From: Moniliella sp. 'wahieum' | Lineage: Eukaryota | Assembly (NCBI GenBank): GCA_003971905.1 | Contig: RSEE01000098.1 | Coordinates: forward strand, 124,001 to 188,000 | Direction of reading: 5' to 3' | Length of the DNA: 64,000 nt | In this document: in pieces, positions 1-64,000 of the stretch | Layout of the letters: every line of letters begins with the position of its first letter | Position numbering within the stretch: position 1 is the stretch's first letter | Translations under genes and position numbers: made by a program | The notes under the pieces: generated by a model | The model's database searches: none | The model's input: the letters and a program-made list of their open reading frames with translations, nothing else | What the model was told of the DNA's origin: nothing

Positions 1-456
1 TCCAACGCGGAAATTCGGGCGCCCGAGCGACACTAGTGGCGTGCGCCGCAAACCCCGACACTTGCACCGCACCCGCCCAGCACCGGGCAGTGTGTTTTGT
101 TGCAACGCAGAAATGTGCCGCAGCACAACTCCAACCTTAGGGTTGGCCGGTCCTTTCTGTCGGCAGCGCAGCGCGCGTCCGCTTGCCCCAGACGCCACCG
201 GTCAACAAGTGAGTACCTGTGCCGACGTGCTGCTCCTGCCGCCGCTGCTCGCTGGACCCGTCCCCGTCCTGCTCCTCCTCGAGTTTGCTGTGTTGTGCCG
301 GAAGCGGACAATTCTCAGGCGCGAAGAGAAGGAGCAGGAGGAGAAGAGGGGGACGGAGAAGGGGAGGAAGAAGGAGGAGCGCGGAAGGGACCTTACTTTT
401 GCCAGCCATGTCCTCCGCGCGACGCTAACCCTGCCTCTTGTCTCTTGTGCAGCAAC

Positions 457-956
457 ATGGGTAAGCCTAGTGGCCTGAACGCAGCGCGCAAGCTGCACAC
501 GACCCGTCGTGAGAACAAGTGGGCCGACAAGGCGTGGAAGAAGCGCGCGCTCGGCAACTTTTACAAGTCCTCTCCCACTGCTGGCTCGTCCCAGGCCAAG
601 GGCATCGTGCTTGAGAAGGTGGGTGTGGAGGCGAAGCAGCCCAACTCGGCTATTCGCAAGTGTGTCCGTGTTCAGCTCATCAAGAACGGCAAGAAGGTTG
701 CTGCGTTCGTGCCCCACGACGGTTGCCTGAACTTTGTCGATGAGAACGACGAGGTGCTCATTGAGGGTTTCGGCCGCAAGGGCAAGGCCAAGGGTGACAT
801 TCCCGGTGTGCGCTTCCGTGTGATCAAGGTATCGGGTGTCGGTGCGTATCCTTGAGTTTCCCTTTTTTCCTTTCTTGGACGATCGATTACTGACAGTTGA
901 CCTTGATAGGCCTCTACGCCCTCTTCCGCGAGAAGAAGGAGAAGCCCCGTTCATAA
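457..956 (+). CDS. RPS23: 40S ribosomal protein S23 (uS12); exons 457-841 and 910-956; probable 5'UTR intron 209-452
   Basis: [13 protein letters not shown]...[22 protein letters not shown]...GDIPGVRF. Removing the GTGCGT..TAG intron at 842-909 gives the C-terminus [15 protein letters not shown]. Confidence 0.98.
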
Positions 957-1249
957 AGGCTTTTCCCCGGCTCTCTATGTTTTTCCTTTGTCTTCTCTTG
1001 GTCTCCCAGACCCCCGGAGGCTTAAGGTCAACCCCCACCCCCCCAGGCACTCGGGCGCTCGATGGCAGCCCTGGTTTCTCAAAATCTATGCGAACCGCCC
1101 CCAGTTTTCTTCGTCGTAGGGATGCATCATTAGCCCACAGGGCGAATCGATCGGTAGAGCGGATAGATAGTATTTTACGTTGATAGAACGCCAAGGGTCG
1201 CAGCGGGACAACACCGCACAGGTGATCTCCACCTCATGCATTGGCCATT

Positions 1250-2257
1250 TCACAAGAGCTGGTTCATCAAAGCGAGGGAATACTCGACACCAACAAACGT
1301 GGCAGCGTTGGCCGGGAACGCACGCGCCATGGCCGGCCAAAAGCCCCGGAACAGGGCGCGGACGCCGTCGGCAGCGACGGTTTTGCGAATACAATCGGCA
1401 AAACCAGTGTACGTGCCGGGTGGGGCGCCCTGGATGCGCGACTTGATCACATCTGGTGGCATGGCCAAGGACCACATGGCCATCCCGGCCGTGCCACCGG
1501 CCAGAATGACATGGAGCAAGCTGAGTGATTCGCCTGGTTTCGCCCCGCTGGAGTCAAGCACGTTTTGATGGACTCGTAGGCGCAGAAGTAGGCCGCGCTG
1601 CCGGGACCGTCGCGGGCCAAGGTGGCACCTGTGCCGCGGAAAATGGAGCGCAAACCGCCCTCGGCGTACAACTGTTTCAACACATCCCCCACACCGTTGT
1701 ACTGCGGTCCATGCGCACTTTGGCCCTGCAGCTGCAGCAGCACCTTGACCCGTTCCGCCGGGCCCGTGGCCAGCGTCGTCGGCACCGCACTGAAGAATCC
1801 GGCAAAGGCAAGCTCGGGCAAGGTCAAGGTTGGGTCCGCGCGATTGGGCGTCGCGGCATAGACCAGTTTCTTGCCCATGTCGTACGACCAAAAGGACAAG
1901 GCAAAGATGGGCGTGACCCCCAAGAAGGGAGGAAGCATGCCCCGGTACAACCTGCCCCAGGCAAAGGTCAGATCATGGAAACCAGTGCGCAGCCGCACTC
2001 ACGCAAACGCAAACGCATACGCATACGTACCCACGCACCCCATCCGCCGCAATCGTCTTCTTCACCACGTCCAGCGCGCCGGTATATGTGCCGGGCGGAG
2101 CGGTCTGCAGGCGGGTCTTGGTCAGGTCAAACGGTTGGCCGACCAGCACGGCGGCCATGCCCCCAACTCCGCCAGAGAGGAAGGATTTGATCGGGTCCGT
2201 GTCGCCCCGCTGCTCCTCGTACGAAACGGACACGTCCTCGACGGATGGATCGGACAT
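1250..2257 (-). CDS. CRC1: Mitochondrial carnitine/acylcarnitine carrier (SLC25A20/CRC1-like); intron 1952-2030; one frameshift near 1565
   Basis: Three carrier repeats with PxDxxKxR-like motifs (QPFDLTKTRLQ, GPAERVKVLLQ, MPPDVIKSRIQ), plus ARDGPGSAAYF and RAFPANAATF. Confidence 0.9.
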
Positions 2258-2897
2258 GATGGAGGCACCAGGCGCGAGAGGGTGCTGCGACAAGGTAGAT
2301 AGGAATGCACGCACCAACGCAATCTTTTCTTCGGTGGATTCAGGGTTCTGGAAGCAATCGTCAATCATCGATTAATCATCACATCGACGGGTCGATCATC
2401 GAGATCATCGGGATCATCGATGGCTCAGAGCCCGGCGGGTTTGGAACGTTCATTAATTTATCTCATCCCGGCAATTTCGCCTGGCCTACACCGTCTCTCA
2501 CAGCTGCCTGTGGCCTCTAGCCCACAACAGACGGGCGTGGCAAGAGAGCAGCCGAGAAACATGTCGGGTCGACCATTTGCATCAATCCTTTCCGGTGAAG
2601 GGGGGCATCCGGGTTCACCTTGAACGTTCAACGAACGAACGAACGAGCTAACGAACGTGATGGATGATCCAAGCATCACAAGAGCGAGCTAAGCGCTAAC
2701 AACGAGCAAAACGGAGGGCCAGTACGCCAAGCGGCGGGAGAGGAATCTGGTATGGGTACAATGGGCGCATCGTGCGCAGCGACAATAACAGAGCAAAGGA
2801 GGGGGGGGGGGTACAAGCGAGGTAAAAAGGTCGTCCATGGTTTTTGGTTGTAGTTCAGTGTGGTAAGTGTGCAAAAGAAAAGCTCAATGCTCAAAGC

Positions 2898-5339
2898 TCA
2901 AAGCTTGGCGCGATCAGGCAGGCGGTCGTGGAGGAGAATGACGTTGACCGTGATGTCGTCCCGGTACCGGCGCGATTCCGGGGACGGGATGGCCAACAAC
3001 CCTGCGACGCGCTCGCGGTGGGCACCGCCGAGCGCATTGCGGATCAGGTGGGTGGATAAGTTGTCGTCGGCAAAGGTAAATGTTTGGTCTGCCTTGGAAG
3101 GAGGCGTCAAGGGGTTGCTCCCTGCCTGGGCAGGTGGGGAGGAGGGGGAGACGCCGTGATTGGGACCATGAAGGACATGAGCCAAGAGAGATGTCGTTTT
3201 GACATCCCCTTTCAGCCCAGCCAGGTGGCCAGCAACCAACGCCCCCACCTCGTCGTTGGACAGCATGTCCCACAACCCATCGGTGGCCATGACAATGAAA
3301 CGCAGCTCCTTTCCCCTCGCCCGGTCAGACGAAGGGGTTAAGGGCGGCAAGTGCTGTACCTGGACAAGCGGCTCAGGGGTGACATAAGGCGGGGTACGCA
3401 GCAAACTCGGAATCCGCCGCGCCTCAGCCACACCTCCGGGTACAAACGCATTGTACAGGCGCTCCTGCAGGGACCGATCCCATTTGTACACCGCATCTCC
3501 AAACGCCCGTGTCGGTTCCAGGCCGCCAAGAACCCGGCCACGCATGATGACCTGGTCCGCTTCTTGAGGCGGGTGCTCAGCGCGCATGCGCGCTACCTCG
3601 GACGGGTTCCGGCCGGTCTGGTCTGTCGACAGCGGCTCAAACACCCATGTTTGCGAGCTGGGATTCCAGAACCCACCAATCGCACGCGAGTCGCCCGTAC
3701 AAGCCACATATACGTTTCCCCGTGCCGAGTCAATGTAGGTCAACAACGCACAGGAACCATTCATCGCGGGTCGCAAAGCATCGTACGCAGCTTGTTGTCG
3801 CTCCGCTAGGGTGGGACCAGACGGCGGAGTAGTCCCTCCCAATAATCTGGCAAAGCGGCTGACACTGGTCGCCTCCGTCGGCGGCGCCGAGGACGAAGCG
3901 GATACAATATGCTGCTGGGAGGTGGTGTATTTGACAAGGCAGCCACCAGTAGCTCGTACTCATGCAGCAGCTCGACCGGCGTCGAGCAGATTTCTTTATC
4001 TAAATTGGCAAACGCTTTCCTCAATGCCATCTCGACCAAACTTGGGTCGGCATCAAGGGCAACGTTAGGATAGGTCGGGGCTGCACCGTTGGATGAGAGG
4101 AAGGCTTGCCGCCCAATAGTCCCCCGAGGGATAATGCGCTGGCCCACGGTCTTGGACCTGGGCTCACAAGTGCTGCTGGCCCGCCCCTAGCGGCGGCCAA
4201 CTGAGAATATTCCGCTTGTTGGCGAAAGAGCTTGTCAAGCTCAAGGGCAACGAATGGGATCAGTTTTTGGGCAAGGAGGGTGGACGTGGCGCTCCCTGCA
4301 TGTCCGTCCATGACGGCAAAAAGCAAAGGTCGCCCTTGGTGTTCCCCAAGGAGCTGCTCCAGCGGCAGGCCAGTCCCGCTCAACAATTACCTCGGCGCGC
4401 TTGTCTTCGCAGGGCGCATTGGATGCTACCGAGTTGGTGTCAAACCGAGCCACACGGCAAGCGCCGGGGGGCGGTCGACCTGGGTAGATCGTTCGTGCGA
4501 ACGAAGCACCCGGTCAACCTCATTGGCAGCTAGCGCCGTGACAATCTTGTATCCACCCCCATCTGCACTGGATCGACGCACAGCAAATTGGGTTGGGGCG
4601 GCGGTGGAAAGGGATCGTGAGCCAAACCCGCCGCCGGATCCGGGTGGCGTGAGGTACCAGCCACCGAGTGTGACACATCCAACAACCAGGGCCGCATAGG
4701 CAGGCCAGTGCTGGCGCAAGTGGGCAGCAACAACAGAGTTGTTGGATGGCTTGCGCGGACCAGTGGAGAAGGATCGGTCATGGAGCGCAGCATGACGGAT
4801 GAGCGCTTCGGGGATCTGGAATGTGAGGGGGCGGGACAGGCAGGCTTGCCTGTGCGTGGGTGGGCGGGGCACTGGGCTGGTGGCGCCAGCTGGCTCGGGG
4901 CGGATCGGGGCAACGCGTGAGCGGCGAAGGGCTCGGCTGGGATGGGCAGAGGGCCGACGAGGGAGAGGAGAGCAGGAGTCCTCGCCAGCCGAGTCGGATG
5001 CGGACGAGTCGCTGTCACTGGTCCAGGCGGTGGAGGCAGAGGTCGTGCGGGTGGACAGCGAGCCGCCCACGCCGGCCGAGGGACGCGACATGCGGCCGCG
5101 CCACGGAGGGCACGGCGTGCGCCGGCGCCGACGCCCGGGCCATGGGTGTTGCCACTGGAGTGGGTGTGGGGGCCATGGGCGCGGCGACGCGGAGGCGGCG
5201 GGGGAGGCGACGCAGGGGGGGAGGGCGATGGGTAGGAGTAGGTGTAGGTGTGGGCCAGCCGTGCGTGCGCACGGAGGCGCAGCGCGGTGCGGGCAGCGGC
5301 CGCGGCGGGGCGCAGCGGCGGCGGACGGCGAGGCAGCAT
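2898..5339 (-). CDS. PTC5: Mitochondrial PP2C / pyruvate dehydrogenase phosphatase; several frameshifts; start uncertain (5339 or about 4793)
   Basis: ASNAPCED, FAVMDGHAG, VACTGDSRA, GGLEPTRAFGD, VMATDGLWD, HLIRNALGG, YRDDITV. The Arg/Ala-rich N-terminus from 5339 resembles a mitochondrial presequence. Confidence 0.88.
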
Positions 5340-7231
5340 GGAGGAGCGCTGCGCGCAGACGCTCAGACGCCCAGACAGCCAGGCGAAGCACGCAGGCAGA
5401 CGCTGGCGGTGCGCAAGATGGGCTGCGAGATGGGATGCGAGAGGAGAGGGTACAGGAGATAGCAGAGGAGATGGCAGATGAGATGGTGGTGGTGGGGCAC
5501 CAAAGTTCGAACTGCGGGCGCAGGCCCAGTGCCGAGCGGCGGGCTGCCTGCACGGGGGAAGTGCTGCTGCCGGGGCTGCCCGTCGACACTGGCGCGGTGC
5601 AGCACACGAGAGGCAGCACACACCGCACTCTGCCCGCCGGCTCCGACTTGGTCCGGGCCGACTTGGTGCGCAATAATTAATCACGAATCACTAATCATGA
5701 ATCAGCGGGAATAAGCGCTGCTGGCGTAGGATTGCTTCCCACGCCCTGTCCCATCCCATCTGCCCTCCCTCCGCCCTCGGCTCCGCACCTACGCCAGCGT
5801 CAAGCTTCACACACTTCCCAGCTCCCCAACCACAGCGCGCTCCAACCAGTAGCACGCATGGGGGCCAGTGCCCATCGCAGACAGGGGGTCCGGGCACACA
5901 CGCACCGCGTATCAGTAAAGCCGTTCGATGCCATGGTCACAGGCCCACCCTTTGATACCGACGGGCTGAATCTATCAGCAGAGCCAACAACTTCCTTGCA
6001 AATGGCATGGGGTTTACACAGCAGTAGGGGGGGAACAGTTAATACACCGAATAAGGAGAGCCAGCCGCGGTCGCAGTCTCAACACCCTTTTTTTTGTAAG
6101 CAGCTCGAGCGAAGGCGTCCTGCTGATGCTGCTCGGTGGCGATGCTCCTCTTCTTCCTCTATCAGTGGGTGCCACGAGATGTGGTGGAGTTCACCGCTCC
6201 CTTTCCCAGTGCACAGTGTATATATAAAGGGACCGTCGGAAGGGACCCCCTGGCCACATATATAAATGCAGATAACACATCATATCAAGGAACGCCAAAT
6301 GTATAGTTGAACTCATTGCTGTCATAATGTGTTCAACGGAAACCACACAACATAGTTGCGACCACCGGCCACGTTAGTTCGTTGAACTTCAGTCGTGAGT
6401 AGTTACTAGTTACTGCCCATTCTTCTCTCCCATGTTGCGACAGCGCTTGCACTATTACTGCATCTCGTAAATGTGTTCGCTGTGGTTTATGCGTCCATGG
6501 GAACCACAACAGTAGTACAATCAGATCGCCATTGACCTCGATGGCCGCAGCAGGCGCATGGAAGGGCCAAATGTACGAACCAAGCAGACAAACACGCTTA
6601 TCATGGAGAGATGCCTTACTAACGGCAGGACTGAAAACACATTCCCACTGCCTCTGGCAGATGTAACCCTGTGGTTACACGAGATGGACGGAGCCAAAGT
6701 AGATGGGGCATGATTTGCTCTCCTGCAACGATCCCGTCACTGACAAAGCCTCTTTTCTCAATTTCCAACCTTCTCATGGCTTTTTGGACCCCCCCGCTGG
6801 CTTCTTTTACGGGACGGACCGTGCCCTGTCCTGCTTCAGAGATGGTATTATGTGTTCTCCTGACGGATCACACACGTAATCCCACCGTCTGTGAGATGCC
6901 CCTCTGTTCTATATCTTCCTTGACCCCTTTGTGTATCTTTCTTTCATCACGCGATCTTGTTTCCCGTGCGAATGCTTCTCCTTCCTCTGGTATAGTATAT
7001 AGGGCGCCATTCCATGCATGCAGCCTGAATGGATACCTGAATGAATACCACAAAACAGCATCCCAAGTAAGTCCCCCCTTCATCTCCTCTAGAATTACCC
7101 CTTGGCGGGCAATACCTCCCTCTCTTCCCATGCGAGGTCAAAAAGCTACCCCTTTTCTCCTCAAAGCAATCGAGAGGTTGCTATATGCAGGACCGAGATG
7201 GGCTCTCAGCCCGTTAGTACTAGGCATTGAA

Positions 7232-8480
7232 TCCATATCATTGACAGAGATTAAGGCTGGGACAGGGGGACTAAACCGAACCGTTCATCTTGCGGGGTTT
7301 ACTTGGAAGAAGCGCCACCAAGGTTAAAGAACCAGGGGGATCGCCAGGATATCAGGACCCTCCGGTGGTCGCCATTCGGTCCCGTACCCTAGGAAGCGCG
7401 TGTGGACATGGATGAACGTGGTAGACATCCGAGCGAGGAACCATTTCCATTGAGACTCAGTAGCCAATCCTGCCAATGCGCAAATATCTTTTTGCCCGCT
7501 GTCTTGGTGCCGTAGTGTCCTCGCGTCGTCAAAACCAGGGGGAAAACCCGCTCTTGAGTGCGTCCCTGGTACTTGGCGTTCTTGTCGCATCCTACTGCTT
7601 GTTGAAGCAGCCGAAAAGCAGCTCCTTCTCCCGGCGTTCCAAAGGCGACGCAGTGCTCTCGTGCACCACCTGCCGGTACGCGCTCTGCGCCTCTTGCGTT
7701 CCCATGTCGCGCAGCGTGTGGTCCACCTCCATTCCTGATCATCCCAGTGCTCCAGGCCCCACCACACGCGGTAGTCAGTGCGCTGTGCCCTCCATCCGCG
7801 CCTCGTCCCATCCTCTTCCTCCACAGATGGTTCGTTGCGGACGTGGGTGTCGGGGATGGAGCGTATGAACTGGAGAATGGGCTCCCGCTTTGCCTCATGC
7901 AACGCACCAAACTTGGCCTGGGTGCGGGTGCAAGACATAATGTCCCAGCGAGGACATGACACCGCACTTGCACATGCTGCGCGTGGTGCGGCACAGCGTG
8001 CGGAGCTGGAGACCAACCTGGACCTGCTGGTCAGAGAGCTTGAGGTAGGGAGCGGTGGAGGGATTGGCGGAGAGCCAATTGTGGCTCAGCGGGTTGCTGT
8101 GCTCAATCACACGGCGACCATCGGCAGCGTCCAGCTTCTGGAGCAGCTCCTGTCGACTTTGCTCCCACATCGCCCGGCAGCGCTGGCGTTGCTTCGTAAA
8201 TGTGTTGGCCGTAGCCGTTTGCGGCCCCGAACGGTCAACATAAGAGTGGTAATAAGATAGTCGTTGACCTCGTTGGCCGCGGCACGGACGTGGGGCGCAT
8301 TATACGAGTAAAGCGGGCTACCACATCCTCCCATCCGGAGAGGTAGGCTCATGAGCATGTCGAAATGGTCGTCCTGGCACCTTGAGGGTCCTCGTCGCCT
8401 CGGATCCGTCTGAACTCCGTACAGATGAAGGCATCGGTAGGCATCATATTTACCGTCCGCATTCTACCAAATCAACCCAA
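7232..8480 (-). mobile_element. Degenerate 3' part of an RLE-bearing non-LTR retrotransposon (CRE/Cnl1/MoTeR-like); limits approximate
   Basis: Broken minus-strand frames give the post-RT motif SLPLRMGGCG, then WLSANP..LSDQQVQVGLQLRTL, a Zn-knuckle-like CKC..GH, HE..NEP..RTD and DKNAKY..FPLVLTTRG. This order is typical of the C-terminus of RLE-clade elements. Confidence 0.7.
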
Positions 8481-10024
8481 GCGCTGCCATCACCACGTGG
8501 ATTGCACTGTTTACCACATCAAGGTCCGTTCAGGCCGCCGGACCCATGCATGCCCTGGTCGCACGGGGGGGCTGTGGTGTGTACACTGCATCTGTGGCTG
8601 GTTGAGGGACAGCCACTGTAGGGCCAAACTGCCCAGGTACTAATATCGACTGGACTCACCCGCCCGCGTCCCACCCCCTATCGCAGCAGGCGGTGCTTTA
8701 GGCCTTAGGACCAATGAGGATGAGTGGAGGACTGTGGGTGGTTTTGTATGGCGTCCTAAGGGGGGGGTTGGTTACTGTGGCTCTGAAAGAGGATGCATGA
8801 CGCAAGGCCGGGCCTGTGGACAAAATGGGGACGGTGGGGCAAGAGGGATCGGTGGTGCGAAGGATGATGGTCTGCGTCGTCTGGGATGAATGTCAAGTAT
8901 ACGACCCCGCCAGGATTTCTTACAAAACCACATCCACATGTTTCCTCTCTCGGTCCTCATGGCAACTTGAGTAGACTATAGGCCAAGACGTCTTATCATT
9001 TGACCTCCGAAGTCTGCGCGTGTGTATACCCAGGCTTCAATGTTAGAACCCCTGTCTCCTCTAGGTGTGCCGCATAAGACTTAGACTTAGACCTCAACCA
9101 CCGCCGTCGCGATTGCATTGCTCTTGATCACCAGAGGTTCATCACCCTACCCCTTGGGTTCCTCCGGCCTTACAGACTATGCCGCGTGGGGTATAATATG
9201 GGGCCTGTTGGAGCATTCGGAGGATCAGTGATGGCGGTGGGTCGCTTGTTGCGGGACTCGGGAACACAGGAGGCGACGCTTGCGTAATGCGGGAGGATGG
9301 GATAGGCGTTTGGAACGCCGGGGGGAGCGGTGCGCTGTGCTTCGACCGTTTTGGAAGAGGCAGAAGGCGACAAGGACGCCACGCCCACAGTACCGCCGGG
9401 ACGCATGAGCCATGAAGCTTGAAGCTTGAAGGGCGTGTGTTGTGGTGCAGGAAAAGACTGCTGGTTGGAGGGGAAGAATAGAATCACACCATTGGTGGGA
9501 GGGGTGTGGTGAGATTGGTGACGGAGAGGAGAGCGTCTGGGGGGTGGCGGCGAGCGGTGTGTGCTACGCCATGGCATCAGCATTCTTACCTGGGGGGTGC
9601 TGAATCTGGGCTAATGCAGAATGGGGCTTAGTGTGTGTGGTGCTCCGCGGGCGACGCGGAGGCAGGGGCAGAGGGGCGTGGTGCAGGGCGCAAGCCGAGG
9701 CGCTGAGGCTGCGTGCTGAGGCTCAGCCCTGAGGCTGAGCGCGCAGGCTGAGCCGCGCTGAGCGCCGCACGGGGGCAGCCAGTTGCCCCGCGCAGCGTCC
9801 CGCCGCGCCAGAGCATGTTCTGTCTGAGCACCGCGTCTCAGTGCGGCGTGTGGGCGCGTGACATGCATGACCCATCACGCGTGGCGCCCACCGCCCGCCG
9901 GCCAGCGAACCGACAGCCGCTCGCGCTCGCTCCCGCACCAGCTGCCTCTCCTGGGCGCGCAGTCGCCCAGTCTCCCTCGGCGTATGCACCCAGCACTGCC
10001 CCCCCGCCGCCGCCCTGACGCAGC

Positions 10025-10061
10025 CATGCATCATGCATCATGCATCATGCATCATGCATCA
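10025..10061. repeat. (CATGCAT)5 heptamer tandem repeat
   Basis: Five perfect units upstream of the MIPC synthase gene. Confidence 0.95.
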
Positions 10062-10404
10062 CACTGGTCACGCTTCTCCTCGCCCATCACGCATGGCGTT
10101 CGGGTGGAATCACTTGATCACTTGCCACCTTCTCTGCTGGCTGGTGCGCACGCGTCCTGTGTCTGCGCCGCCACCGCCCCGCCTCGCCCCGCCTCGCCCC
10201 GCCTGCCGCCCCCACCCCGCTCCAGCAGGCTGCTCGTCTCGGCTGCGGTCGCTCTCGCTCGTCTGTCTGCGGTGCGATGATGGGTCCCGCGCGTCTGTCT
10301 GTGCGCCGTCCCCGTGCCGTGTCAGTCGAGTTGCCCCTGTCGCCGCTGCTGTCGCTGCCGCCCTCGGCGTCCTCTTCGCCGCTGCCTCTTCTGCTGTCCC
10401 TGCC

Positions 10405-11665
10405 ATGCGAAGACAAGGACAAGGACAAGCGCCCACCCCCCGCCACCTCCTCCTCGGTCCCGCCCGCCTCCGGCCGCGCGCGCTGCCACAGCCACCGCTG
10501 TCCTGGCCATTTGCGTTCTCCTCCTCCTGGGAACGATCATCGTGCTCGGCACCGTCTGGGCCTTCTTCCACGCCCCCTCCAGCGCCTGCCTATCCCCAGC
10601 CGAACTCAGCCTGGTAGACCCCTCCTTTCATTGGACCGACCCACCACGATCGCACGACCGGCACGAACCCCCTCCGCCTCTGCCTCCGCCTCTGCCTCCG
10701 CCTCCGCCTCTCGCCTCGGCTGCCCCGCCCCAACCCCCGCCCCGCCCCCCACAGACTGGGTTCCCACCTCGTCCGATAGCGAGTACCTGGGCCACTTTGT
10801 CCCCGGGATGCACAATGGCACGCGTCCCCACCGCGCGGGGGAGAAGATCCCGCGCCTGATTCACCAGACGTGGAAGACAGCGTCGGTGCCGGCCAAATGG
10901 AAGGCGAACCCACAAGGTTGTCGCGCCATGCACCCCGACTACGACTATATCCTCTGGACCGACCAGGATGCGCGCGCGTTCATCCAGGCGGAGTACGCTT
11001 GGTTCTTGCCCACGTTTGATGGGTACCGGTACAACATCCAACGTGCCGATGCGATTCGGTACTTTGTCCTGCACCGGTACGGCGGGATCTACATGGACTT
11101 GGACATGGGCTGTTCCCGCCCCATGGATCCGCTGTTGCAATTCGAAGTGGTCTTGCCGCAGACCAAGCCGGTAGGCGTATCGAATGACCTGATGCTCGCT
11201 GCGCCCGGCCATGCATTCATGACGCATGCCATCCACCTGCTCGCCCAGAGCAGTAAGAATTACCTGATTCCCTATGCGACCGTCATGTTCTCCACGGGCC
11301 CCATGTTCCTCAGCGGAGCGTATGGTCAATTTGCGCGGCTGCATGGCACAGCGTCCCCGTCCACCCCCTCCGACCCTGAACGGGGCAAGACGGGCGTGCG
11401 CGTCCTGCCCCAAATCTTGTATGGCAAGCTACAGAACCCACCGCCGGGACTGCACACCCAGCCCGGCGCGTTCTACAGCCACTTTTACGGCTCCTCGTGG
11501 CACGCCGGCGACGCGAGCTTGATCAAGCTCCTGGGAAACAGCGGATGGTTCGTCATGGCCATCGGACTGGTCGTCGTGGGCATGTGGGTCTACCGTGCGT
11601 ACCGCAGGCCCGGCCCACCCGGTCTACCAAGAGTGTCGGCTCGAAGTAAGATGTGCACCCCTTAA
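10405..11665 (+). CDS. SUR1: Mannosyl-phosphorylinositol-ceramide synthase (GT32, SUR1/CSH1-like); frameshifts in the N-terminal part
   Basis: KIPRLIHQTWK, NIQRADAIRYFVLHRYGGIYMDLD (DxD), PVGVSNDLM, VMFSTGPMFLS, GSSWH; N-terminal and C-terminal hydrophobic segments. Confidence 0.9.
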
Positions 11666-12504
11666 GGCCTAACCCCTAACCCGTTAGCGCGGTAGGCATG
11701 ACAACACTTAATTCAACCAACGCCCGTGATGAATTTTCTTTTTTTTTCGCTTTGCCTTTGCCCCACCTGCACTGTATCCCCACTTCCTCCCCTCCTCCTT
11801 TCCCAGTCATACATATGTGCACATCTCAACCGCATATCTTGTTCCTAACCAGCAGGCTGGACCCACCGCACACAGTAAGGGAGCCCCATTCTAGTCAAGG
11901 CAAGGTCATGGGGGGGGGGCAGGTCATCGGATGGGATGCATTGCCAGCCAAAGCGATGAGATGAATCCTTGAATCCTCAGCTTAATCCGCCATGCCCGCC
12001 TGATCCAGATCCACATGCAGTGCTACGTCCCCACCGCAGACAGGAGCTGGATGACAGACTGTGTTGTAGTTCCTCGCTACCGGTCCTGCCGTCGCTTTCT
12101 CTCTTTCTGCATGGTGCGATACTTACGTGTGCAAACAGTGCAGGAACGGTACGTTGAGTACGTTGAGTGCAGCGCCCTAATCCTAAACGTCCTAGCCGAA
12201 AAAAGATGCCCTTTTCCTGCCAAGGAAGGACCTGGCTTGCCATTCCCGTACCATACCGTACCGTACCGTACCGTTCCCAGCTGCCAAAGCCCCACTGGGT
12301 TGCTATGTCCTGTCCTGTCCTGTCCATCGCCATCTACTGCGCATGTCCGACGTAGCCCGGCCTGGGTCGGCGGGTCCCATGGGAGAGGGAAGAGAATGAT
12401 CTTGAGGGACTGGCGTCACTGCCACTGCCCATACCAATGCCAATGCCAATGCCAAAGCCTGGGGGATCATGTGCGCGTCCTCTCATCCAGCAAGGACAGC
12501 TCGT

Positions 12505-12965
12505 CTAGTGTTCATGGGCGCCTGGGAGGGGAGAAACGAAAGCAAAGCACCGAGCGCAGATCAGCAAAAAGAGTCAGTCATCCCATTGGCACGCAGCACA
12601 TGCGCATGTGGGCGGGGCTACCCCTGGGCACGGGCAGGGAGAAAAAGGCGTCAAGGTAACGTACCGCCGTGGAACTTGGTGTTGAGCGTGTAGCCAAAGA
12701 CGGAGATGAAGATGCCGTAGAAGAGGAACGGTTTGCCCGACACCTTTTTGCCTGCGAACCAGCCCGAGGGCTCGGGGGCCGGGCCCTTGGGCAGCTTGGA
12801 GTACAAGTCGACAAACTCATCGAGCTTGGCGCTGCTGCCGGCGGGCCCGCGGACGGAGGCGGGGGTGGCGACCTTGGGCGGGATGGGCAGCGCACGCGCC
12901 GGCGCCGAGGTGGCAAAGCCACGCGCCAGACGAGGAGCAGCAGTGCGGGCAACAGGAGCAAGCAT
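12505..12965 (-). CDS. ATP17: Mitochondrial ATP synthase subunit f; exons 12965-12665 and 12521-12505
   Basis: Presequence, IPPKVA, VDLYSKLPKGPAP, SGKPFL..FGY. Removing the GTACGT..CAG intron (12664-12522) gives an in-frame end GAHEH*. Confidence 0.9.
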
Positions 12966-13747
12966 CGTCAGGCTACAGGCTTAGGCGAGCGGTGGTGGGA
13001 AGCTACGCCAGGCAGCCCCGAACGACAGCTGCCCCCTGGGGGGGGGGCGCACGCCGGATTACAATGCGCTTCTCGGCACGGCGCCAGTGTGTGCCCGTGC
13101 CAGCGCCAGCAAAGCGGCTTACCTCACTTGAACATTGCACTCCCACCCTCTGTTTCGCCCTGGGGTGGTCACGTGCCTGCCAGGGCGGGAGTGCGCCTCG
13201 ATGGGCGTCTCCATTCCATTGTCCCTATCGTCATCTCCCAAGGCACCACCCTGCTCACCACCCAGACCGTCGCCACCACGTTCGAGCTGCGCAGGCACTT
13301 GCACATTCCCTTGGTCCTTGGCCTGCTCGGTGGTTCGACATGTGCGGCCGCGCGTGAAGCTTCCAGATGCTGGTCATGACGGCGAAACAGATGCTGATGC
13401 GCCTCGACATGGGCTCTTTGGTCACGCGCCCTTCGTCCTGCCCCACACATCTCTTGCCAACCTACACGGGATTGAATATTGAGTCCTGAACCTGATTACT
13501 GAGTACTGATTGGTGACGCTTGCCAGCCTCGTGGCTGTGCGCGTGGCATACAACGTGTGCGTAGGCGAGAATGGAGGCATGGATGGGCGGAGCAGAAGGG
13601 GAGAAGAGCAGGGTACGGGTCGAGTGGCCAAGGTGGATGAACGGACAACAGGAGCAGGAGGAGAGGGTATCCAGTTAGGAAAACAACCCAATCCAAACAA
13701 GGGAGTGGCATGACCCAAGCGGAAACAGTATTCGCTCCAAAAAAGAA

Positions 13748-13830
13748 AGGTCCCACTGGGATTCGAACCCAGGTTTCAGGAATTTGAAAGCATCAGAATC
13801 CTACTTGCTAACCAACTACAATATGGAACC
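13748..13830 (-). tRNA. tRNA-Gln(CTG) with short intron
   Basis: Reverse complement GGTTCCA..TAGGA-TT-CTG-A..intron..TCCTG..GGTTCGAATCC..TGGGACC, followed by T-rich sequence. Confidence 0.9.
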
Positions 13831-14819
13831 TTGATTGAGAAGAATCAAATTGTAGAGATTATGTACAAGGGGTGGCGGAATCAATTCCTATGTTCCTTCT
13901 CAGAAGCAACACATGTGACAGCAGGGCCAGAAGATGACAGATGACGATGGCGATGACATGCGACAGACAGACTGGCGCTGCATGATGCATGCATGACATG
14001 TGACAAGGGTGGTCAAAGCCGCCGGGTGCGCTGCGCGCTGAGGCTGAGTTGCTTCTTCGGAGAACAGGCGACTGGGGACGCGAGGGCAAAGGGGAAAAGG
14101 GGGGAAAGCAGTTACTCAGGCCTGGGAAGCTGGAAGGCACCAAGGCACAGAATGCACATCCTGCTCATGGCGGCTGACGCGTTGACGTGTGGGCATCGAC
14201 GTGAGGGTTGGGCCGCTGGGGCTGGCCTGGGCGGGGCCGACGCAGCTGGGAAACAGCGTCCAACACGAGCCAGTGCCCAGGCAGTCCACCCAGCTATCAA
14301 GGAAGCAAGCGGTGGCTGGCGTGTGGCTGGCCAGACGCCTCATCCGCCGGTCTTTGGGCGTGTCTTTTCTTCTTCTTCTTCGCCCGGCAGGCCATCGCCC
14401 CCCTATAGTCGCCCTATAGTCGCCCCTATACCCGCAGGGGTCACGCGTCACGCGTAACGCGCGTCGTCTGCCTTGCAGCGGCAAGCAACGCGTGGGAGCA
14501 GCGCTAACTAGTAAATGGACAATGCCCGCCCCAGTGCCACTGTCCACAGCCGGTTGGGGCTAGGGTTGCCGCACCTGTCCACTGTGCTTTCGGCTTGCCG
14601 CATGAACGTTTCAACTCGGCCGCCTCGCCGCCCCGCGCCACGCACACTCGTAGCTGCCCCCGTGCCTGTCGCCACCTCTCCGTATCACCCCCATCACCCC
14701 GATCACCACCACTCCCTTCCCTCTGGCCAGCTCAGCCCGTGTGGTGCTTCTTCTTTCCATCGCCACAGCATTCATCCCACCACCACCACTCCCATCCCCA
14801 CCACCACCACTCCCTTCCT

Positions 14820-14884
14820 CCCCATCCCCATCCCCATCCCCATCCCCATCCCCATCCCCATCCCCATCCCCATCCCCATCCCCA
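14820..14884. repeat. (CCCCAT)10 microsatellite upstream of the histidine kinase
   Basis: Perfect hexamer run read directly. Confidence 0.95.
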
Positions 14885-14960
14885 CCACTCCCTTCCTCCC
14901 CACTCCCACCCAGGGTGCGTCCGAGTGGGCGAGCACACCACACTGTCTTCCCCACCCAGC

Positions 14961-19411
<4,451 letters not shown>

Positions 19412-20663
19412 TCTCATCGACCTCCTGGGCCAAGGTGGGAGGTCAGACTATTTTGTCTTGTTCCTGTCGCGTCGGCCCAGTACATCCAAGTGGATCCGAC
19501 CCAGGTCTCCATACAACATTTTCCTACTCTGTACAAGGTCTCTCTGTACACTACCCACCAGTCGTAGGAGTCGGTTGCCCCCCCCCCCCCCCTTCGCTTT
19601 TTGCCCCTGTCGTTCGGGCACCCCTTCACCATCTTGCTTAGTTGCACTCCTTTCAGCTCCCGCCTCCCCCGTTGGACTGTCCCCTTCCCCCTCTTTTCTC
19701 CGCGCCATCGTGTACAGAAGATACCTCACCGTGTGCCCTTGCAGATGTTGCCACCACCCTCTTCACTCCCCTTTCTTCCCTTCTCTTCCCTTCATTTCCA
19801 TCGCTCCACCCCCGTGCTTTTAGGACGCTTTGCTCTGGCCTCCTGCGCTCCCTCACCATGCAACGCGTCAGGAAGGATGGCAGTCGCGCGTGCACATCTT
19901 TTTCCTATGATGCAAACCAGGGTTTTCCGTCTCGCTCTTTCATGTCTGCAGTGGCAGTCTCGTGCCCCAGGCCAACCATGCATGACACCGCATCGCAATA
20001 CTCTTGTAGTATCGTCGTTTTACTATAGTAGGAACCGGAACACGGGGGGGGGCTTCGTCCATCCGCGCTGGCAATTATAGGGCCGCGGACAAGGAACACT
20101 ATATACTCAGGTTGGAAAGGGTGGTGATCGAGGTAATCCCCCATCAGGTGGAACGTAGGCTTTATACGTTGATACGTTGATACTTCTTTCCCATTCTTGG
20201 GATGCTGACGGCCAGAAACCCCACTATACTCTCTGGTGACCGGTATTTTCACCTAGGGCGTATTATGTGGGAGGGGATCAAAGGGCTGTTATGCACATGT
20301 GCACTGGGCCCGCATGTGTTCGAAGGCCACTGGATACTGTAATAATAACTAAGGCCTGACAATGGAGCACGCGCGTGGCTAGAAGGAACGACGGGGAGAG
20401 TACTAGTAATGAATGCGTCCGTTGGTGCTGGCTTTGTGGGCTGCATTAGGGACAATATTAAGGGCCACGGGAAACCAACAGGTGCTACATCTATACATGT
20501 AACCCTCCGGGCATTGGGGGAAGAGAATGGGAGGTGAAAAGATGGAACACAACGAGGGAATGCAAGCAATCATTCAGTGAGAGAACGTGAGAACAAATAA
20601 GAGAGGACGAAAGAGGGCAACCGTCTGGCTGCCATATGATCCGTGTGCATGATCAACGATCAC

Positions 20664-23600
20664 TTACCCCCGGGCCTGAACGGCCTCAACGGTCTGGGCA
20701 AAATCGTTGGCCCACGCCTGGGAAGCAGCAGGCGAGGCGGCCGAAAGGTAATAGATGGATTTCGAGTCGCGCAGGCGCACCGTTTCGCCTTGTACGGCCA
20801 TCTGTTCGGGCGAGCAGAGGTCGATCAACGCGCGCAGGGTGGGGGGATGGGCGAGGGAGGAGAAGGGTCGTCGGGCGCACAGGGAATCAGGTCCAATCTA
20901 GTCCCTTTGCCTTGTCCGGTGGCCAGGGGCAAAAGGAGCACAAGAAACATCGGTACAGAGCAACAGGGTTACCTGAGCCGCCGTCTCCTCTTGGTCCAAA
21001 ACATCCACCTTGACTGGTTCCTCTTCTGCTGGTGGTGTTGGTGTTGGTGTTGGTGTGGCGGTGGTGGTGATTGTGGTTGTCTCATCCGGCCCCGTTGTTC
21101 CCTCCTCGGCGGCAGAAGGTCGGACATAGGTCTGGGCCAGACGGACAATGCGATGAAGACGCAACGTTCCGTCCCTGACAAGTTTGCGGTGGGGCTGTAC
21201 GAGGAGGCCCATGCGTCCGTGCAAGTACAGACGCCTAAGCGGTCTTGCCAAGCATACAGCCGCCGCTCCCGCTCGGCTTGGCGTTGCGCCTCGTTCATCG
21301 CCTTGGCCATGCGCAGGATACAGCTGAGCGCGGTGGGGACCGCGTGCGCCGGCTGACCTTCGCCCGTCAACCGGCCGGAAGGCAGCGCAGCAGTTCTTCC
21401 AGCATTAGTTGGTAGCGCGGGATTCGCTGCACGGGCAGGAGGAGGTAACTGTGCAGTGCCAAGGACGCGCTGCGCGGGTCGGCCTGGGCGCGCTTCAAGT
21501 ACTTTTGAATGGCTTTGCGCTGCGCAAGCGGTTCGGTCTCGGCCTGGGGGACACGCTGCCGGTTTCAGGAGCAGTAGACGGAGAGACGTGGGACCCCAAA
21601 GCGCCTGACGACGCATTCCATTTGCGCAACGTGCTGGGTCGCGGTTGCGATGTTGCCTTGGTCTTGAGACTCTCCATCCCGCTCGGCAGGGCTGGGACCA
21701 GCGGGCGAGAATGCGCTGCGCCTCGTCGCAGTGGCTCACAAAGGATGCGTACATACGCAACAGCGCAGCATGCTCGACAAATACCGTGGCAGCCGCAACC
21801 GCCGCTAGTACCGACGTTTCCTCCTCCTCCTGTCCCGTCCCCATCGACAACAGAGGCGCCAACGCGTCCCGCAGCGCGGGCAAGAACGCTTCTTGGTGTA
21901 CGTGCAACAGCGATTCAACGTTACCAAATACCATTCGGACCTGCGAAGCCGACACGGGCGATTTGGCGCCCTTGAGCGGGACGAGGTAGACGCTAACCAA
22001 AGCCTGCAACCCTTTGACGTACGACTCTTCCGACCGCAAGAGCTCAAGTAAGATCCGTTGTCGTCGCTCGCTGTCTGGCTTGGCCAACGAACGTACCTGC
22101 GCCACATGGGCCGCTACCTCTGGCTCGCTCGTTCCCATCCATTCGCCCAGCCCGGCCAGGGGGAAGGAGCCTGGCGCAGGTTGACCAGGAAGGCAGGATG
22201 GATCGTTAACTGCCCCGGTACTCGTTCGCTCGAGTGAGGGGGTAGCGGTGAGAGCGACCTGGGTGTGCTGGGGCGCAGAGGGGTGGGTGGGAGCAGGGCA
22301 AGACTCAAGCGGGCAAGACAAGTCTTCCAAATCACGTAGGTACCGGAACAGACCCTGCAACTGGATTTGGTGCTGTTGCTTGCGCCGTTGGGATCGGTCC
22401 GCCTCTTCTTCCGAGACAGATAGCTGGTGCAGGGCTGAATCAAGAAGACCCAGATCGGGGAGACTGGTATTCCCGTCGTGTGACGAGTGAGAAAGAACGG
22501 TGTTGCACCCTGGTTTGACCGCCACCCCAGCTGGCTGCGACAAAGTGGACGAGAAGAGGGTGGTGTGCCTTTCTTCCTCTTCCGTGGCCGGTGGGGTTGC
22601 GAGGCCAAATACAGTTTCGATCGTAGATCCGTCCAATTCGGTCTCGAGGCCCGCACCGGGGGCCTTGTGGGACCGCTTGAGTTTCACTACAAACCGTCGG
22701 CTTTTGCTCTTTTTGAACTGAGGCGTCTTTTCGGGTGCGAGACGAGCGGACCATGCGCTGGGTGGGCCCAAAGGCGCATTGGGACTCTTCGATCGAGCGG
22801 TAGGAAGGGTGGTCATCGATGGCTCCTGGGCGTCTGTGCCGTACGGGCCGAGAGAAGAAGAGGGTGCCAGGGCTCGGCGGCGCAGACACTGGACGTGGAC
22901 AAGGACCCTCGGCCCGACGAAAGCGAAAGCGAAGGGTGGGACGACGAGGCTCGGGCAGAGGAAAGCAGGTGAGAAAGCGTCCGAGGCGAGGACCGCGTCG
23001 GAGCAGAAGCAAGTACCGGCCCCACCACTTCTCTCCACGGTTCCAACAGCGGGTTGCCCTCCAAGTGCAGGACCGAGAGATGGAGGAGCTTGTGCAGCCA
23101 CAGGGGAGGCATGGTCAGACGGTTGTTCTCCAAGCTCAGCACAGTAAGGTGCGGAAGTGAGGCCAATCCGGCAGGCACCTCAGTCGCCCCCGTCGAATCC
23201 CAAATCAAAACTTGGAGGTTGGTCAGCTGATTGAGCCAGGCGGGTGGGCTGCCGAGGGGGGTGCGGGATACGTTGAGTTCGCGCAGCGACGTGCACAGGC
23301 CCAGTGTGGTCGGCATCCGGGTCAGAATGCAGTCGCTCACGTCGAGCGTGAGCAGTGAGCTGGCCATGGTAGGTAACACCACTTGCAGCAACTCCTCGAG
23401 CGGCCCATCGTGTGTGCCGGGGATGTGCAGGTGCTGGATGGGTCCGTCGTGTCCAATTTTGGCCAACGCAATTGCCACCCTCCTTTACCGACTTGTGCTC
23501 CAGGACCACCTTACCCGCCCCAGTGGCAAGCGGGCAGGGCGTCGCTCGTTGCCCCGGATGCAGATGGGCCGCAAGTGGGGACGGTGGGCTCCGGAGATTG

Positions 23601-24145
23601 TCGTCCGGTTCGGGTGGTTCGAGTGCCATGCTCTCGTTGCCTGGACCGACTCGGGGGGGGACGAAGGTCGCTTGATCTCCCACTCCAACTCGCCTTCCTC
23701 ATCGGCCACAATGTCCAGGCCGTAGCGGGGCTCGCACCGTGTCAGCTCAGGAAGTGGCGGGTGCTCGAGGTCAAGGGAGTGCTGTGTGGCGGGGTGGTGG
23801 CACTGTGCACAGTCCAGAGCGAGGCACGGGAGGCGCGGGTGGACGAGCTGTAGCGCGTCGAGCCACTGTACCGGGCGGCACCACCGAAGCGCGAGGCCGG
23901 ATCAGTGGCCTGCGGTGGGGGTTGGTGTGGTAGTGGGACGGGGCGGGGCAGGGGAGTGTACATGAGCGGACGCTTGTCGGCCGTGTCGGGAGGGCGGGGC
24001 GCATGTGGGGCGGGGGCGAGCCTAGCGGCGGCGGGGACAGGTGGCCGTGGATGGGAAGCGACGGTTGGAGGGCAGGCAGCGATGGAGACGCGGTCGCGGT
24101 GGGAGCGCATGAGCCACGGGACGGACTGCGGCTGGGGATGGCCAT
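20664..24145 (-). CDS. Leucine-rich-repeat + RhoGEF (DH) + PH-like domain protein; multiple frameshifts
   Basis: LRRs (LLTLDVSDC, LRELNVSRT, LTVLSLENNRL, LSVLHLEGNP); DH motifs RQRILLELLRSEESYVKGLQAL, VFGNVESLL and minus-strand LLLPVQRIPRY near 21415-21450; downstream LLLCTDV. Confidence 0.85.
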
Positions 24146-27100
24146 GGTTGTGTGTGCCACGAGGAGGAGGAGGAGGAGGGGGGAGGTGGTGGTGGTGGTG
24201 GTGGAGGGGGAGGGGAAGGGGAAGGGAGCGCAGCAGCGAGCAGGAAGAAGAGGCGAACGACCGCCCAACCAAGCGCGCCAGAGCGAAGCAACGCAACGGC
24301 AACGCCCAGGTGCCGGCCTCCCCTGTCTTGCGTGTATCTCAGGTCCCCTGATCGGCCTGGTTAATGATTATCGATTAATGACGTTAATGACTGCTCACCG
24401 GTCGCCGCTCACTGGTCGCCGCTCAGTGCGTCCCAACGCAATAGAGCGCAAAGCTTAAAGCAGAGGAGACGACGCGGAGCACACTGGCGCCGTTCGGGGA
24501 GGATCTGTGCAGGCACAGCAGCACACAGCCGTGGGCGCGGCGCCGCCCGCCCCGCCCGCGCCGTCGTCCCTGTCACCCGGTCGCCGCGTCACCCATCATC
24601 CGTCACACTGTGGCGCCTATCGCCAACGCACAGCGCCAGTGTCGAGGTGCTAGCCACTGACCATCCCGAATCGTCCTCACATCATCTCACACCCCCGCTG
24701 TATAGAAACAGGCAACAAGCGCCTCAGGAACCGTCTACACGTCTGATCAGGAACTGCTGGCCTGCAGACCCTGCCTACCCTGCCTGTCGTCCCTAGGGGG
24801 CTCCTGTTTTCTTTTGCACCGCGTGTGGACATACAAGCGGATGATCGTAGGATCAGTAGTGCGTTGAGCACGGTTGAATGATCGATGAAAACGGTAGGTT
24901 TACGTTGCTGTTGGCCGATCGTTGCGCGTTGACCCGATTGACCACGTTGAACGTTGACACGTTGACCACCATCCCCCCCTCCGCTGAGGCTCAGCACTCA
25001 CAGCCTCAGCGCTGCGCTATAGGGTCGAGGGTCGCACGCCACATGTCACATGTCACATGTCACACATGTCACAACTAAGAAGACCTAAAGATCTTGCCCT
25101 GGCCCTACGGCAGGCCCTGGCCCCACGTCGACTCCACGAGGTTTCCCACCACCCCTTTCCTCGTTTGCCCTATCGGGAAAACTTGTTTTGCGCACAGCGT
25201 ACGCGGTGGGTATATATTGGCGAGACCTGCCTATAGCACCGTGCTCTCGCCTCTCAGATCTGAGATCTGATCCACGACAGCGTTCGGCACGGAGAAGTCG
25301 CCGGACTCGGTGGCAACACGCTCCACCTGCTCCTGTGGCTCCTGAGGTCAGGGCACAGCCTACTGAGTACTGAACGTTCAGTGTGAACGCTGAGCCGCGG
25401 GGAGCAATCCACACCCCATCCCCTAGCTGGGGTGTTCCCTGGCCCCCGTCGGTCCTACTTTTTTTCTTGTCCTAGTACTGTTGCGACGGTAACTGGACTT
25501 CACCGATCGCGGTGCCCTTACGGCCTACTATGCTCACTACCCCCGAGGCTCCGCGGGCTGCCAAGACGCTGATGCAGCGTAACCACGTAAGCCAACGACA
25601 CAGTATTAGCCTTTCCTGCTGCAGTCCTCGTCCTGCTTCCTACGACCAACACCCACCTCTCGCCCGCAATGTCTTTTCCCGCTCTCTATTCACGTGACGC
25701 GTGAAGCTCGACTCCACACTCCATCACAGCAAATGATAGACGGTTGAACGGAATGCGCAGTATGCAATGTTCAATTCGTGGGGGGCCGTGTTACGTAACA
25801 TGCGAGGTCGTGTGGCGCTGCCCCACTGCTGCGCCGCGGGTCGGACTAGCAGTGCCCTGCCGGCTCCACAGCCCCACCAGCTCCACCAGGTCCACCTGGG
25901 CTCTTTCCGTCTCTCGATCTCCGCGCCATCGACCATCGCTCCCGACGTTTGTTGTGTATTGCTTGGGTGCACATGGCGCAGAGTGTGTACGGGTCCATGG
26001 AAAAGAAAAGTCACTCGCTGGTCCTTTCTGTCGGTCGGGTCGACCGGGGTTTTGTGTTCAGAGAAAAATCCGGAGTGTGGGGCCACATATTATCCTTGTG
26101 ACACTGCACCCTCTCTTCGACATCTGTGCATCTCACTGGAGATCACCGCTCAGCGCTTCAGCGCCACAGGCAAACAAACACGCTGACTGCACTTAGTAGT
26201 TGCCACTTCACAAGCTGCAACACTCTCCCCCTCAGTGATACCAAGTTACACCAGTACAAAACATCCCCTCAAAGTTGCCGAGGGCTAGAGTATGGGGTGC
26301 CACTTGGCCCCGCCAGGCTGAGTGGGGCGGGGGAATATGGGCTGTATCTATATACTGTACTAAGGAAGTAAGCAAACCATCGTCACTCGTAGCGCAATAT
26401 GGATTGTGGCTACAAAAAAGTCACAAGACCAAAGGGAGCAGGGGTCTCAGGGAAGAGGAGAAACGTACGTGAGCATTGCAAACTAAGATACTACCAAAGT
26501 GGGGCCAATCGAATCCCATTCTCTTTTGCCACAACGAAGAACTGTGCCACAACGAAGAACTATTAAATACCGAAGTACTATTGGATCCAGTCTTGCCAGA
26601 CGAATAACAAAATGCAAAGCAGGCAAGGAAGTGGAGAACGAAAAGATATGACGCCACACAGCGATGAGGAGGTGCGATACAATGGATGTGGAGACGTCTA
26701 GGACGAACTGCGCTATTCAAATACGTAGCCTAGAGAATGAACTGTACTAGTGCCAGGCGGGTTAGAAGGGGCCACAGCTATTTGGAGGATTCTGTGTGCA
26801 TAACAGCCGAAAGCGGCTGGTATATATTGAACCACACAACGTTCTTCAATTATTAATGAGGGATCAATGACAAACGGATCAATGACGGACAAATTATACG
26901 CCTTTGGCCCTCAGGTGTATACCTTGGTCATGTGGAATGAGCGGTGGCGGTGTGGAGTCAAGTTAAAGAGGGTAGATGTACAGTTTGGTATAGGAGTGAA
27001 GCTTGAAGAAGCAATAGTTCTTCCTTTTAGAGAATGCATTTCGTATGGTGGTGACTGAACCGCATCGGAGCGGATTGAGGTGGGGGAGGGGAACCTTCTC

Positions 27101-29679
27101 CTTGAGACACAAAGGTTGAGAACGGAACTGTTAGAAGCACTACCTCTATAGCAAGTGTTTACATATATCCACAGTTTAAGGCATGTGGTCCTTTTCCAAC
27201 GTTTGTGGTTTCTTTGGGCACAACCTTAACTATCAAGGATTTGAGGTCGCGAAAGATGTGTGAGCACTGAGGGTCAAGGCAAACGGCACCTTTTGAACTG
27301 AGAGAGAATGAAACTCCACTCACAGAGGAATCTGACTGACTGAGATGCTTTCGTGATGTTCTCAGAAAACTTGGGTGTGGAAAGAAGTTTGCACATGATA
27401 CGGTTTCATGAAGGTGCCCAATTATCTGATAGTCCTACCTCCTTTTGTTTGTGTCCCTGCAGTGTTTTGCAGCTTTCGCCCAATGGCGAACCTCAAATCC
27501 CCCATCCCACCTTCTTCTATATACTGGGTCAGATCGTGACATGCACAATGCCTTCTATTATCTATGTAGCAGGCTATACAAGGCGTATAGTCTACAACGC
27601 TCCACAACAATCCTAATAGACGTGATCAAAGCAACCATTCGCGAGCTTCTTCCCGCAACTGTGGACACTAGGGCAGGACAGCTCTCGACTCAAACCTATT
27701 GGCTGATGCGGCATGCCATACGGACTGGTAGTGGGACTGCTGATGAACTGTTTTTTTTTCGCTGTTTTTTTCGTGGCTGGGGTCTCTCGGCATAATAATC
27801 GCCCTGGCTCGCGTCTGGCTGTGAGTGGAATATGTTGCTGTGACTTTCTCTCTGATGCAGGGGGGGGGGGGGGGGGGGGCATATAGTAAGCTAATAACAC
27901 GCTAAAGAAGGAGATAACTGAGCGGACCAGAGCGCAGGAAAGAAGACTTATCACCACACAATAGAGATCAAACACTTGCAAACCGTCCCATTTCATCGGT
28001 ACAGTCACTCCTCTTTGAGGAGTGACCAAGCGTCCTTCTTCTCTCCCTTCACCTGCCCTTTCGTCGGCTGTTCCCTCGCCCTGCCCGCTTTCTGCCTCCC
28101 CACACACATGATGGTACATCGACTGCGTGTCGTTAGAAAATATTGCATCCACACACCTCCATTACGGCACTGCCACGGCTGCAGAGCACCCACTGCCACC
28201 CATGTCCCGCGTTGTCGTCTCGACGGACCGTCAAGGGCATCGGGGGTTCGGATCTATCGACTCTGATTAGCTGAATGCTTTGAGTATGATGAACGGTGTC
28301 ATCGTCCATCAGCTGATGCGCGGAAACGCGGAAGGCGCTTGAACGTTTTGTCATCTATGATTCCGCGGCTATACAGATGCGACACAACAGAGAGTCCATG
28401 TCTGTACTGAGCAACATCCACGATTTCTTGGCCTCGAGTCCACTCCTGGATCAAACTCATCGTGGCCGAATTTCGTTCGCTCTCATTGAGGCATTCCACT
28501 AGTATACAGATGTTACATCGCAGAAAGCGGGGGATAGCCAAGTGAGGCTTACGTGAATGATCGTTCTGGCAGAAAATCATATATTTGAGACGCAAACGAA
28601 TCTGTGAGAAGAGAAGGTGTGTTGAAAATACCGTAAATCAGTGACGACGTCTCATACGTCTCACGTTCTACTTCCCATCACATGTCACATTTTGCATCAG
28701 TGCAGGGCTCCCACAAATCTGCGGTCTTCCCTTACCTGATCGCAGGTCTTCAATGGCAGCGCTTTCTTTTTGCATTTTCTCCACCCTCAGTCCCCTGCTA
28801 TTGGCGTGTTGGGGAGGGTCTCGCGCGACGAATGCAGAAGTCGGATCGAAGAGGGTGTAACAGTCGGGACTAAACGAGGGAGACCAAGGTCCTGTCAGAG
28901 GCGGGGGGAAAGGCAAGATCGTTCGTGGGAGGAAACAGAAGCATCGGGCAGAGAACAGAAGCAAAAGGGAAGGGAAGAGCGAGAGACACAGGATGCAGAA
29001 TTGGACATTGGAGCGAGCTTAGTCATTCGGTGACAGAGGGGGCAGGATGGTCCAAGCACGCCGATATATATAAGCATCACTGGTAGCATTGTCACACTCA
29101 TCACGACAAAGAGAGTACACTTTTGCCGTCTTTCTCAGGGATCTCACGGGCCACATCCGTGCACTCATCAAATTGTGAGTCCTGAGTCAATTTGACGGTG
29201 TAACTTCGGGAGACTCACATCGATACTCTGATAAATGTCCGTGTGCTGGTCTGAGAAGCTAAGAGAAGAGGAGCGCGCGAGATGCGTGTGGAAAAGAGCC
29301 CCCCCACCCCACCCTCTCCTCCCCCATCCTGTTGGCTTGACCGTTTACCCCCTGTTGTGATTAATTGTGGTCGCCGCCGACCCTATAAACTCGGGCATCA
29401 CATGTTTTTTTTCTGACAAGTATCCCTTTTTAGTCGACTGCAACTGAGGTTGTGAATCCTCTGCCAAGTAATGAAGGCCCTCTTGTTTGTCCCTTGGAAG
29501 GGCAAAGAAGAGGTGTGCACAGTGTGGCAATTTAAAAGCTCAGATCCTTCTACTCTCCTTTCTACTCCAACGGGTCTTCTATACCACATACCACCACAAC
29601 CTTTCTTCGCTACGAAAACGGGCAGTTTTTCATCTTGTGGCCTGTTCAGAGCTGCTTTTATCCCTGCCGCGTTTCTACT

Positions 29680-30306
29680 GATGCGCTTCTCTTCTCATTC
29701 GTGCGACGACCAGAACGATCTGGAGAACCGGTTCGCAAATCGAGCCGACGAGAGAAACAAGGAACCAGAAGAGATGGTGGATGCTGGGTACAGCGATCTG
29801 GACTGTTGCATTTGTCTCCATCCCCCGAACCAACTGTTTGGGCTGTTGGATTGCTGCGAGCACGCATTTGTTGGACGTGCATTCGGCTGTGGCGTGCCAT
29901 GCCGCGCGACGAAGGACGCCCAGGAGAATGGGAATGGGAAGGCGAGGGGGAGGGCAAGGGCAAGCAAGGGCGTCGGCCCAAATGGGGATCAAGACCAAGG
30001 GGATCGGCACCGACAGTGTCCCACATGTGGACGGCATGCCAAGGCGGTGATGCCATCAGATGTGTTGGTGACAGGGGCCGAGAAGCAAGCGATGATGCGG
30101 TGGTTTATGATTGGTTCCGTCGTCAGTGCGGGAGGTATGGCCAGTATGTCGATGTCGAGGATGCGTACGACGCTTATTATGACAACCGTGTCCCACGCCG
30201 GAATCAGCTCCCAGGAGTGTACCCGCCCGACGGCAAGATGACCGCCGTTACCAGCTTGTACCGCTCCTTTTGCCTGGACCACAAAGGCTATTACGTGTCC
30301 AAGTAA
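29680..30306 (+). CDS. Small makorin-type C3HC4 RING finger protein (putative E3 ligase); frameshifted, may be a pseudogene
   Basis: Joining frames gives [31 protein letters not shown]...CPTCGRHAKAVMPS..GAEK, matching the makorin RING signature. Confidence 0.7.
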   Translation, partial: [208 protein letters not shown]

Positions 30307-32197
30307 CACACCCTCAGTGTCTTGCTTCTCTCTCTCTCTCGCCTTTTCTTTCTGTCGACTTGGTTCGGTTTCGATTGGTTGGCTGTATGATATGCCTCAC
30401 TTCTCCGATGTATTGACCCTCGCATCACGGAGTGGGAACTATATATGTTTCTGGATGATGATCTCTTCCTCTTCCTTCTTATATCTTTACCTTCTTCCCT
30501 CCGTCGTCAATCTGTGCCCATCGCAGACTATATGATTGGATGTTGGGGGAGGGGGGCATTGATATAGTGGTGGTGCATAATAACTAAAGCGTACTTTGTA
30601 TACTATTAGTAGTACCTATAGTTTCGATAATCGTAGTGTACAACTGTGAAGGCTCATCCTACCTTCCCGCCCGATCGAACCGTGCATCACATTGATCTGC
30701 CACACCTCCAATGAGCACGGGAATCTTCACCATATACTACTACGGAAACGCGCACGCAACATAGCGCGTGGTCGAGTCATGATCCGTCTCGTCCCTCGAC
30801 ACTGTCTCTTCCCACCCTATATAGGCTAGTTGAACTAGCAACTCTTCTTACGGTTGAGAGATCTCGTTTTTGTTGTTGTTACTAGGAATACGGCTCGTCC
30901 CCCTGATACCGACAGATGAACTTCATTGGCTGGGTCCAGAGAGCTGATGCCTGTGAGCATTGCTATTTACTCAGTCTGCGCTCATCATTGCTACTGGCGA
31001 AGGCTGTGGCGCCACACTGGTGTAGTGACGCCGGTAGCCCAAGCCGACGGATCCTTCCGTGCATAATTCCATCCAATATTCCTTCGTGGACAGGAGTATT
31101 ATTTAACAGCCTCTGCTCTCCAGTGGTCTTTTACAAAGGCCTGCTGCGCTGCAATGTCTGATGCATCTTCAATGGTTCCGGTCGTGCACGTGTCGATAAT
31201 CGATAATCGATAATCGTTGGAAGGTGTGAGATCTGATATCGGCAACAAGAGGGATTCGCTCAAGTAGTACATACGTACTACTTTCCCGCGGGGGGTCGCC
31301 CAGCGGCACCTCAGGCTGAGGCCCAGCGCCCAGGCCACTCAGCGGTGGTCGGAAGGCGACGCCAGGATCAACATCTCGCATGTCAACGTTCAAACTCGCT
31401 AAGCGCTACTAGCCGCTCACCAGCACCCCACTCCATCCAATATCCATCCCAGCCAGACCCTCCAGCTGCGCCCGTTCGCACCGGTGACGTCAGCTGCCAC
31501 CTGCCACGCGCCAGCGCGCGCCAGCCCTCCGCTTGCCAACACCACGTGGTCGAGACGACTCGATGACTCGATGACTAGTCGATGACTGGTCTGACTCCGC
31601 CACGTCCCAGGTTCCTCCAAGCCCCCCAAGAACCCTCCCCACATATACATACTGCTCCTACATACAACCGTCTATCGGACCCTCGACACGCGCTTTTTCG
31701 GCGGGTATTAGATTGTTCGTATTCGCAAGCGCCACCTGAGCGCCTATACGCGGCGCGAAGCTCACAGAGGCGGGTGCTGAGTACTCGGTGTACGCGTACT
31801 CGATCATTATCTCACCCACCCACGCATGCCATCTGTTGATACCCCGCGGGGAAACCGCCGCTGAAGCGTTTTGAAGCCCCCAGCAGAAGACGCGCGGGGG
31901 CGCCGGGGCAGTGGAAGCGCCCCAAGCCCCGCGGGAACAAGACATCGGACATTGGAGGTCGGGCGTCGGAGTGCAGCCGCCCGGCGCCTCAGCTGCTCGC
32001 ATCGCCCCACATCACATGTCACATGTCCACAGCGCGCGCGCATGGCACCAGTGCCTCCGTCGATAAGACTCCAGCAGCACGCGTCTCTGGCTTATATTGT
32101 TACTGCTGTGCGGATATTATACACACCGTTGCCTCCGTCGGCGTACAAAGTGCTGTCTCTGCTCGCCTCCGCCACCACCCTGCCCCCCCCGCCGCGC

Positions 32198-34745
32198 ATG
32201 CCCCCGCCGCTCGTGCCCGACGCGGCACACGCGTTCCCCTGCCTCACGTGCGGCAAGCGCTTTGCCCGCGAAGACCTCTCCGCCGCCACGTCGTCCGCGA
32301 GAAGCGCTCGCCGCCATCCCGCGTCTGCCGCGACAAAAGTCCTGCATCGAGTGGCGCGCACAAGAGCAGGTGCGACCTCAACTTCCCCTGTGGCCGCTGC
32401 TGCAAGAAGGACCGACACTGTGTGCGCACTGAGCCCCTCCTCCTTCCTACTCTCCCTCTGGTCTCCGCGCCCTGCCTTTCGCCCCTCCTGACGTCTCTGG
32501 CCAACTGATCCCCCCTATCGCGTGTGCCCTCGCAGGAGTATGCGGCCAACTCGGCGGGAGAGATGCGCGCCCGCGCCATCACCGCCGCCATGGCGCTCCA
32601 GCTGGATCCCCTGTTTGCACCGCCGCGCCATCGTGGCAGCCAGGAGGAGAGCGACGACAACAGCTCCTCCTCGTCTCCGCCGCCGGGCGCGACGACGGAG
32701 AAGATGCCGGCCGGTCTTCCCTGGCCCGACGTCTCTTCTTCCCTCGCCCCCCTTTCGCCCCCGCCTGCGCCGTCTTTGCCCCGGTGCCCCATCGCACGCC
32801 CCCCGCCGCACCCAAGGAAACTCCTCCCGCCTGGCTGCTCGACGACCAGACACGCCCTACCTTGGTGCGGCCCAGCCGCTGCCCCTGCTCGCGACAGCCG
32901 CGGCTCCCTGAGCCTCGCCTCCTCCTCCGCTGCCCGCCTGGAACCCGTGCCGCTGCCGCCCGTCACGCCACCCCCCCGCCCGAGTCTCTCGCCCGTGGGG
33001 CGCGCTCCCCAACGCCTTCCCCCGCCACGCCCCATCCACCTCCATCGCCCCGCTGCGTCCGCAGTTGGCTCCCATTCTCACCGCCCCACCTCTTCCCCCC
33101 CGGGCGCGCCGGGACGCTGTCCGAGCGCGGCCTGTCGGCATTACATGTACCCTCGGCATTGTTCAAGGAGACGTGGCTCGCGGAGCCTGTCCTGCCTTCG
33201 CCCAGCCAGCGCGTACGGGCCCTTTTCAGCAGTGCGCGACGCCCTCGGCGCCTCCTTCACCTTCCCTTCCTTTCCCTCGGCGCTGGATCCCTCGTCCAAC
33301 ACCGCTCCCGAGCTGGACAACTTGGAAGTAGGACCGCCTTTTGGATCTACCCCCATCGATCTCACCCTCCTCCTGCACGCAGCAGACCCAACTGGGCCCC
33401 GTTACGGTCCCCGCTACCGTCAGCTCGCTTGTCCCGACCCCGACTCTAGCGGCAGCAACCGGAACCGCAGCCGTTGTGGCTCCGGCGCCGCCGTCGCCTC
33501 GGCCCAGCGACGACGCCCAAGCGCACACAGCCAGTGTCGCACGGCAAATCTGGCAGTACGGGCTGGGTGGGTCAGGGGAGATGGTAATGACGCTTGCGCG
33601 TGCAGCGGCTTCGCAACTAGTGACGTACCCTACGCTCATGGTCCTTCCCGATTCCACCTCGCCCGTGCCGCCGTTCGTGTTCCGGCCCTGGCTCAGGCGA
33701 GTGCAGCGCGACTTGCCGGAAAGCTTGGCTATTGCACGTACCGTCCTGGCTGGGTACCTGGTCCGCTTGCCCTCTAGCCTGGCTACCGTCTGGACCAACG
33801 TGGCGCGCCAATTGCGTCATCTTATTCAGCGTACTCCGTACCTGGCTGCCGGGGACAACCTCGGATTGTTTGCTGCCACCGCTGCCCTCTGGCTCTACCT
33901 CGTCCTCGTCCTCTTGACTGAGGACGCGGCGGCAGAAGAGGCGATTGATCACCAGACCATCAACGCGGGCCTCTTGTCCCTCTCCACGTTGGCACGCAGC
34001 TTGAGCCTTCGCGTGCGCCAGTACGATGCCCAGGTGCGCTCCCACCCAACCGCGGAGAACACGGACACAAGCATGAACACGAACACGAACATGAACACGA
34101 ACACGAACATGAACACGAACACGAACATGAACACGAACATGAACGGCACGAGCAGGAGCAAGGGCATGGACATGGACATGGACTTTGCCACCTGGGGGTT
34201 ACTCGAGTCGATGCGGCGCACCCTGTTTGCCGCCTACACCTTCTCGTCCTGCAGCGTCTGCGGTACGACGGGCAGGAGGTGCAGCGCGGCTTGGCTGGGT
34301 GCCGAGCTGGTGCTCGACGGGCCCTGCCCGCGGGGGAGGAAGTGTTTAGTGTGACGAGCGAGGCAGAGTGGGTCGCAGCGCGTTCCCGCGCCCACGCGAG
34401 ACTCGCACCGGCTTTGCGCCGCCTCGCTGCCGCGCCAGATCAACTGGAATCGGCAACGGAACCGGACACGGGAAAGGAACCGCACCCGCACCCGCAACTG
34501 CAACTGCAACTGCAACCGGGAAATAAGGACAAGGAGGGGAACCACCTAGGTCCCCCGCCAGACCAGGTCGAGTGGCCCACGCTTCGCCACCTCGTGCACG
34601 CCCGCGCCCAGTTGGATTCGCATTCGCATTCGGATCCTCATTCGCAGGTGGCGCCGTGGCACGAGTGGTTTGGTCACGCCGACGAGTTACCAATGTGGTG
34701 CTGGCGTCCGCTGGGCTTGGATGGGCGCGAGGTGGGCAGCCTTGA
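32198..34745 (+). CDS. Fungal transcription factor with C2H2 finger plus Zn(II)2Cys6 cluster; probable intron about 32422-32535; frameshifts
   Basis: FPCLTCGKRFAREDL.RRH followed by SCIE...RCDLNFPCGRC; C-terminal WGLLESMRRTLFA typical of fungal TF regions. Confidence 0.8.
34072..34144 (+). repeat. Coding 18-bp tandem repeat ATGAACACGAACACGAAC encoding (MNTNTN)n
   Basis: Three full units plus partial units, in frame. Confidence 0.9.
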
Positions 34746-35521
34746 CCCCGACCTCGGACCCCGGGCCCCGGGCGCCCATCGTTCTTCTTTGGTTGACGTC
34801 TTGGGGGGGGGCTGGCAGTACTCAGTACACTCAGTACTCAGTACTCAGTCGCCCTGTCACGTCACGCGTCACCTGGCATATGTGCATGTCCTGTTGTCTC
34901 GTAACGATTTCTTGTACACAGTAACTAGTAACATCCCAATCAAAAGCTCATGGCGATGCATCGGTCTTGGGTCTCCCCTTCGCTGCTTATTGGTTTGTCG
35001 CCTGTCCCATCGATCCCTCTCTTGTCGGCTTTGCAACGGACGTTCTCTCTCTTTTGCGAAAGGAGGTGTAGATGGCCACGTTCAGGGGGCGGGGCAGGGG
35101 CTGGGAATGCGATGGTCACCGACGGTGGGCACGCTAAAGTATGGTATGGGAAAGAAAGGAGGAAGCGTGGTGCGTCACAATTGGTGCAGTGAGAGTCGAA
35201 GGGACAGGGGGGGCGATCTGGAAACTGAGGGGAGAGGATGATGCATGGCTATCTACAAAGCAGAGAGAGAGGTATACTTGTGCGATATACTATGCAGGGA
35301 ATGACTTCCTTCCTTCCTTGCCTACTGTCCCAATAGAACAGCTATTTTTGCGTCCACCTCGCACCAACGCCCCGACTAACCTTTCCGCCCACCTCCTCCC
35401 TCTTGAAGCTCGACGAGCATGACGGCGCCTGGCAACCCATCGTCTTGCGCTCTTCGTCCGACGCTGATCCATCCCGTCATGCTCCCCCGGGGAGCAACAC
35501 ATGTGTATACTTCCGTGCTGC

Positions 35522-37346
35522 TCACATCCCGGTCGCGTAGCACCAGAGCGCGCACCCACGCCAACACAGCAGAACCCCGTCGAGCGATCTGTGGCGGGCA
35601 GCGGCGAAGCCTGGGTCCCTGGGCCACGTCTCCTCCGACACCGACACCGACACCGACGTCCGGGGGCAAGCAGGCCGAGCCGTCGCGGCGCGATGAACGG
35701 TAGGACGCTCCTTCGTATCTTCCCTTCCCTCGGTCATTGAAAGCACGTTGCGTCTCCTGTCCGAAGCAGGTGGGAACCAACAGGTGGGCGTGGCATAGGC
35801 ATGGAGCGAAGTGAGCTTGAACCAGATACGTCCGTCTTGCCCTGAGGCAAGAGGAGGTGGACGTGGGGTCTCGTTGGGCGGGGGAGGCGAACTTAAAAGT
35901 AGTCCTCGAGGGGCCGGAGTGAGGGCGTGGTCGACAGTGCTGGCTGGTGTTGGCAACCTGGTGGGGCGAAATGGGGTATGGGGCGAAATGGCGGAGACCA
36001 AGGCCTTCAAGAGCCTGGAGCGGGTCACAGTTCAGCCCCAGAACTCGGATCCGGATTGTCGGGGGGAGGGAGGGAGAGGAGGTGCTGGTGGGCGCGAGGG
36101 CTGGTGAGGGGGGGGAGGTGGTTCCTGGCCATGGTGCACCGCCATCTTTGCAGGGCCTTGAGGATGCCATCGATATGGTGGCTTTCGGAGCTGGTGCGAG
36201 CACTGGAGGTAGGGGCAAGGGATGGGAAGGGGAAGGGGAAGAGGAAGAGGACAAAGATGAAGACGAGGGGGGCGTCGTGCCATGTTCTTTGCGGTACGAC
36301 TGAGAGACTTGAGGTAGCCAACCACTTCCATCACTGTCACTCTGTTGCGCAGGCGCTGTTTGAGACCATGCCGTTGCATGGCGGGGTGAGCGAAACGCAG
36401 CGATCAACTCGGTGTGCTCGGCGTCGGCGTCGGCATCGGCATCGGTATCGTCGTCAGGCAGGTCGCGGAGCCAAGGGTGCTGCAACGCTTCGCGCGCCGT
36501 CATGCGCTCCGACGCCGAGGTGAGGCAGTGACGAATAAAGTCTTTGGCCACGTCGCTGACGCCGTGCCAATACTGCGGCTCAACACACCACGTGCATCTT
36601 CATAATCGACCGAAACAAGTCGGTTTGCGTCTCACCAGAAAAGGGCGCGTAGCCGGCCAGGAGGGCAGTACGTCACCACCCCGGCCGACCAGAGTCCGTC
36701 TCAAACCCATACCCGCCCGCTTGCCCATCAGCACTCGGGCGAGACGTACTGGGGCGAGCCACAGGCCGCGGTGAGGATCGCATCGTGCGGCAGCATGGTC
36801 GACAGCCCAAAGTCGCTGATGACCAAGTTGGGCGGCCCGGTGGCCGATCGGAGCAGCAAGTTTTCCGGCTTGATGTCGCGGTGCACAATGCCCACGTGAT
36901 GGAGGTAAGCCAGGCCCTGGAACAGCTGGCGCACGAGCAACCGCGCATCCAGTTCCGTGTAGTGCACCTTGGCCACAATGCTGTCAAACAGCTCCCCGCC
37001 GCTGCAGTAGTCCATCACCATAACACGCCTTCGCGCGTCTGGTACAGGTCGTAGAGCTGGACCACGTGCGGGTGGTGCACGCGCTGCAGGATGCGCGTCT
37101 CGTCGCGCAGCAGCGCCTCGTCGCTCGTCTTGAGCGGCTTCTTGGCGACGATCTTCAGCGCCCGCTCTTGCCCGACGCACGGTGCACCACCAGCTTGACC
37201 ACGGCAAACGTGCCATGGCCCAGCACGCGGTCTGCAGTCGTACGCGCGCACCAGCTCCGGCGGCAAGAGCGGACTGCCGTCGCGCTCGGTGTGGTGGAAC
37301 CAGGAATGGAACGCACGCGACACGGAGGGGTGTGGGTGTGGGGCAT
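35522..37346 (-). CDS. Ca2+/calmodulin-dependent (CaMK1-like) Ser/Thr kinase; frameshifts; both ends approximate
   Basis: LGHGTFAVV, ALKIVAKK, GGELFDSI, HRDIKPENLL, DFGLS, CGSPQYVSPE, AKDFI..ERMTAREALQHPWL. Confidence 0.9.
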
Positions 37347-37674
37347 GGGCGGCGCAGCCGGGGGGGGAAGAAGAGGGGGAGAGGGATGGAGGTGGAGGTG
37401 GGATGGAGGTGGAGATGGAGGTGGAGATGGAGATGGAGATGGAAGACCCAGACAGAGAAGATGGAAGATGGAGGTTTGAGTGCCTGTCCTGTCTGGCGGC
37501 CCGCCAAGCCCCGAGGGTGATTAACCGGTAGGGTGGACAGCGAAGCGCACTGGGCCAGTGTGCCCGCCGGCAGAACCCACCCGACCAGCACAGCCACCCA
37601 GCCCCACCCCCCAGCACGTGACGCGGGCACCTATCTGCGATCATGTCTACCTTGTGGGGATCTGCCAGCCCACC

Positions 37675-37755
37675 GGCCTCTTGGCGCAGCGGTAGCGCGT
37701 GAGATTCCAGCTGTCGGACTCCTCAAGGTCATCCGTTCAAATCGGGTAGGGGTCA
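37675..37755 (+). tRNA. tRNA-Trp(CCA) with 9-nt intron
   Basis: GGCCTCT acceptor stem, GCGC D-stem, TT-CCA-G loop, GTTCAAATC T-loop, followed by a TTTTTT terminator. Confidence 0.9.
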
Positions 37756-37996
37756 TTTTTTGTTTTGTTTGGCTCTGGTGCTAACAGGAAGAACAAGAGG
37801 TACCTTGTTGGAGTAGCGACACTGGCTCTCAACAGCTTGCTCGCACCGGACTTGCACCAAAAAACATTGGGCCCCATATTATGACGGACGACATGCATTC
37901 ATGGAAACAAATAACACCCGGTCATCGAGAATGATCAGGGAAGAGGCCAGCTTGTTTGTACTGTAGGGCGGCAGATGGGTTGCGCCAAAAAGCGCA

Positions 37997-38077
37997 TGAC
38001 CCCTACCCGATTTGAACGGATGACCTTGAGGAGTCCCATCGCTGGAATCTCACGCGCTACCGCTGCGCCAAGAGGCC
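37997..38077 (-). tRNA. tRNA-Trp(CCA) with 9-nt intron, convergent second copy
   Basis: Exons identical to the copy at 37675-37755; intron differs (CGATGGGAC vs CTGTCGGAC). Confidence 0.9.
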
Positions 38078-38522
38078 TTTGTTGGCGGCGTTCATTCCTT
38101 CGAGTACACCAACAAAGCAGTGGATTTTGGTTGTATTCTGTTTTGCATGTCTACCAGTTGTGCAGGGCTTTGCTTTGTGCATCGTGGCTACCCATCGATT
38201 GGGAAGCCGTCGCCAGAGCTGGGTAATGTTGGAGCTCTGGGCCCCCACACGCGCATGGACGCTTACTGGGTAGCAGTAGGTGGCCACTGGAGGCGACTTG
38301 CGTGGAAGCTTCGTGGACTCGGTAGCGGCATGCGCAGGCAAGAGAGAGTGCGCTTACGGCATGCGGGCCGTGTGCTTACGTCAGGCGGCAAGGCGCAGGG
38401 TGCCTGAGCTGCCGCGGGGTGTGATGCGTGGTGATGCATGACGAGCCCGCCGCCTGGCTGCTGCGCACACTGGGCGGCCGCCGTCACATCTGCCCCACCA
38501 CCCCCGATCCGCCAACTTCGCC

Positions 38523-39287
<765 letters not shown>

Positions 39288-39599
39288 ACGTTTTCTGTTC
39301 TCCTATTTTTTTGTCGCGAATGGATCCGTGCTTGCATTGGACAGTACACTTGTCGTGGGAATCCTTGCCTCCTCAGAGGATTGGTCCACTTGCTACCACA
39401 GCGACAGGATTTGGATTCGTCGCCGCCTGGCCGCCCAGGCACTGAGTCGGCGGTGATTCAGTTGTGACTGGCCACTGACGAAGGCATCTCAGCCATCGTT
39501 GTGTTGATTTGGATAGTTGGCCCGGGTATGGTGCGCGTGTCAACTGCTGGGCCGATCGAATGAGGTGATCAACTGGTGTAGGTGTAGGTGGACAAAAAA

Positions 39600-39698
39600 T
39601 GACGAGAGTGGGATTCGAACCCACGCCCCGGAGGACTGCGGTTAGGCCCTAAACAGGAACACCTTAACACAGCGCGTTAGACCACTTCGCTATCCGCC
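39600..39698 (-). tRNA. tRNA-Leu(AAG) with intron and long variable arm
   Basis: Reverse complement: CTGTG-TT-AAG-G..intron..CGCAG, variable arm CCTCCGGGG, GGTTCGAATCC. The 5' acceptor strand appears one base short (likely sequencing deletion). Confidence 0.85.
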
Positions 39699-41795
39699 TT
39701 GCTTACTTGAAATTCATTAAAGTTGAACCCTAATAGGAGCTGTCTCGCAATGGTATGGCCAAGATAGAAAGATCTTGACACCCATCCTTATTTTTGGGTA
39801 CGTGTCATTCTTCCTACAAACTGCCTTGTCTAGCAATCGAGGAAACTTTCTTAAAGCAGCAAACGCCTCTTTGTGTACCATCTTGCAGACCGCATCTCTG
39901 ACGTGCATTTCCCTCGAGACAGGTGTTGTCCCAACCTCCCGCCCGAATCAATCGTTCTTCGTTCCAAGTCCCATTCACCAAGTATACACACAACAGTTCG
40001 TGTGAGCTTCAAGCTTCCTCCCTACTGTACCTCCGCGTCTTCTTCCACGATCAGACAGTCCATTCAAATCGTCACAGTCCCGAGACTGAATATTAGGTTG
40101 GTGTCCGCACACTTGATGCATTGGTGCCTTGATGCCTTCATGGCAAAACCAGGAAATACGAAAGTATATTGGTGAGGAGCCGGCCGACGGATGTGCGATA
40201 GTCTGCTGTTACTAAATGGGTGTACAACAAAGTAGCCAAACACGTTCCGGCTTTCATGAGAACGAAGCGATTGATGACGGGGGTGAGCGAGGGCCGCTGT
40301 GGGAGGACGACGGAGGGATGCACCCAGCTTCCGCAATTCACGTTTCCAACAACGGGTTGGAGCGCAACACGGAGAGAAAAGACTGACGGGCGTGGCAGAC
40401 ATGCATGCGCGCAGCGTTCGGACGAAGAACCATTTCCCATCGGCTCACTTTGGCTTCTCCCCTCCACGGGTGTCATCATCTTTTCCTGGCAATCTATATA
40501 TTGCCGGAGTAGTACCCTCCCATGTCGTCGTCCCAGCAGCGAAGAACGGGACTTTAGTCCGTCCCAGGTACTCGTGGCGGACTTGTCGCCAGACGCTTGC
40601 TCCAGCAGCCCTGCGTGTGCTTGCGTTCCATCATCGAGAGATCGTGTGGACCAAAAAAGATGATGTCGGACGGTGGCTGAGAGCCTCAGCAATCATTAAT
40701 CAGGCCGGTTGTTAATTGCTGAAATGGAGGACCAAGGCACAATCGCATGCGTTTGCAATGTTGAAACCACCTCGGCCCGAAAGACGTGCGCAGAGCAGCT
40801 GGGCACGTAATGCGTTTACCCCACACCCTCTCTGCGCGTCTGCTTCTATCTCCCAGACACGCCTGGTCGTAGGCCTTCAGTTGCGCGCTGGGTGCGCACA
40901 CGCGCAAGGTGGCGGCGATAAGAAAGGAGGCCAAAGCGAGCACGTATAAACCGACTGACTAGGTACCTCACCCGTCGTCCAGCATGGTCCCCTCCGCATC
41001 GCGTATTCTGCGTAGTTACTAATGGAGAAAGCCGGCTTTCTCTTGTTGGCGTAGAGTGCTTATGTGTTGTCCTCTCCGTCCGTACGACAGGCACCACCAC
41101 AAAACATTCAACTCTGCCGTTCACACTCTTCCAATGGGAACATCCTGCATCAGGTTCCCATAGCGTAGGACACTCTTTCGGACCTGAATCCCCGGAGGGG
41201 GCCGCGAGTAATCTCAAGGGCTTTTCCGGTGTACCGTGCACCGTGTAAAAGCAATAGCAATAGTATACGGAGGCTGGCTGGTACAGCCTATTCACACTGA
41301 GCTGTTGCGATGCGGCTTGGCTTTAATTGGATCAGTGCATGCGATACCTCGCTGCGCACGGATTCTTAGCACGTCAGCGTTACCTTCCTCTTATTATGCT
41401 CTGCTACTGTACTGTAGCTTAGCCCGCACCATTACGTGGCTTAGGTCCATGCACAGCAGAACATAACGGACCCACCATGAAAGCCGTTGAGCGACATCGA
41501 TCTGACGGCGAAAGATTAATCCATCAGTGCGAACAAAATGATCTATCGCTACAACCGCCTTCCCCGGAACTGTCCCATGGATCCTCTGCAAGTTAGCTAT
41601 CTCCGAGACCAGGCACCAAGAGCCCCTGTCTGGGTCCATCTCAAGGGCGCCATAGTGAAAGCTGGAAGAGAGCAAGGGAGAATGTTGAGTAGCATATAAG
41701 ACGACGGGTAGAAGAAGCACACATCCATTTTCATCACCTCCTTACCCACGCTCCGCTTATCCAGTTCCACCTCCTACACCTCCAGCATTTGCATC

Positions 41796-43379
41796 ATGGC
41801 CGCCATCGCAGTCCAGCCCATTGCCCAGCCCACTTTCGGGGCTGGCACTAAGCCGTCGTACGTGCCGCCTGTCTCGTCCAAGGATACGACGGCGCAGGCG
41901 ACAAAGGCCGCTGTTCAGACCGAGTCCGTCCAGGCCCTGATCCGACCGAAAAGGAGGCCAACATCAAGCTTGAGCTCGCGGACTGGGTGAAGAACCAAGA
42001 TGGAGTTCCGTACTGGGAGCGGATCTACCCGGTGGAACAGCCCTCGTTTGAGGAGGCAGCCAAGGGCCATCCTGAGGACCGCCGTGCCCCCCACCCGGAC
42101 GAAGAGTTCCCCCTGTCGGAAGCGGGACCGGAGGAACGTGCGCGTCGTGCCAAGGAGTTGGATGACCTGAACCAAGTCAACTTACCAAGCGCCCGCTTGA
42201 CGAGGACTTTGAGCCAGGGTACAAGTACGCCTGGGCTCTGCCTTGGTTTGACGAGCGGTACAAGTCGGACTACTTTAAGGACCAGCACTGGAAGCCGTTT
42301 GAGCATCGGGACGTGGGCTTGCGTGCGCTGTCGCACCCGGACCCTTGGCCTTCCTCAAAAAGGAAGGTGTCAAGACGGAAGAGCTCTCGCCCGGGTTCGG
42401 AACCAAGGTGTACGGCTTGGACCTCACCGCTCTCACTCCCGACGAGAAGGATGAGTTGGCACTGTACATTGCCCAGCGGGGGGTGGTGGTGTTGAGGACC
42501 AGGACAAATTTATCGATCAGTCCCCCGAGGAACTCAAGGCGTATGGATACCATTTCTCCCCCAAGCAGCACCAGCATCAAGTGTCGGGCCAGCCGAAGGA
42601 CCACCCCGAGTTCCACCTCGTCTATCGCTCGCCCAACTGGCCCCTCGATTCGTACCGTGCTGGTGGCCGCTTTTCTAGCAAGGGTAACGTTCTTGTCACC
42701 CCCCCCCCCGTCGCCCTATATGTGCCCTATGTGTCCCCAGTGCGTTTGCGTTGTACTCACCAATCCACCTTGCAGGCTGGCACTCGGATGTGTCGTTCGA
42801 AGCGCAGCCCGCTGGCACCACGGCCCTGTTCCTGTTTGACTCGCCCAAGAGCGGGGGGGACACGCTCTTCATTGACCAGGAAGAGCTGCGGCGCCTCTCG
42901 CCTTCCTTCCGCGCGTACCTCAGCACGCTCAAGGCCGAGCACGATGGGTTCCGCCAGGTGGAGCTGGCCAAGCAGAGCAAGCTCGGTGTGGCCCGCCGTC
43001 CGCCCGTGAGCAACGTGCACCCGGTCGTGCGCACCCACCCGGTCACGGGGCGCGAAAGCTTGTATGTGTCCGAATCGTTCACCAAGCGCATCGTTGGTGT
43101 CAAGGAAGAGGAAAGTGAAGCGATCTTGGGCCTGCTCAAGAAACTGGTCAATGAAACGCTGGATGCACAGGTCCGCGTTCAGTGGGGACCCAAGTCGGTC
43201 GTGTACTGGGACAACCGTCGCACATTGCACTCGGCGTCGTACGCCAAGTCCGACAAGCCCGAGCGCCGCCACGGCGCCGCATCACGCCCCAGGCCGAACG
43301 CCCGTTCTATGTTCCCCGTCCCGAGGGCTTCTTTGCCGAGTTGCGCGACGTCCAGCCGCCGCGCAAGCTTGCCGTGTAA
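41796..43379 (+). CDS. TauD/TfdA-family alpha-ketoglutarate-dependent (sulfonate) dioxygenase; intron 42684-42775; frameshifts
   Basis: LSPGFGTKVYG, AQRGVVV, WHSDVSFE (HxD), GGDTLF, HPVVRTHPVTG, WDNRRTLH. Confidence 0.93.
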
Positions 43380-44888
43380 AGCGTTAAGTCGGGCTGGGCC
43401 CGGGACTGCAAGTGTCCCACCTCGTAAAGTGATCGATAGGCCGTTGTGGCAAATATATGGTGAATACCGCGCATTACGCATTATACGCAGTTCTTCACGC
43501 ATATAGTCTGTTGCATATGATAGATGCCGCCTCTCTGAATACGAGGGTACGCCCGTTGATGCTTGTAACCTCGTCGAGCGCGAAGATCATTACTATAGGG
43601 TACTGCGAGAGGTTACAACTCGTGGGGGAAATGATCAGTAGGATAATGTGGTCAGGCGGTCAGGCACACAGTATGTGGAGTTGACCAGCATACCTTGTCG
43701 TGTTGCACCGTGGCTGTTGCGAGTCGCGCTACCCTATTAGTTAAGAGTTTTTTTTGTTTTAGGCGTAGCCTGCGCCGCGCGTCCTATCCATGTAACCTTG
43801 TGCCAATTGTAAGCTGCTCGTGTGGTAGACACTGCTGGGGCATCTCTGTTTTTCCCTACCACCGCCACCTCTTCGCTCCACTCGTTACCTCGTTCTCGCT
43901 CATCTGCTTAGTCTGGTGGCTCAGACCATGCCGTCTGCCTGTGTCGTAGTACGTCGCAACAGTAGAGCTATTATCGAGCCGGATGCAAAAGGGGAACCAG
44001 CTGTATCCGTATGGAAGATGGACCTGCATTCTCACAACAGCTTTTCTGTCATATCTTCCACGTCTTTCTTTATTGGGGGTGTGTGCTTCACTGCGGCTTG
44101 ACTCGCTTCACTGCTGTCCTTTTTCCGTGGAAGAATGTCAGCTCTTGATCAAGAGGGGACATGTCGCTTACGCCGATGCGCTGAGGGTGTTGGTGCCCGT
44201 GCTGGCGATAGCGCCCGCAGGGGCAAAGTTGCTGATAACACACTACCAATAGTGAGTACTGAGCGTGGTTGGTTGGGGATGGCCGATCGATCGATAGTGA
44301 ACGTTGAACGTAGTGTAGTCGGGAGAGAGGATCGGAGAGAGGATGATGGATGATGCGGCCGCTTTCTGTCCCAACCGCTTTGGTGCGATGGAAGAATGGA
44401 AGAGGAGAGGAGGGCGGATTGTTGTGTGCTCGGTGGCAACACTGGCGCTGTGCTTGCGCTGAGGTGGTATGGTATATGGCCATGGGAGTGAGACAGGCCG
44501 AGCGGGCCGGCGTGTGTCAGATGCGCCGGTGAAATTTGAAATGTGTGAAACGGGAAACTGGACAGCCCAACGGGACAACGCGTCGCCAGCAACCCTAGGG
44601 CAGGCAGTTGTATTTGCGCGGCTGCCCCCGCGCTGGCCAGCTGGGGCGGGCGGCGGGCGAGTTTGATTGGGAGATGGGGGATGGGGACCACCACCACAAC
44701 GAGCACCGCACAAGCCGCGCCCGCACCCGCACCACCCGCACCCGCACCCGACCCGCCCGACACGCGCTCGGTTGGGGTGCGCAGGTGCGGACGCGCGGGT
44801 GTTGTGAGCCCCGCGCACGCACATATTGACGCGGGGCCTCATCAACCCACCCCCCCCCCCCACCACCACCGCGACGAGGATGGCCACG

Positions 44889-45545
44889 ATGTCCCTCGCG
44901 CACCGGCGTCCTCAGCCCCCGTCCCCTCGCCCCTCTGACCACCACAAACGAACACCACCTGCCCCCGTTCCCACGCCACCCGGCCCCAAGCGTCCTGCCC
45001 CCAGTCGCACCACCAAGGGCATCGGCAGTCGTCCCAGGCGCCCCGGCAGTCGCCCACCAGTCGTCCTACCAGTCGACCCACCAGTCGCCCCCAGCCGCCC
45101 CCACCAGCCGTCCTCCCAGCCAGCCCTCCAGCCAGGCCCCCAGCCGGCGGGCATCCGAGGTGGACCCTGATGGGACGCAGAGGGAAGGGACAGCATCCCA
45201 ATCCCCCGTCCGCTAGGCGAGCCCGTACGCAAGAAGAAACTTGTTCCGCGCGAGCCCGAGCCGGACCTGGAGAGCGAATGGGCCGCCTCCGATTCGGAAT
45301 TCACGTCTTCTTCCGACGGCGAATCGGAATGGGACGATCCGATGGGCATGGCGCGGTCGCTTGCGCTCGAGTTGGAGTGGAGCTGGCGGGAACGAACGGA
45401 TGGTCATCCAACCAATGGATCCCCACAAAACTCCCTTGTCCCCTTAACGCCCTGCCCCCTGGACAAGTTCGACCCTGACGCATCCGACCTTGCCCTCGGA
45501 CGCACGCCTTCCCTGGACGCGCAGGAGCGCACCCCTGGTCCCTAA
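44889..45545 (+). CDS. Possible hypothetical Pro-rich then acidic protein, frameshifted
   Basis: Low-complexity but protein-like fragments (MSLAHRRPQPP..., DLESEWAASDSEFTSSSDGESEWDDPM); no recognisable domain. Confidence 0.3.
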
Positions 45546-45682
45546 ACTTGCGGCGCCTATCCGACGCGGTCGGTCCCGCTCCTCCCTCTCTCCCACAGCA
45601 GGAGCACCGGCGCGCCTCGCCTCCTGCCACGCCCCTCTTTCGATACGGACCCGGGCACGCCTCCGCCTCCGCTCCGCCTCCA

Positions 45683-45782
45683 ATCAGCATCAGCATCAGC
45701 ATCCGCATCAGCATCCGCATCCGCATCAACATCCGCATCCGCATCCGCATCCGCATCCGCAGCCACATACACATACACATAC
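45683..45782. repeat. Compound hexamer microsatellite (ATCAGC/ATCCGC/ATACAC)
   Basis: Read directly. Confidence 0.9.
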
Positions 45783-46496
45783 TCCCCCCCCTGCCCCACC
45801 CACACGAGCGTATGGTCCTTCTTTGGGGTACGACTAGGCCCTGGGGCCACGAGATGATCGATGCTCAATGATCAATGAGTGGAGCATGCTGCGTGCCCCT
45901 GGCTATCTACATCCCTGATCGGGGGTCGATGATCGAGATGATCCATCTTGGTTCCAAGCCAACTACTGTCACGGGTTGAATACGATGAATGACTTGCATG
46001 TGGATTCACATTGTGGAGAGTGAGAGTGAGGAGCGATGGATAGTGAATGCATAGAGAAGCGTAAGGCGTGGACGTCGCTTCCCAGCGATCAACGCTTCGT
46101 AGCTCCCACGGTCAGTACGCAGTCTGGCTGCTCAAGGTTCCGGCTGGAAGCTCCTTGGCTGTGTCCAAGGTGCTCAAGGCGGCCGGCTGGTGGAAACCTG
46201 TGGGAGAGAGACCAGATTCCGTTCTCGGGGGAGAAGACCTACAGGGCCTGATGCTCGACAGAATGCAGAGAGAAGTTTGATACTCCTTTTGCGACGGGCG
46301 TACCAGTGACGGAGGAGAAGGTGATTAACGATTTACCAGTATAAGCGAGGGCCAGCTAGCGGGCCACGGGCCACAGCAGACGATAGGCGGGTGAGCAATG
46401 AGCACCGTCGGGGCCGGTCGGAGCCTGGCCGCAAGGGTGCAGTGGGGGCTGCGTGCGGGATGGGCGGCTGGATGGGGCGGGGAGGGTTTGGTGGGG

Positions 46497-48642
46497 CTAG
46501 AGCGGTGCCGCAGAAGGTTGGGGCTGAGCCTGTCCGCGGGCACGGGCGCGGCGCCAGTACGGCCGCGCTGGCGGACAGCAGGAAGCAGGGGATGCACAGC
46601 GCGCTCAGCCGGCCACCAGCACGTACGTCCATCCAGGCCCAAGTGCCGCCAGCACATACTCCACCACGGCCGCTGCCACTGCGCCGAGGCAGCAGCGCCA
46701 CATGTGTTGCATGCCGTCACGCCCGCGCCGGTCCGTCGGCAGGTAGTCCACCAGCATCGTCCTGTGACCGCCATGAACTGCGCAATGGAGATGCCCACCA
46801 GGACAAGCATCGTGATTGGCGCCACGGCCGGCGCATGCGTTTCGATGCACCAGCCAAAGCCCACCTGGCCGCAATCATCAGCGGCACAGCACAGTACAGA
46901 ACAGGCAACCGCGCCTCCTCGAGTGGAAGAGCACATCCACCGTCCCTCATCTGTCCTACCCGCCGCCGTGCTCCGAGCAGCATCCCTGCCTCCATCCCAT
47001 CCGACAGGGAGCAGCTGCTCTTCGCCTCTGCGCCGTCGTCCTCTGGGTCTCTACGCCCTGCCGCCGCTTGGGCTTGGGCTTGGGCTTGCTCTTGCTCGAA
47101 CCGTCGTGCGCGCCGACGATACATCAGTCCAGCAGCCGGCCCGTCGTGACGGAAGCCAAGCCATTCCCCACTCCACACGCGAGGAAGACCAAGCCGGTTC
47201 CATGACCGAATAGCCAATGACACTGAAAGATGCTCGCTACCGGTTGGATCACCATGTAGTAAGTCGCAAATGGGATTGCGTTGCCCAGGAGCATCAAGAG
47301 GACCTCAGGGTAGGCCATGTAGCCACAGGGACGTAGTGTTACGCACCCTGTGCCCCACAATCCGTGCCCGTTCCCACGCCGAAGCGCGTTCCGGCAGCGC
47401 GGGACCGGCGGGCCAGCCGGGCCGCGGCGTGCCTGTGCGCTGCGTCGTGGTGGTCTTGCTGATCAGACCGACCGCCTCGTGGAAGATGGTAGGCGGAGGA
47501 AGGGACCCGTTACCGACGAGCGACGCAGTGTTCTGCCACCGTAGGTTAGTGCCCCATCTATCGTCGTCTCAGTTTGGTAAGGGAGAGGAGGAGAGGAGGA
47601 AAAGGAAGCTTACTCGGGCAAAAGAAATGAGGAGAAAGGCTGACGGAAGCCAAGATGAGGCAAAAGAGAAAGACGACACGCCAATTGAAACGCGAGACCA
47701 GCGCGGCACCCAACAATGGACCAACGCGTCCAGCGCCAAGGTGGCATTCAGCATGCTCATAATCCCGGCTCGATTCGCTGGGACGGTCATGTCACCAATG
47801 GTACCCTGATGGCCAAAAATGTTTTGAGTCAGTCAGCTTGCCCCTCTGCTTTGCGTTGCTTTCCATGTGCCTACACTCCACATAGATGTGACGTACCGCA
47901 CCAAACGCTGACCATGCTCGCTGACCCACCTGCACGACGCGCAGAACGACAAGGCCAGCATACACTGCATGCTGCTCTTCTCCGTCGCGTGGGGCAGGCG
48001 GTAGAGCCCGGCGAGTGACGCCCACATAGACCACAAGACAGAATGTAGATGGGCCGACGACCTAGCGAGTCGGTGAGGCTCCAATGAACAAAGGGCTGAT
48101 CCCTTGCGACAACATGAACGCTACAATCGAAAGATTGATCGACTCGATGGAGGTACGAGGTCCTAGACCAGCAGTCAGTTTTTTCCCTGTCCCCCCACCC
48201 CCAAAGATGAAGAATGGGTAACCCCTCCAACTCTCAACTCTCAACGCTCAACGCTCAACGTACCGCCGCAGCTGTGGGGATGGCAGCTTGGTAAATATTG
48301 ACCGAGATGGGCGAGACGAACGCAGATAGCACGACAACCTTGTTGTTTGTTTGTTTTTAGTTAGTTAGTTGGGAGCTTCCTTGGGGCGGCTTAAGGCTTC
48401 CAGTCCAGCTTCCAGCTTCCAGCTTCCCGCTTCGAGCTTCGCCCAGGTATCGGCCCAAAGAGAAAGACAACAAACGTACAAAAAGATCCAGCGCGATAGT
48501 GCGAACGAAAGATGGTAAGGTTCCTTTGGGGCGCAGGATCCGCGGGGGGACACTTCCGCTCACTGGCAGACTGAACGGAAGCACTTGACCAATATCCTCT
48601 TCCGATGCGGGCGGCAGGGTCGCTGTCCCACGAATCGGGCAT
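46497..48642 (-). CDS. MFS multidrug transporter (DHA1, QDR/AQR1-like); several introns and many frameshifts; ends approximate
   Basis: SPISVNIYQAAIP (minus strand near 48280-48320), SINLSIVAFMLSQGISP, DSLGRRPIY (MFS motif A), GNGLASVTTGRLLD, EEARL, TMLVDYLP. Confidence 0.85.
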
Positions 48643-50953
48643 GGCGTCAGGCACGGCAGCCGGCTGGAACAGCTCATGCCGCAGGGAGGCCAAGAACAAG
48701 GCGGAGGGGAGGAGCGCGGCGCGTGAGCTTGAAGCTTGAAGTTTGGAGCTTGAAGACTCTCTCTCCGTTGGCAACCTGAGGAATGGGCGCTGGGCCGGGA
48801 CGAGCTAGGGTGGGTGTGGAGGAAGAGATGAGAGACGGGAGAGGATTGAATATTCGCAGGACCCACGGCACTTGCCACCTCTGCTCCTGCCCACGGAGCT
48901 GCCCTCTCCGCCCAGGGCTCACGCGTCACGCGGCACCCACACACTTTCTGACAGAGGGTGCGCCACGAACGCGAGCAAGCGGCTGGCTCGGACAGGCTCG
49001 GAGGCAGTGCCTGTTCGGTGCCCGTCGCCCGCGCTGGGCTGGGGCCTAGCGGCGCAACGGGCAGGGGACCGTGTGCGTATGCGATGCACGTGGCTAGTGG
49101 GAGTGGCTAGGGGCGCTGCAATGGCAGGGCTGCATCCTGCCCCCTGCCCACGCTGCTCCAGCTCTCCAGATCCGGTATAGCCGGCACCTGGCATGGTGCA
49201 TCGCACCCGCCGCGGCTGGGAGGGGACGACTGCTGAGGTGAGGCCTGAGGCCTGAGGCCACTGAGGCGCTGGGGGACAAGGCGGACAAGGTGAGATCTCA
49301 CCCTCCGATCCCAGGGAAAAGTTTTCAGCTAGTGAGACTGGGAAAGCCAGTGCGGGGCGTGCAGCACACCGGTCCCCGCCCGGCCTTCTCGCACCGCAGC
49401 AGCGAGACCGGGCGAGACAGGCACGGCGGGGGTGTGGAAGCATCAGTCTGAGATCTGAGTACGCCCCACTGAGCCTCAGGCTTCAGCTGAAGCTTCAGCA
49501 GCGGACACATCGGAGATCGGAGATAGTCGAGAGAGAACGGCGGGGGGCGTGTGATGCGATGGAGGCAAACAACGTGCAATCGACCATCTCTCTCGCCATC
49601 CGCTCGCGTTTTTTTCAACTCAAAGCTTAAAGCTTACGCTTAGATTGGTTTGGATTTTGTATGGCTTGAAGCTTGAAGCTTGAAGCTTGACAGTTTAGCC
49701 GCCCGTTTGCGTTGCGCACGGGGGCAGCATCTGCCAGATCCCATTCCCTTCGCTGCATTGGCTTCAGCCAACGGTCTCTCCCCTTTCTTCCCATCCCTTG
49801 CATGCTTGACCCACCACTCAGCCACCAGTGTGGTAGGACATTCCGGGTCGCAAGTGCCATGTGAGCTCCTTAGCGATACTTGTCACGGGCGCGGCCGCCG
49901 CCATTGGGCCCGCCCGCGGGGGCGGCTAGGGGTACAACTATCCCTTTAGTAGAGGTCCGAAACAGGGCGAGAGTCACGGCGTTTACTTCTTTATTGGGAT
50001 GATTGGTGTATCCGGGCCGAACTAGGGACACAGTCGGAGGGGCCTCTGGCGTACTAGCAGAGACGGCTGCAAGTGTGACAAGGCTAACGTATGCAACCGG
50101 CCTGAGCGGTAATAAAACGTAGTAACGTGTCGTTTGCGGTGCTGAGGACGCCGGGAAGGGGCAGCGGCGCACAACCTTGCCAGAGCTGTGGAGCTGGACT
50201 GGGACTGGAGGCGGCGTGGCTGGAAGTGAACCCACCCCGCGGACTAGATTGGTTTCGACGTGGCACGAACAGGGCACACGCGACTTGGTTTTGGACAAGA
50301 AGCTGAGGGGATGCGGGAGCCAGCGCCCGTCAGACAACAGATATATTGACCGTCCTACAACATATTCAATGAACGCATATGAGGCGGGGGGAAAGGAAAA
50401 TGATGCTTTGGAGGGGGAGCAAAAGACGCTACTCCCGAGCGAGAGAACAGGTGGCGCATGTGGAAACCTGCAACCAGCGTGAAGTTATACTGCTTGCAGG
50501 GAGCGTGCAGCCGGTAATGCCCGAAAAGACCTGAGGACATCTCTGTTGGCGGTGCTTCAGCTTGGCCATAAGGCATTCGGTATCAAATGTCGAATGGCGA
50601 GCAGCGGCGCAGCGAGAAGAGGCCCTCAGGGCTGAGTTTTCTAGATGACGATGTACCTATAGCCCGTGCATGAATCCTACAAATGGTTCCGGAGTGGGAA
50701 TGTGAAGGAGAGATAATGTGTTGCTGAAGAGGGACGATCTGTTGTGGTGCATTAGAATTGCCACTCCATCATATTCCCATCAAGGGAGAGGAGGACAATG
50801 CGGAGCAAAAAGAGCAAGAGATAGAACAAGAGAGGATAGACAAAAAGACAAAGAGACGGGTCCAGCTTCCAGCGTCAAGTGGGGGACCCGTTCTCTTTTA
50901 AGCATTAAATCATCAGTGCCCGAAATGTGGTTCCAGCCACAACTATTGGGTAC

Positions 50954-52520
50954 TTAGTCAAGCCGACGCGCTTTCCGCCAACGCAAAGGTGACCGTCGTC
51001 TGCTGGAACAGCGGGTCGCCCACGATCCAGCCCGCGCTGCCCACATCGGCACCGACCACAGCAACAACACGAGCCGTCCGACGCGAGTACCGAACGAGGT
51101 CGTGTCGCCGAGCGGGATGGTCTTGCCGCCAAAGGTGAAGCTCACGTTGGGCTGCTGCGAGCAAGGGTACGTCGCAGTCAACTGGCCCTGCTGGTTGGAC
51201 GTCTTGAGGCCCATCGAAGAGAAGAGCGCCTGCGCATCGCTCGTAGGCGCAACAATCAGCGTCGTGCCCGAGTCGATGATGCCGTTGACCTGGCTCCCGT
51301 TGCCGGAACCGGAGCCGGAACCAGCACCACCAGAGCCGGCACCACCAGAGCCCAGCGCCACCGGATCCAGCGCCACCCGAGCCAGCACCGCCAGAGCCGG
51401 CGCCACCAGAGCCAGCGCTACCAGAGCCGGCGCCGGTCGATCCGAACCACCGTAGGAGCCCGAACCAGCGCCACCAGAGCCAGCACCGGTCGACCCAGAA
51501 CCACACGTAAGAGCCCGAACCCGGGGCCGAAGAGCCCGTCGAGCCCGAGCCGTACGAGCCCGAGCCGTACGAGCCCGAGCCGGAACCGAACTGGCGGCGG
51601 GTCTTACGAGCACGAGCATGGTCCGGGAGAGAAGTCGAGTTGCCGGAAGAGCCGCCGGCTGATGGAGCCGAGACGGACAGTAGGCGGCATTGGTAAACGG
51701 GCGTGTAGGTGGCGCCCTGGCTGGCCGCGCGAGGTAAGCGTAGAACCCTGCTTGCGGACTTCATCTGAAAGCCTGCGCGTCCACCGCGTTGGCCTTGATC
51801 AGGGAGAAGAAGTAGGGCCTTTGCTGGAAGGAGGAGAGCGAGGGGAAAGCCATACCATGATGCCTTGGCTCGAACCTTCGTTGTTAATGAACTGTTGCTG
51901 CGAAAGCCCAATGTACGGTTGGCCGTCAGACCGCCAATGTCAGCTTGTCCGAGTAGACTCACCCGAGGCGGTGGTGCCGTCGCCGTACGAGTCCTGGAAG
52001 GTGGTGTGGGTGTCCTTCGAGCTGCTCGACTGGACGGCGTGTAGGCCGAGGGGTGTTGACGAGCGTGTCGGACGAACCAGTGTCGAAGTCTGGTCCAGAA
52101 ATTGTCATGTCAGTGTCGGGATATAAAGCGGAGAATAGGGAGAGGTAAACGTACCAATGGGAATCTGCTGCACAGGCGTGCCGAAGCCAATGTTGCCACC
52201 CACAGCTGGGTTCTCCGTGTCGGTGAGCGACACGCTTCCCGTTCCACGGCGCTGGGCGGAGAAGAGAAAGAAGGGCGTCCATAGCATGCTTGGAGCCGTG
52301 TTGGCCTCGTAGGCCTTCATGTTGCGGACATACTTGGCCCGCAGGTGGTCGACTTCCTTGGCGATCTTCTCGTACGACACATGGCCATTCGAATCGAGAA
52401 GGTTGCCACGGTCGCACGCTTCATGGGGATTTCTTGGGTCGTGACGGCAGTAGGCTGAGCGGACACGGCCAGCGCGCCGAGCAGAGCGGAAAGAGCGAGG
52501 AAGTTGGAAGTAAGGTGCAT
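50954..52520 (-). CDS. Secreted pepsin-like (A1) aspartic protease with a large Gly/Ser-rich insertion; at least two introns; frameshifts
   Basis: Signal peptide MHLTSNFLALSALLGALAVSA; GFGTPVQ; DFDTGSSD; GIIDSGTTLI; WIVGDPLF. Confidence 0.9.
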
Positions 52521-54160
52521 GATGGTCGTTAGTGGAAGGCCGTTGGGCGAGGAGGAGGGGGGGGGGGATGTGATGTGGGTGGTGAAAAGAAAAGATGAGA
52601 AGCAGGCAAAATTGCGAGTTTAGTAGGATTTGGTTCCCGAGATGGAAGGCGCACACTCACATCTCGCAGTCGCTAGCACATGTGTACGTGTACAGATCAG
52701 AGGAACTAAACGCATGGCCCTTGCTCGCAGCCACGCCGGCCAAACGCTCTGGAACACATGAGCATTTGCATCTCTCCCCGAGGATTGATCGAGGAGCGAC
52801 TGCGAGCACCTGGTGCGCGAGCCCCACAAAAGCGCCCCTCTGTGCCGAATGCCTACATGAACTTCTGGGTATCTGTCTTGCTCGTCGAGTGCGCCATGTG
52901 GTGCGTCGAGGCGAGCCTGTGAGGTGCGAGGAGGCTATAAGGCCGAGCAGGCAGGGTGGACTTTGCCTGCTCTCACGTGGTATGCTGGTTTGATAGTGCC
53001 GCTGCCAGTAACCTTAACGATGTCGTGGCGAGGAGGAGGGGGTGGGGGGGGGGCGGGTCAGCGCAACGTTTCAGATGCCAATCTACTGTGCGGGCTGTGG
53101 GACGCGCTGTGGAGGGGACGAGAGAGGGGGCGCAAAGGCAGCAGACCCAGTGGTGGATCGTAACACGCGGAACACATGGTGTACTGCCAGTGCTCCCCAC
53201 CTCGGATCTCAGAATCGAAGACGAGCCGCCCCGCAGGGTTCTCTCCTGTGCTGAGTTACTAGTGCCTAGTGTCGACACGTTGACATGGCATGTGGCTGAG
53301 CCTCCTCTGCGCGATGGCAACCATGCGTGCGGCTGCAATTAAAATTGGCAGCGGATCAAGAGGCACTGGCGCTGTGTGCTGCCCGCCATATGTTGTTCCG
53401 TACCACATGCGCACTGCTCGCACGAGCGAGTCGCGCGAGGAGCAGAATGCATGTTGCATCGCCTCCCTCGGCCATCCATCCCAGGCCACCCCAGGCCATC
53501 CCGCATGGTCTACCCGGGCTCCCACTCGCGGTGGAAAAATATTACGCCCGAAAGGGGTTCATCGACATTGAGCGCATTGAGCACAACCTAATTCGACCGC
53601 AATCTTCATATGGATCTGAGCTAGCGTCTCACTGTGATGAGCTGTGCTGCTGGCGAGACATGCGCCTGTGCCACATTCAAAACGTTCAATTCGCATCGAT
53701 CTCATCAATGTGTTGACTAGCTCTGGACTTGGGGTTCACATTCACACACGGCATGAGCGTGGAGCGCCACCAGCCGTTTCCTGAGCACGAAGACGAGTGG
53801 CCCAGTCCTAGTCTCAGGCCTCACTAGTCACTACTACAGTCGCAGTCACATGCATCGCATGTGCCCCCCCCCCCCCACAGAGGAAAAGTGAAGAAAACGT
53901 CCGACTTTTGAGCATCTGCGGCAGCGCAGCGAGTCGAGGGTATGAGAAAAAGCAAACTATTGCCTCAATAATATAGGAGGACGCGATGGACGGCGGTGGG
54001 TGGGTGGTGGGGGGTTAAACCAGTCTGTTGGAGTATGGTGTGGCATGTGGCCTGTGGCCTGTGACATACATGACATGTGATGCATGTGACACTACTTGGC
54101 GTGGTGCAAGATGCGTGATGCTATGAAGCTTGAAGCTTGATCGATGATCGGCCACCACTG

Positions 54161-54311
54161 GTCACCGGTTACCGGTAACCGGTAATTAATTACCGTAGCC
54201 GGAACTGGCTACCGAGTTCCGAGACACACGCCCACGGGATTGGTTACCGGTTACCGGCCGTTACCGGCCAGTTACCGCTTACCGGTTACCGCTTGCGCTT
54301 ACCGCTTACCG
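54161..54311. repeat. Degenerate TTACCGG/TTACCGC repeat cluster with palindromic segments
   Basis: GTCACCGGTTACCGGTAACCGGTAATTAATTACCG at 54161-54195 and several TTACCG units at 54244-54311. Confidence 0.85.
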
Positions 54312-54920
54312 TCGCGTCTCGCTAACCTTTCCTCTTCAGTCTCCCTGTTGCATTCAAGCTCAGAACTAGCCGCGTCAGGAATTTACATGTTACAAGAAGC
54401 GATCTCTGACTGCTTCCGTCCGGCACAGGTGAGCTTCCTGCTCTCTCTCTTTCTGTTCTCTTCCTACTTCTGGCAGGAGCATACAAGAAAGCTATTCTCA
54501 TGTTTCCGCCCTGCACAGTGCAATCGTCCTTAGCTTCGTAGCGTAGCTAATACTTCTCAGTTAAACGTGTCAACGGACAACTGCGAAAATGGGCTCTCAC
54601 CGGAGTGACCTATCATCGTGTTCGCCCATCGATCGCCCAGTGTATACTAATAGTGCTTCGCCCTAGCCCCATTCTTTCAAGGGTAGCTGGACCTTAATAC
54701 GTTCTAGACCTCCTGTTTCCCCCCCCTGTTTGTCTATTCCTTTTCGTTCTCCGTTGAGCCAGCTTGGAATGATGTCTTCTCCGTCTCCGAGGTGTATATC
54801 TCCTCCTCTCCACTCGAAAAATATGATCCTCATCTTTTTCCCAACCTCATCATCTGTTAAAAATAGAGCCCCGCCTCTGGTTGACCACTCCTCTTAACTA
54901 CGCCACGTCTCATTGTTGCG

Positions 54921-54990
54921 TCCATTTCATTGACAGAGCTTAAGGCTGGGACAGGGGAACGCTACGTCTAAACCTAACCGGTTCTTCGTT
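54921..54990 (-). mobile_element. Fragment matching the downstream (3') non-coding region of the 7.2-8.5 kb element
   Basis: 54921-54957 matches 7232-7268 at 35/37 nt, followed by CTAAACCTAACCG vs CTAAACCGAACCG. Confidence 0.7.
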
Positions 54991-55234
54991 GTTCTACGTT
55001 TGGGTACCGACTACGGACGCTTTAGCGTTCTTGAGAGCAGTGGCGGATATGTGAATTCAGTAGACAAACCACCTTGCGTGGCTCCAATTTGCCATTCAAG
55101 GGTTTCTGCCCAAACAAACGATGCGCTGACAGATGTGTGGGGTTCCCGTCACCTCGGGTCCCACACCATGACTGAAGAGGTACTAGTATGAGAAGCGGCA
55201 AAGATATCGCTTAAATCCACATTACTACTAGGAA

Positions 55235-55760
55235 AGCGATGCGTACTGACCATCGAGTGGTGAGACCAAGAGGTTCCTGAGGATCAGGAATGAAGCGAGA
55301 CCACACTGGTATACGAGAGTGTCGCACCGCCTTTCGAAGGCACGGAAAAGGTTCTGCTACGATTGTTAGACCAAGCAACAGGAGAGAATGCCGCGACAAG
55401 AACGACAATTCCTGTGATCGCACCTTAGAACCTTTCTGTCTTCCCCCTGGTTATGACGACGCGAGGATACACCACCCTAAGGGCGAGTAAGATGAGTACG
55501 ACGGAGCAACACACTGGATGAAACTTAATGTGTCTTAATGGAGATGGTTGACCGCTCGCGGATGTCTGCCACGCTCATTGATGTCCACGTGCGCTATTGC
55601 CTCTCCGGTTTGGAACCGAATGGCGAACGCAAGAGGGTCCATACCTTCTGGCGGCTTCTCTGGTTTCTGAACGAGTTTTCGACACCACAAAAAAAACACG
55701 CTGGATGAGCAGGTCGGTTTAGGCATAGCATTTCATTGACCAAGTCTCAACCCTGCAGAT
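55235..55760 (+). mobile_element. Second degenerate copy of the RLE-type non-LTR element (endonuclease region and 3' end), plus strand; left limit approximate
   Basis: Collinear nucleotide similarity to the reverse complement of about 7270-7790. Examples: TTCCCCCTGGTTATGACGACGCGAGGA (FPLVMTTRG vs FPLVLTTRG), GATCAGGAATG..GACCACAC, GCGACAAGAACG, GGATGTCT.CCACG.TCAT..ATGTCCAC. Confidence 0.75.
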
Positions 55761-56812
55761 GGTATACTATGACTGCAACAGAGATCTAGAGGGATATAAG
55801 AAACGATTCTTGCGCGCCGGACTCGCTCATGTCATCCTATGTTTACTGACAGCTCTCGTACCCGCCCAATTAGGAGGCCAATGGTGTATGTTTCCCAGCA
55901 GATAAGCCCCCTTTCCGCACCCCTAGCTCCCCGCAATTGTATTACAACTGTGGCGAATATTAGGAAGGTTGGATATCGCATTGCCGGTTCCGCTTACCAC
56001 GGCTGAATCGTGTCTCCCGTGGGGGTATACTGTGGCTGTGTGTGGCTGCAGCCCACAACCCACGTATACTCTGTCTGATCCCAGAAAGGCGAGAAATAAT
56101 ACGGAAAACGTCACCGCGTCATGACGGATTGCCATTTTGGGCGGCTTCTATTATTAGCTTTTCTGGACCATATCCTGAGCTGGTCCACCACACGAGCGCT
56201 GTCCCTTCCAACGCCGCGCGAGCCTCTTCGGCTCCCCTTGTTTGTACTATGCCGGGGCTAAAATCCGTGGCCCTCGGAGAAGGGGCAGCAGAGAGAGAGC
56301 ACAGCGACTGCAAACAAGAGAGGGGGTGTTTTTGGATCCGCTCTGAGATCTAGATCTGATCAATGATCCGAATGTGTTGCGATACACCTATTAAGAGTAC
56401 GCCTGACCAATGACCTACCTGGGCTTCGGGCGCCAGGCCCCAGGCCGCGTCCTACGAAGATGGGGTGATGTTCCATGAGCGGTGACCGGAACCAAGCCAC
56501 AGTGGCGCTGTGCCCCGAGAGCGGTGATGATGCGTGACACAATCGGCAGCGGAGGCGGGCACGAGGGCGCAGGCGGGCGTGGGTCCCGTCGGCGTCTGCC
56601 GCGCCACCAGCCCAAACTGGCCCGCTTGGATCCGGCCCGGGCGCAGACGGCCGAGAGCTGGCCCGCAGCTGACACACGCCCAGCTCACGCGTCATGCCGC
56701 CGCCTCGCCGCGCCCGTCCACACGCGCTTATAAGCCGCCCGTCCCAGCCACCCCGGCCTTGTCCTGCCCGCCTCGCCCTCCGCCCCTCCACCCCTCCCTT
56801 GGCCTGCACACC

Positions 56813-58655
56813 ATGCCGCTTCCCTCGATCGCCGGCCGTCCAGTGACCATCATTGGCGCTGGAACGCTCGGCCGCCGCATGGCGCTCATGTGGATGACCC
56901 GTGGCGGCACCGTCAACCTCTAGTACGCATGCCCGGCCTTGCCCTGCGTGCGGACGCGTCCCTAACCCTCGTCTGCGCAGCGACCCCTCCTCCTCCCAGC
57001 TGCAGTCGGCCCAGAAGTACGCGCTCGCGCGCTTCCAAGCGCCATTTCCGACCACGTCCCCGGCGGCTCCCCCGGCAAGCTCAACCTGTTCAACCAGTCT
57101 CTTCCCTCGGTTGCCTTGGCCGACTCTTGGATGGTGATTGAGGCGGTGCCCGAGGAGATCCAGCTGAAGCACAAGGTGCTCAGCAGCATCAGCGCTGCCT
57201 CCCCTACGGATGCGATCATCGCCAGCGAATCCTCCCCTTCTCGGGTGCCGAGCTGCTTGATGCCATCCCCAGCTCGCATAGCTCCCAGTTCCTTAGCACG
57301 CACTACTATTTGCCTCCGGAAATCAACCTCCTGGAGATTATGCCCAACTCTGCGACCGACAAGGACATCGCTCCCTTCCTTGCCAAGGTTGCTGCCGAGC
57401 ACGGACTCAAGCCGATTCAGGTCAAGAAGGATTCGGTTGGCTTGTTGGCAACCGGGTATGGGCAGCGATCAAGCGCGAGGCACTCAAGGTTGCCGCCGAG
57501 GGCGTCAGCACACCGGCCGACATTGACACTGACTGCACTGAACCAGTTTGTTCCGGGGCTCAAACCCTTTGCTCTGATGGACAAGGTGGGACTCAACACG
57601 GTGCTGGATGTGGAAAAGCATTACCAAGCTGTCTACCCCAGTCTTGCCAAGGACTATGGCGATGCGCTTTCATATGTCGATGCGAAGGTGCAAAAGAACG
57701 AGTTGGGCTGGTCGACGGACAAGGGCTTCTTTGACTACGTTCCTCTCGACAAGCAGAAGCACATTCTTGTTCTCGACATTACAAGGGCTATGCAGCCCGT
57801 CGCTCCCTCGACGGCCGCCAAACCGAATACATTTCCCAAAATCTCCACATGCCCGATGGCGTGGTGGCCGCGCCCGATGGCTCGGTCTTTGTGGGGTGCA
57901 TGGGCGCGGTGCCAGCAGAGGAGGATGGGTACCTGGTCCGTGTCTTCCCACCCACCGAAGAAGGCGGGGAATGGACGACCAAGGTGATTGTCCCCAGGGC
58001 ATTGCGTTTACGCCCAAGCGGGCCCGGACGAGAAGCGCGAAAAGCTTTACTGGTCCGACCGTGAGGGCGGCCGGGTGTGGCGGTCCAACTACGACGGTTC
58101 GGAGGTGGAGATCCTGTTCCAAACCGTGCCCGACGGCACTGCGCGCCCATCCCGGACCAGACCAAGCACTGTGTCGGCTGCACGGTGGACAGCGAAAAGG
58201 GCTGGGTGTATTGGACGCTCAAGGCCCCGCGCGCGGCGGCCACGGCTCCATTCTTCGTGCGCCCATTGACCAAAAGGGCGTGCATCCATTTGAGCGCAAG
58301 GACATTGAGGTCTTGTATGAAAACCTGCCGGAACCCATCGACCTGCACTTGGCCGAGGGCGGCAAGCGGCTCTACTGGACCGACCGTGGCGTTGGCGGCT
58401 TGTTCACCGCGCTTGTTCCGGAACAGTTGACCCCCAGCACGACGGCGACATCAAGGAGGCCCCCAAGTTGCTCTCTACCATTTCCACCAGACCATCGGCC
58501 TCACCGTCGACGAAGAGGCCGGCTACATTTATGTGGCTGACCTGGGTGGCGCCGTGTGCCGCACCAACCTGGATGGCTCGGACAAGATCCGCGTCCGGTC
58601 AACGGACATCAACGTGTACACGGGCCTGGCTCTCCAGCTGCCTCCATCTAATTAA
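56813..58655 (+). CDS. 3-hydroxyacyl/3-hydroxybutyryl-CoA dehydrogenase fused to a C-terminal YWTD-like beta-propeller; intron about 56923-56980; frameshifts
   Basis: IIGAGTLGRR (Rossmann), VIEAVPEEIQLK, PPEINLLEIM, PFALMDKVGL; then PDGV, LYWSDREG, WVYWT, EPIDL..LYWTDRG, IYVADLGG. Confidence 0.88.
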
Positions 58656-58874
58656 TCAGCCTGCCTGCCTGGCTGACGGGGTTGTTTGTGTCTTGATAAT
58701 AATCGTCCATCGCGTTGCCATTCATACCATGTGTAGTTTGGAACCGTGGAAGGTGCCCCGTATGGCTTGCTTGTAAACAGGGACTCGGGAATGGTAATGG
58801 GCTATTGCCTCGTGTCAGTTTTCTTGTCCCAGGTTGAGATGGCAGAACATTAACCGAGCGAGAAAAGACGCAGT

Positions 58875-58973
58875 GGTCGATTAGCTCATTGGTCAGAGCG
58901 TGGTACTAATATATTCCTTCTGTAGGAAGTGTTGGTGATGCCAAGGTCATGAGTTCAAGCCTCATATTGACCA
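58875..58973 (+). tRNA. tRNA-Ile(AAT) with intron
   Basis: GGTCGAT..AGCTCATTGGTCAGAGC..TGGTA-CT-AAT-A..intron..TGCCA..GAGTTCAAGCCTC..ATTGACCA, then poly-T. Confidence 0.88.
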
Positions 58974-59419
58974 GATTTTTTTGGCGCTGCTGGGTTGGTA
59001 TTTCTCTGCAGTGGCGTATGACTTGGCGTCGAGGCGCAAGCCACGCCCTCCCCCTAGTGCTCCTTGTCCATCACACAGCAGTATGCTAAGGAACATTGTC
59101 AGGCATAGGTAGACGTTCGCCGTTAGCCGCTGACCCCCTTCAAACCCCAAACACTGATGCAGCAGGCACGTCACCAGAATTGTTTCGGTTTCGCTACAAG
59201 CGCCGACGGCCGCTACAGACCAGTGCTCGTCATATGAACTTAGGATGACACTGTTCCCCTGTCCCGTGGATGGGCACGACTTACGCTTTGAGTGCCCGAG
59301 ATGCCTGCCCTACACATAGTGGACTCTCAGGTGGACTACCCCATTTTCTTCGCTCTGGTTTAACCTGTTCAAGACGGCAGATCCCCGTCTTGGTTATGCA
59401 TTGGACGTTCGAGCGTCAC

Positions 59420-61276
59420 TTACGCCTGGGACTCAGCCATGCGCGTCACCCACTCCAGCACCTTGCGTTGGAGGCCAGGCTTGGGACCATGGAATGCGTT
59501 CAGCGCCTCGATCAGCTCCGTGGCCGAGGGCTGGTTCGAGCCAGCACCCGGGTGCTCGCCCGCCAGAAGCGCGGCACACTCCGCCTCCGAGGGAAGGGCA
59601 AATGGGTTGTGGGTCGGGGCCCAGCCGAGCGGGCCAAGGGTCTCTGGCACGGCGTGGTCGCCGTCGTTCTGCGGGGTCAGACGCCAGGACCTCTTGTCTG
59701 GCTTGCCCTTCGAGCCATCCGTCCCCCTCGGGCGAGCGCGGCGTGATCAACTCCAACTTGGGAACCGTCAACTTCATACCATACTGCGCAGCCTCCTTGC
59801 CCGACGAAAAGAAGAGAGAGCCAATGTCTTTCGAGTTGATCTTGTCGAGCGAGGCGGGGGACCAGGCGGGCGAACCGGTGCGCCGCTTGCCAGTCGCAGG
59901 TCCTTCTCGAGCACATGGGTAACTCCCGTGTAGAAGTCCCTGTTCTGGCCCTTGGGCGGCGCATTCAGGTCGCAGAACGCAGTGGCACGCGCGCATGTCC
60001 ACATCAAAGCTTTGCGGAAGACGCATGGAGCCCACCGCCTCAGCCATGTGACGGTGCGTCACAACCAGCGAGCGGGGACTCTTGGTCTTCAGCACCTCAT
60101 GGGTCGTCTTGGCCCACGCGGCAATCGCCTCCCATGCAGCGCTCGTATTGGCAAAGTGTCCGTGGACGCCCGAGACGAGTGCTTTGCCCGCCGGGGAGGC
60201 CCACGGTTGAGGTGCATACAGTTCCTCGAGCGAAGTGTAAATGGCTTGCACCCCGTGCTTGGGGTACGTGTGAGAACCAAAGACGTAGTCCATTGCGACC
60301 CCGCGGGCCAAAGAAGGGGCTCTTTTCCATCGCGTCGGGAGCGACCTCTTCGTTTGCCGGGTCCAAGGGGTCAATGCTAAAGTCCTCCAGTACGTCGTGC
60401 ACGCGGGCGGAAATCGAGGGGGCAATGGGCTGGGTGGGCGTCGTAGGCGGCTCCTGCTGCGTCAACTCGAGGCTCTCTTGCACTCGGGGATCGCGGTCGA
60501 ACGGACATAGTGCGTGCCCAAGCCAAGGTAATACACTTCCCATCCCGCCAGCCTGTGCCCCGTCAGCAAGGTACAACCCGACCCCGCCATCGAGCCGGAC
60601 CAAGTTGCGGCAACGCCAACGTCGGGGAAAAAGCCGATGCCAGTTTCGGGCATGGCCCACATCGTGCGCCCGGTTACCACCCGGAACGGAATGTGAGAAG
60701 ACAAGCCGACACCGCCCCCCATCGTGATACCATCGAGCAAAGCAACTGCGGTCTTGTCGTGAGGCAGGTTGGCCACGGCCGAACGGGCGGCGAACTGGCC
60801 CAGACGGGCCAGCGAGTAGTCCAATTCGTATTCCTTCTGGAAGAAACGGAGCGACTCATCCCGTTTGCTAGGGTCGTCGCTATTCGCCGCCCGAACCACG
60901 GCGAGCACATCGCCGCCCGAGCAGAAGGCACGGCCCTCGTGCGTCAGGACCAAGATGCCCGCCGTGGTGGAGGAGAGAAGAGGTCGAGCTCCTTGCGCAG
61001 AAGCGTAACCATAGGCAGGTTGAGCGCGTTGAGCGCCTTGGGACGGTTCAGCGTCACCGTCCGTGCGTTGCCGACGGCCTTGCTGCGCACCAGCAGCTCT
61101 TCGTCGGGCAGCTTCAACGCGGCAGGCACGCGCCCGACGCGGTCAGCGTGCGCTTGGGCGCGCGACGCGCACGGAGGCCGCGGGGAGCGCACGCGCGCGC
61201 GTGCGCACTGCGCCCAGGCAGCGGCAGACAGAGGGGGGCGCGCGAGAGACGCAGACACGCGGCGCAGAGGCATCAT
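59420..61276 (-). CDS. EHD3: Mitochondrial 3-hydroxyisobutyryl-CoA hydrolase; frameshifts
   Basis: TLNRPKALNALN, RAFCSGGDV, FFQKEYELDY, DGITMGGGVGLS, WAMPETGIGFFPDVG, KSPRSLVVT, DFYTGV. Confidence 0.93.
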
Positions 61277-61570
61277 CTTGAGGGCGTCGGCAGTTGCAGT
61301 TGCAGCGGCGTCGTCTGTTAATCATTCCGTTTGTTCCCGGCGCTGCGCCCCCAGAACAGGCCGCCCCGCCCGGCGTTCCGCTCGCGGCCATTCCGCCCGC
61401 GCCTGAAACGTTCACGCGGTGGCTGCGGCGCTGGTTCTGTTCGTAACCCTAGCCCGCGTGACAAGAAGAAAATAATGCTGCGGCACACACCCTACGGCGC
61501 CTGCGCTTGGCTGTGGGCGCTCGCCCGGCCGCCCCGCCTCCTCTTTTCCCCCCACCGTTCTCCAAGCAAA

Positions 61571-62336
61571 ATGGCTGACGCTGCTCCCGTGGACGTGGTG
61601 GTTTTGGACGTGACCGTGGCGGCCGTGGCCGTCGTGGCCGTCGTGGCGCTCGCGGCGGCGAGAAGGAGGAGTGGGTTCCTGTCACCTCGGTTGCCGCCTT
61701 GTCAAGGACGGCAAGATCAAGTCGATTGAGGAGATCTACCTCTTCTCGCTCCCGATCAAGGACCAGGTTGTGGACCTGCTGCTCCCCAAGCTCAAGGACG
61801 AGGTCATGAAGATCCACCCGGTCCAGAAGCAGACCCGTGCCGGTCAGCGTACCCGCTTTAAGCTTTCGTCGCCGTCGCGTTGGCGACTCGGACGGCCACT
61901 TGGGTCTCGGTGTCAAGTGCGCCAAGGAGGTCGCCACGGCCATCCGCGCCCGCCATCAACCTGGCCAAGCTCTCGGTCATCCCCGTTCGCCGTGGCTACT
62001 GGGGTGCTGCGCTTGGTGAGCCCCACACGGTGCCGATGAAGGTCAGCGGCAAGACGGCGTCGGTCATGTGCCGTCTCGTCCCCGCCCCCCGCGGCACGGG
62101 CATTGTTGCTGCCCCGGCCTCGAAGCGTATGCTCCAGCTTGCCGTGTCACCGACTGCTACACCCAGTCGTCCGGCCAGACTGCACCATGGGCAACTTTAT
62201 CAAGGCTACGTTTGAGGCGGTGTCCAAGACCTACGGCTTCCTCACCCCCAACCTGTGGAACAACATCCCACCCCCCTCCTACTCCCTTTGTAGTACTCTC
62301 GGCCACCTGGCCAAGGCCGCCAAGAAGGCCCTCTAA
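61571..62336 (+). CDS. RPS2: 40S ribosomal protein S2 (uS5); frameshifts
   Basis: RGG-rich N-terminus, [86 protein letters not shown]. Confidence 0.97.
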
Positions 62337-62574
62337 GTGGTGTACCGCTTCAATGTCATTTAAAATTCCTTGCCTTGTCTAGGCCCCCCCCCTTTATTAT
62401 GTGAACGGCAGATGATAGCTCGTCTGTAGAAATTTCTAGACACGATATATCGACGGATTGAATACGGTTTGCAGGTGCTTCGGGTGGTGAGGATATTGTT
62501 TCCTGTGCTCAGCTTGAACTCGCGGTTAGGGTTCGTTGATGGTGGGAGATCCAAGTTGTGTGGGTCGCAAAAAT

Positions 62575-62660
62575 TGGACGAATAGGGAATCGAACCCCAG
62601 ACCTCACACAAATGCACAGGTGATGCGAAGCGTGCGCTCTACCAACTGAGCTATCCGCCC
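62575..62660 (-). tRNA. tRNA-Ala(CGC) with intron
   Basis: Reverse complement GGGCGGATAGCTCAGTTGGTAGAGC-G-CACGC-TT-CGC-A..intron..GTGTG..GGTTCGATTCC..TTCGTCCA. Confidence 0.9.
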
Positions 62661-62847
62661 GGATATAACCTACCAGGCAGATGGCAGTTTATCAGCATGA
62701 GCACAGAAAATCATGCTGTTCACCGTGCCAATAGGGTTCGTGCTGGTATCTCCGTTAGAGTGCTACGCATGACGATGACTGGAGGCACCAACCTTCCACG
62801 GCCTGCGCTCGGAACCACCTCACCACCACCTTCACTCTTCTAAGAGG

Positions 62848-63997
62848 ATGAACTTGCACATTGTTGGTGTCGGTTCCGTAGGGGGCCTGTTTGCCTTCTT
62901 TGCCAAGCGTGCTCTCCGGTTGGAGGGGGCCCAGCGCTTCCGTTCCCCGGGGGCATCTCTTCCAGGAAAGCACGGTGACCCTGCACTTGAACCGGCCTCC
63001 GCCCCCCTCGGCCATGGCCGCGGATGGGACGGCGACTCTGACGCGTGAACAACCCGATGGAAAGTGGAGAAAGAGAGCGGGTTTCTTCTCGAGCTGTCCC
63101 CGGGGAGACGAGCACGATTGACGTGTTGGTAATTGCACTCAAGTCGGACTTGACCCTGTCCGTTGTCGGTCCCTTGATCCAACGTTTCCGCAAGGCCGAC
63201 CACCCCAATGGTCCCTCGACCGTTGTCTTTCTCCAGAATGGGGTTGGGAACGATGAGTTGTTTCTCTCCCACTTCTTTTCCAGTCCGAACAGCCCGGTGG
63301 GACGGCCGTTTGTGTTTGCTCAACAGCAATAGTCATGGTACGGGACGCAAGGAACCCCTTTGGGTTCGCCACCTCGGCTTCAACCCTTTCACTTTGGCCT
63401 GCCGCGCGCGAAACGGCGGAACGTGCGGGGGGAGAAGAGTCACTGTTTGCCCACTGGAAGGATGCTAGCCCACCGCTGCACTGGAACACAGACGCTGTCA
63501 GACTTGATCCAACTCTTGGCCAGCGCGCCGATGGCTACCCCGGCACTTGCTCAATCACGCTCGAGACTGGGGACAAGTTTGCGCTGCGGGCCCTGCAGAA
63601 ATTGGTGGTCAACTGCTGCGCCAATGCGATTGGTGCCGGTGCACGACGTGAGAATGGGGGTGCTGGATCGGCCGGAGCTGAATGCTCTCCGACAAGAAGT
63701 GACTGTGGAATGTGCTGCGGTGCTGCGTGCGCGTTGGCTTGCTGAGCATCCGGGTACGAGCCAAGTGCCCAAAGATCCAGGTCGAGGCCCTGCACGATGC
63801 TGTGTTCAACCTGATTGATCGCAACCGGATCAACAGGTGAGCATGCTCCAGGACATTTACTCGGGCCGGGGCCGACGGAGATTGACCTGCTTAATGGCAC
63901 CGTTGCCGCTTGGGGCGCCAAATACGGAGTGCCGACACCGTTGAACGACATGCTCATCGCCCAGGTCAAGCAGCGGGCCAAGGAGAGCAAAAAGTGA
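62848..63997 (+). CDS. PAN5: Ketopantoate (2-dehydropantoate) reductase, PanE/ApbA family; frameshifts
   Basis: HIVGVGSVGGL, DVLVIALKS, VFLQNGVG, QKLVVNCCANAI, TEIDLLNG..GVPTPLN. Confidence 0.85.
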
Positions 63998-64000
63998 AGG

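Follow-up and report, generated by a model that had tools for sequence, protein, structure and literature searches.

The non-coding DNA of a 64-kb stretch from a smut-related fungus (the whole of the DNA analysed, referred to as the window) carries short arrays that follow one rule: a T-N-A triplet, a 4-bp palindrome of nearly any sequence and the same T-N-A again, with a 7-bp period. This grammar is real and rigid, is confined to the lineage and to non-coding DNA, and includes in-phase units with unrelated palindromes. It is stronger than an initial annotation of the same DNA had put it. A literature search found no description of heptamers built from T-N-A and a palindrome.

The T-N-A/palindrome rule

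The window has 60 occurrences of the 10-mer made of T-N-A, a 4-bp palindrome and the same T-N-A, corresponding to 47–49 independent loci (49 maximal period-7 runs in a full scan, 47 arrays when phase-collapsed; Table 1). The chance level was 1.9, 1.5 and 2.2 positions in sets of 40, 30 and 40 dinucleotide shuffles, and third- and fifth-order Markov models gave 1.35 and 4.35. The autocorrelation of TGA/TCA triplets has its maximum at 7 bp (113 pairs versus 56.5 ± 7.7 in 100 dinucleotide shuffles, z = 7.3), and every other distance between 3 and 30 bp in the window stays at or below z = 3.0. Collapsing in-phase TGA/TCA runs left 88 arrays compared to 54.2 ± 7.1 in shuffles (maximum 73), and 37 of these have a palindromic spacer versus 3.3 ± 1.7 expected (shuffle maximum 9). 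The observation made in the initial annotation is confirmed. The 51 collapsed arrays with a non-palindromic spacer equal the expectation of about 51 (88 − 37 versus 54.2 − 3.3). The 7-bp excess is entirely the palindromic-spacer class, and "in-phase" arrays without a palindrome are at chance; three of the latter had been singled out earlier and are present, but they belong to a class that is not enriched.

All 29 arrays previously listed were located, and their 78 triplets are all T-N-A at the positions and with the spacers given; the list covers about half of the loci in the full scan. The triplet had been written as T(G/C)A, which describes 71 of the 78. The other seven are TAA or TTA (14455, 31197, 31204, 31211, 54169, 54176 and 54183), so the rule is T-N-A, the form that the annotation carried in brackets in its title. 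Its statement that the triplet and spacing are conserved, not a repeat unit, holds for the triplet and the 7-bp period but leaves out the palindromy of the spacer, which is conserved also.

Base specificity was assessed from the fraction of collapsed w3-N4-w3 arrays with a palindromic spacer. This fraction was 32/66 for TCA/TGA, 10/19 for TAA/TTA and 16/88 for CCA/TGG, compared to 71/1546 (4.6%) for the other 29 triplet classes. The A-N-T frame is weakly raised (6 positions versus 1.8 expected), and the C-N-G (7 versus 8.6) and G-N-C (7 versus 7.5) frames are at chance. Palindromic fillers of 2, 4, 6 and 8 bp were counted 6, 60, 1 and 1 times, versus 8.4, 2.2, 0.55 and 0.28 expected. The middle base is the same on both sides of the palindrome in 47 pairs and complementary in 7; the complementary form is a perfect 10-bp palindrome and constitutes a minor class with 9 positions in the window. 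T-N-A triplets, 4-bp palindromes and mostly identical N are favoured, and the identity of the palindrome is free. Fifteen of the 16 4-bp palindromes are seen as spacers, and their usage follows background 4-bp palindrome usage (χ2 = 17.4, df = 15, p = 0.29), which argues for templating rather than recognition.

The number of copies per locus ranges from 1.4 to 5.3 without a preferred value, and 31 of the 49 loci have fewer than 2 copies. Array edges are sharp, and the 7-bp period past the first mismatch is at background (immediate stop, 63% versus 72%). Four arrays are composites of adjoining in-phase units with palindromes that differ at 4 of 4 bases, a configuration absent from 100 shuffles; such unrelated palindromes are beyond the reach of slippage and point mutation. 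Period-7 runs of length 3, 4, 5 and 6 number 8, 4, 9 and 10, and a match of at least 5 bases is found in 37 of 49 runs. Run lengths often exceed 3, so the flank next to a palindrome frequently matches one half of it.

Genomic placement and lineage restriction

A 3-base periodicity signal was used as the coding proxy in place of gene models. Five of the 49 loci fall where this signal exceeds 2, which covers 34% of the window, and 1 of 49 falls where it exceeds 3, which covers 20%. The loci are clustered, with 23 of 48 gaps shorter than 300 bp versus 12.0 ± 2.6 expected. The longest array (10025–10061) lies 57 bp upstream of a glycosyltransferase ORF, one cluster (24366–25704) is upstream of a RhoGEF gene, and another cluster occupies 53813–54394.

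The natural-sequence control was 610 kb of unrelated metagenome contigs. Palindromic spacers account for 27/478 (5.6%) in these contigs versus 37/80 (46%) in the window, and heptamer arrays bearing a palindrome account for 4/65 versus 13/21. The rule is lineage-specific and missing from the 610-kb control. The closest named protein relatives are from Tilletia and Tilletiaria, at 59–61% identity, in rough agreement with an Ustilago-like source.

Table 1. Loci of the T-N-A/palindrome rule in the window. Strand is unassigned throughout, and loci come from the period-7 scan unless a source is given.
Position	Feature	Source
2621..2630	TGAACGTTCA, complementary-N minor class, perfect 10-bp palindrome	listed-triplet check and minor-class count
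2688..2699	GCTAAGCGCTAA = TAA-GCGC-TAA, 1.7 copies	
5800..5809	TCA-AGCT-TCA, minimal 10-mer	
6400..6414	(TAGTTAC)2.1 = TTA-CTAG-TTA	
8698..8709	TTA-GGCC-TTA-GG	
9413..9431	(TGAAGCT)2.7	
10025..10061	(CATGCAT)5.3 = TCA-TGCA units, longest array	
11663..11672	TAA-GGCC-TAA, minimal 10-mer	
13471..13482	TGA-ATAT-TGA, opens run of seven TGA triplets (13473–13516)	
13497..13509	TACTGAGTACTGA = TGA-GTAC-TGA	
13994..14005	TGA-CATG-TGA-CA	
14440..14455	(GTCACGC)2.3 = TCA-CGCG units, then TAA-CGCG	
14505..14514	TAA-CTAG-TAA, minimal 10-mer	
24366..24377	TTA-TCGA-TTA, first in cluster 24366–25704	
24878..24888	TGA-TCGA-TGA	
24944..24957	(ACGTTGA)2.0	
25040..25064	(CACATGT)3.6 = TCA-CATG units	
25256..25270	(AGATCTG)2.1, TCA before (N flipped)	
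25361..25380	composite TGA-GTAC-TGA-ACGT-TCA, two unrelated in-phase palindromes	
25693..25704	TGA-CGCG-TGA	
26997..27008	TGA-AGCT-TGA-AG	
28678..28690	TCA-CATG-TCA-CAT	
31193..31216	(TCGATAA)3.4 = TAA-TCGA units	
31227..31236	TGA-GATC-TGA, minimal 10-mer	
31383..31393	TCA-ACGT-TCA	
32012..32027	(TCACATG)2.3	
34829..34849	(ACTCAGT)3.0 = TCA-GTAC units	
34860..34872	TCA-CGCG-TCA	
34920..34932	TAA-CTAG-TAA	
38432..38441	TGA-TGCA-TGA, minimal 10-mer	
40691..40702	TCA-TTAA-TCA	
44253..44263	TGA-GTAC-TGA	
44298..44311	(TGAACGT)2.0	
44530..44542	TGA-AATT-TGA	
48726..48741	(AGCTTGA)2.3	
48919..48932	(TCACGCG)2.0	
49239..49259	(TGAGGCC)3.0	
49447..49459	TGA-GATC-TGA	
49664..49690	(GCTTGAA)3.9 = TGA-AGCT units; gave pattern for metagenome scan	
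53813..53833	composite TCA-GGCC-TCA-CTAG-TCA-CTA, two unrelated in-phase palindromes; first in cluster 53813–54394	
54071..54080	TGA-CATG-TGA, minimal 10-mer	
54124..54150	composite TGA-AGCT-TGA-AGCT-TGA-TCGA-TGA-TCG	
54162..54192	TCA-CCGG-TTA-CCGG-TAA-CCGG-TAA-TTAA-TTA: frame constant, middle N variable, composite with TTAA	
54242..54257	(GGTTACC)2.3	
54279..54291	TTA-CCGG-TTA-CCG	
54383..54394	TTA-CATG-TTA-CA	
56685..56694	TCA-CGCG-TCA, minimal 10-mer	
63039..63048	TGA-CGCG-TGA, minimal 10-mer	

Origin of the arrays

Our best guess, offered tentatively, is that the arrays derive from recurrent 7-bp insertions at T-N-A that duplicate the target and add a 4-bp palindrome in the manner of a transposon footprint, with slippage amplifying some of the units. 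The insertion event, its enzyme and the palindrome's source are what we infer from a single 64-kb window. DNA would be opened at T-N-A within accessible non-coding DNA, and the break would be resealed with the T-N-A doubled and a 4-bp palindrome between the copies. The new T-N-A in every scar would be a target for further hits, and these would build arrays in one phase, at times with another palindrome per unit; ordinary replication slippage may then move the copy number of identical units up or down. By footprint logic, the target-site duplication (TSD) would impose translational symmetry, and two nucleotides kept from each inverted end would impose two-fold symmetry. Points in favour of insertion are the direct duplication with its identical N, the T-N-A base specificity, the rigid 4-bp filler, the arbitrary palindrome, the composites, the sharp ends, the clustering away from coding-like DNA and the lineage specificity. 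The excess over expectation is 58.5 for perfect copies and about 41 for copies with one violation, and this surplus of perfect over decayed copies, which also counts for insertion, marks the scars as young or maintained.

PIF/Harbinger elements, mPing among them, are known to target T-N-A whatever its middle base. The available part of PMC4561436 describes a 3-bp mPing TSD with a free middle base, excision that gives 5′ TSD-derived overhangs, and retention of both TSDs in only about 14% of mismatched-TSD constructs. PIF/Harbinger excision (mPing/Pong, Tourist MITEs) is reported there as usually precise, which counts against insertion, and a 4-bp palindromic filler is not described in that part. 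Mariner and Stowaway excision footprints keep the TSD and short pieces of the element ends, and the Tc1/mariner/Stowaway form resembles the window loci in its short direct target duplication around a fixed-length, two-fold-symmetric filler (PMC4561436, same part). Cut-and-paste footprints are also like the loci in lying in non-coding DNA near genes, where repeat visits can build arrays. They differ in that the window target is T-N-A, not TA, and the filler is any of 15 palindromes, whereas a footprint should keep the fixed tips of its resident element. No T-N-A-flanked element with inverted ends was found in the 64 kb beyond the arrays and one chance-level 7-bp case, and no transposase domain, PIF/Harbinger or other, was found in 148 ORFs of gene-poor stretches or in the 30 longest ORFs. 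Also counted against insertion are the long period-7 matches, where T-N-A with random filler predicts mostly 3-base matches for single units, and the lack of enrichment in the window for a 5-bp duplication in its simple hairpin or P-nucleotide variants. The hAT (Ac/Ds) target consensus is A-N-T at the junction, not T-N-A; the window shows just a weak rise in the A-N-T frame and no variable P-nucleotide lengths. The hAT7 elements of rust fungi, with 7-bp TSDs, are a 7-bp TSD lineage within Basidiomycota (PMC12730594, partial text).

Hairpin-assisted microsatellites are unlikely to be the whole explanation. Heptamers of the form xy-TNA-y′x′ are the most self-complementary odd-length units, and looped-out copies or unprocessed flaps could fold with a T-N-A loop and evade repair, so that units arise and expand through slippage without a special enzyme. 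Folding predictions for arrays of at least 3 units place T-N-A in a 3-base loop (−6.2 to −9.8 kcal/mol, with z-scores of −2.9 and −3.3 in 2 of 5 arrays tested), perfect multi-copy arrays show a roughly geometric copy-number fall-off, and period-8 and period-9 arrays also lean toward T-N-A with a 4-bp palindrome (10/16 at period 9). Fold-back template switching in rad27-deleted yeast gives palindrome extension with a short duplication, and resembles the window in its self-complementary units and in insertions that pair direct duplication with inverted copying (PMC5677150, available part). Those events start at existing palindromes in any frame and with variable length, unlike the window loci, which are fixed at T...A, 4 and 7. 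Hairpin folding is also at odds with the chance-level counts of the better-folding G/C-closed frames and with the more stable 9-base form (T-N-A with a 6-bp palindrome), which is unenriched. Slippage could not create the sharp-ended loci with fewer than 2 copies or the unrelated palindromes of the composites, and the bias is missing in other genomes. The heptamer-armed hairpins of cyanobacterial STRR and Xanthomonas GGGAATC repeats share a surplus of 7-base tandem units in non-coding DNA (PMC4692102, partial text) but are bacterial, long inverted array pairs of one fixed unit; the window has a fungal host, each unit is self-complementary and units vary between loci.

We are similarly doubtful of some other templated replication or repair error that needs no transposase-like enzyme and became frequent once a gene for repair or flap processing changed in the lineage. 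A two-step template switch, for example, could copy a few opposite-strand bases and then T-N-A again. The match of palindrome half to flank points to local templating, short tandem duplications are unusually abundant in the non-coding DNA (39, 14, 3 and 2 perfect arrays at periods 6, 7, 8 and 9 versus 0.07, 0.10, 0.03 and 0 expected), and copying events that are partly inverted and partly direct have been documented (PMC5677150, available part). Against this, no switch path was found that gives the same N over complementary N without prior homology, 10-bp palindromes being the minor class, and the T...A-only frames and 4-bp-only palindromes would be left unexplained.

Recognition of T-N-A half-sites 7 bp apart in promoters and elsewhere in gene flanks, whether by one general chromatin or DNA-binding factor or by a family of dimeric ones, is improbable. 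The fixed triplet and phase and the location near gene ends are compatible with binding, the surplus of perfect copies could also reflect purifying selection, and HSF/HSE arrays likewise place a short half-site at fixed phase in gene flanks. HSE spacers are free in sequence; the window is enriched solely for palindromic spacers, and its half-sites are direct, not alternating. Direct half-site repeats need no spacer symmetry, non-palindromic T-N-A pairs are at chance and there is no preferred copy number. A base reader would fix the sequence of the spacer, not its symmetry alone, and we know of no mode of base recognition that demands any palindrome. The initial annotation had proposed a multimerising HSF-like factor on phased T(G/C)A half-sites. 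An excess restricted to palindromic spacers, with nearly any palindrome accepted, speaks for a templated mutational origin and against such a grammar.

Chance, or selective reading of repeat-rich sequence, retains virtually no probability: the earlier examples were chosen by eye and a total of 181 tandem-repeat rows spanning many periods lie in the window, but this reading is refuted by unbiased scans under four null models, the collapsed-array test and the metagenome control.

The lineage-specific mutational or modification process that the initial annotation had also offered fits better than its binding proposal, given the absence of the rule from 610 kb of other sequence, the non-coding clusters, the sharp ends and the composites. 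The repeats look like scars left by a DNA-cutting or DNA-copying process that is still undescribed, not a protein-binding code.

The heptamer rule in the window and in control DNA

All results rest on the 64-kb window and on control DNA from elsewhere. Each of the 29 arrays (78 triplets) listed in the initial annotation is present at its position with the spacers described; the T(G/C)A form proposed there holds for 71 of the 78 triplets, the other 7 being TAA/TTA. Distances between TGA/TCA pairs peak at 7 bp as claimed (113 vs 56.5 ± 7.7 in 100 dinucleotide shuffles, z = 7.3), and the next-ranking distances in the window autocorrelation are multiples of 3, or 21. After in-phase runs were collapsed, 88 arrays remained vs 54.2 ± 7.1 expected, and 37 of them had palindromic spacers vs 3.3 ± 1.7 (maximum of 9 in 100 shuffles of the window), so both the phase and the palindromic spacers outlast the test that the initial annotation had set. 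The array excess of 34 equals the palindromic-spacer excess, and collapsed non-palindromic T(G/C)A-N4-T(G/C)A arrays are not enriched in the window (~51 vs ~51 expected). The full pattern, T-N-A plus a 4-bp palindrome plus the same T-N-A, occurs at 60 positions in the window. Its expected count is 1.9, 1.5, and 2.2 from shuffles, 1.35 from a Markov-3 model, and 4.35 from a Markov-5 model. These counts confirm the phased T-N-A/palindrome heptamers.

The share of palindromic N4 spacers was determined for all 32 strand-collapsed w3-N4-w3 triplet classes in the window. Spacers are palindromic in 32 of 66 TCA/TGA arrays and in 10 of 19 TAA/TTA arrays, and all four bases are represented at the middle position of T-N-A among the palindromic arrays. 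The 29 classes other than these two and CCA/TGG together give 71 of 1546 (4.6%; ~6.7% expected from composition). Beyond TCA/TGA and TAA/TTA, only CCA/TGG is raised, with palindromic spacers in 16 of 88 arrays (~6 expected); it occupies 17 positions in the window (e.g. 1494, 12919, 31504, 54041) and could come from the same process acting on near-cognate triplets or from a distinct G+C-rich effect. With a palindrome as filler, the A-N-T frame is barely raised (6 positions vs 1.8 expected), and the C-N-G and G-N-C frames are at chance in the window (7 vs 8.6 and 7 vs 7.5, respectively). Palindromic fillers of 2, 6, and 8 bp are not enriched (6, 1, and 1 vs 8.4, 0.55, and 0.28 expected), and 4 bp is the only filler palindrome length that fits the rule. 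The N of the two flanking triplets is identical in 47 pairs and complementary in 7, which identifies the structure as a direct repeat around a palindrome rather than a 10-bp palindrome. Spacers use 15 of the 16 possible palindromes with no dominant tip sequence, at the background frequencies of 4-bp palindromes in non-coding-like DNA (χ2 = 17.4, df = 15, p = 0.29).

The rule can be restated as a unit consisting of a 6-bp palindrome, A-N4-T, and one free base. Such palindrome-plus-one units make up 13 of the 21 perfect period-7 arrays, 12 of these having the A...T form, and this constraint on the unit sequence distinguishes them from an ordinary heptanucleotide microsatellite. Palindromic units are found in 0 of 44 perfect period-6 arrays in the window. 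Of the four classes of hexamer palindrome, only A...T is in excess in the window (276 vs 164). In 78 of these 276 sites T occupies −2 and A occupies +2, where ~4% is expected. Palindromes of 8 bp with the form TA, 4-bp palindrome, TA were also observed (10 vs 2.4 expected); their palindromes are varied, two of the ten sites are TATATATA, and the class may be the same rule minus the middle base.

Metagenome contigs scanned for (TGAAGCT)3.4 served as a natural-sequence control. Arrays of at least 3.4 copies are widespread in these contigs (at least 120 loci, G+C 30%–70%). The control set was 610 kb of loci of at least 3 kb among the matches listed, with AGCT spacers left out. The spacer is palindromic in 27 of 478 control T-N-A-N4-T-N-A arrays (5.6%) vs 37 of 80 in the window (46%), and 4 of 65 perfect heptamer arrays in the control contigs contain a 6-bp palindrome vs 13 of 21 in the window. 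The near absence of the rule from the control makes it a property of this genome and not of DNA or heptamer repeats generally. Most of the metagenome loci, among the matches listed, lack the rule, and hints of it occur in three (L038, L060, and L063). L038 appears positive with 7 loci. Its positions 1–20024 are a tandem array with ~5.6-kb units, in which the repeated gene encodes an AAA_11/UvrD-like helicase domain and TGA-AGCT, TGA-GATC, and TAA-CCGG units lie at matching places in successive copies; the heptamer copies of this tandem gene array are therefore not independent. In L060 the array at 5335 runs on in phase into a TGA-AATT-TGA unit.

Anatomy and genomic setting of the loci

A full scan of the window identified 49 maximal period-7 runs. 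The length matched at period 7 is 3 bases in 8 runs, 4 in 4, 5 in 9, 6 in 10, 7–13 in 12, and 14–30 in 6. At least two full copies are present in 18 runs and 1.4–1.9 copies in the other 31, and the loci retain two T-N-A copies and 4 bp. Run ends are sharp: an immediate stop follows the first mismatch in 63% vs 72% for background, there is no periodic continuation beyond background, and the flanks match the periodic extension at 4.1–4.6 of 14 bases vs 3.4 in the control. The sharp ends and near-control flanks rule out the short loci as point-mutated remnants of long arrays. Four arrays are composite, with units in one phase whose palindromes differ at all four bases, and none arose in 100 shuffles. 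Through 54162–54192 the frame is constant and N is C, T, A, and A in turn. The excess over expectation is 58.5 for perfect copies and ~41 for copies with one violation; most violations affect either N=N (18 vs 5.1) or the outer pair of the palindrome (16 vs 6.7). A rough steady-state estimate from these counts would put new 7-bp insertions of this form at ~1% of the rate of substitution per base. The loci are young or maintained.

In 37 of the 49 runs at least 5 bases match at period 7, so that one half of the palindrome is identical to the flank. When 47 loci were oriented to TGA/TAA, a further TGA-like triplet often lay in phase on one side (T in 20, G in 24, A in 18) and G immediately preceded the first triplet in 23. 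Extension lengths by side (25 vs 15) are not clearly one-sided.

Related sequence features accompany the loci. Perfect period-8 and period-9 arrays often have T-N-A adjoining a 4-bp palindrome plus 1–2 extra bases, and a manual count from the listing found both elements in 10 of 16 period-9 arrays. Within 24860–24970 a CGTTGA(C)-like word recurs at least 8 times, spaced variably at 7–10 bp; this array overlaps one heptamer locus and looks decayed or indel-ridden. A telomere-like CCTAACC/CCCTAA stretch (11663–11682) directly follows a TAA-GGCC-TAA unit. GCTGAGG/CCTCAGC-type words recur as longer palindromes (9703–9765, 24986–25015, and 49468–49501), and GCTGAAGCTTCAGC at 49485–49498 is a perfect 14-bp palindrome built on TGA-AGCT-TCA.

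Coordinates of composite arrays, locus clusters, related repeats, and other features of the window
Feature	Position	Description
Composite array	25364	GTAC/ACGT
Composite array	53814	GGCC/CTAG
Composite array	54131	AGCT/TCGA
Composite array	54176	CCGG/TTAA
Main cluster	24366-25704	upstream of RhoGEF gene
Main cluster	48726-49690	
Main cluster	53813-54394	
TA-palindrome-TA sites	6219, 7215, 11024, 20401, 20494, 29065, 31791, 33142, 54170, 55181	
Period-8/-9 array examples	20164-20183, 31557-31576, 12149-12168, 25054-25073	
Hexamer arrays	14819-14884, 45658-45761, and 37 other places	including (TCCCCA)11 and ~17 copies of CGCATC
Group III hybrid histidine kinase	16140-19408	HAMP, HisKA, and receiver domains
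Inverted repeat I1	37675-38077	two 82-nt arms, 96% complementary, 239 bp apart
tRNA-Trp (CCA)	37675-37755	one I1 arm; other arm an inverted near-copy with no ARAGORN call

The window has a G+C content of 59.3%, and in addition to the histidine kinase it encodes RhoGEF, PP2C, TauD, mitochondrial carrier, protein kinase, and Ras-family GTPase genes of fungal type. The best named relatives of the TauD ORF are from Tilletia and Tilletiaria (59–61% identity), and two contig proteins match at 83–85%. These matches place the source among the basidiomycetes, probably in Ustilaginomycotina, with no close relative annotated. Coding DNA was approximated by 3-base periodicity, with which the known genes light up; a codon-usage map was dropped as too weak because it called only 7% coding. 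By the periodicity proxy the loci avoid coding DNA, as the initial annotation had noticed: the part with a signal >2 makes up 34% of the window and holds 5 of the 49, and the part with a signal >3 makes up 20% and holds 1. The loci are also clustered, with 23 of 48 gaps shorter than 300 bp where random placement in low-signal DNA gives 12.0 ± 2.6. Outside the main clusters, one locus (10025–10061) lies just before a glycosyltransferase ORF and others (44253–44542) are located after TauD. Three stretches (23900–33600, 43500–51000, and 52600–57000) lack 3-base periodicity, and their ORFs of at least 80 aa have no Pfam match. Over four scanned stretches 2 of 148 ORFs match Pfam, both belonging to one Ras-family gene (~38440–39284), and the gene content of the window is unusually low for a smut-like fungus. 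Regions with heptamer loci are rich in other short tandem duplications, and hexamer arrays are over-represented above heptamers (39 perfect vs 0.07 expected). On the minus strand at 62575–62660, ARAGORN also calls a tRNA-like sequence whose anticodon has four bases (cgca).

Origin of the loci

The top-ranked explanation, held tentatively, is a T-N-A-targeted 7-bp insertion followed by slippage. The proposed mechanism would start with a T-N-A-specific cut in accessible DNA; resealing would then duplicate the T-N-A target and add a 4-base palindrome. Every scar would supply a fresh T-N-A for another event, which would explain the in-phase composite arrays, and a cut-and-reseal event of this kind would account for the features of the loci described above. 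Slippage surely alters the copy number of units that already exist. The combination of translational symmetry (T-N-A with the same N) and two-fold symmetry (the palindrome) in a rigid 3 + 4 arrangement suggests the logic of a cut-and-paste footprint, which by analogy would consist of a target-site duplication, 2 nt from each inverted end, and the second target-site duplication. Any sequence is accepted as long as it is symmetrical, which points to templating rather than base reading. The frequent identity of half of the palindrome with the flank hints at local copying, and this is a problem for the insertion mechanism.

DNA-transposon footprints resemble the loci in that the target is duplicated on both sides of a filler (same N in 47 pairs vs complementary N in 7; 60 positions vs ~2), but element tips are fixed and the filler here is arbitrary (15 of 16 palindromes at background frequencies). 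Junctions of hAT elements are framed by A-N-T, the frame that is barely raised in the window (6 vs 1.8). Rust fungi have hAT elements with 7-bp target-site duplications, according to passages of PMC12730594. Mariner/Stowaway footprints keep the target-site duplication and short bits of the element ends, and Ac/Ds footprints contain palindromes derived from flanking DNA via hairpins, as passages of PMC4561436 describe. The same passages give mPing, of the PIF/Harbinger group, a 3-bp target-site duplication with a free middle base, as in T-N-A, and 5′ overhangs derived from it. They describe PIF/Harbinger excision as mostly precise; precise excision restores a single T-N-A, whereas two copies and 4 bp remain here.

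No transposase was found by Pfam among 178 ORFs of the window, and the heptamer arrays were the only matches when the window was scanned for 11-bp inverted ends flanked by T-N-A. A relaxed inverted-end scan of the window gave a single MITE candidate at 7068–7274 (201 bp, 7-bp inverted ends GTCCCCC/GGGGGAC, TAA on both sides), which is no more than chance would give (0.6 expected) and is unconvincing as an element. I1, the 82-bp inverted repeat, is a pair of tRNA-like sequences and was rejected as a transposon on that ground. Models combining a 5-bp duplication with P nucleotides (none, 1 nt, other side, and both sides) were also discarded, being at about background outside array overlaps.

Hairpin-driven slippage alone is unlikely to have produced the loci. 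Arrays of at least 3 units do fold in silico with a T-N-A triloop, but G/C-closed frames are at chance, the more stable 9-base version is not enriched, and heptamer arrays of other genomes lack the bias (4 of 65). Slippage of this kind cannot make sharp-ended loci of fewer than 2 copies, and the unrelated palindromes within composite arrays also argue against it.

Another templated repair error is comparably improbable. In rad27-deleted yeast, fold-back template switching gives palindrome extension plus duplication, as described in passages of PMC5677150, and the 37 of 49 runs with a palindrome half that repeats the flank could reflect copying of this type. However, the same-N product and the fixed frame could not be derived from fold-back template switching; frame and length are fixed here, and the complementary-N product that it is expected to give is the minor class.

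Protein binding of phased half-sites, the HSF-like reading of the initial annotation, is less probable still. A binding grammar should enrich T-N-A pairs for any spacer, and an HSE-like array should keep a fixed phase independent of the spacer, but T-N-A pairs are enriched with palindromic spacers only. No candidate gene for an array-binding protein is present in the 64-kb window. The other reading in the initial annotation, a lineage-specific mutational or modification process, is favored over binding. Chance is a practically negligible explanation.

Significance for the lineage

A full-text literature search that included the array sequences found no description of T-N-A-plus-palindrome heptamers in fungi; its coverage of subscription journals is thin and absence is unproven. 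As a class the loci are akin to known kinds, namely footprint-like scars and self-complementary microsatellites, and there is a fair chance that they mark a new mutational process. Recurrence in promoters alone is no ground for annotating such arrays as regulatory motifs. If the loci are read by a protein instead, symmetry would be recognized without sequence, which would be equally unusual.

It is possible, if doubtful, that this lineage has an active, undescribed DNA-breaking or copying activity, maybe a cryptic or domesticated T-N-A-specific (PIF/Harbinger-like) nuclease with unusual end-joining. Such an activity would write rigid 7-bp scars, each a duplicated T-N-A and a random 4-bp palindrome, in accessible non-coding DNA at ~1 per kb and so seed self-complementary microsatellites. 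If true, the loci would be a clean lineage-specific mutational signature with a fixed geometry (3 + 4 bp), a fixed target (T-N-A), and a random palindrome, a combination beyond textbook slippage, P-nucleotide addition, and transposon footprints. They would show the birth of a microsatellite class and not just its expansion, mark at the sequence level where chromatin is open or breaks concentrate in these fungi, and point to an enzyme worth finding.
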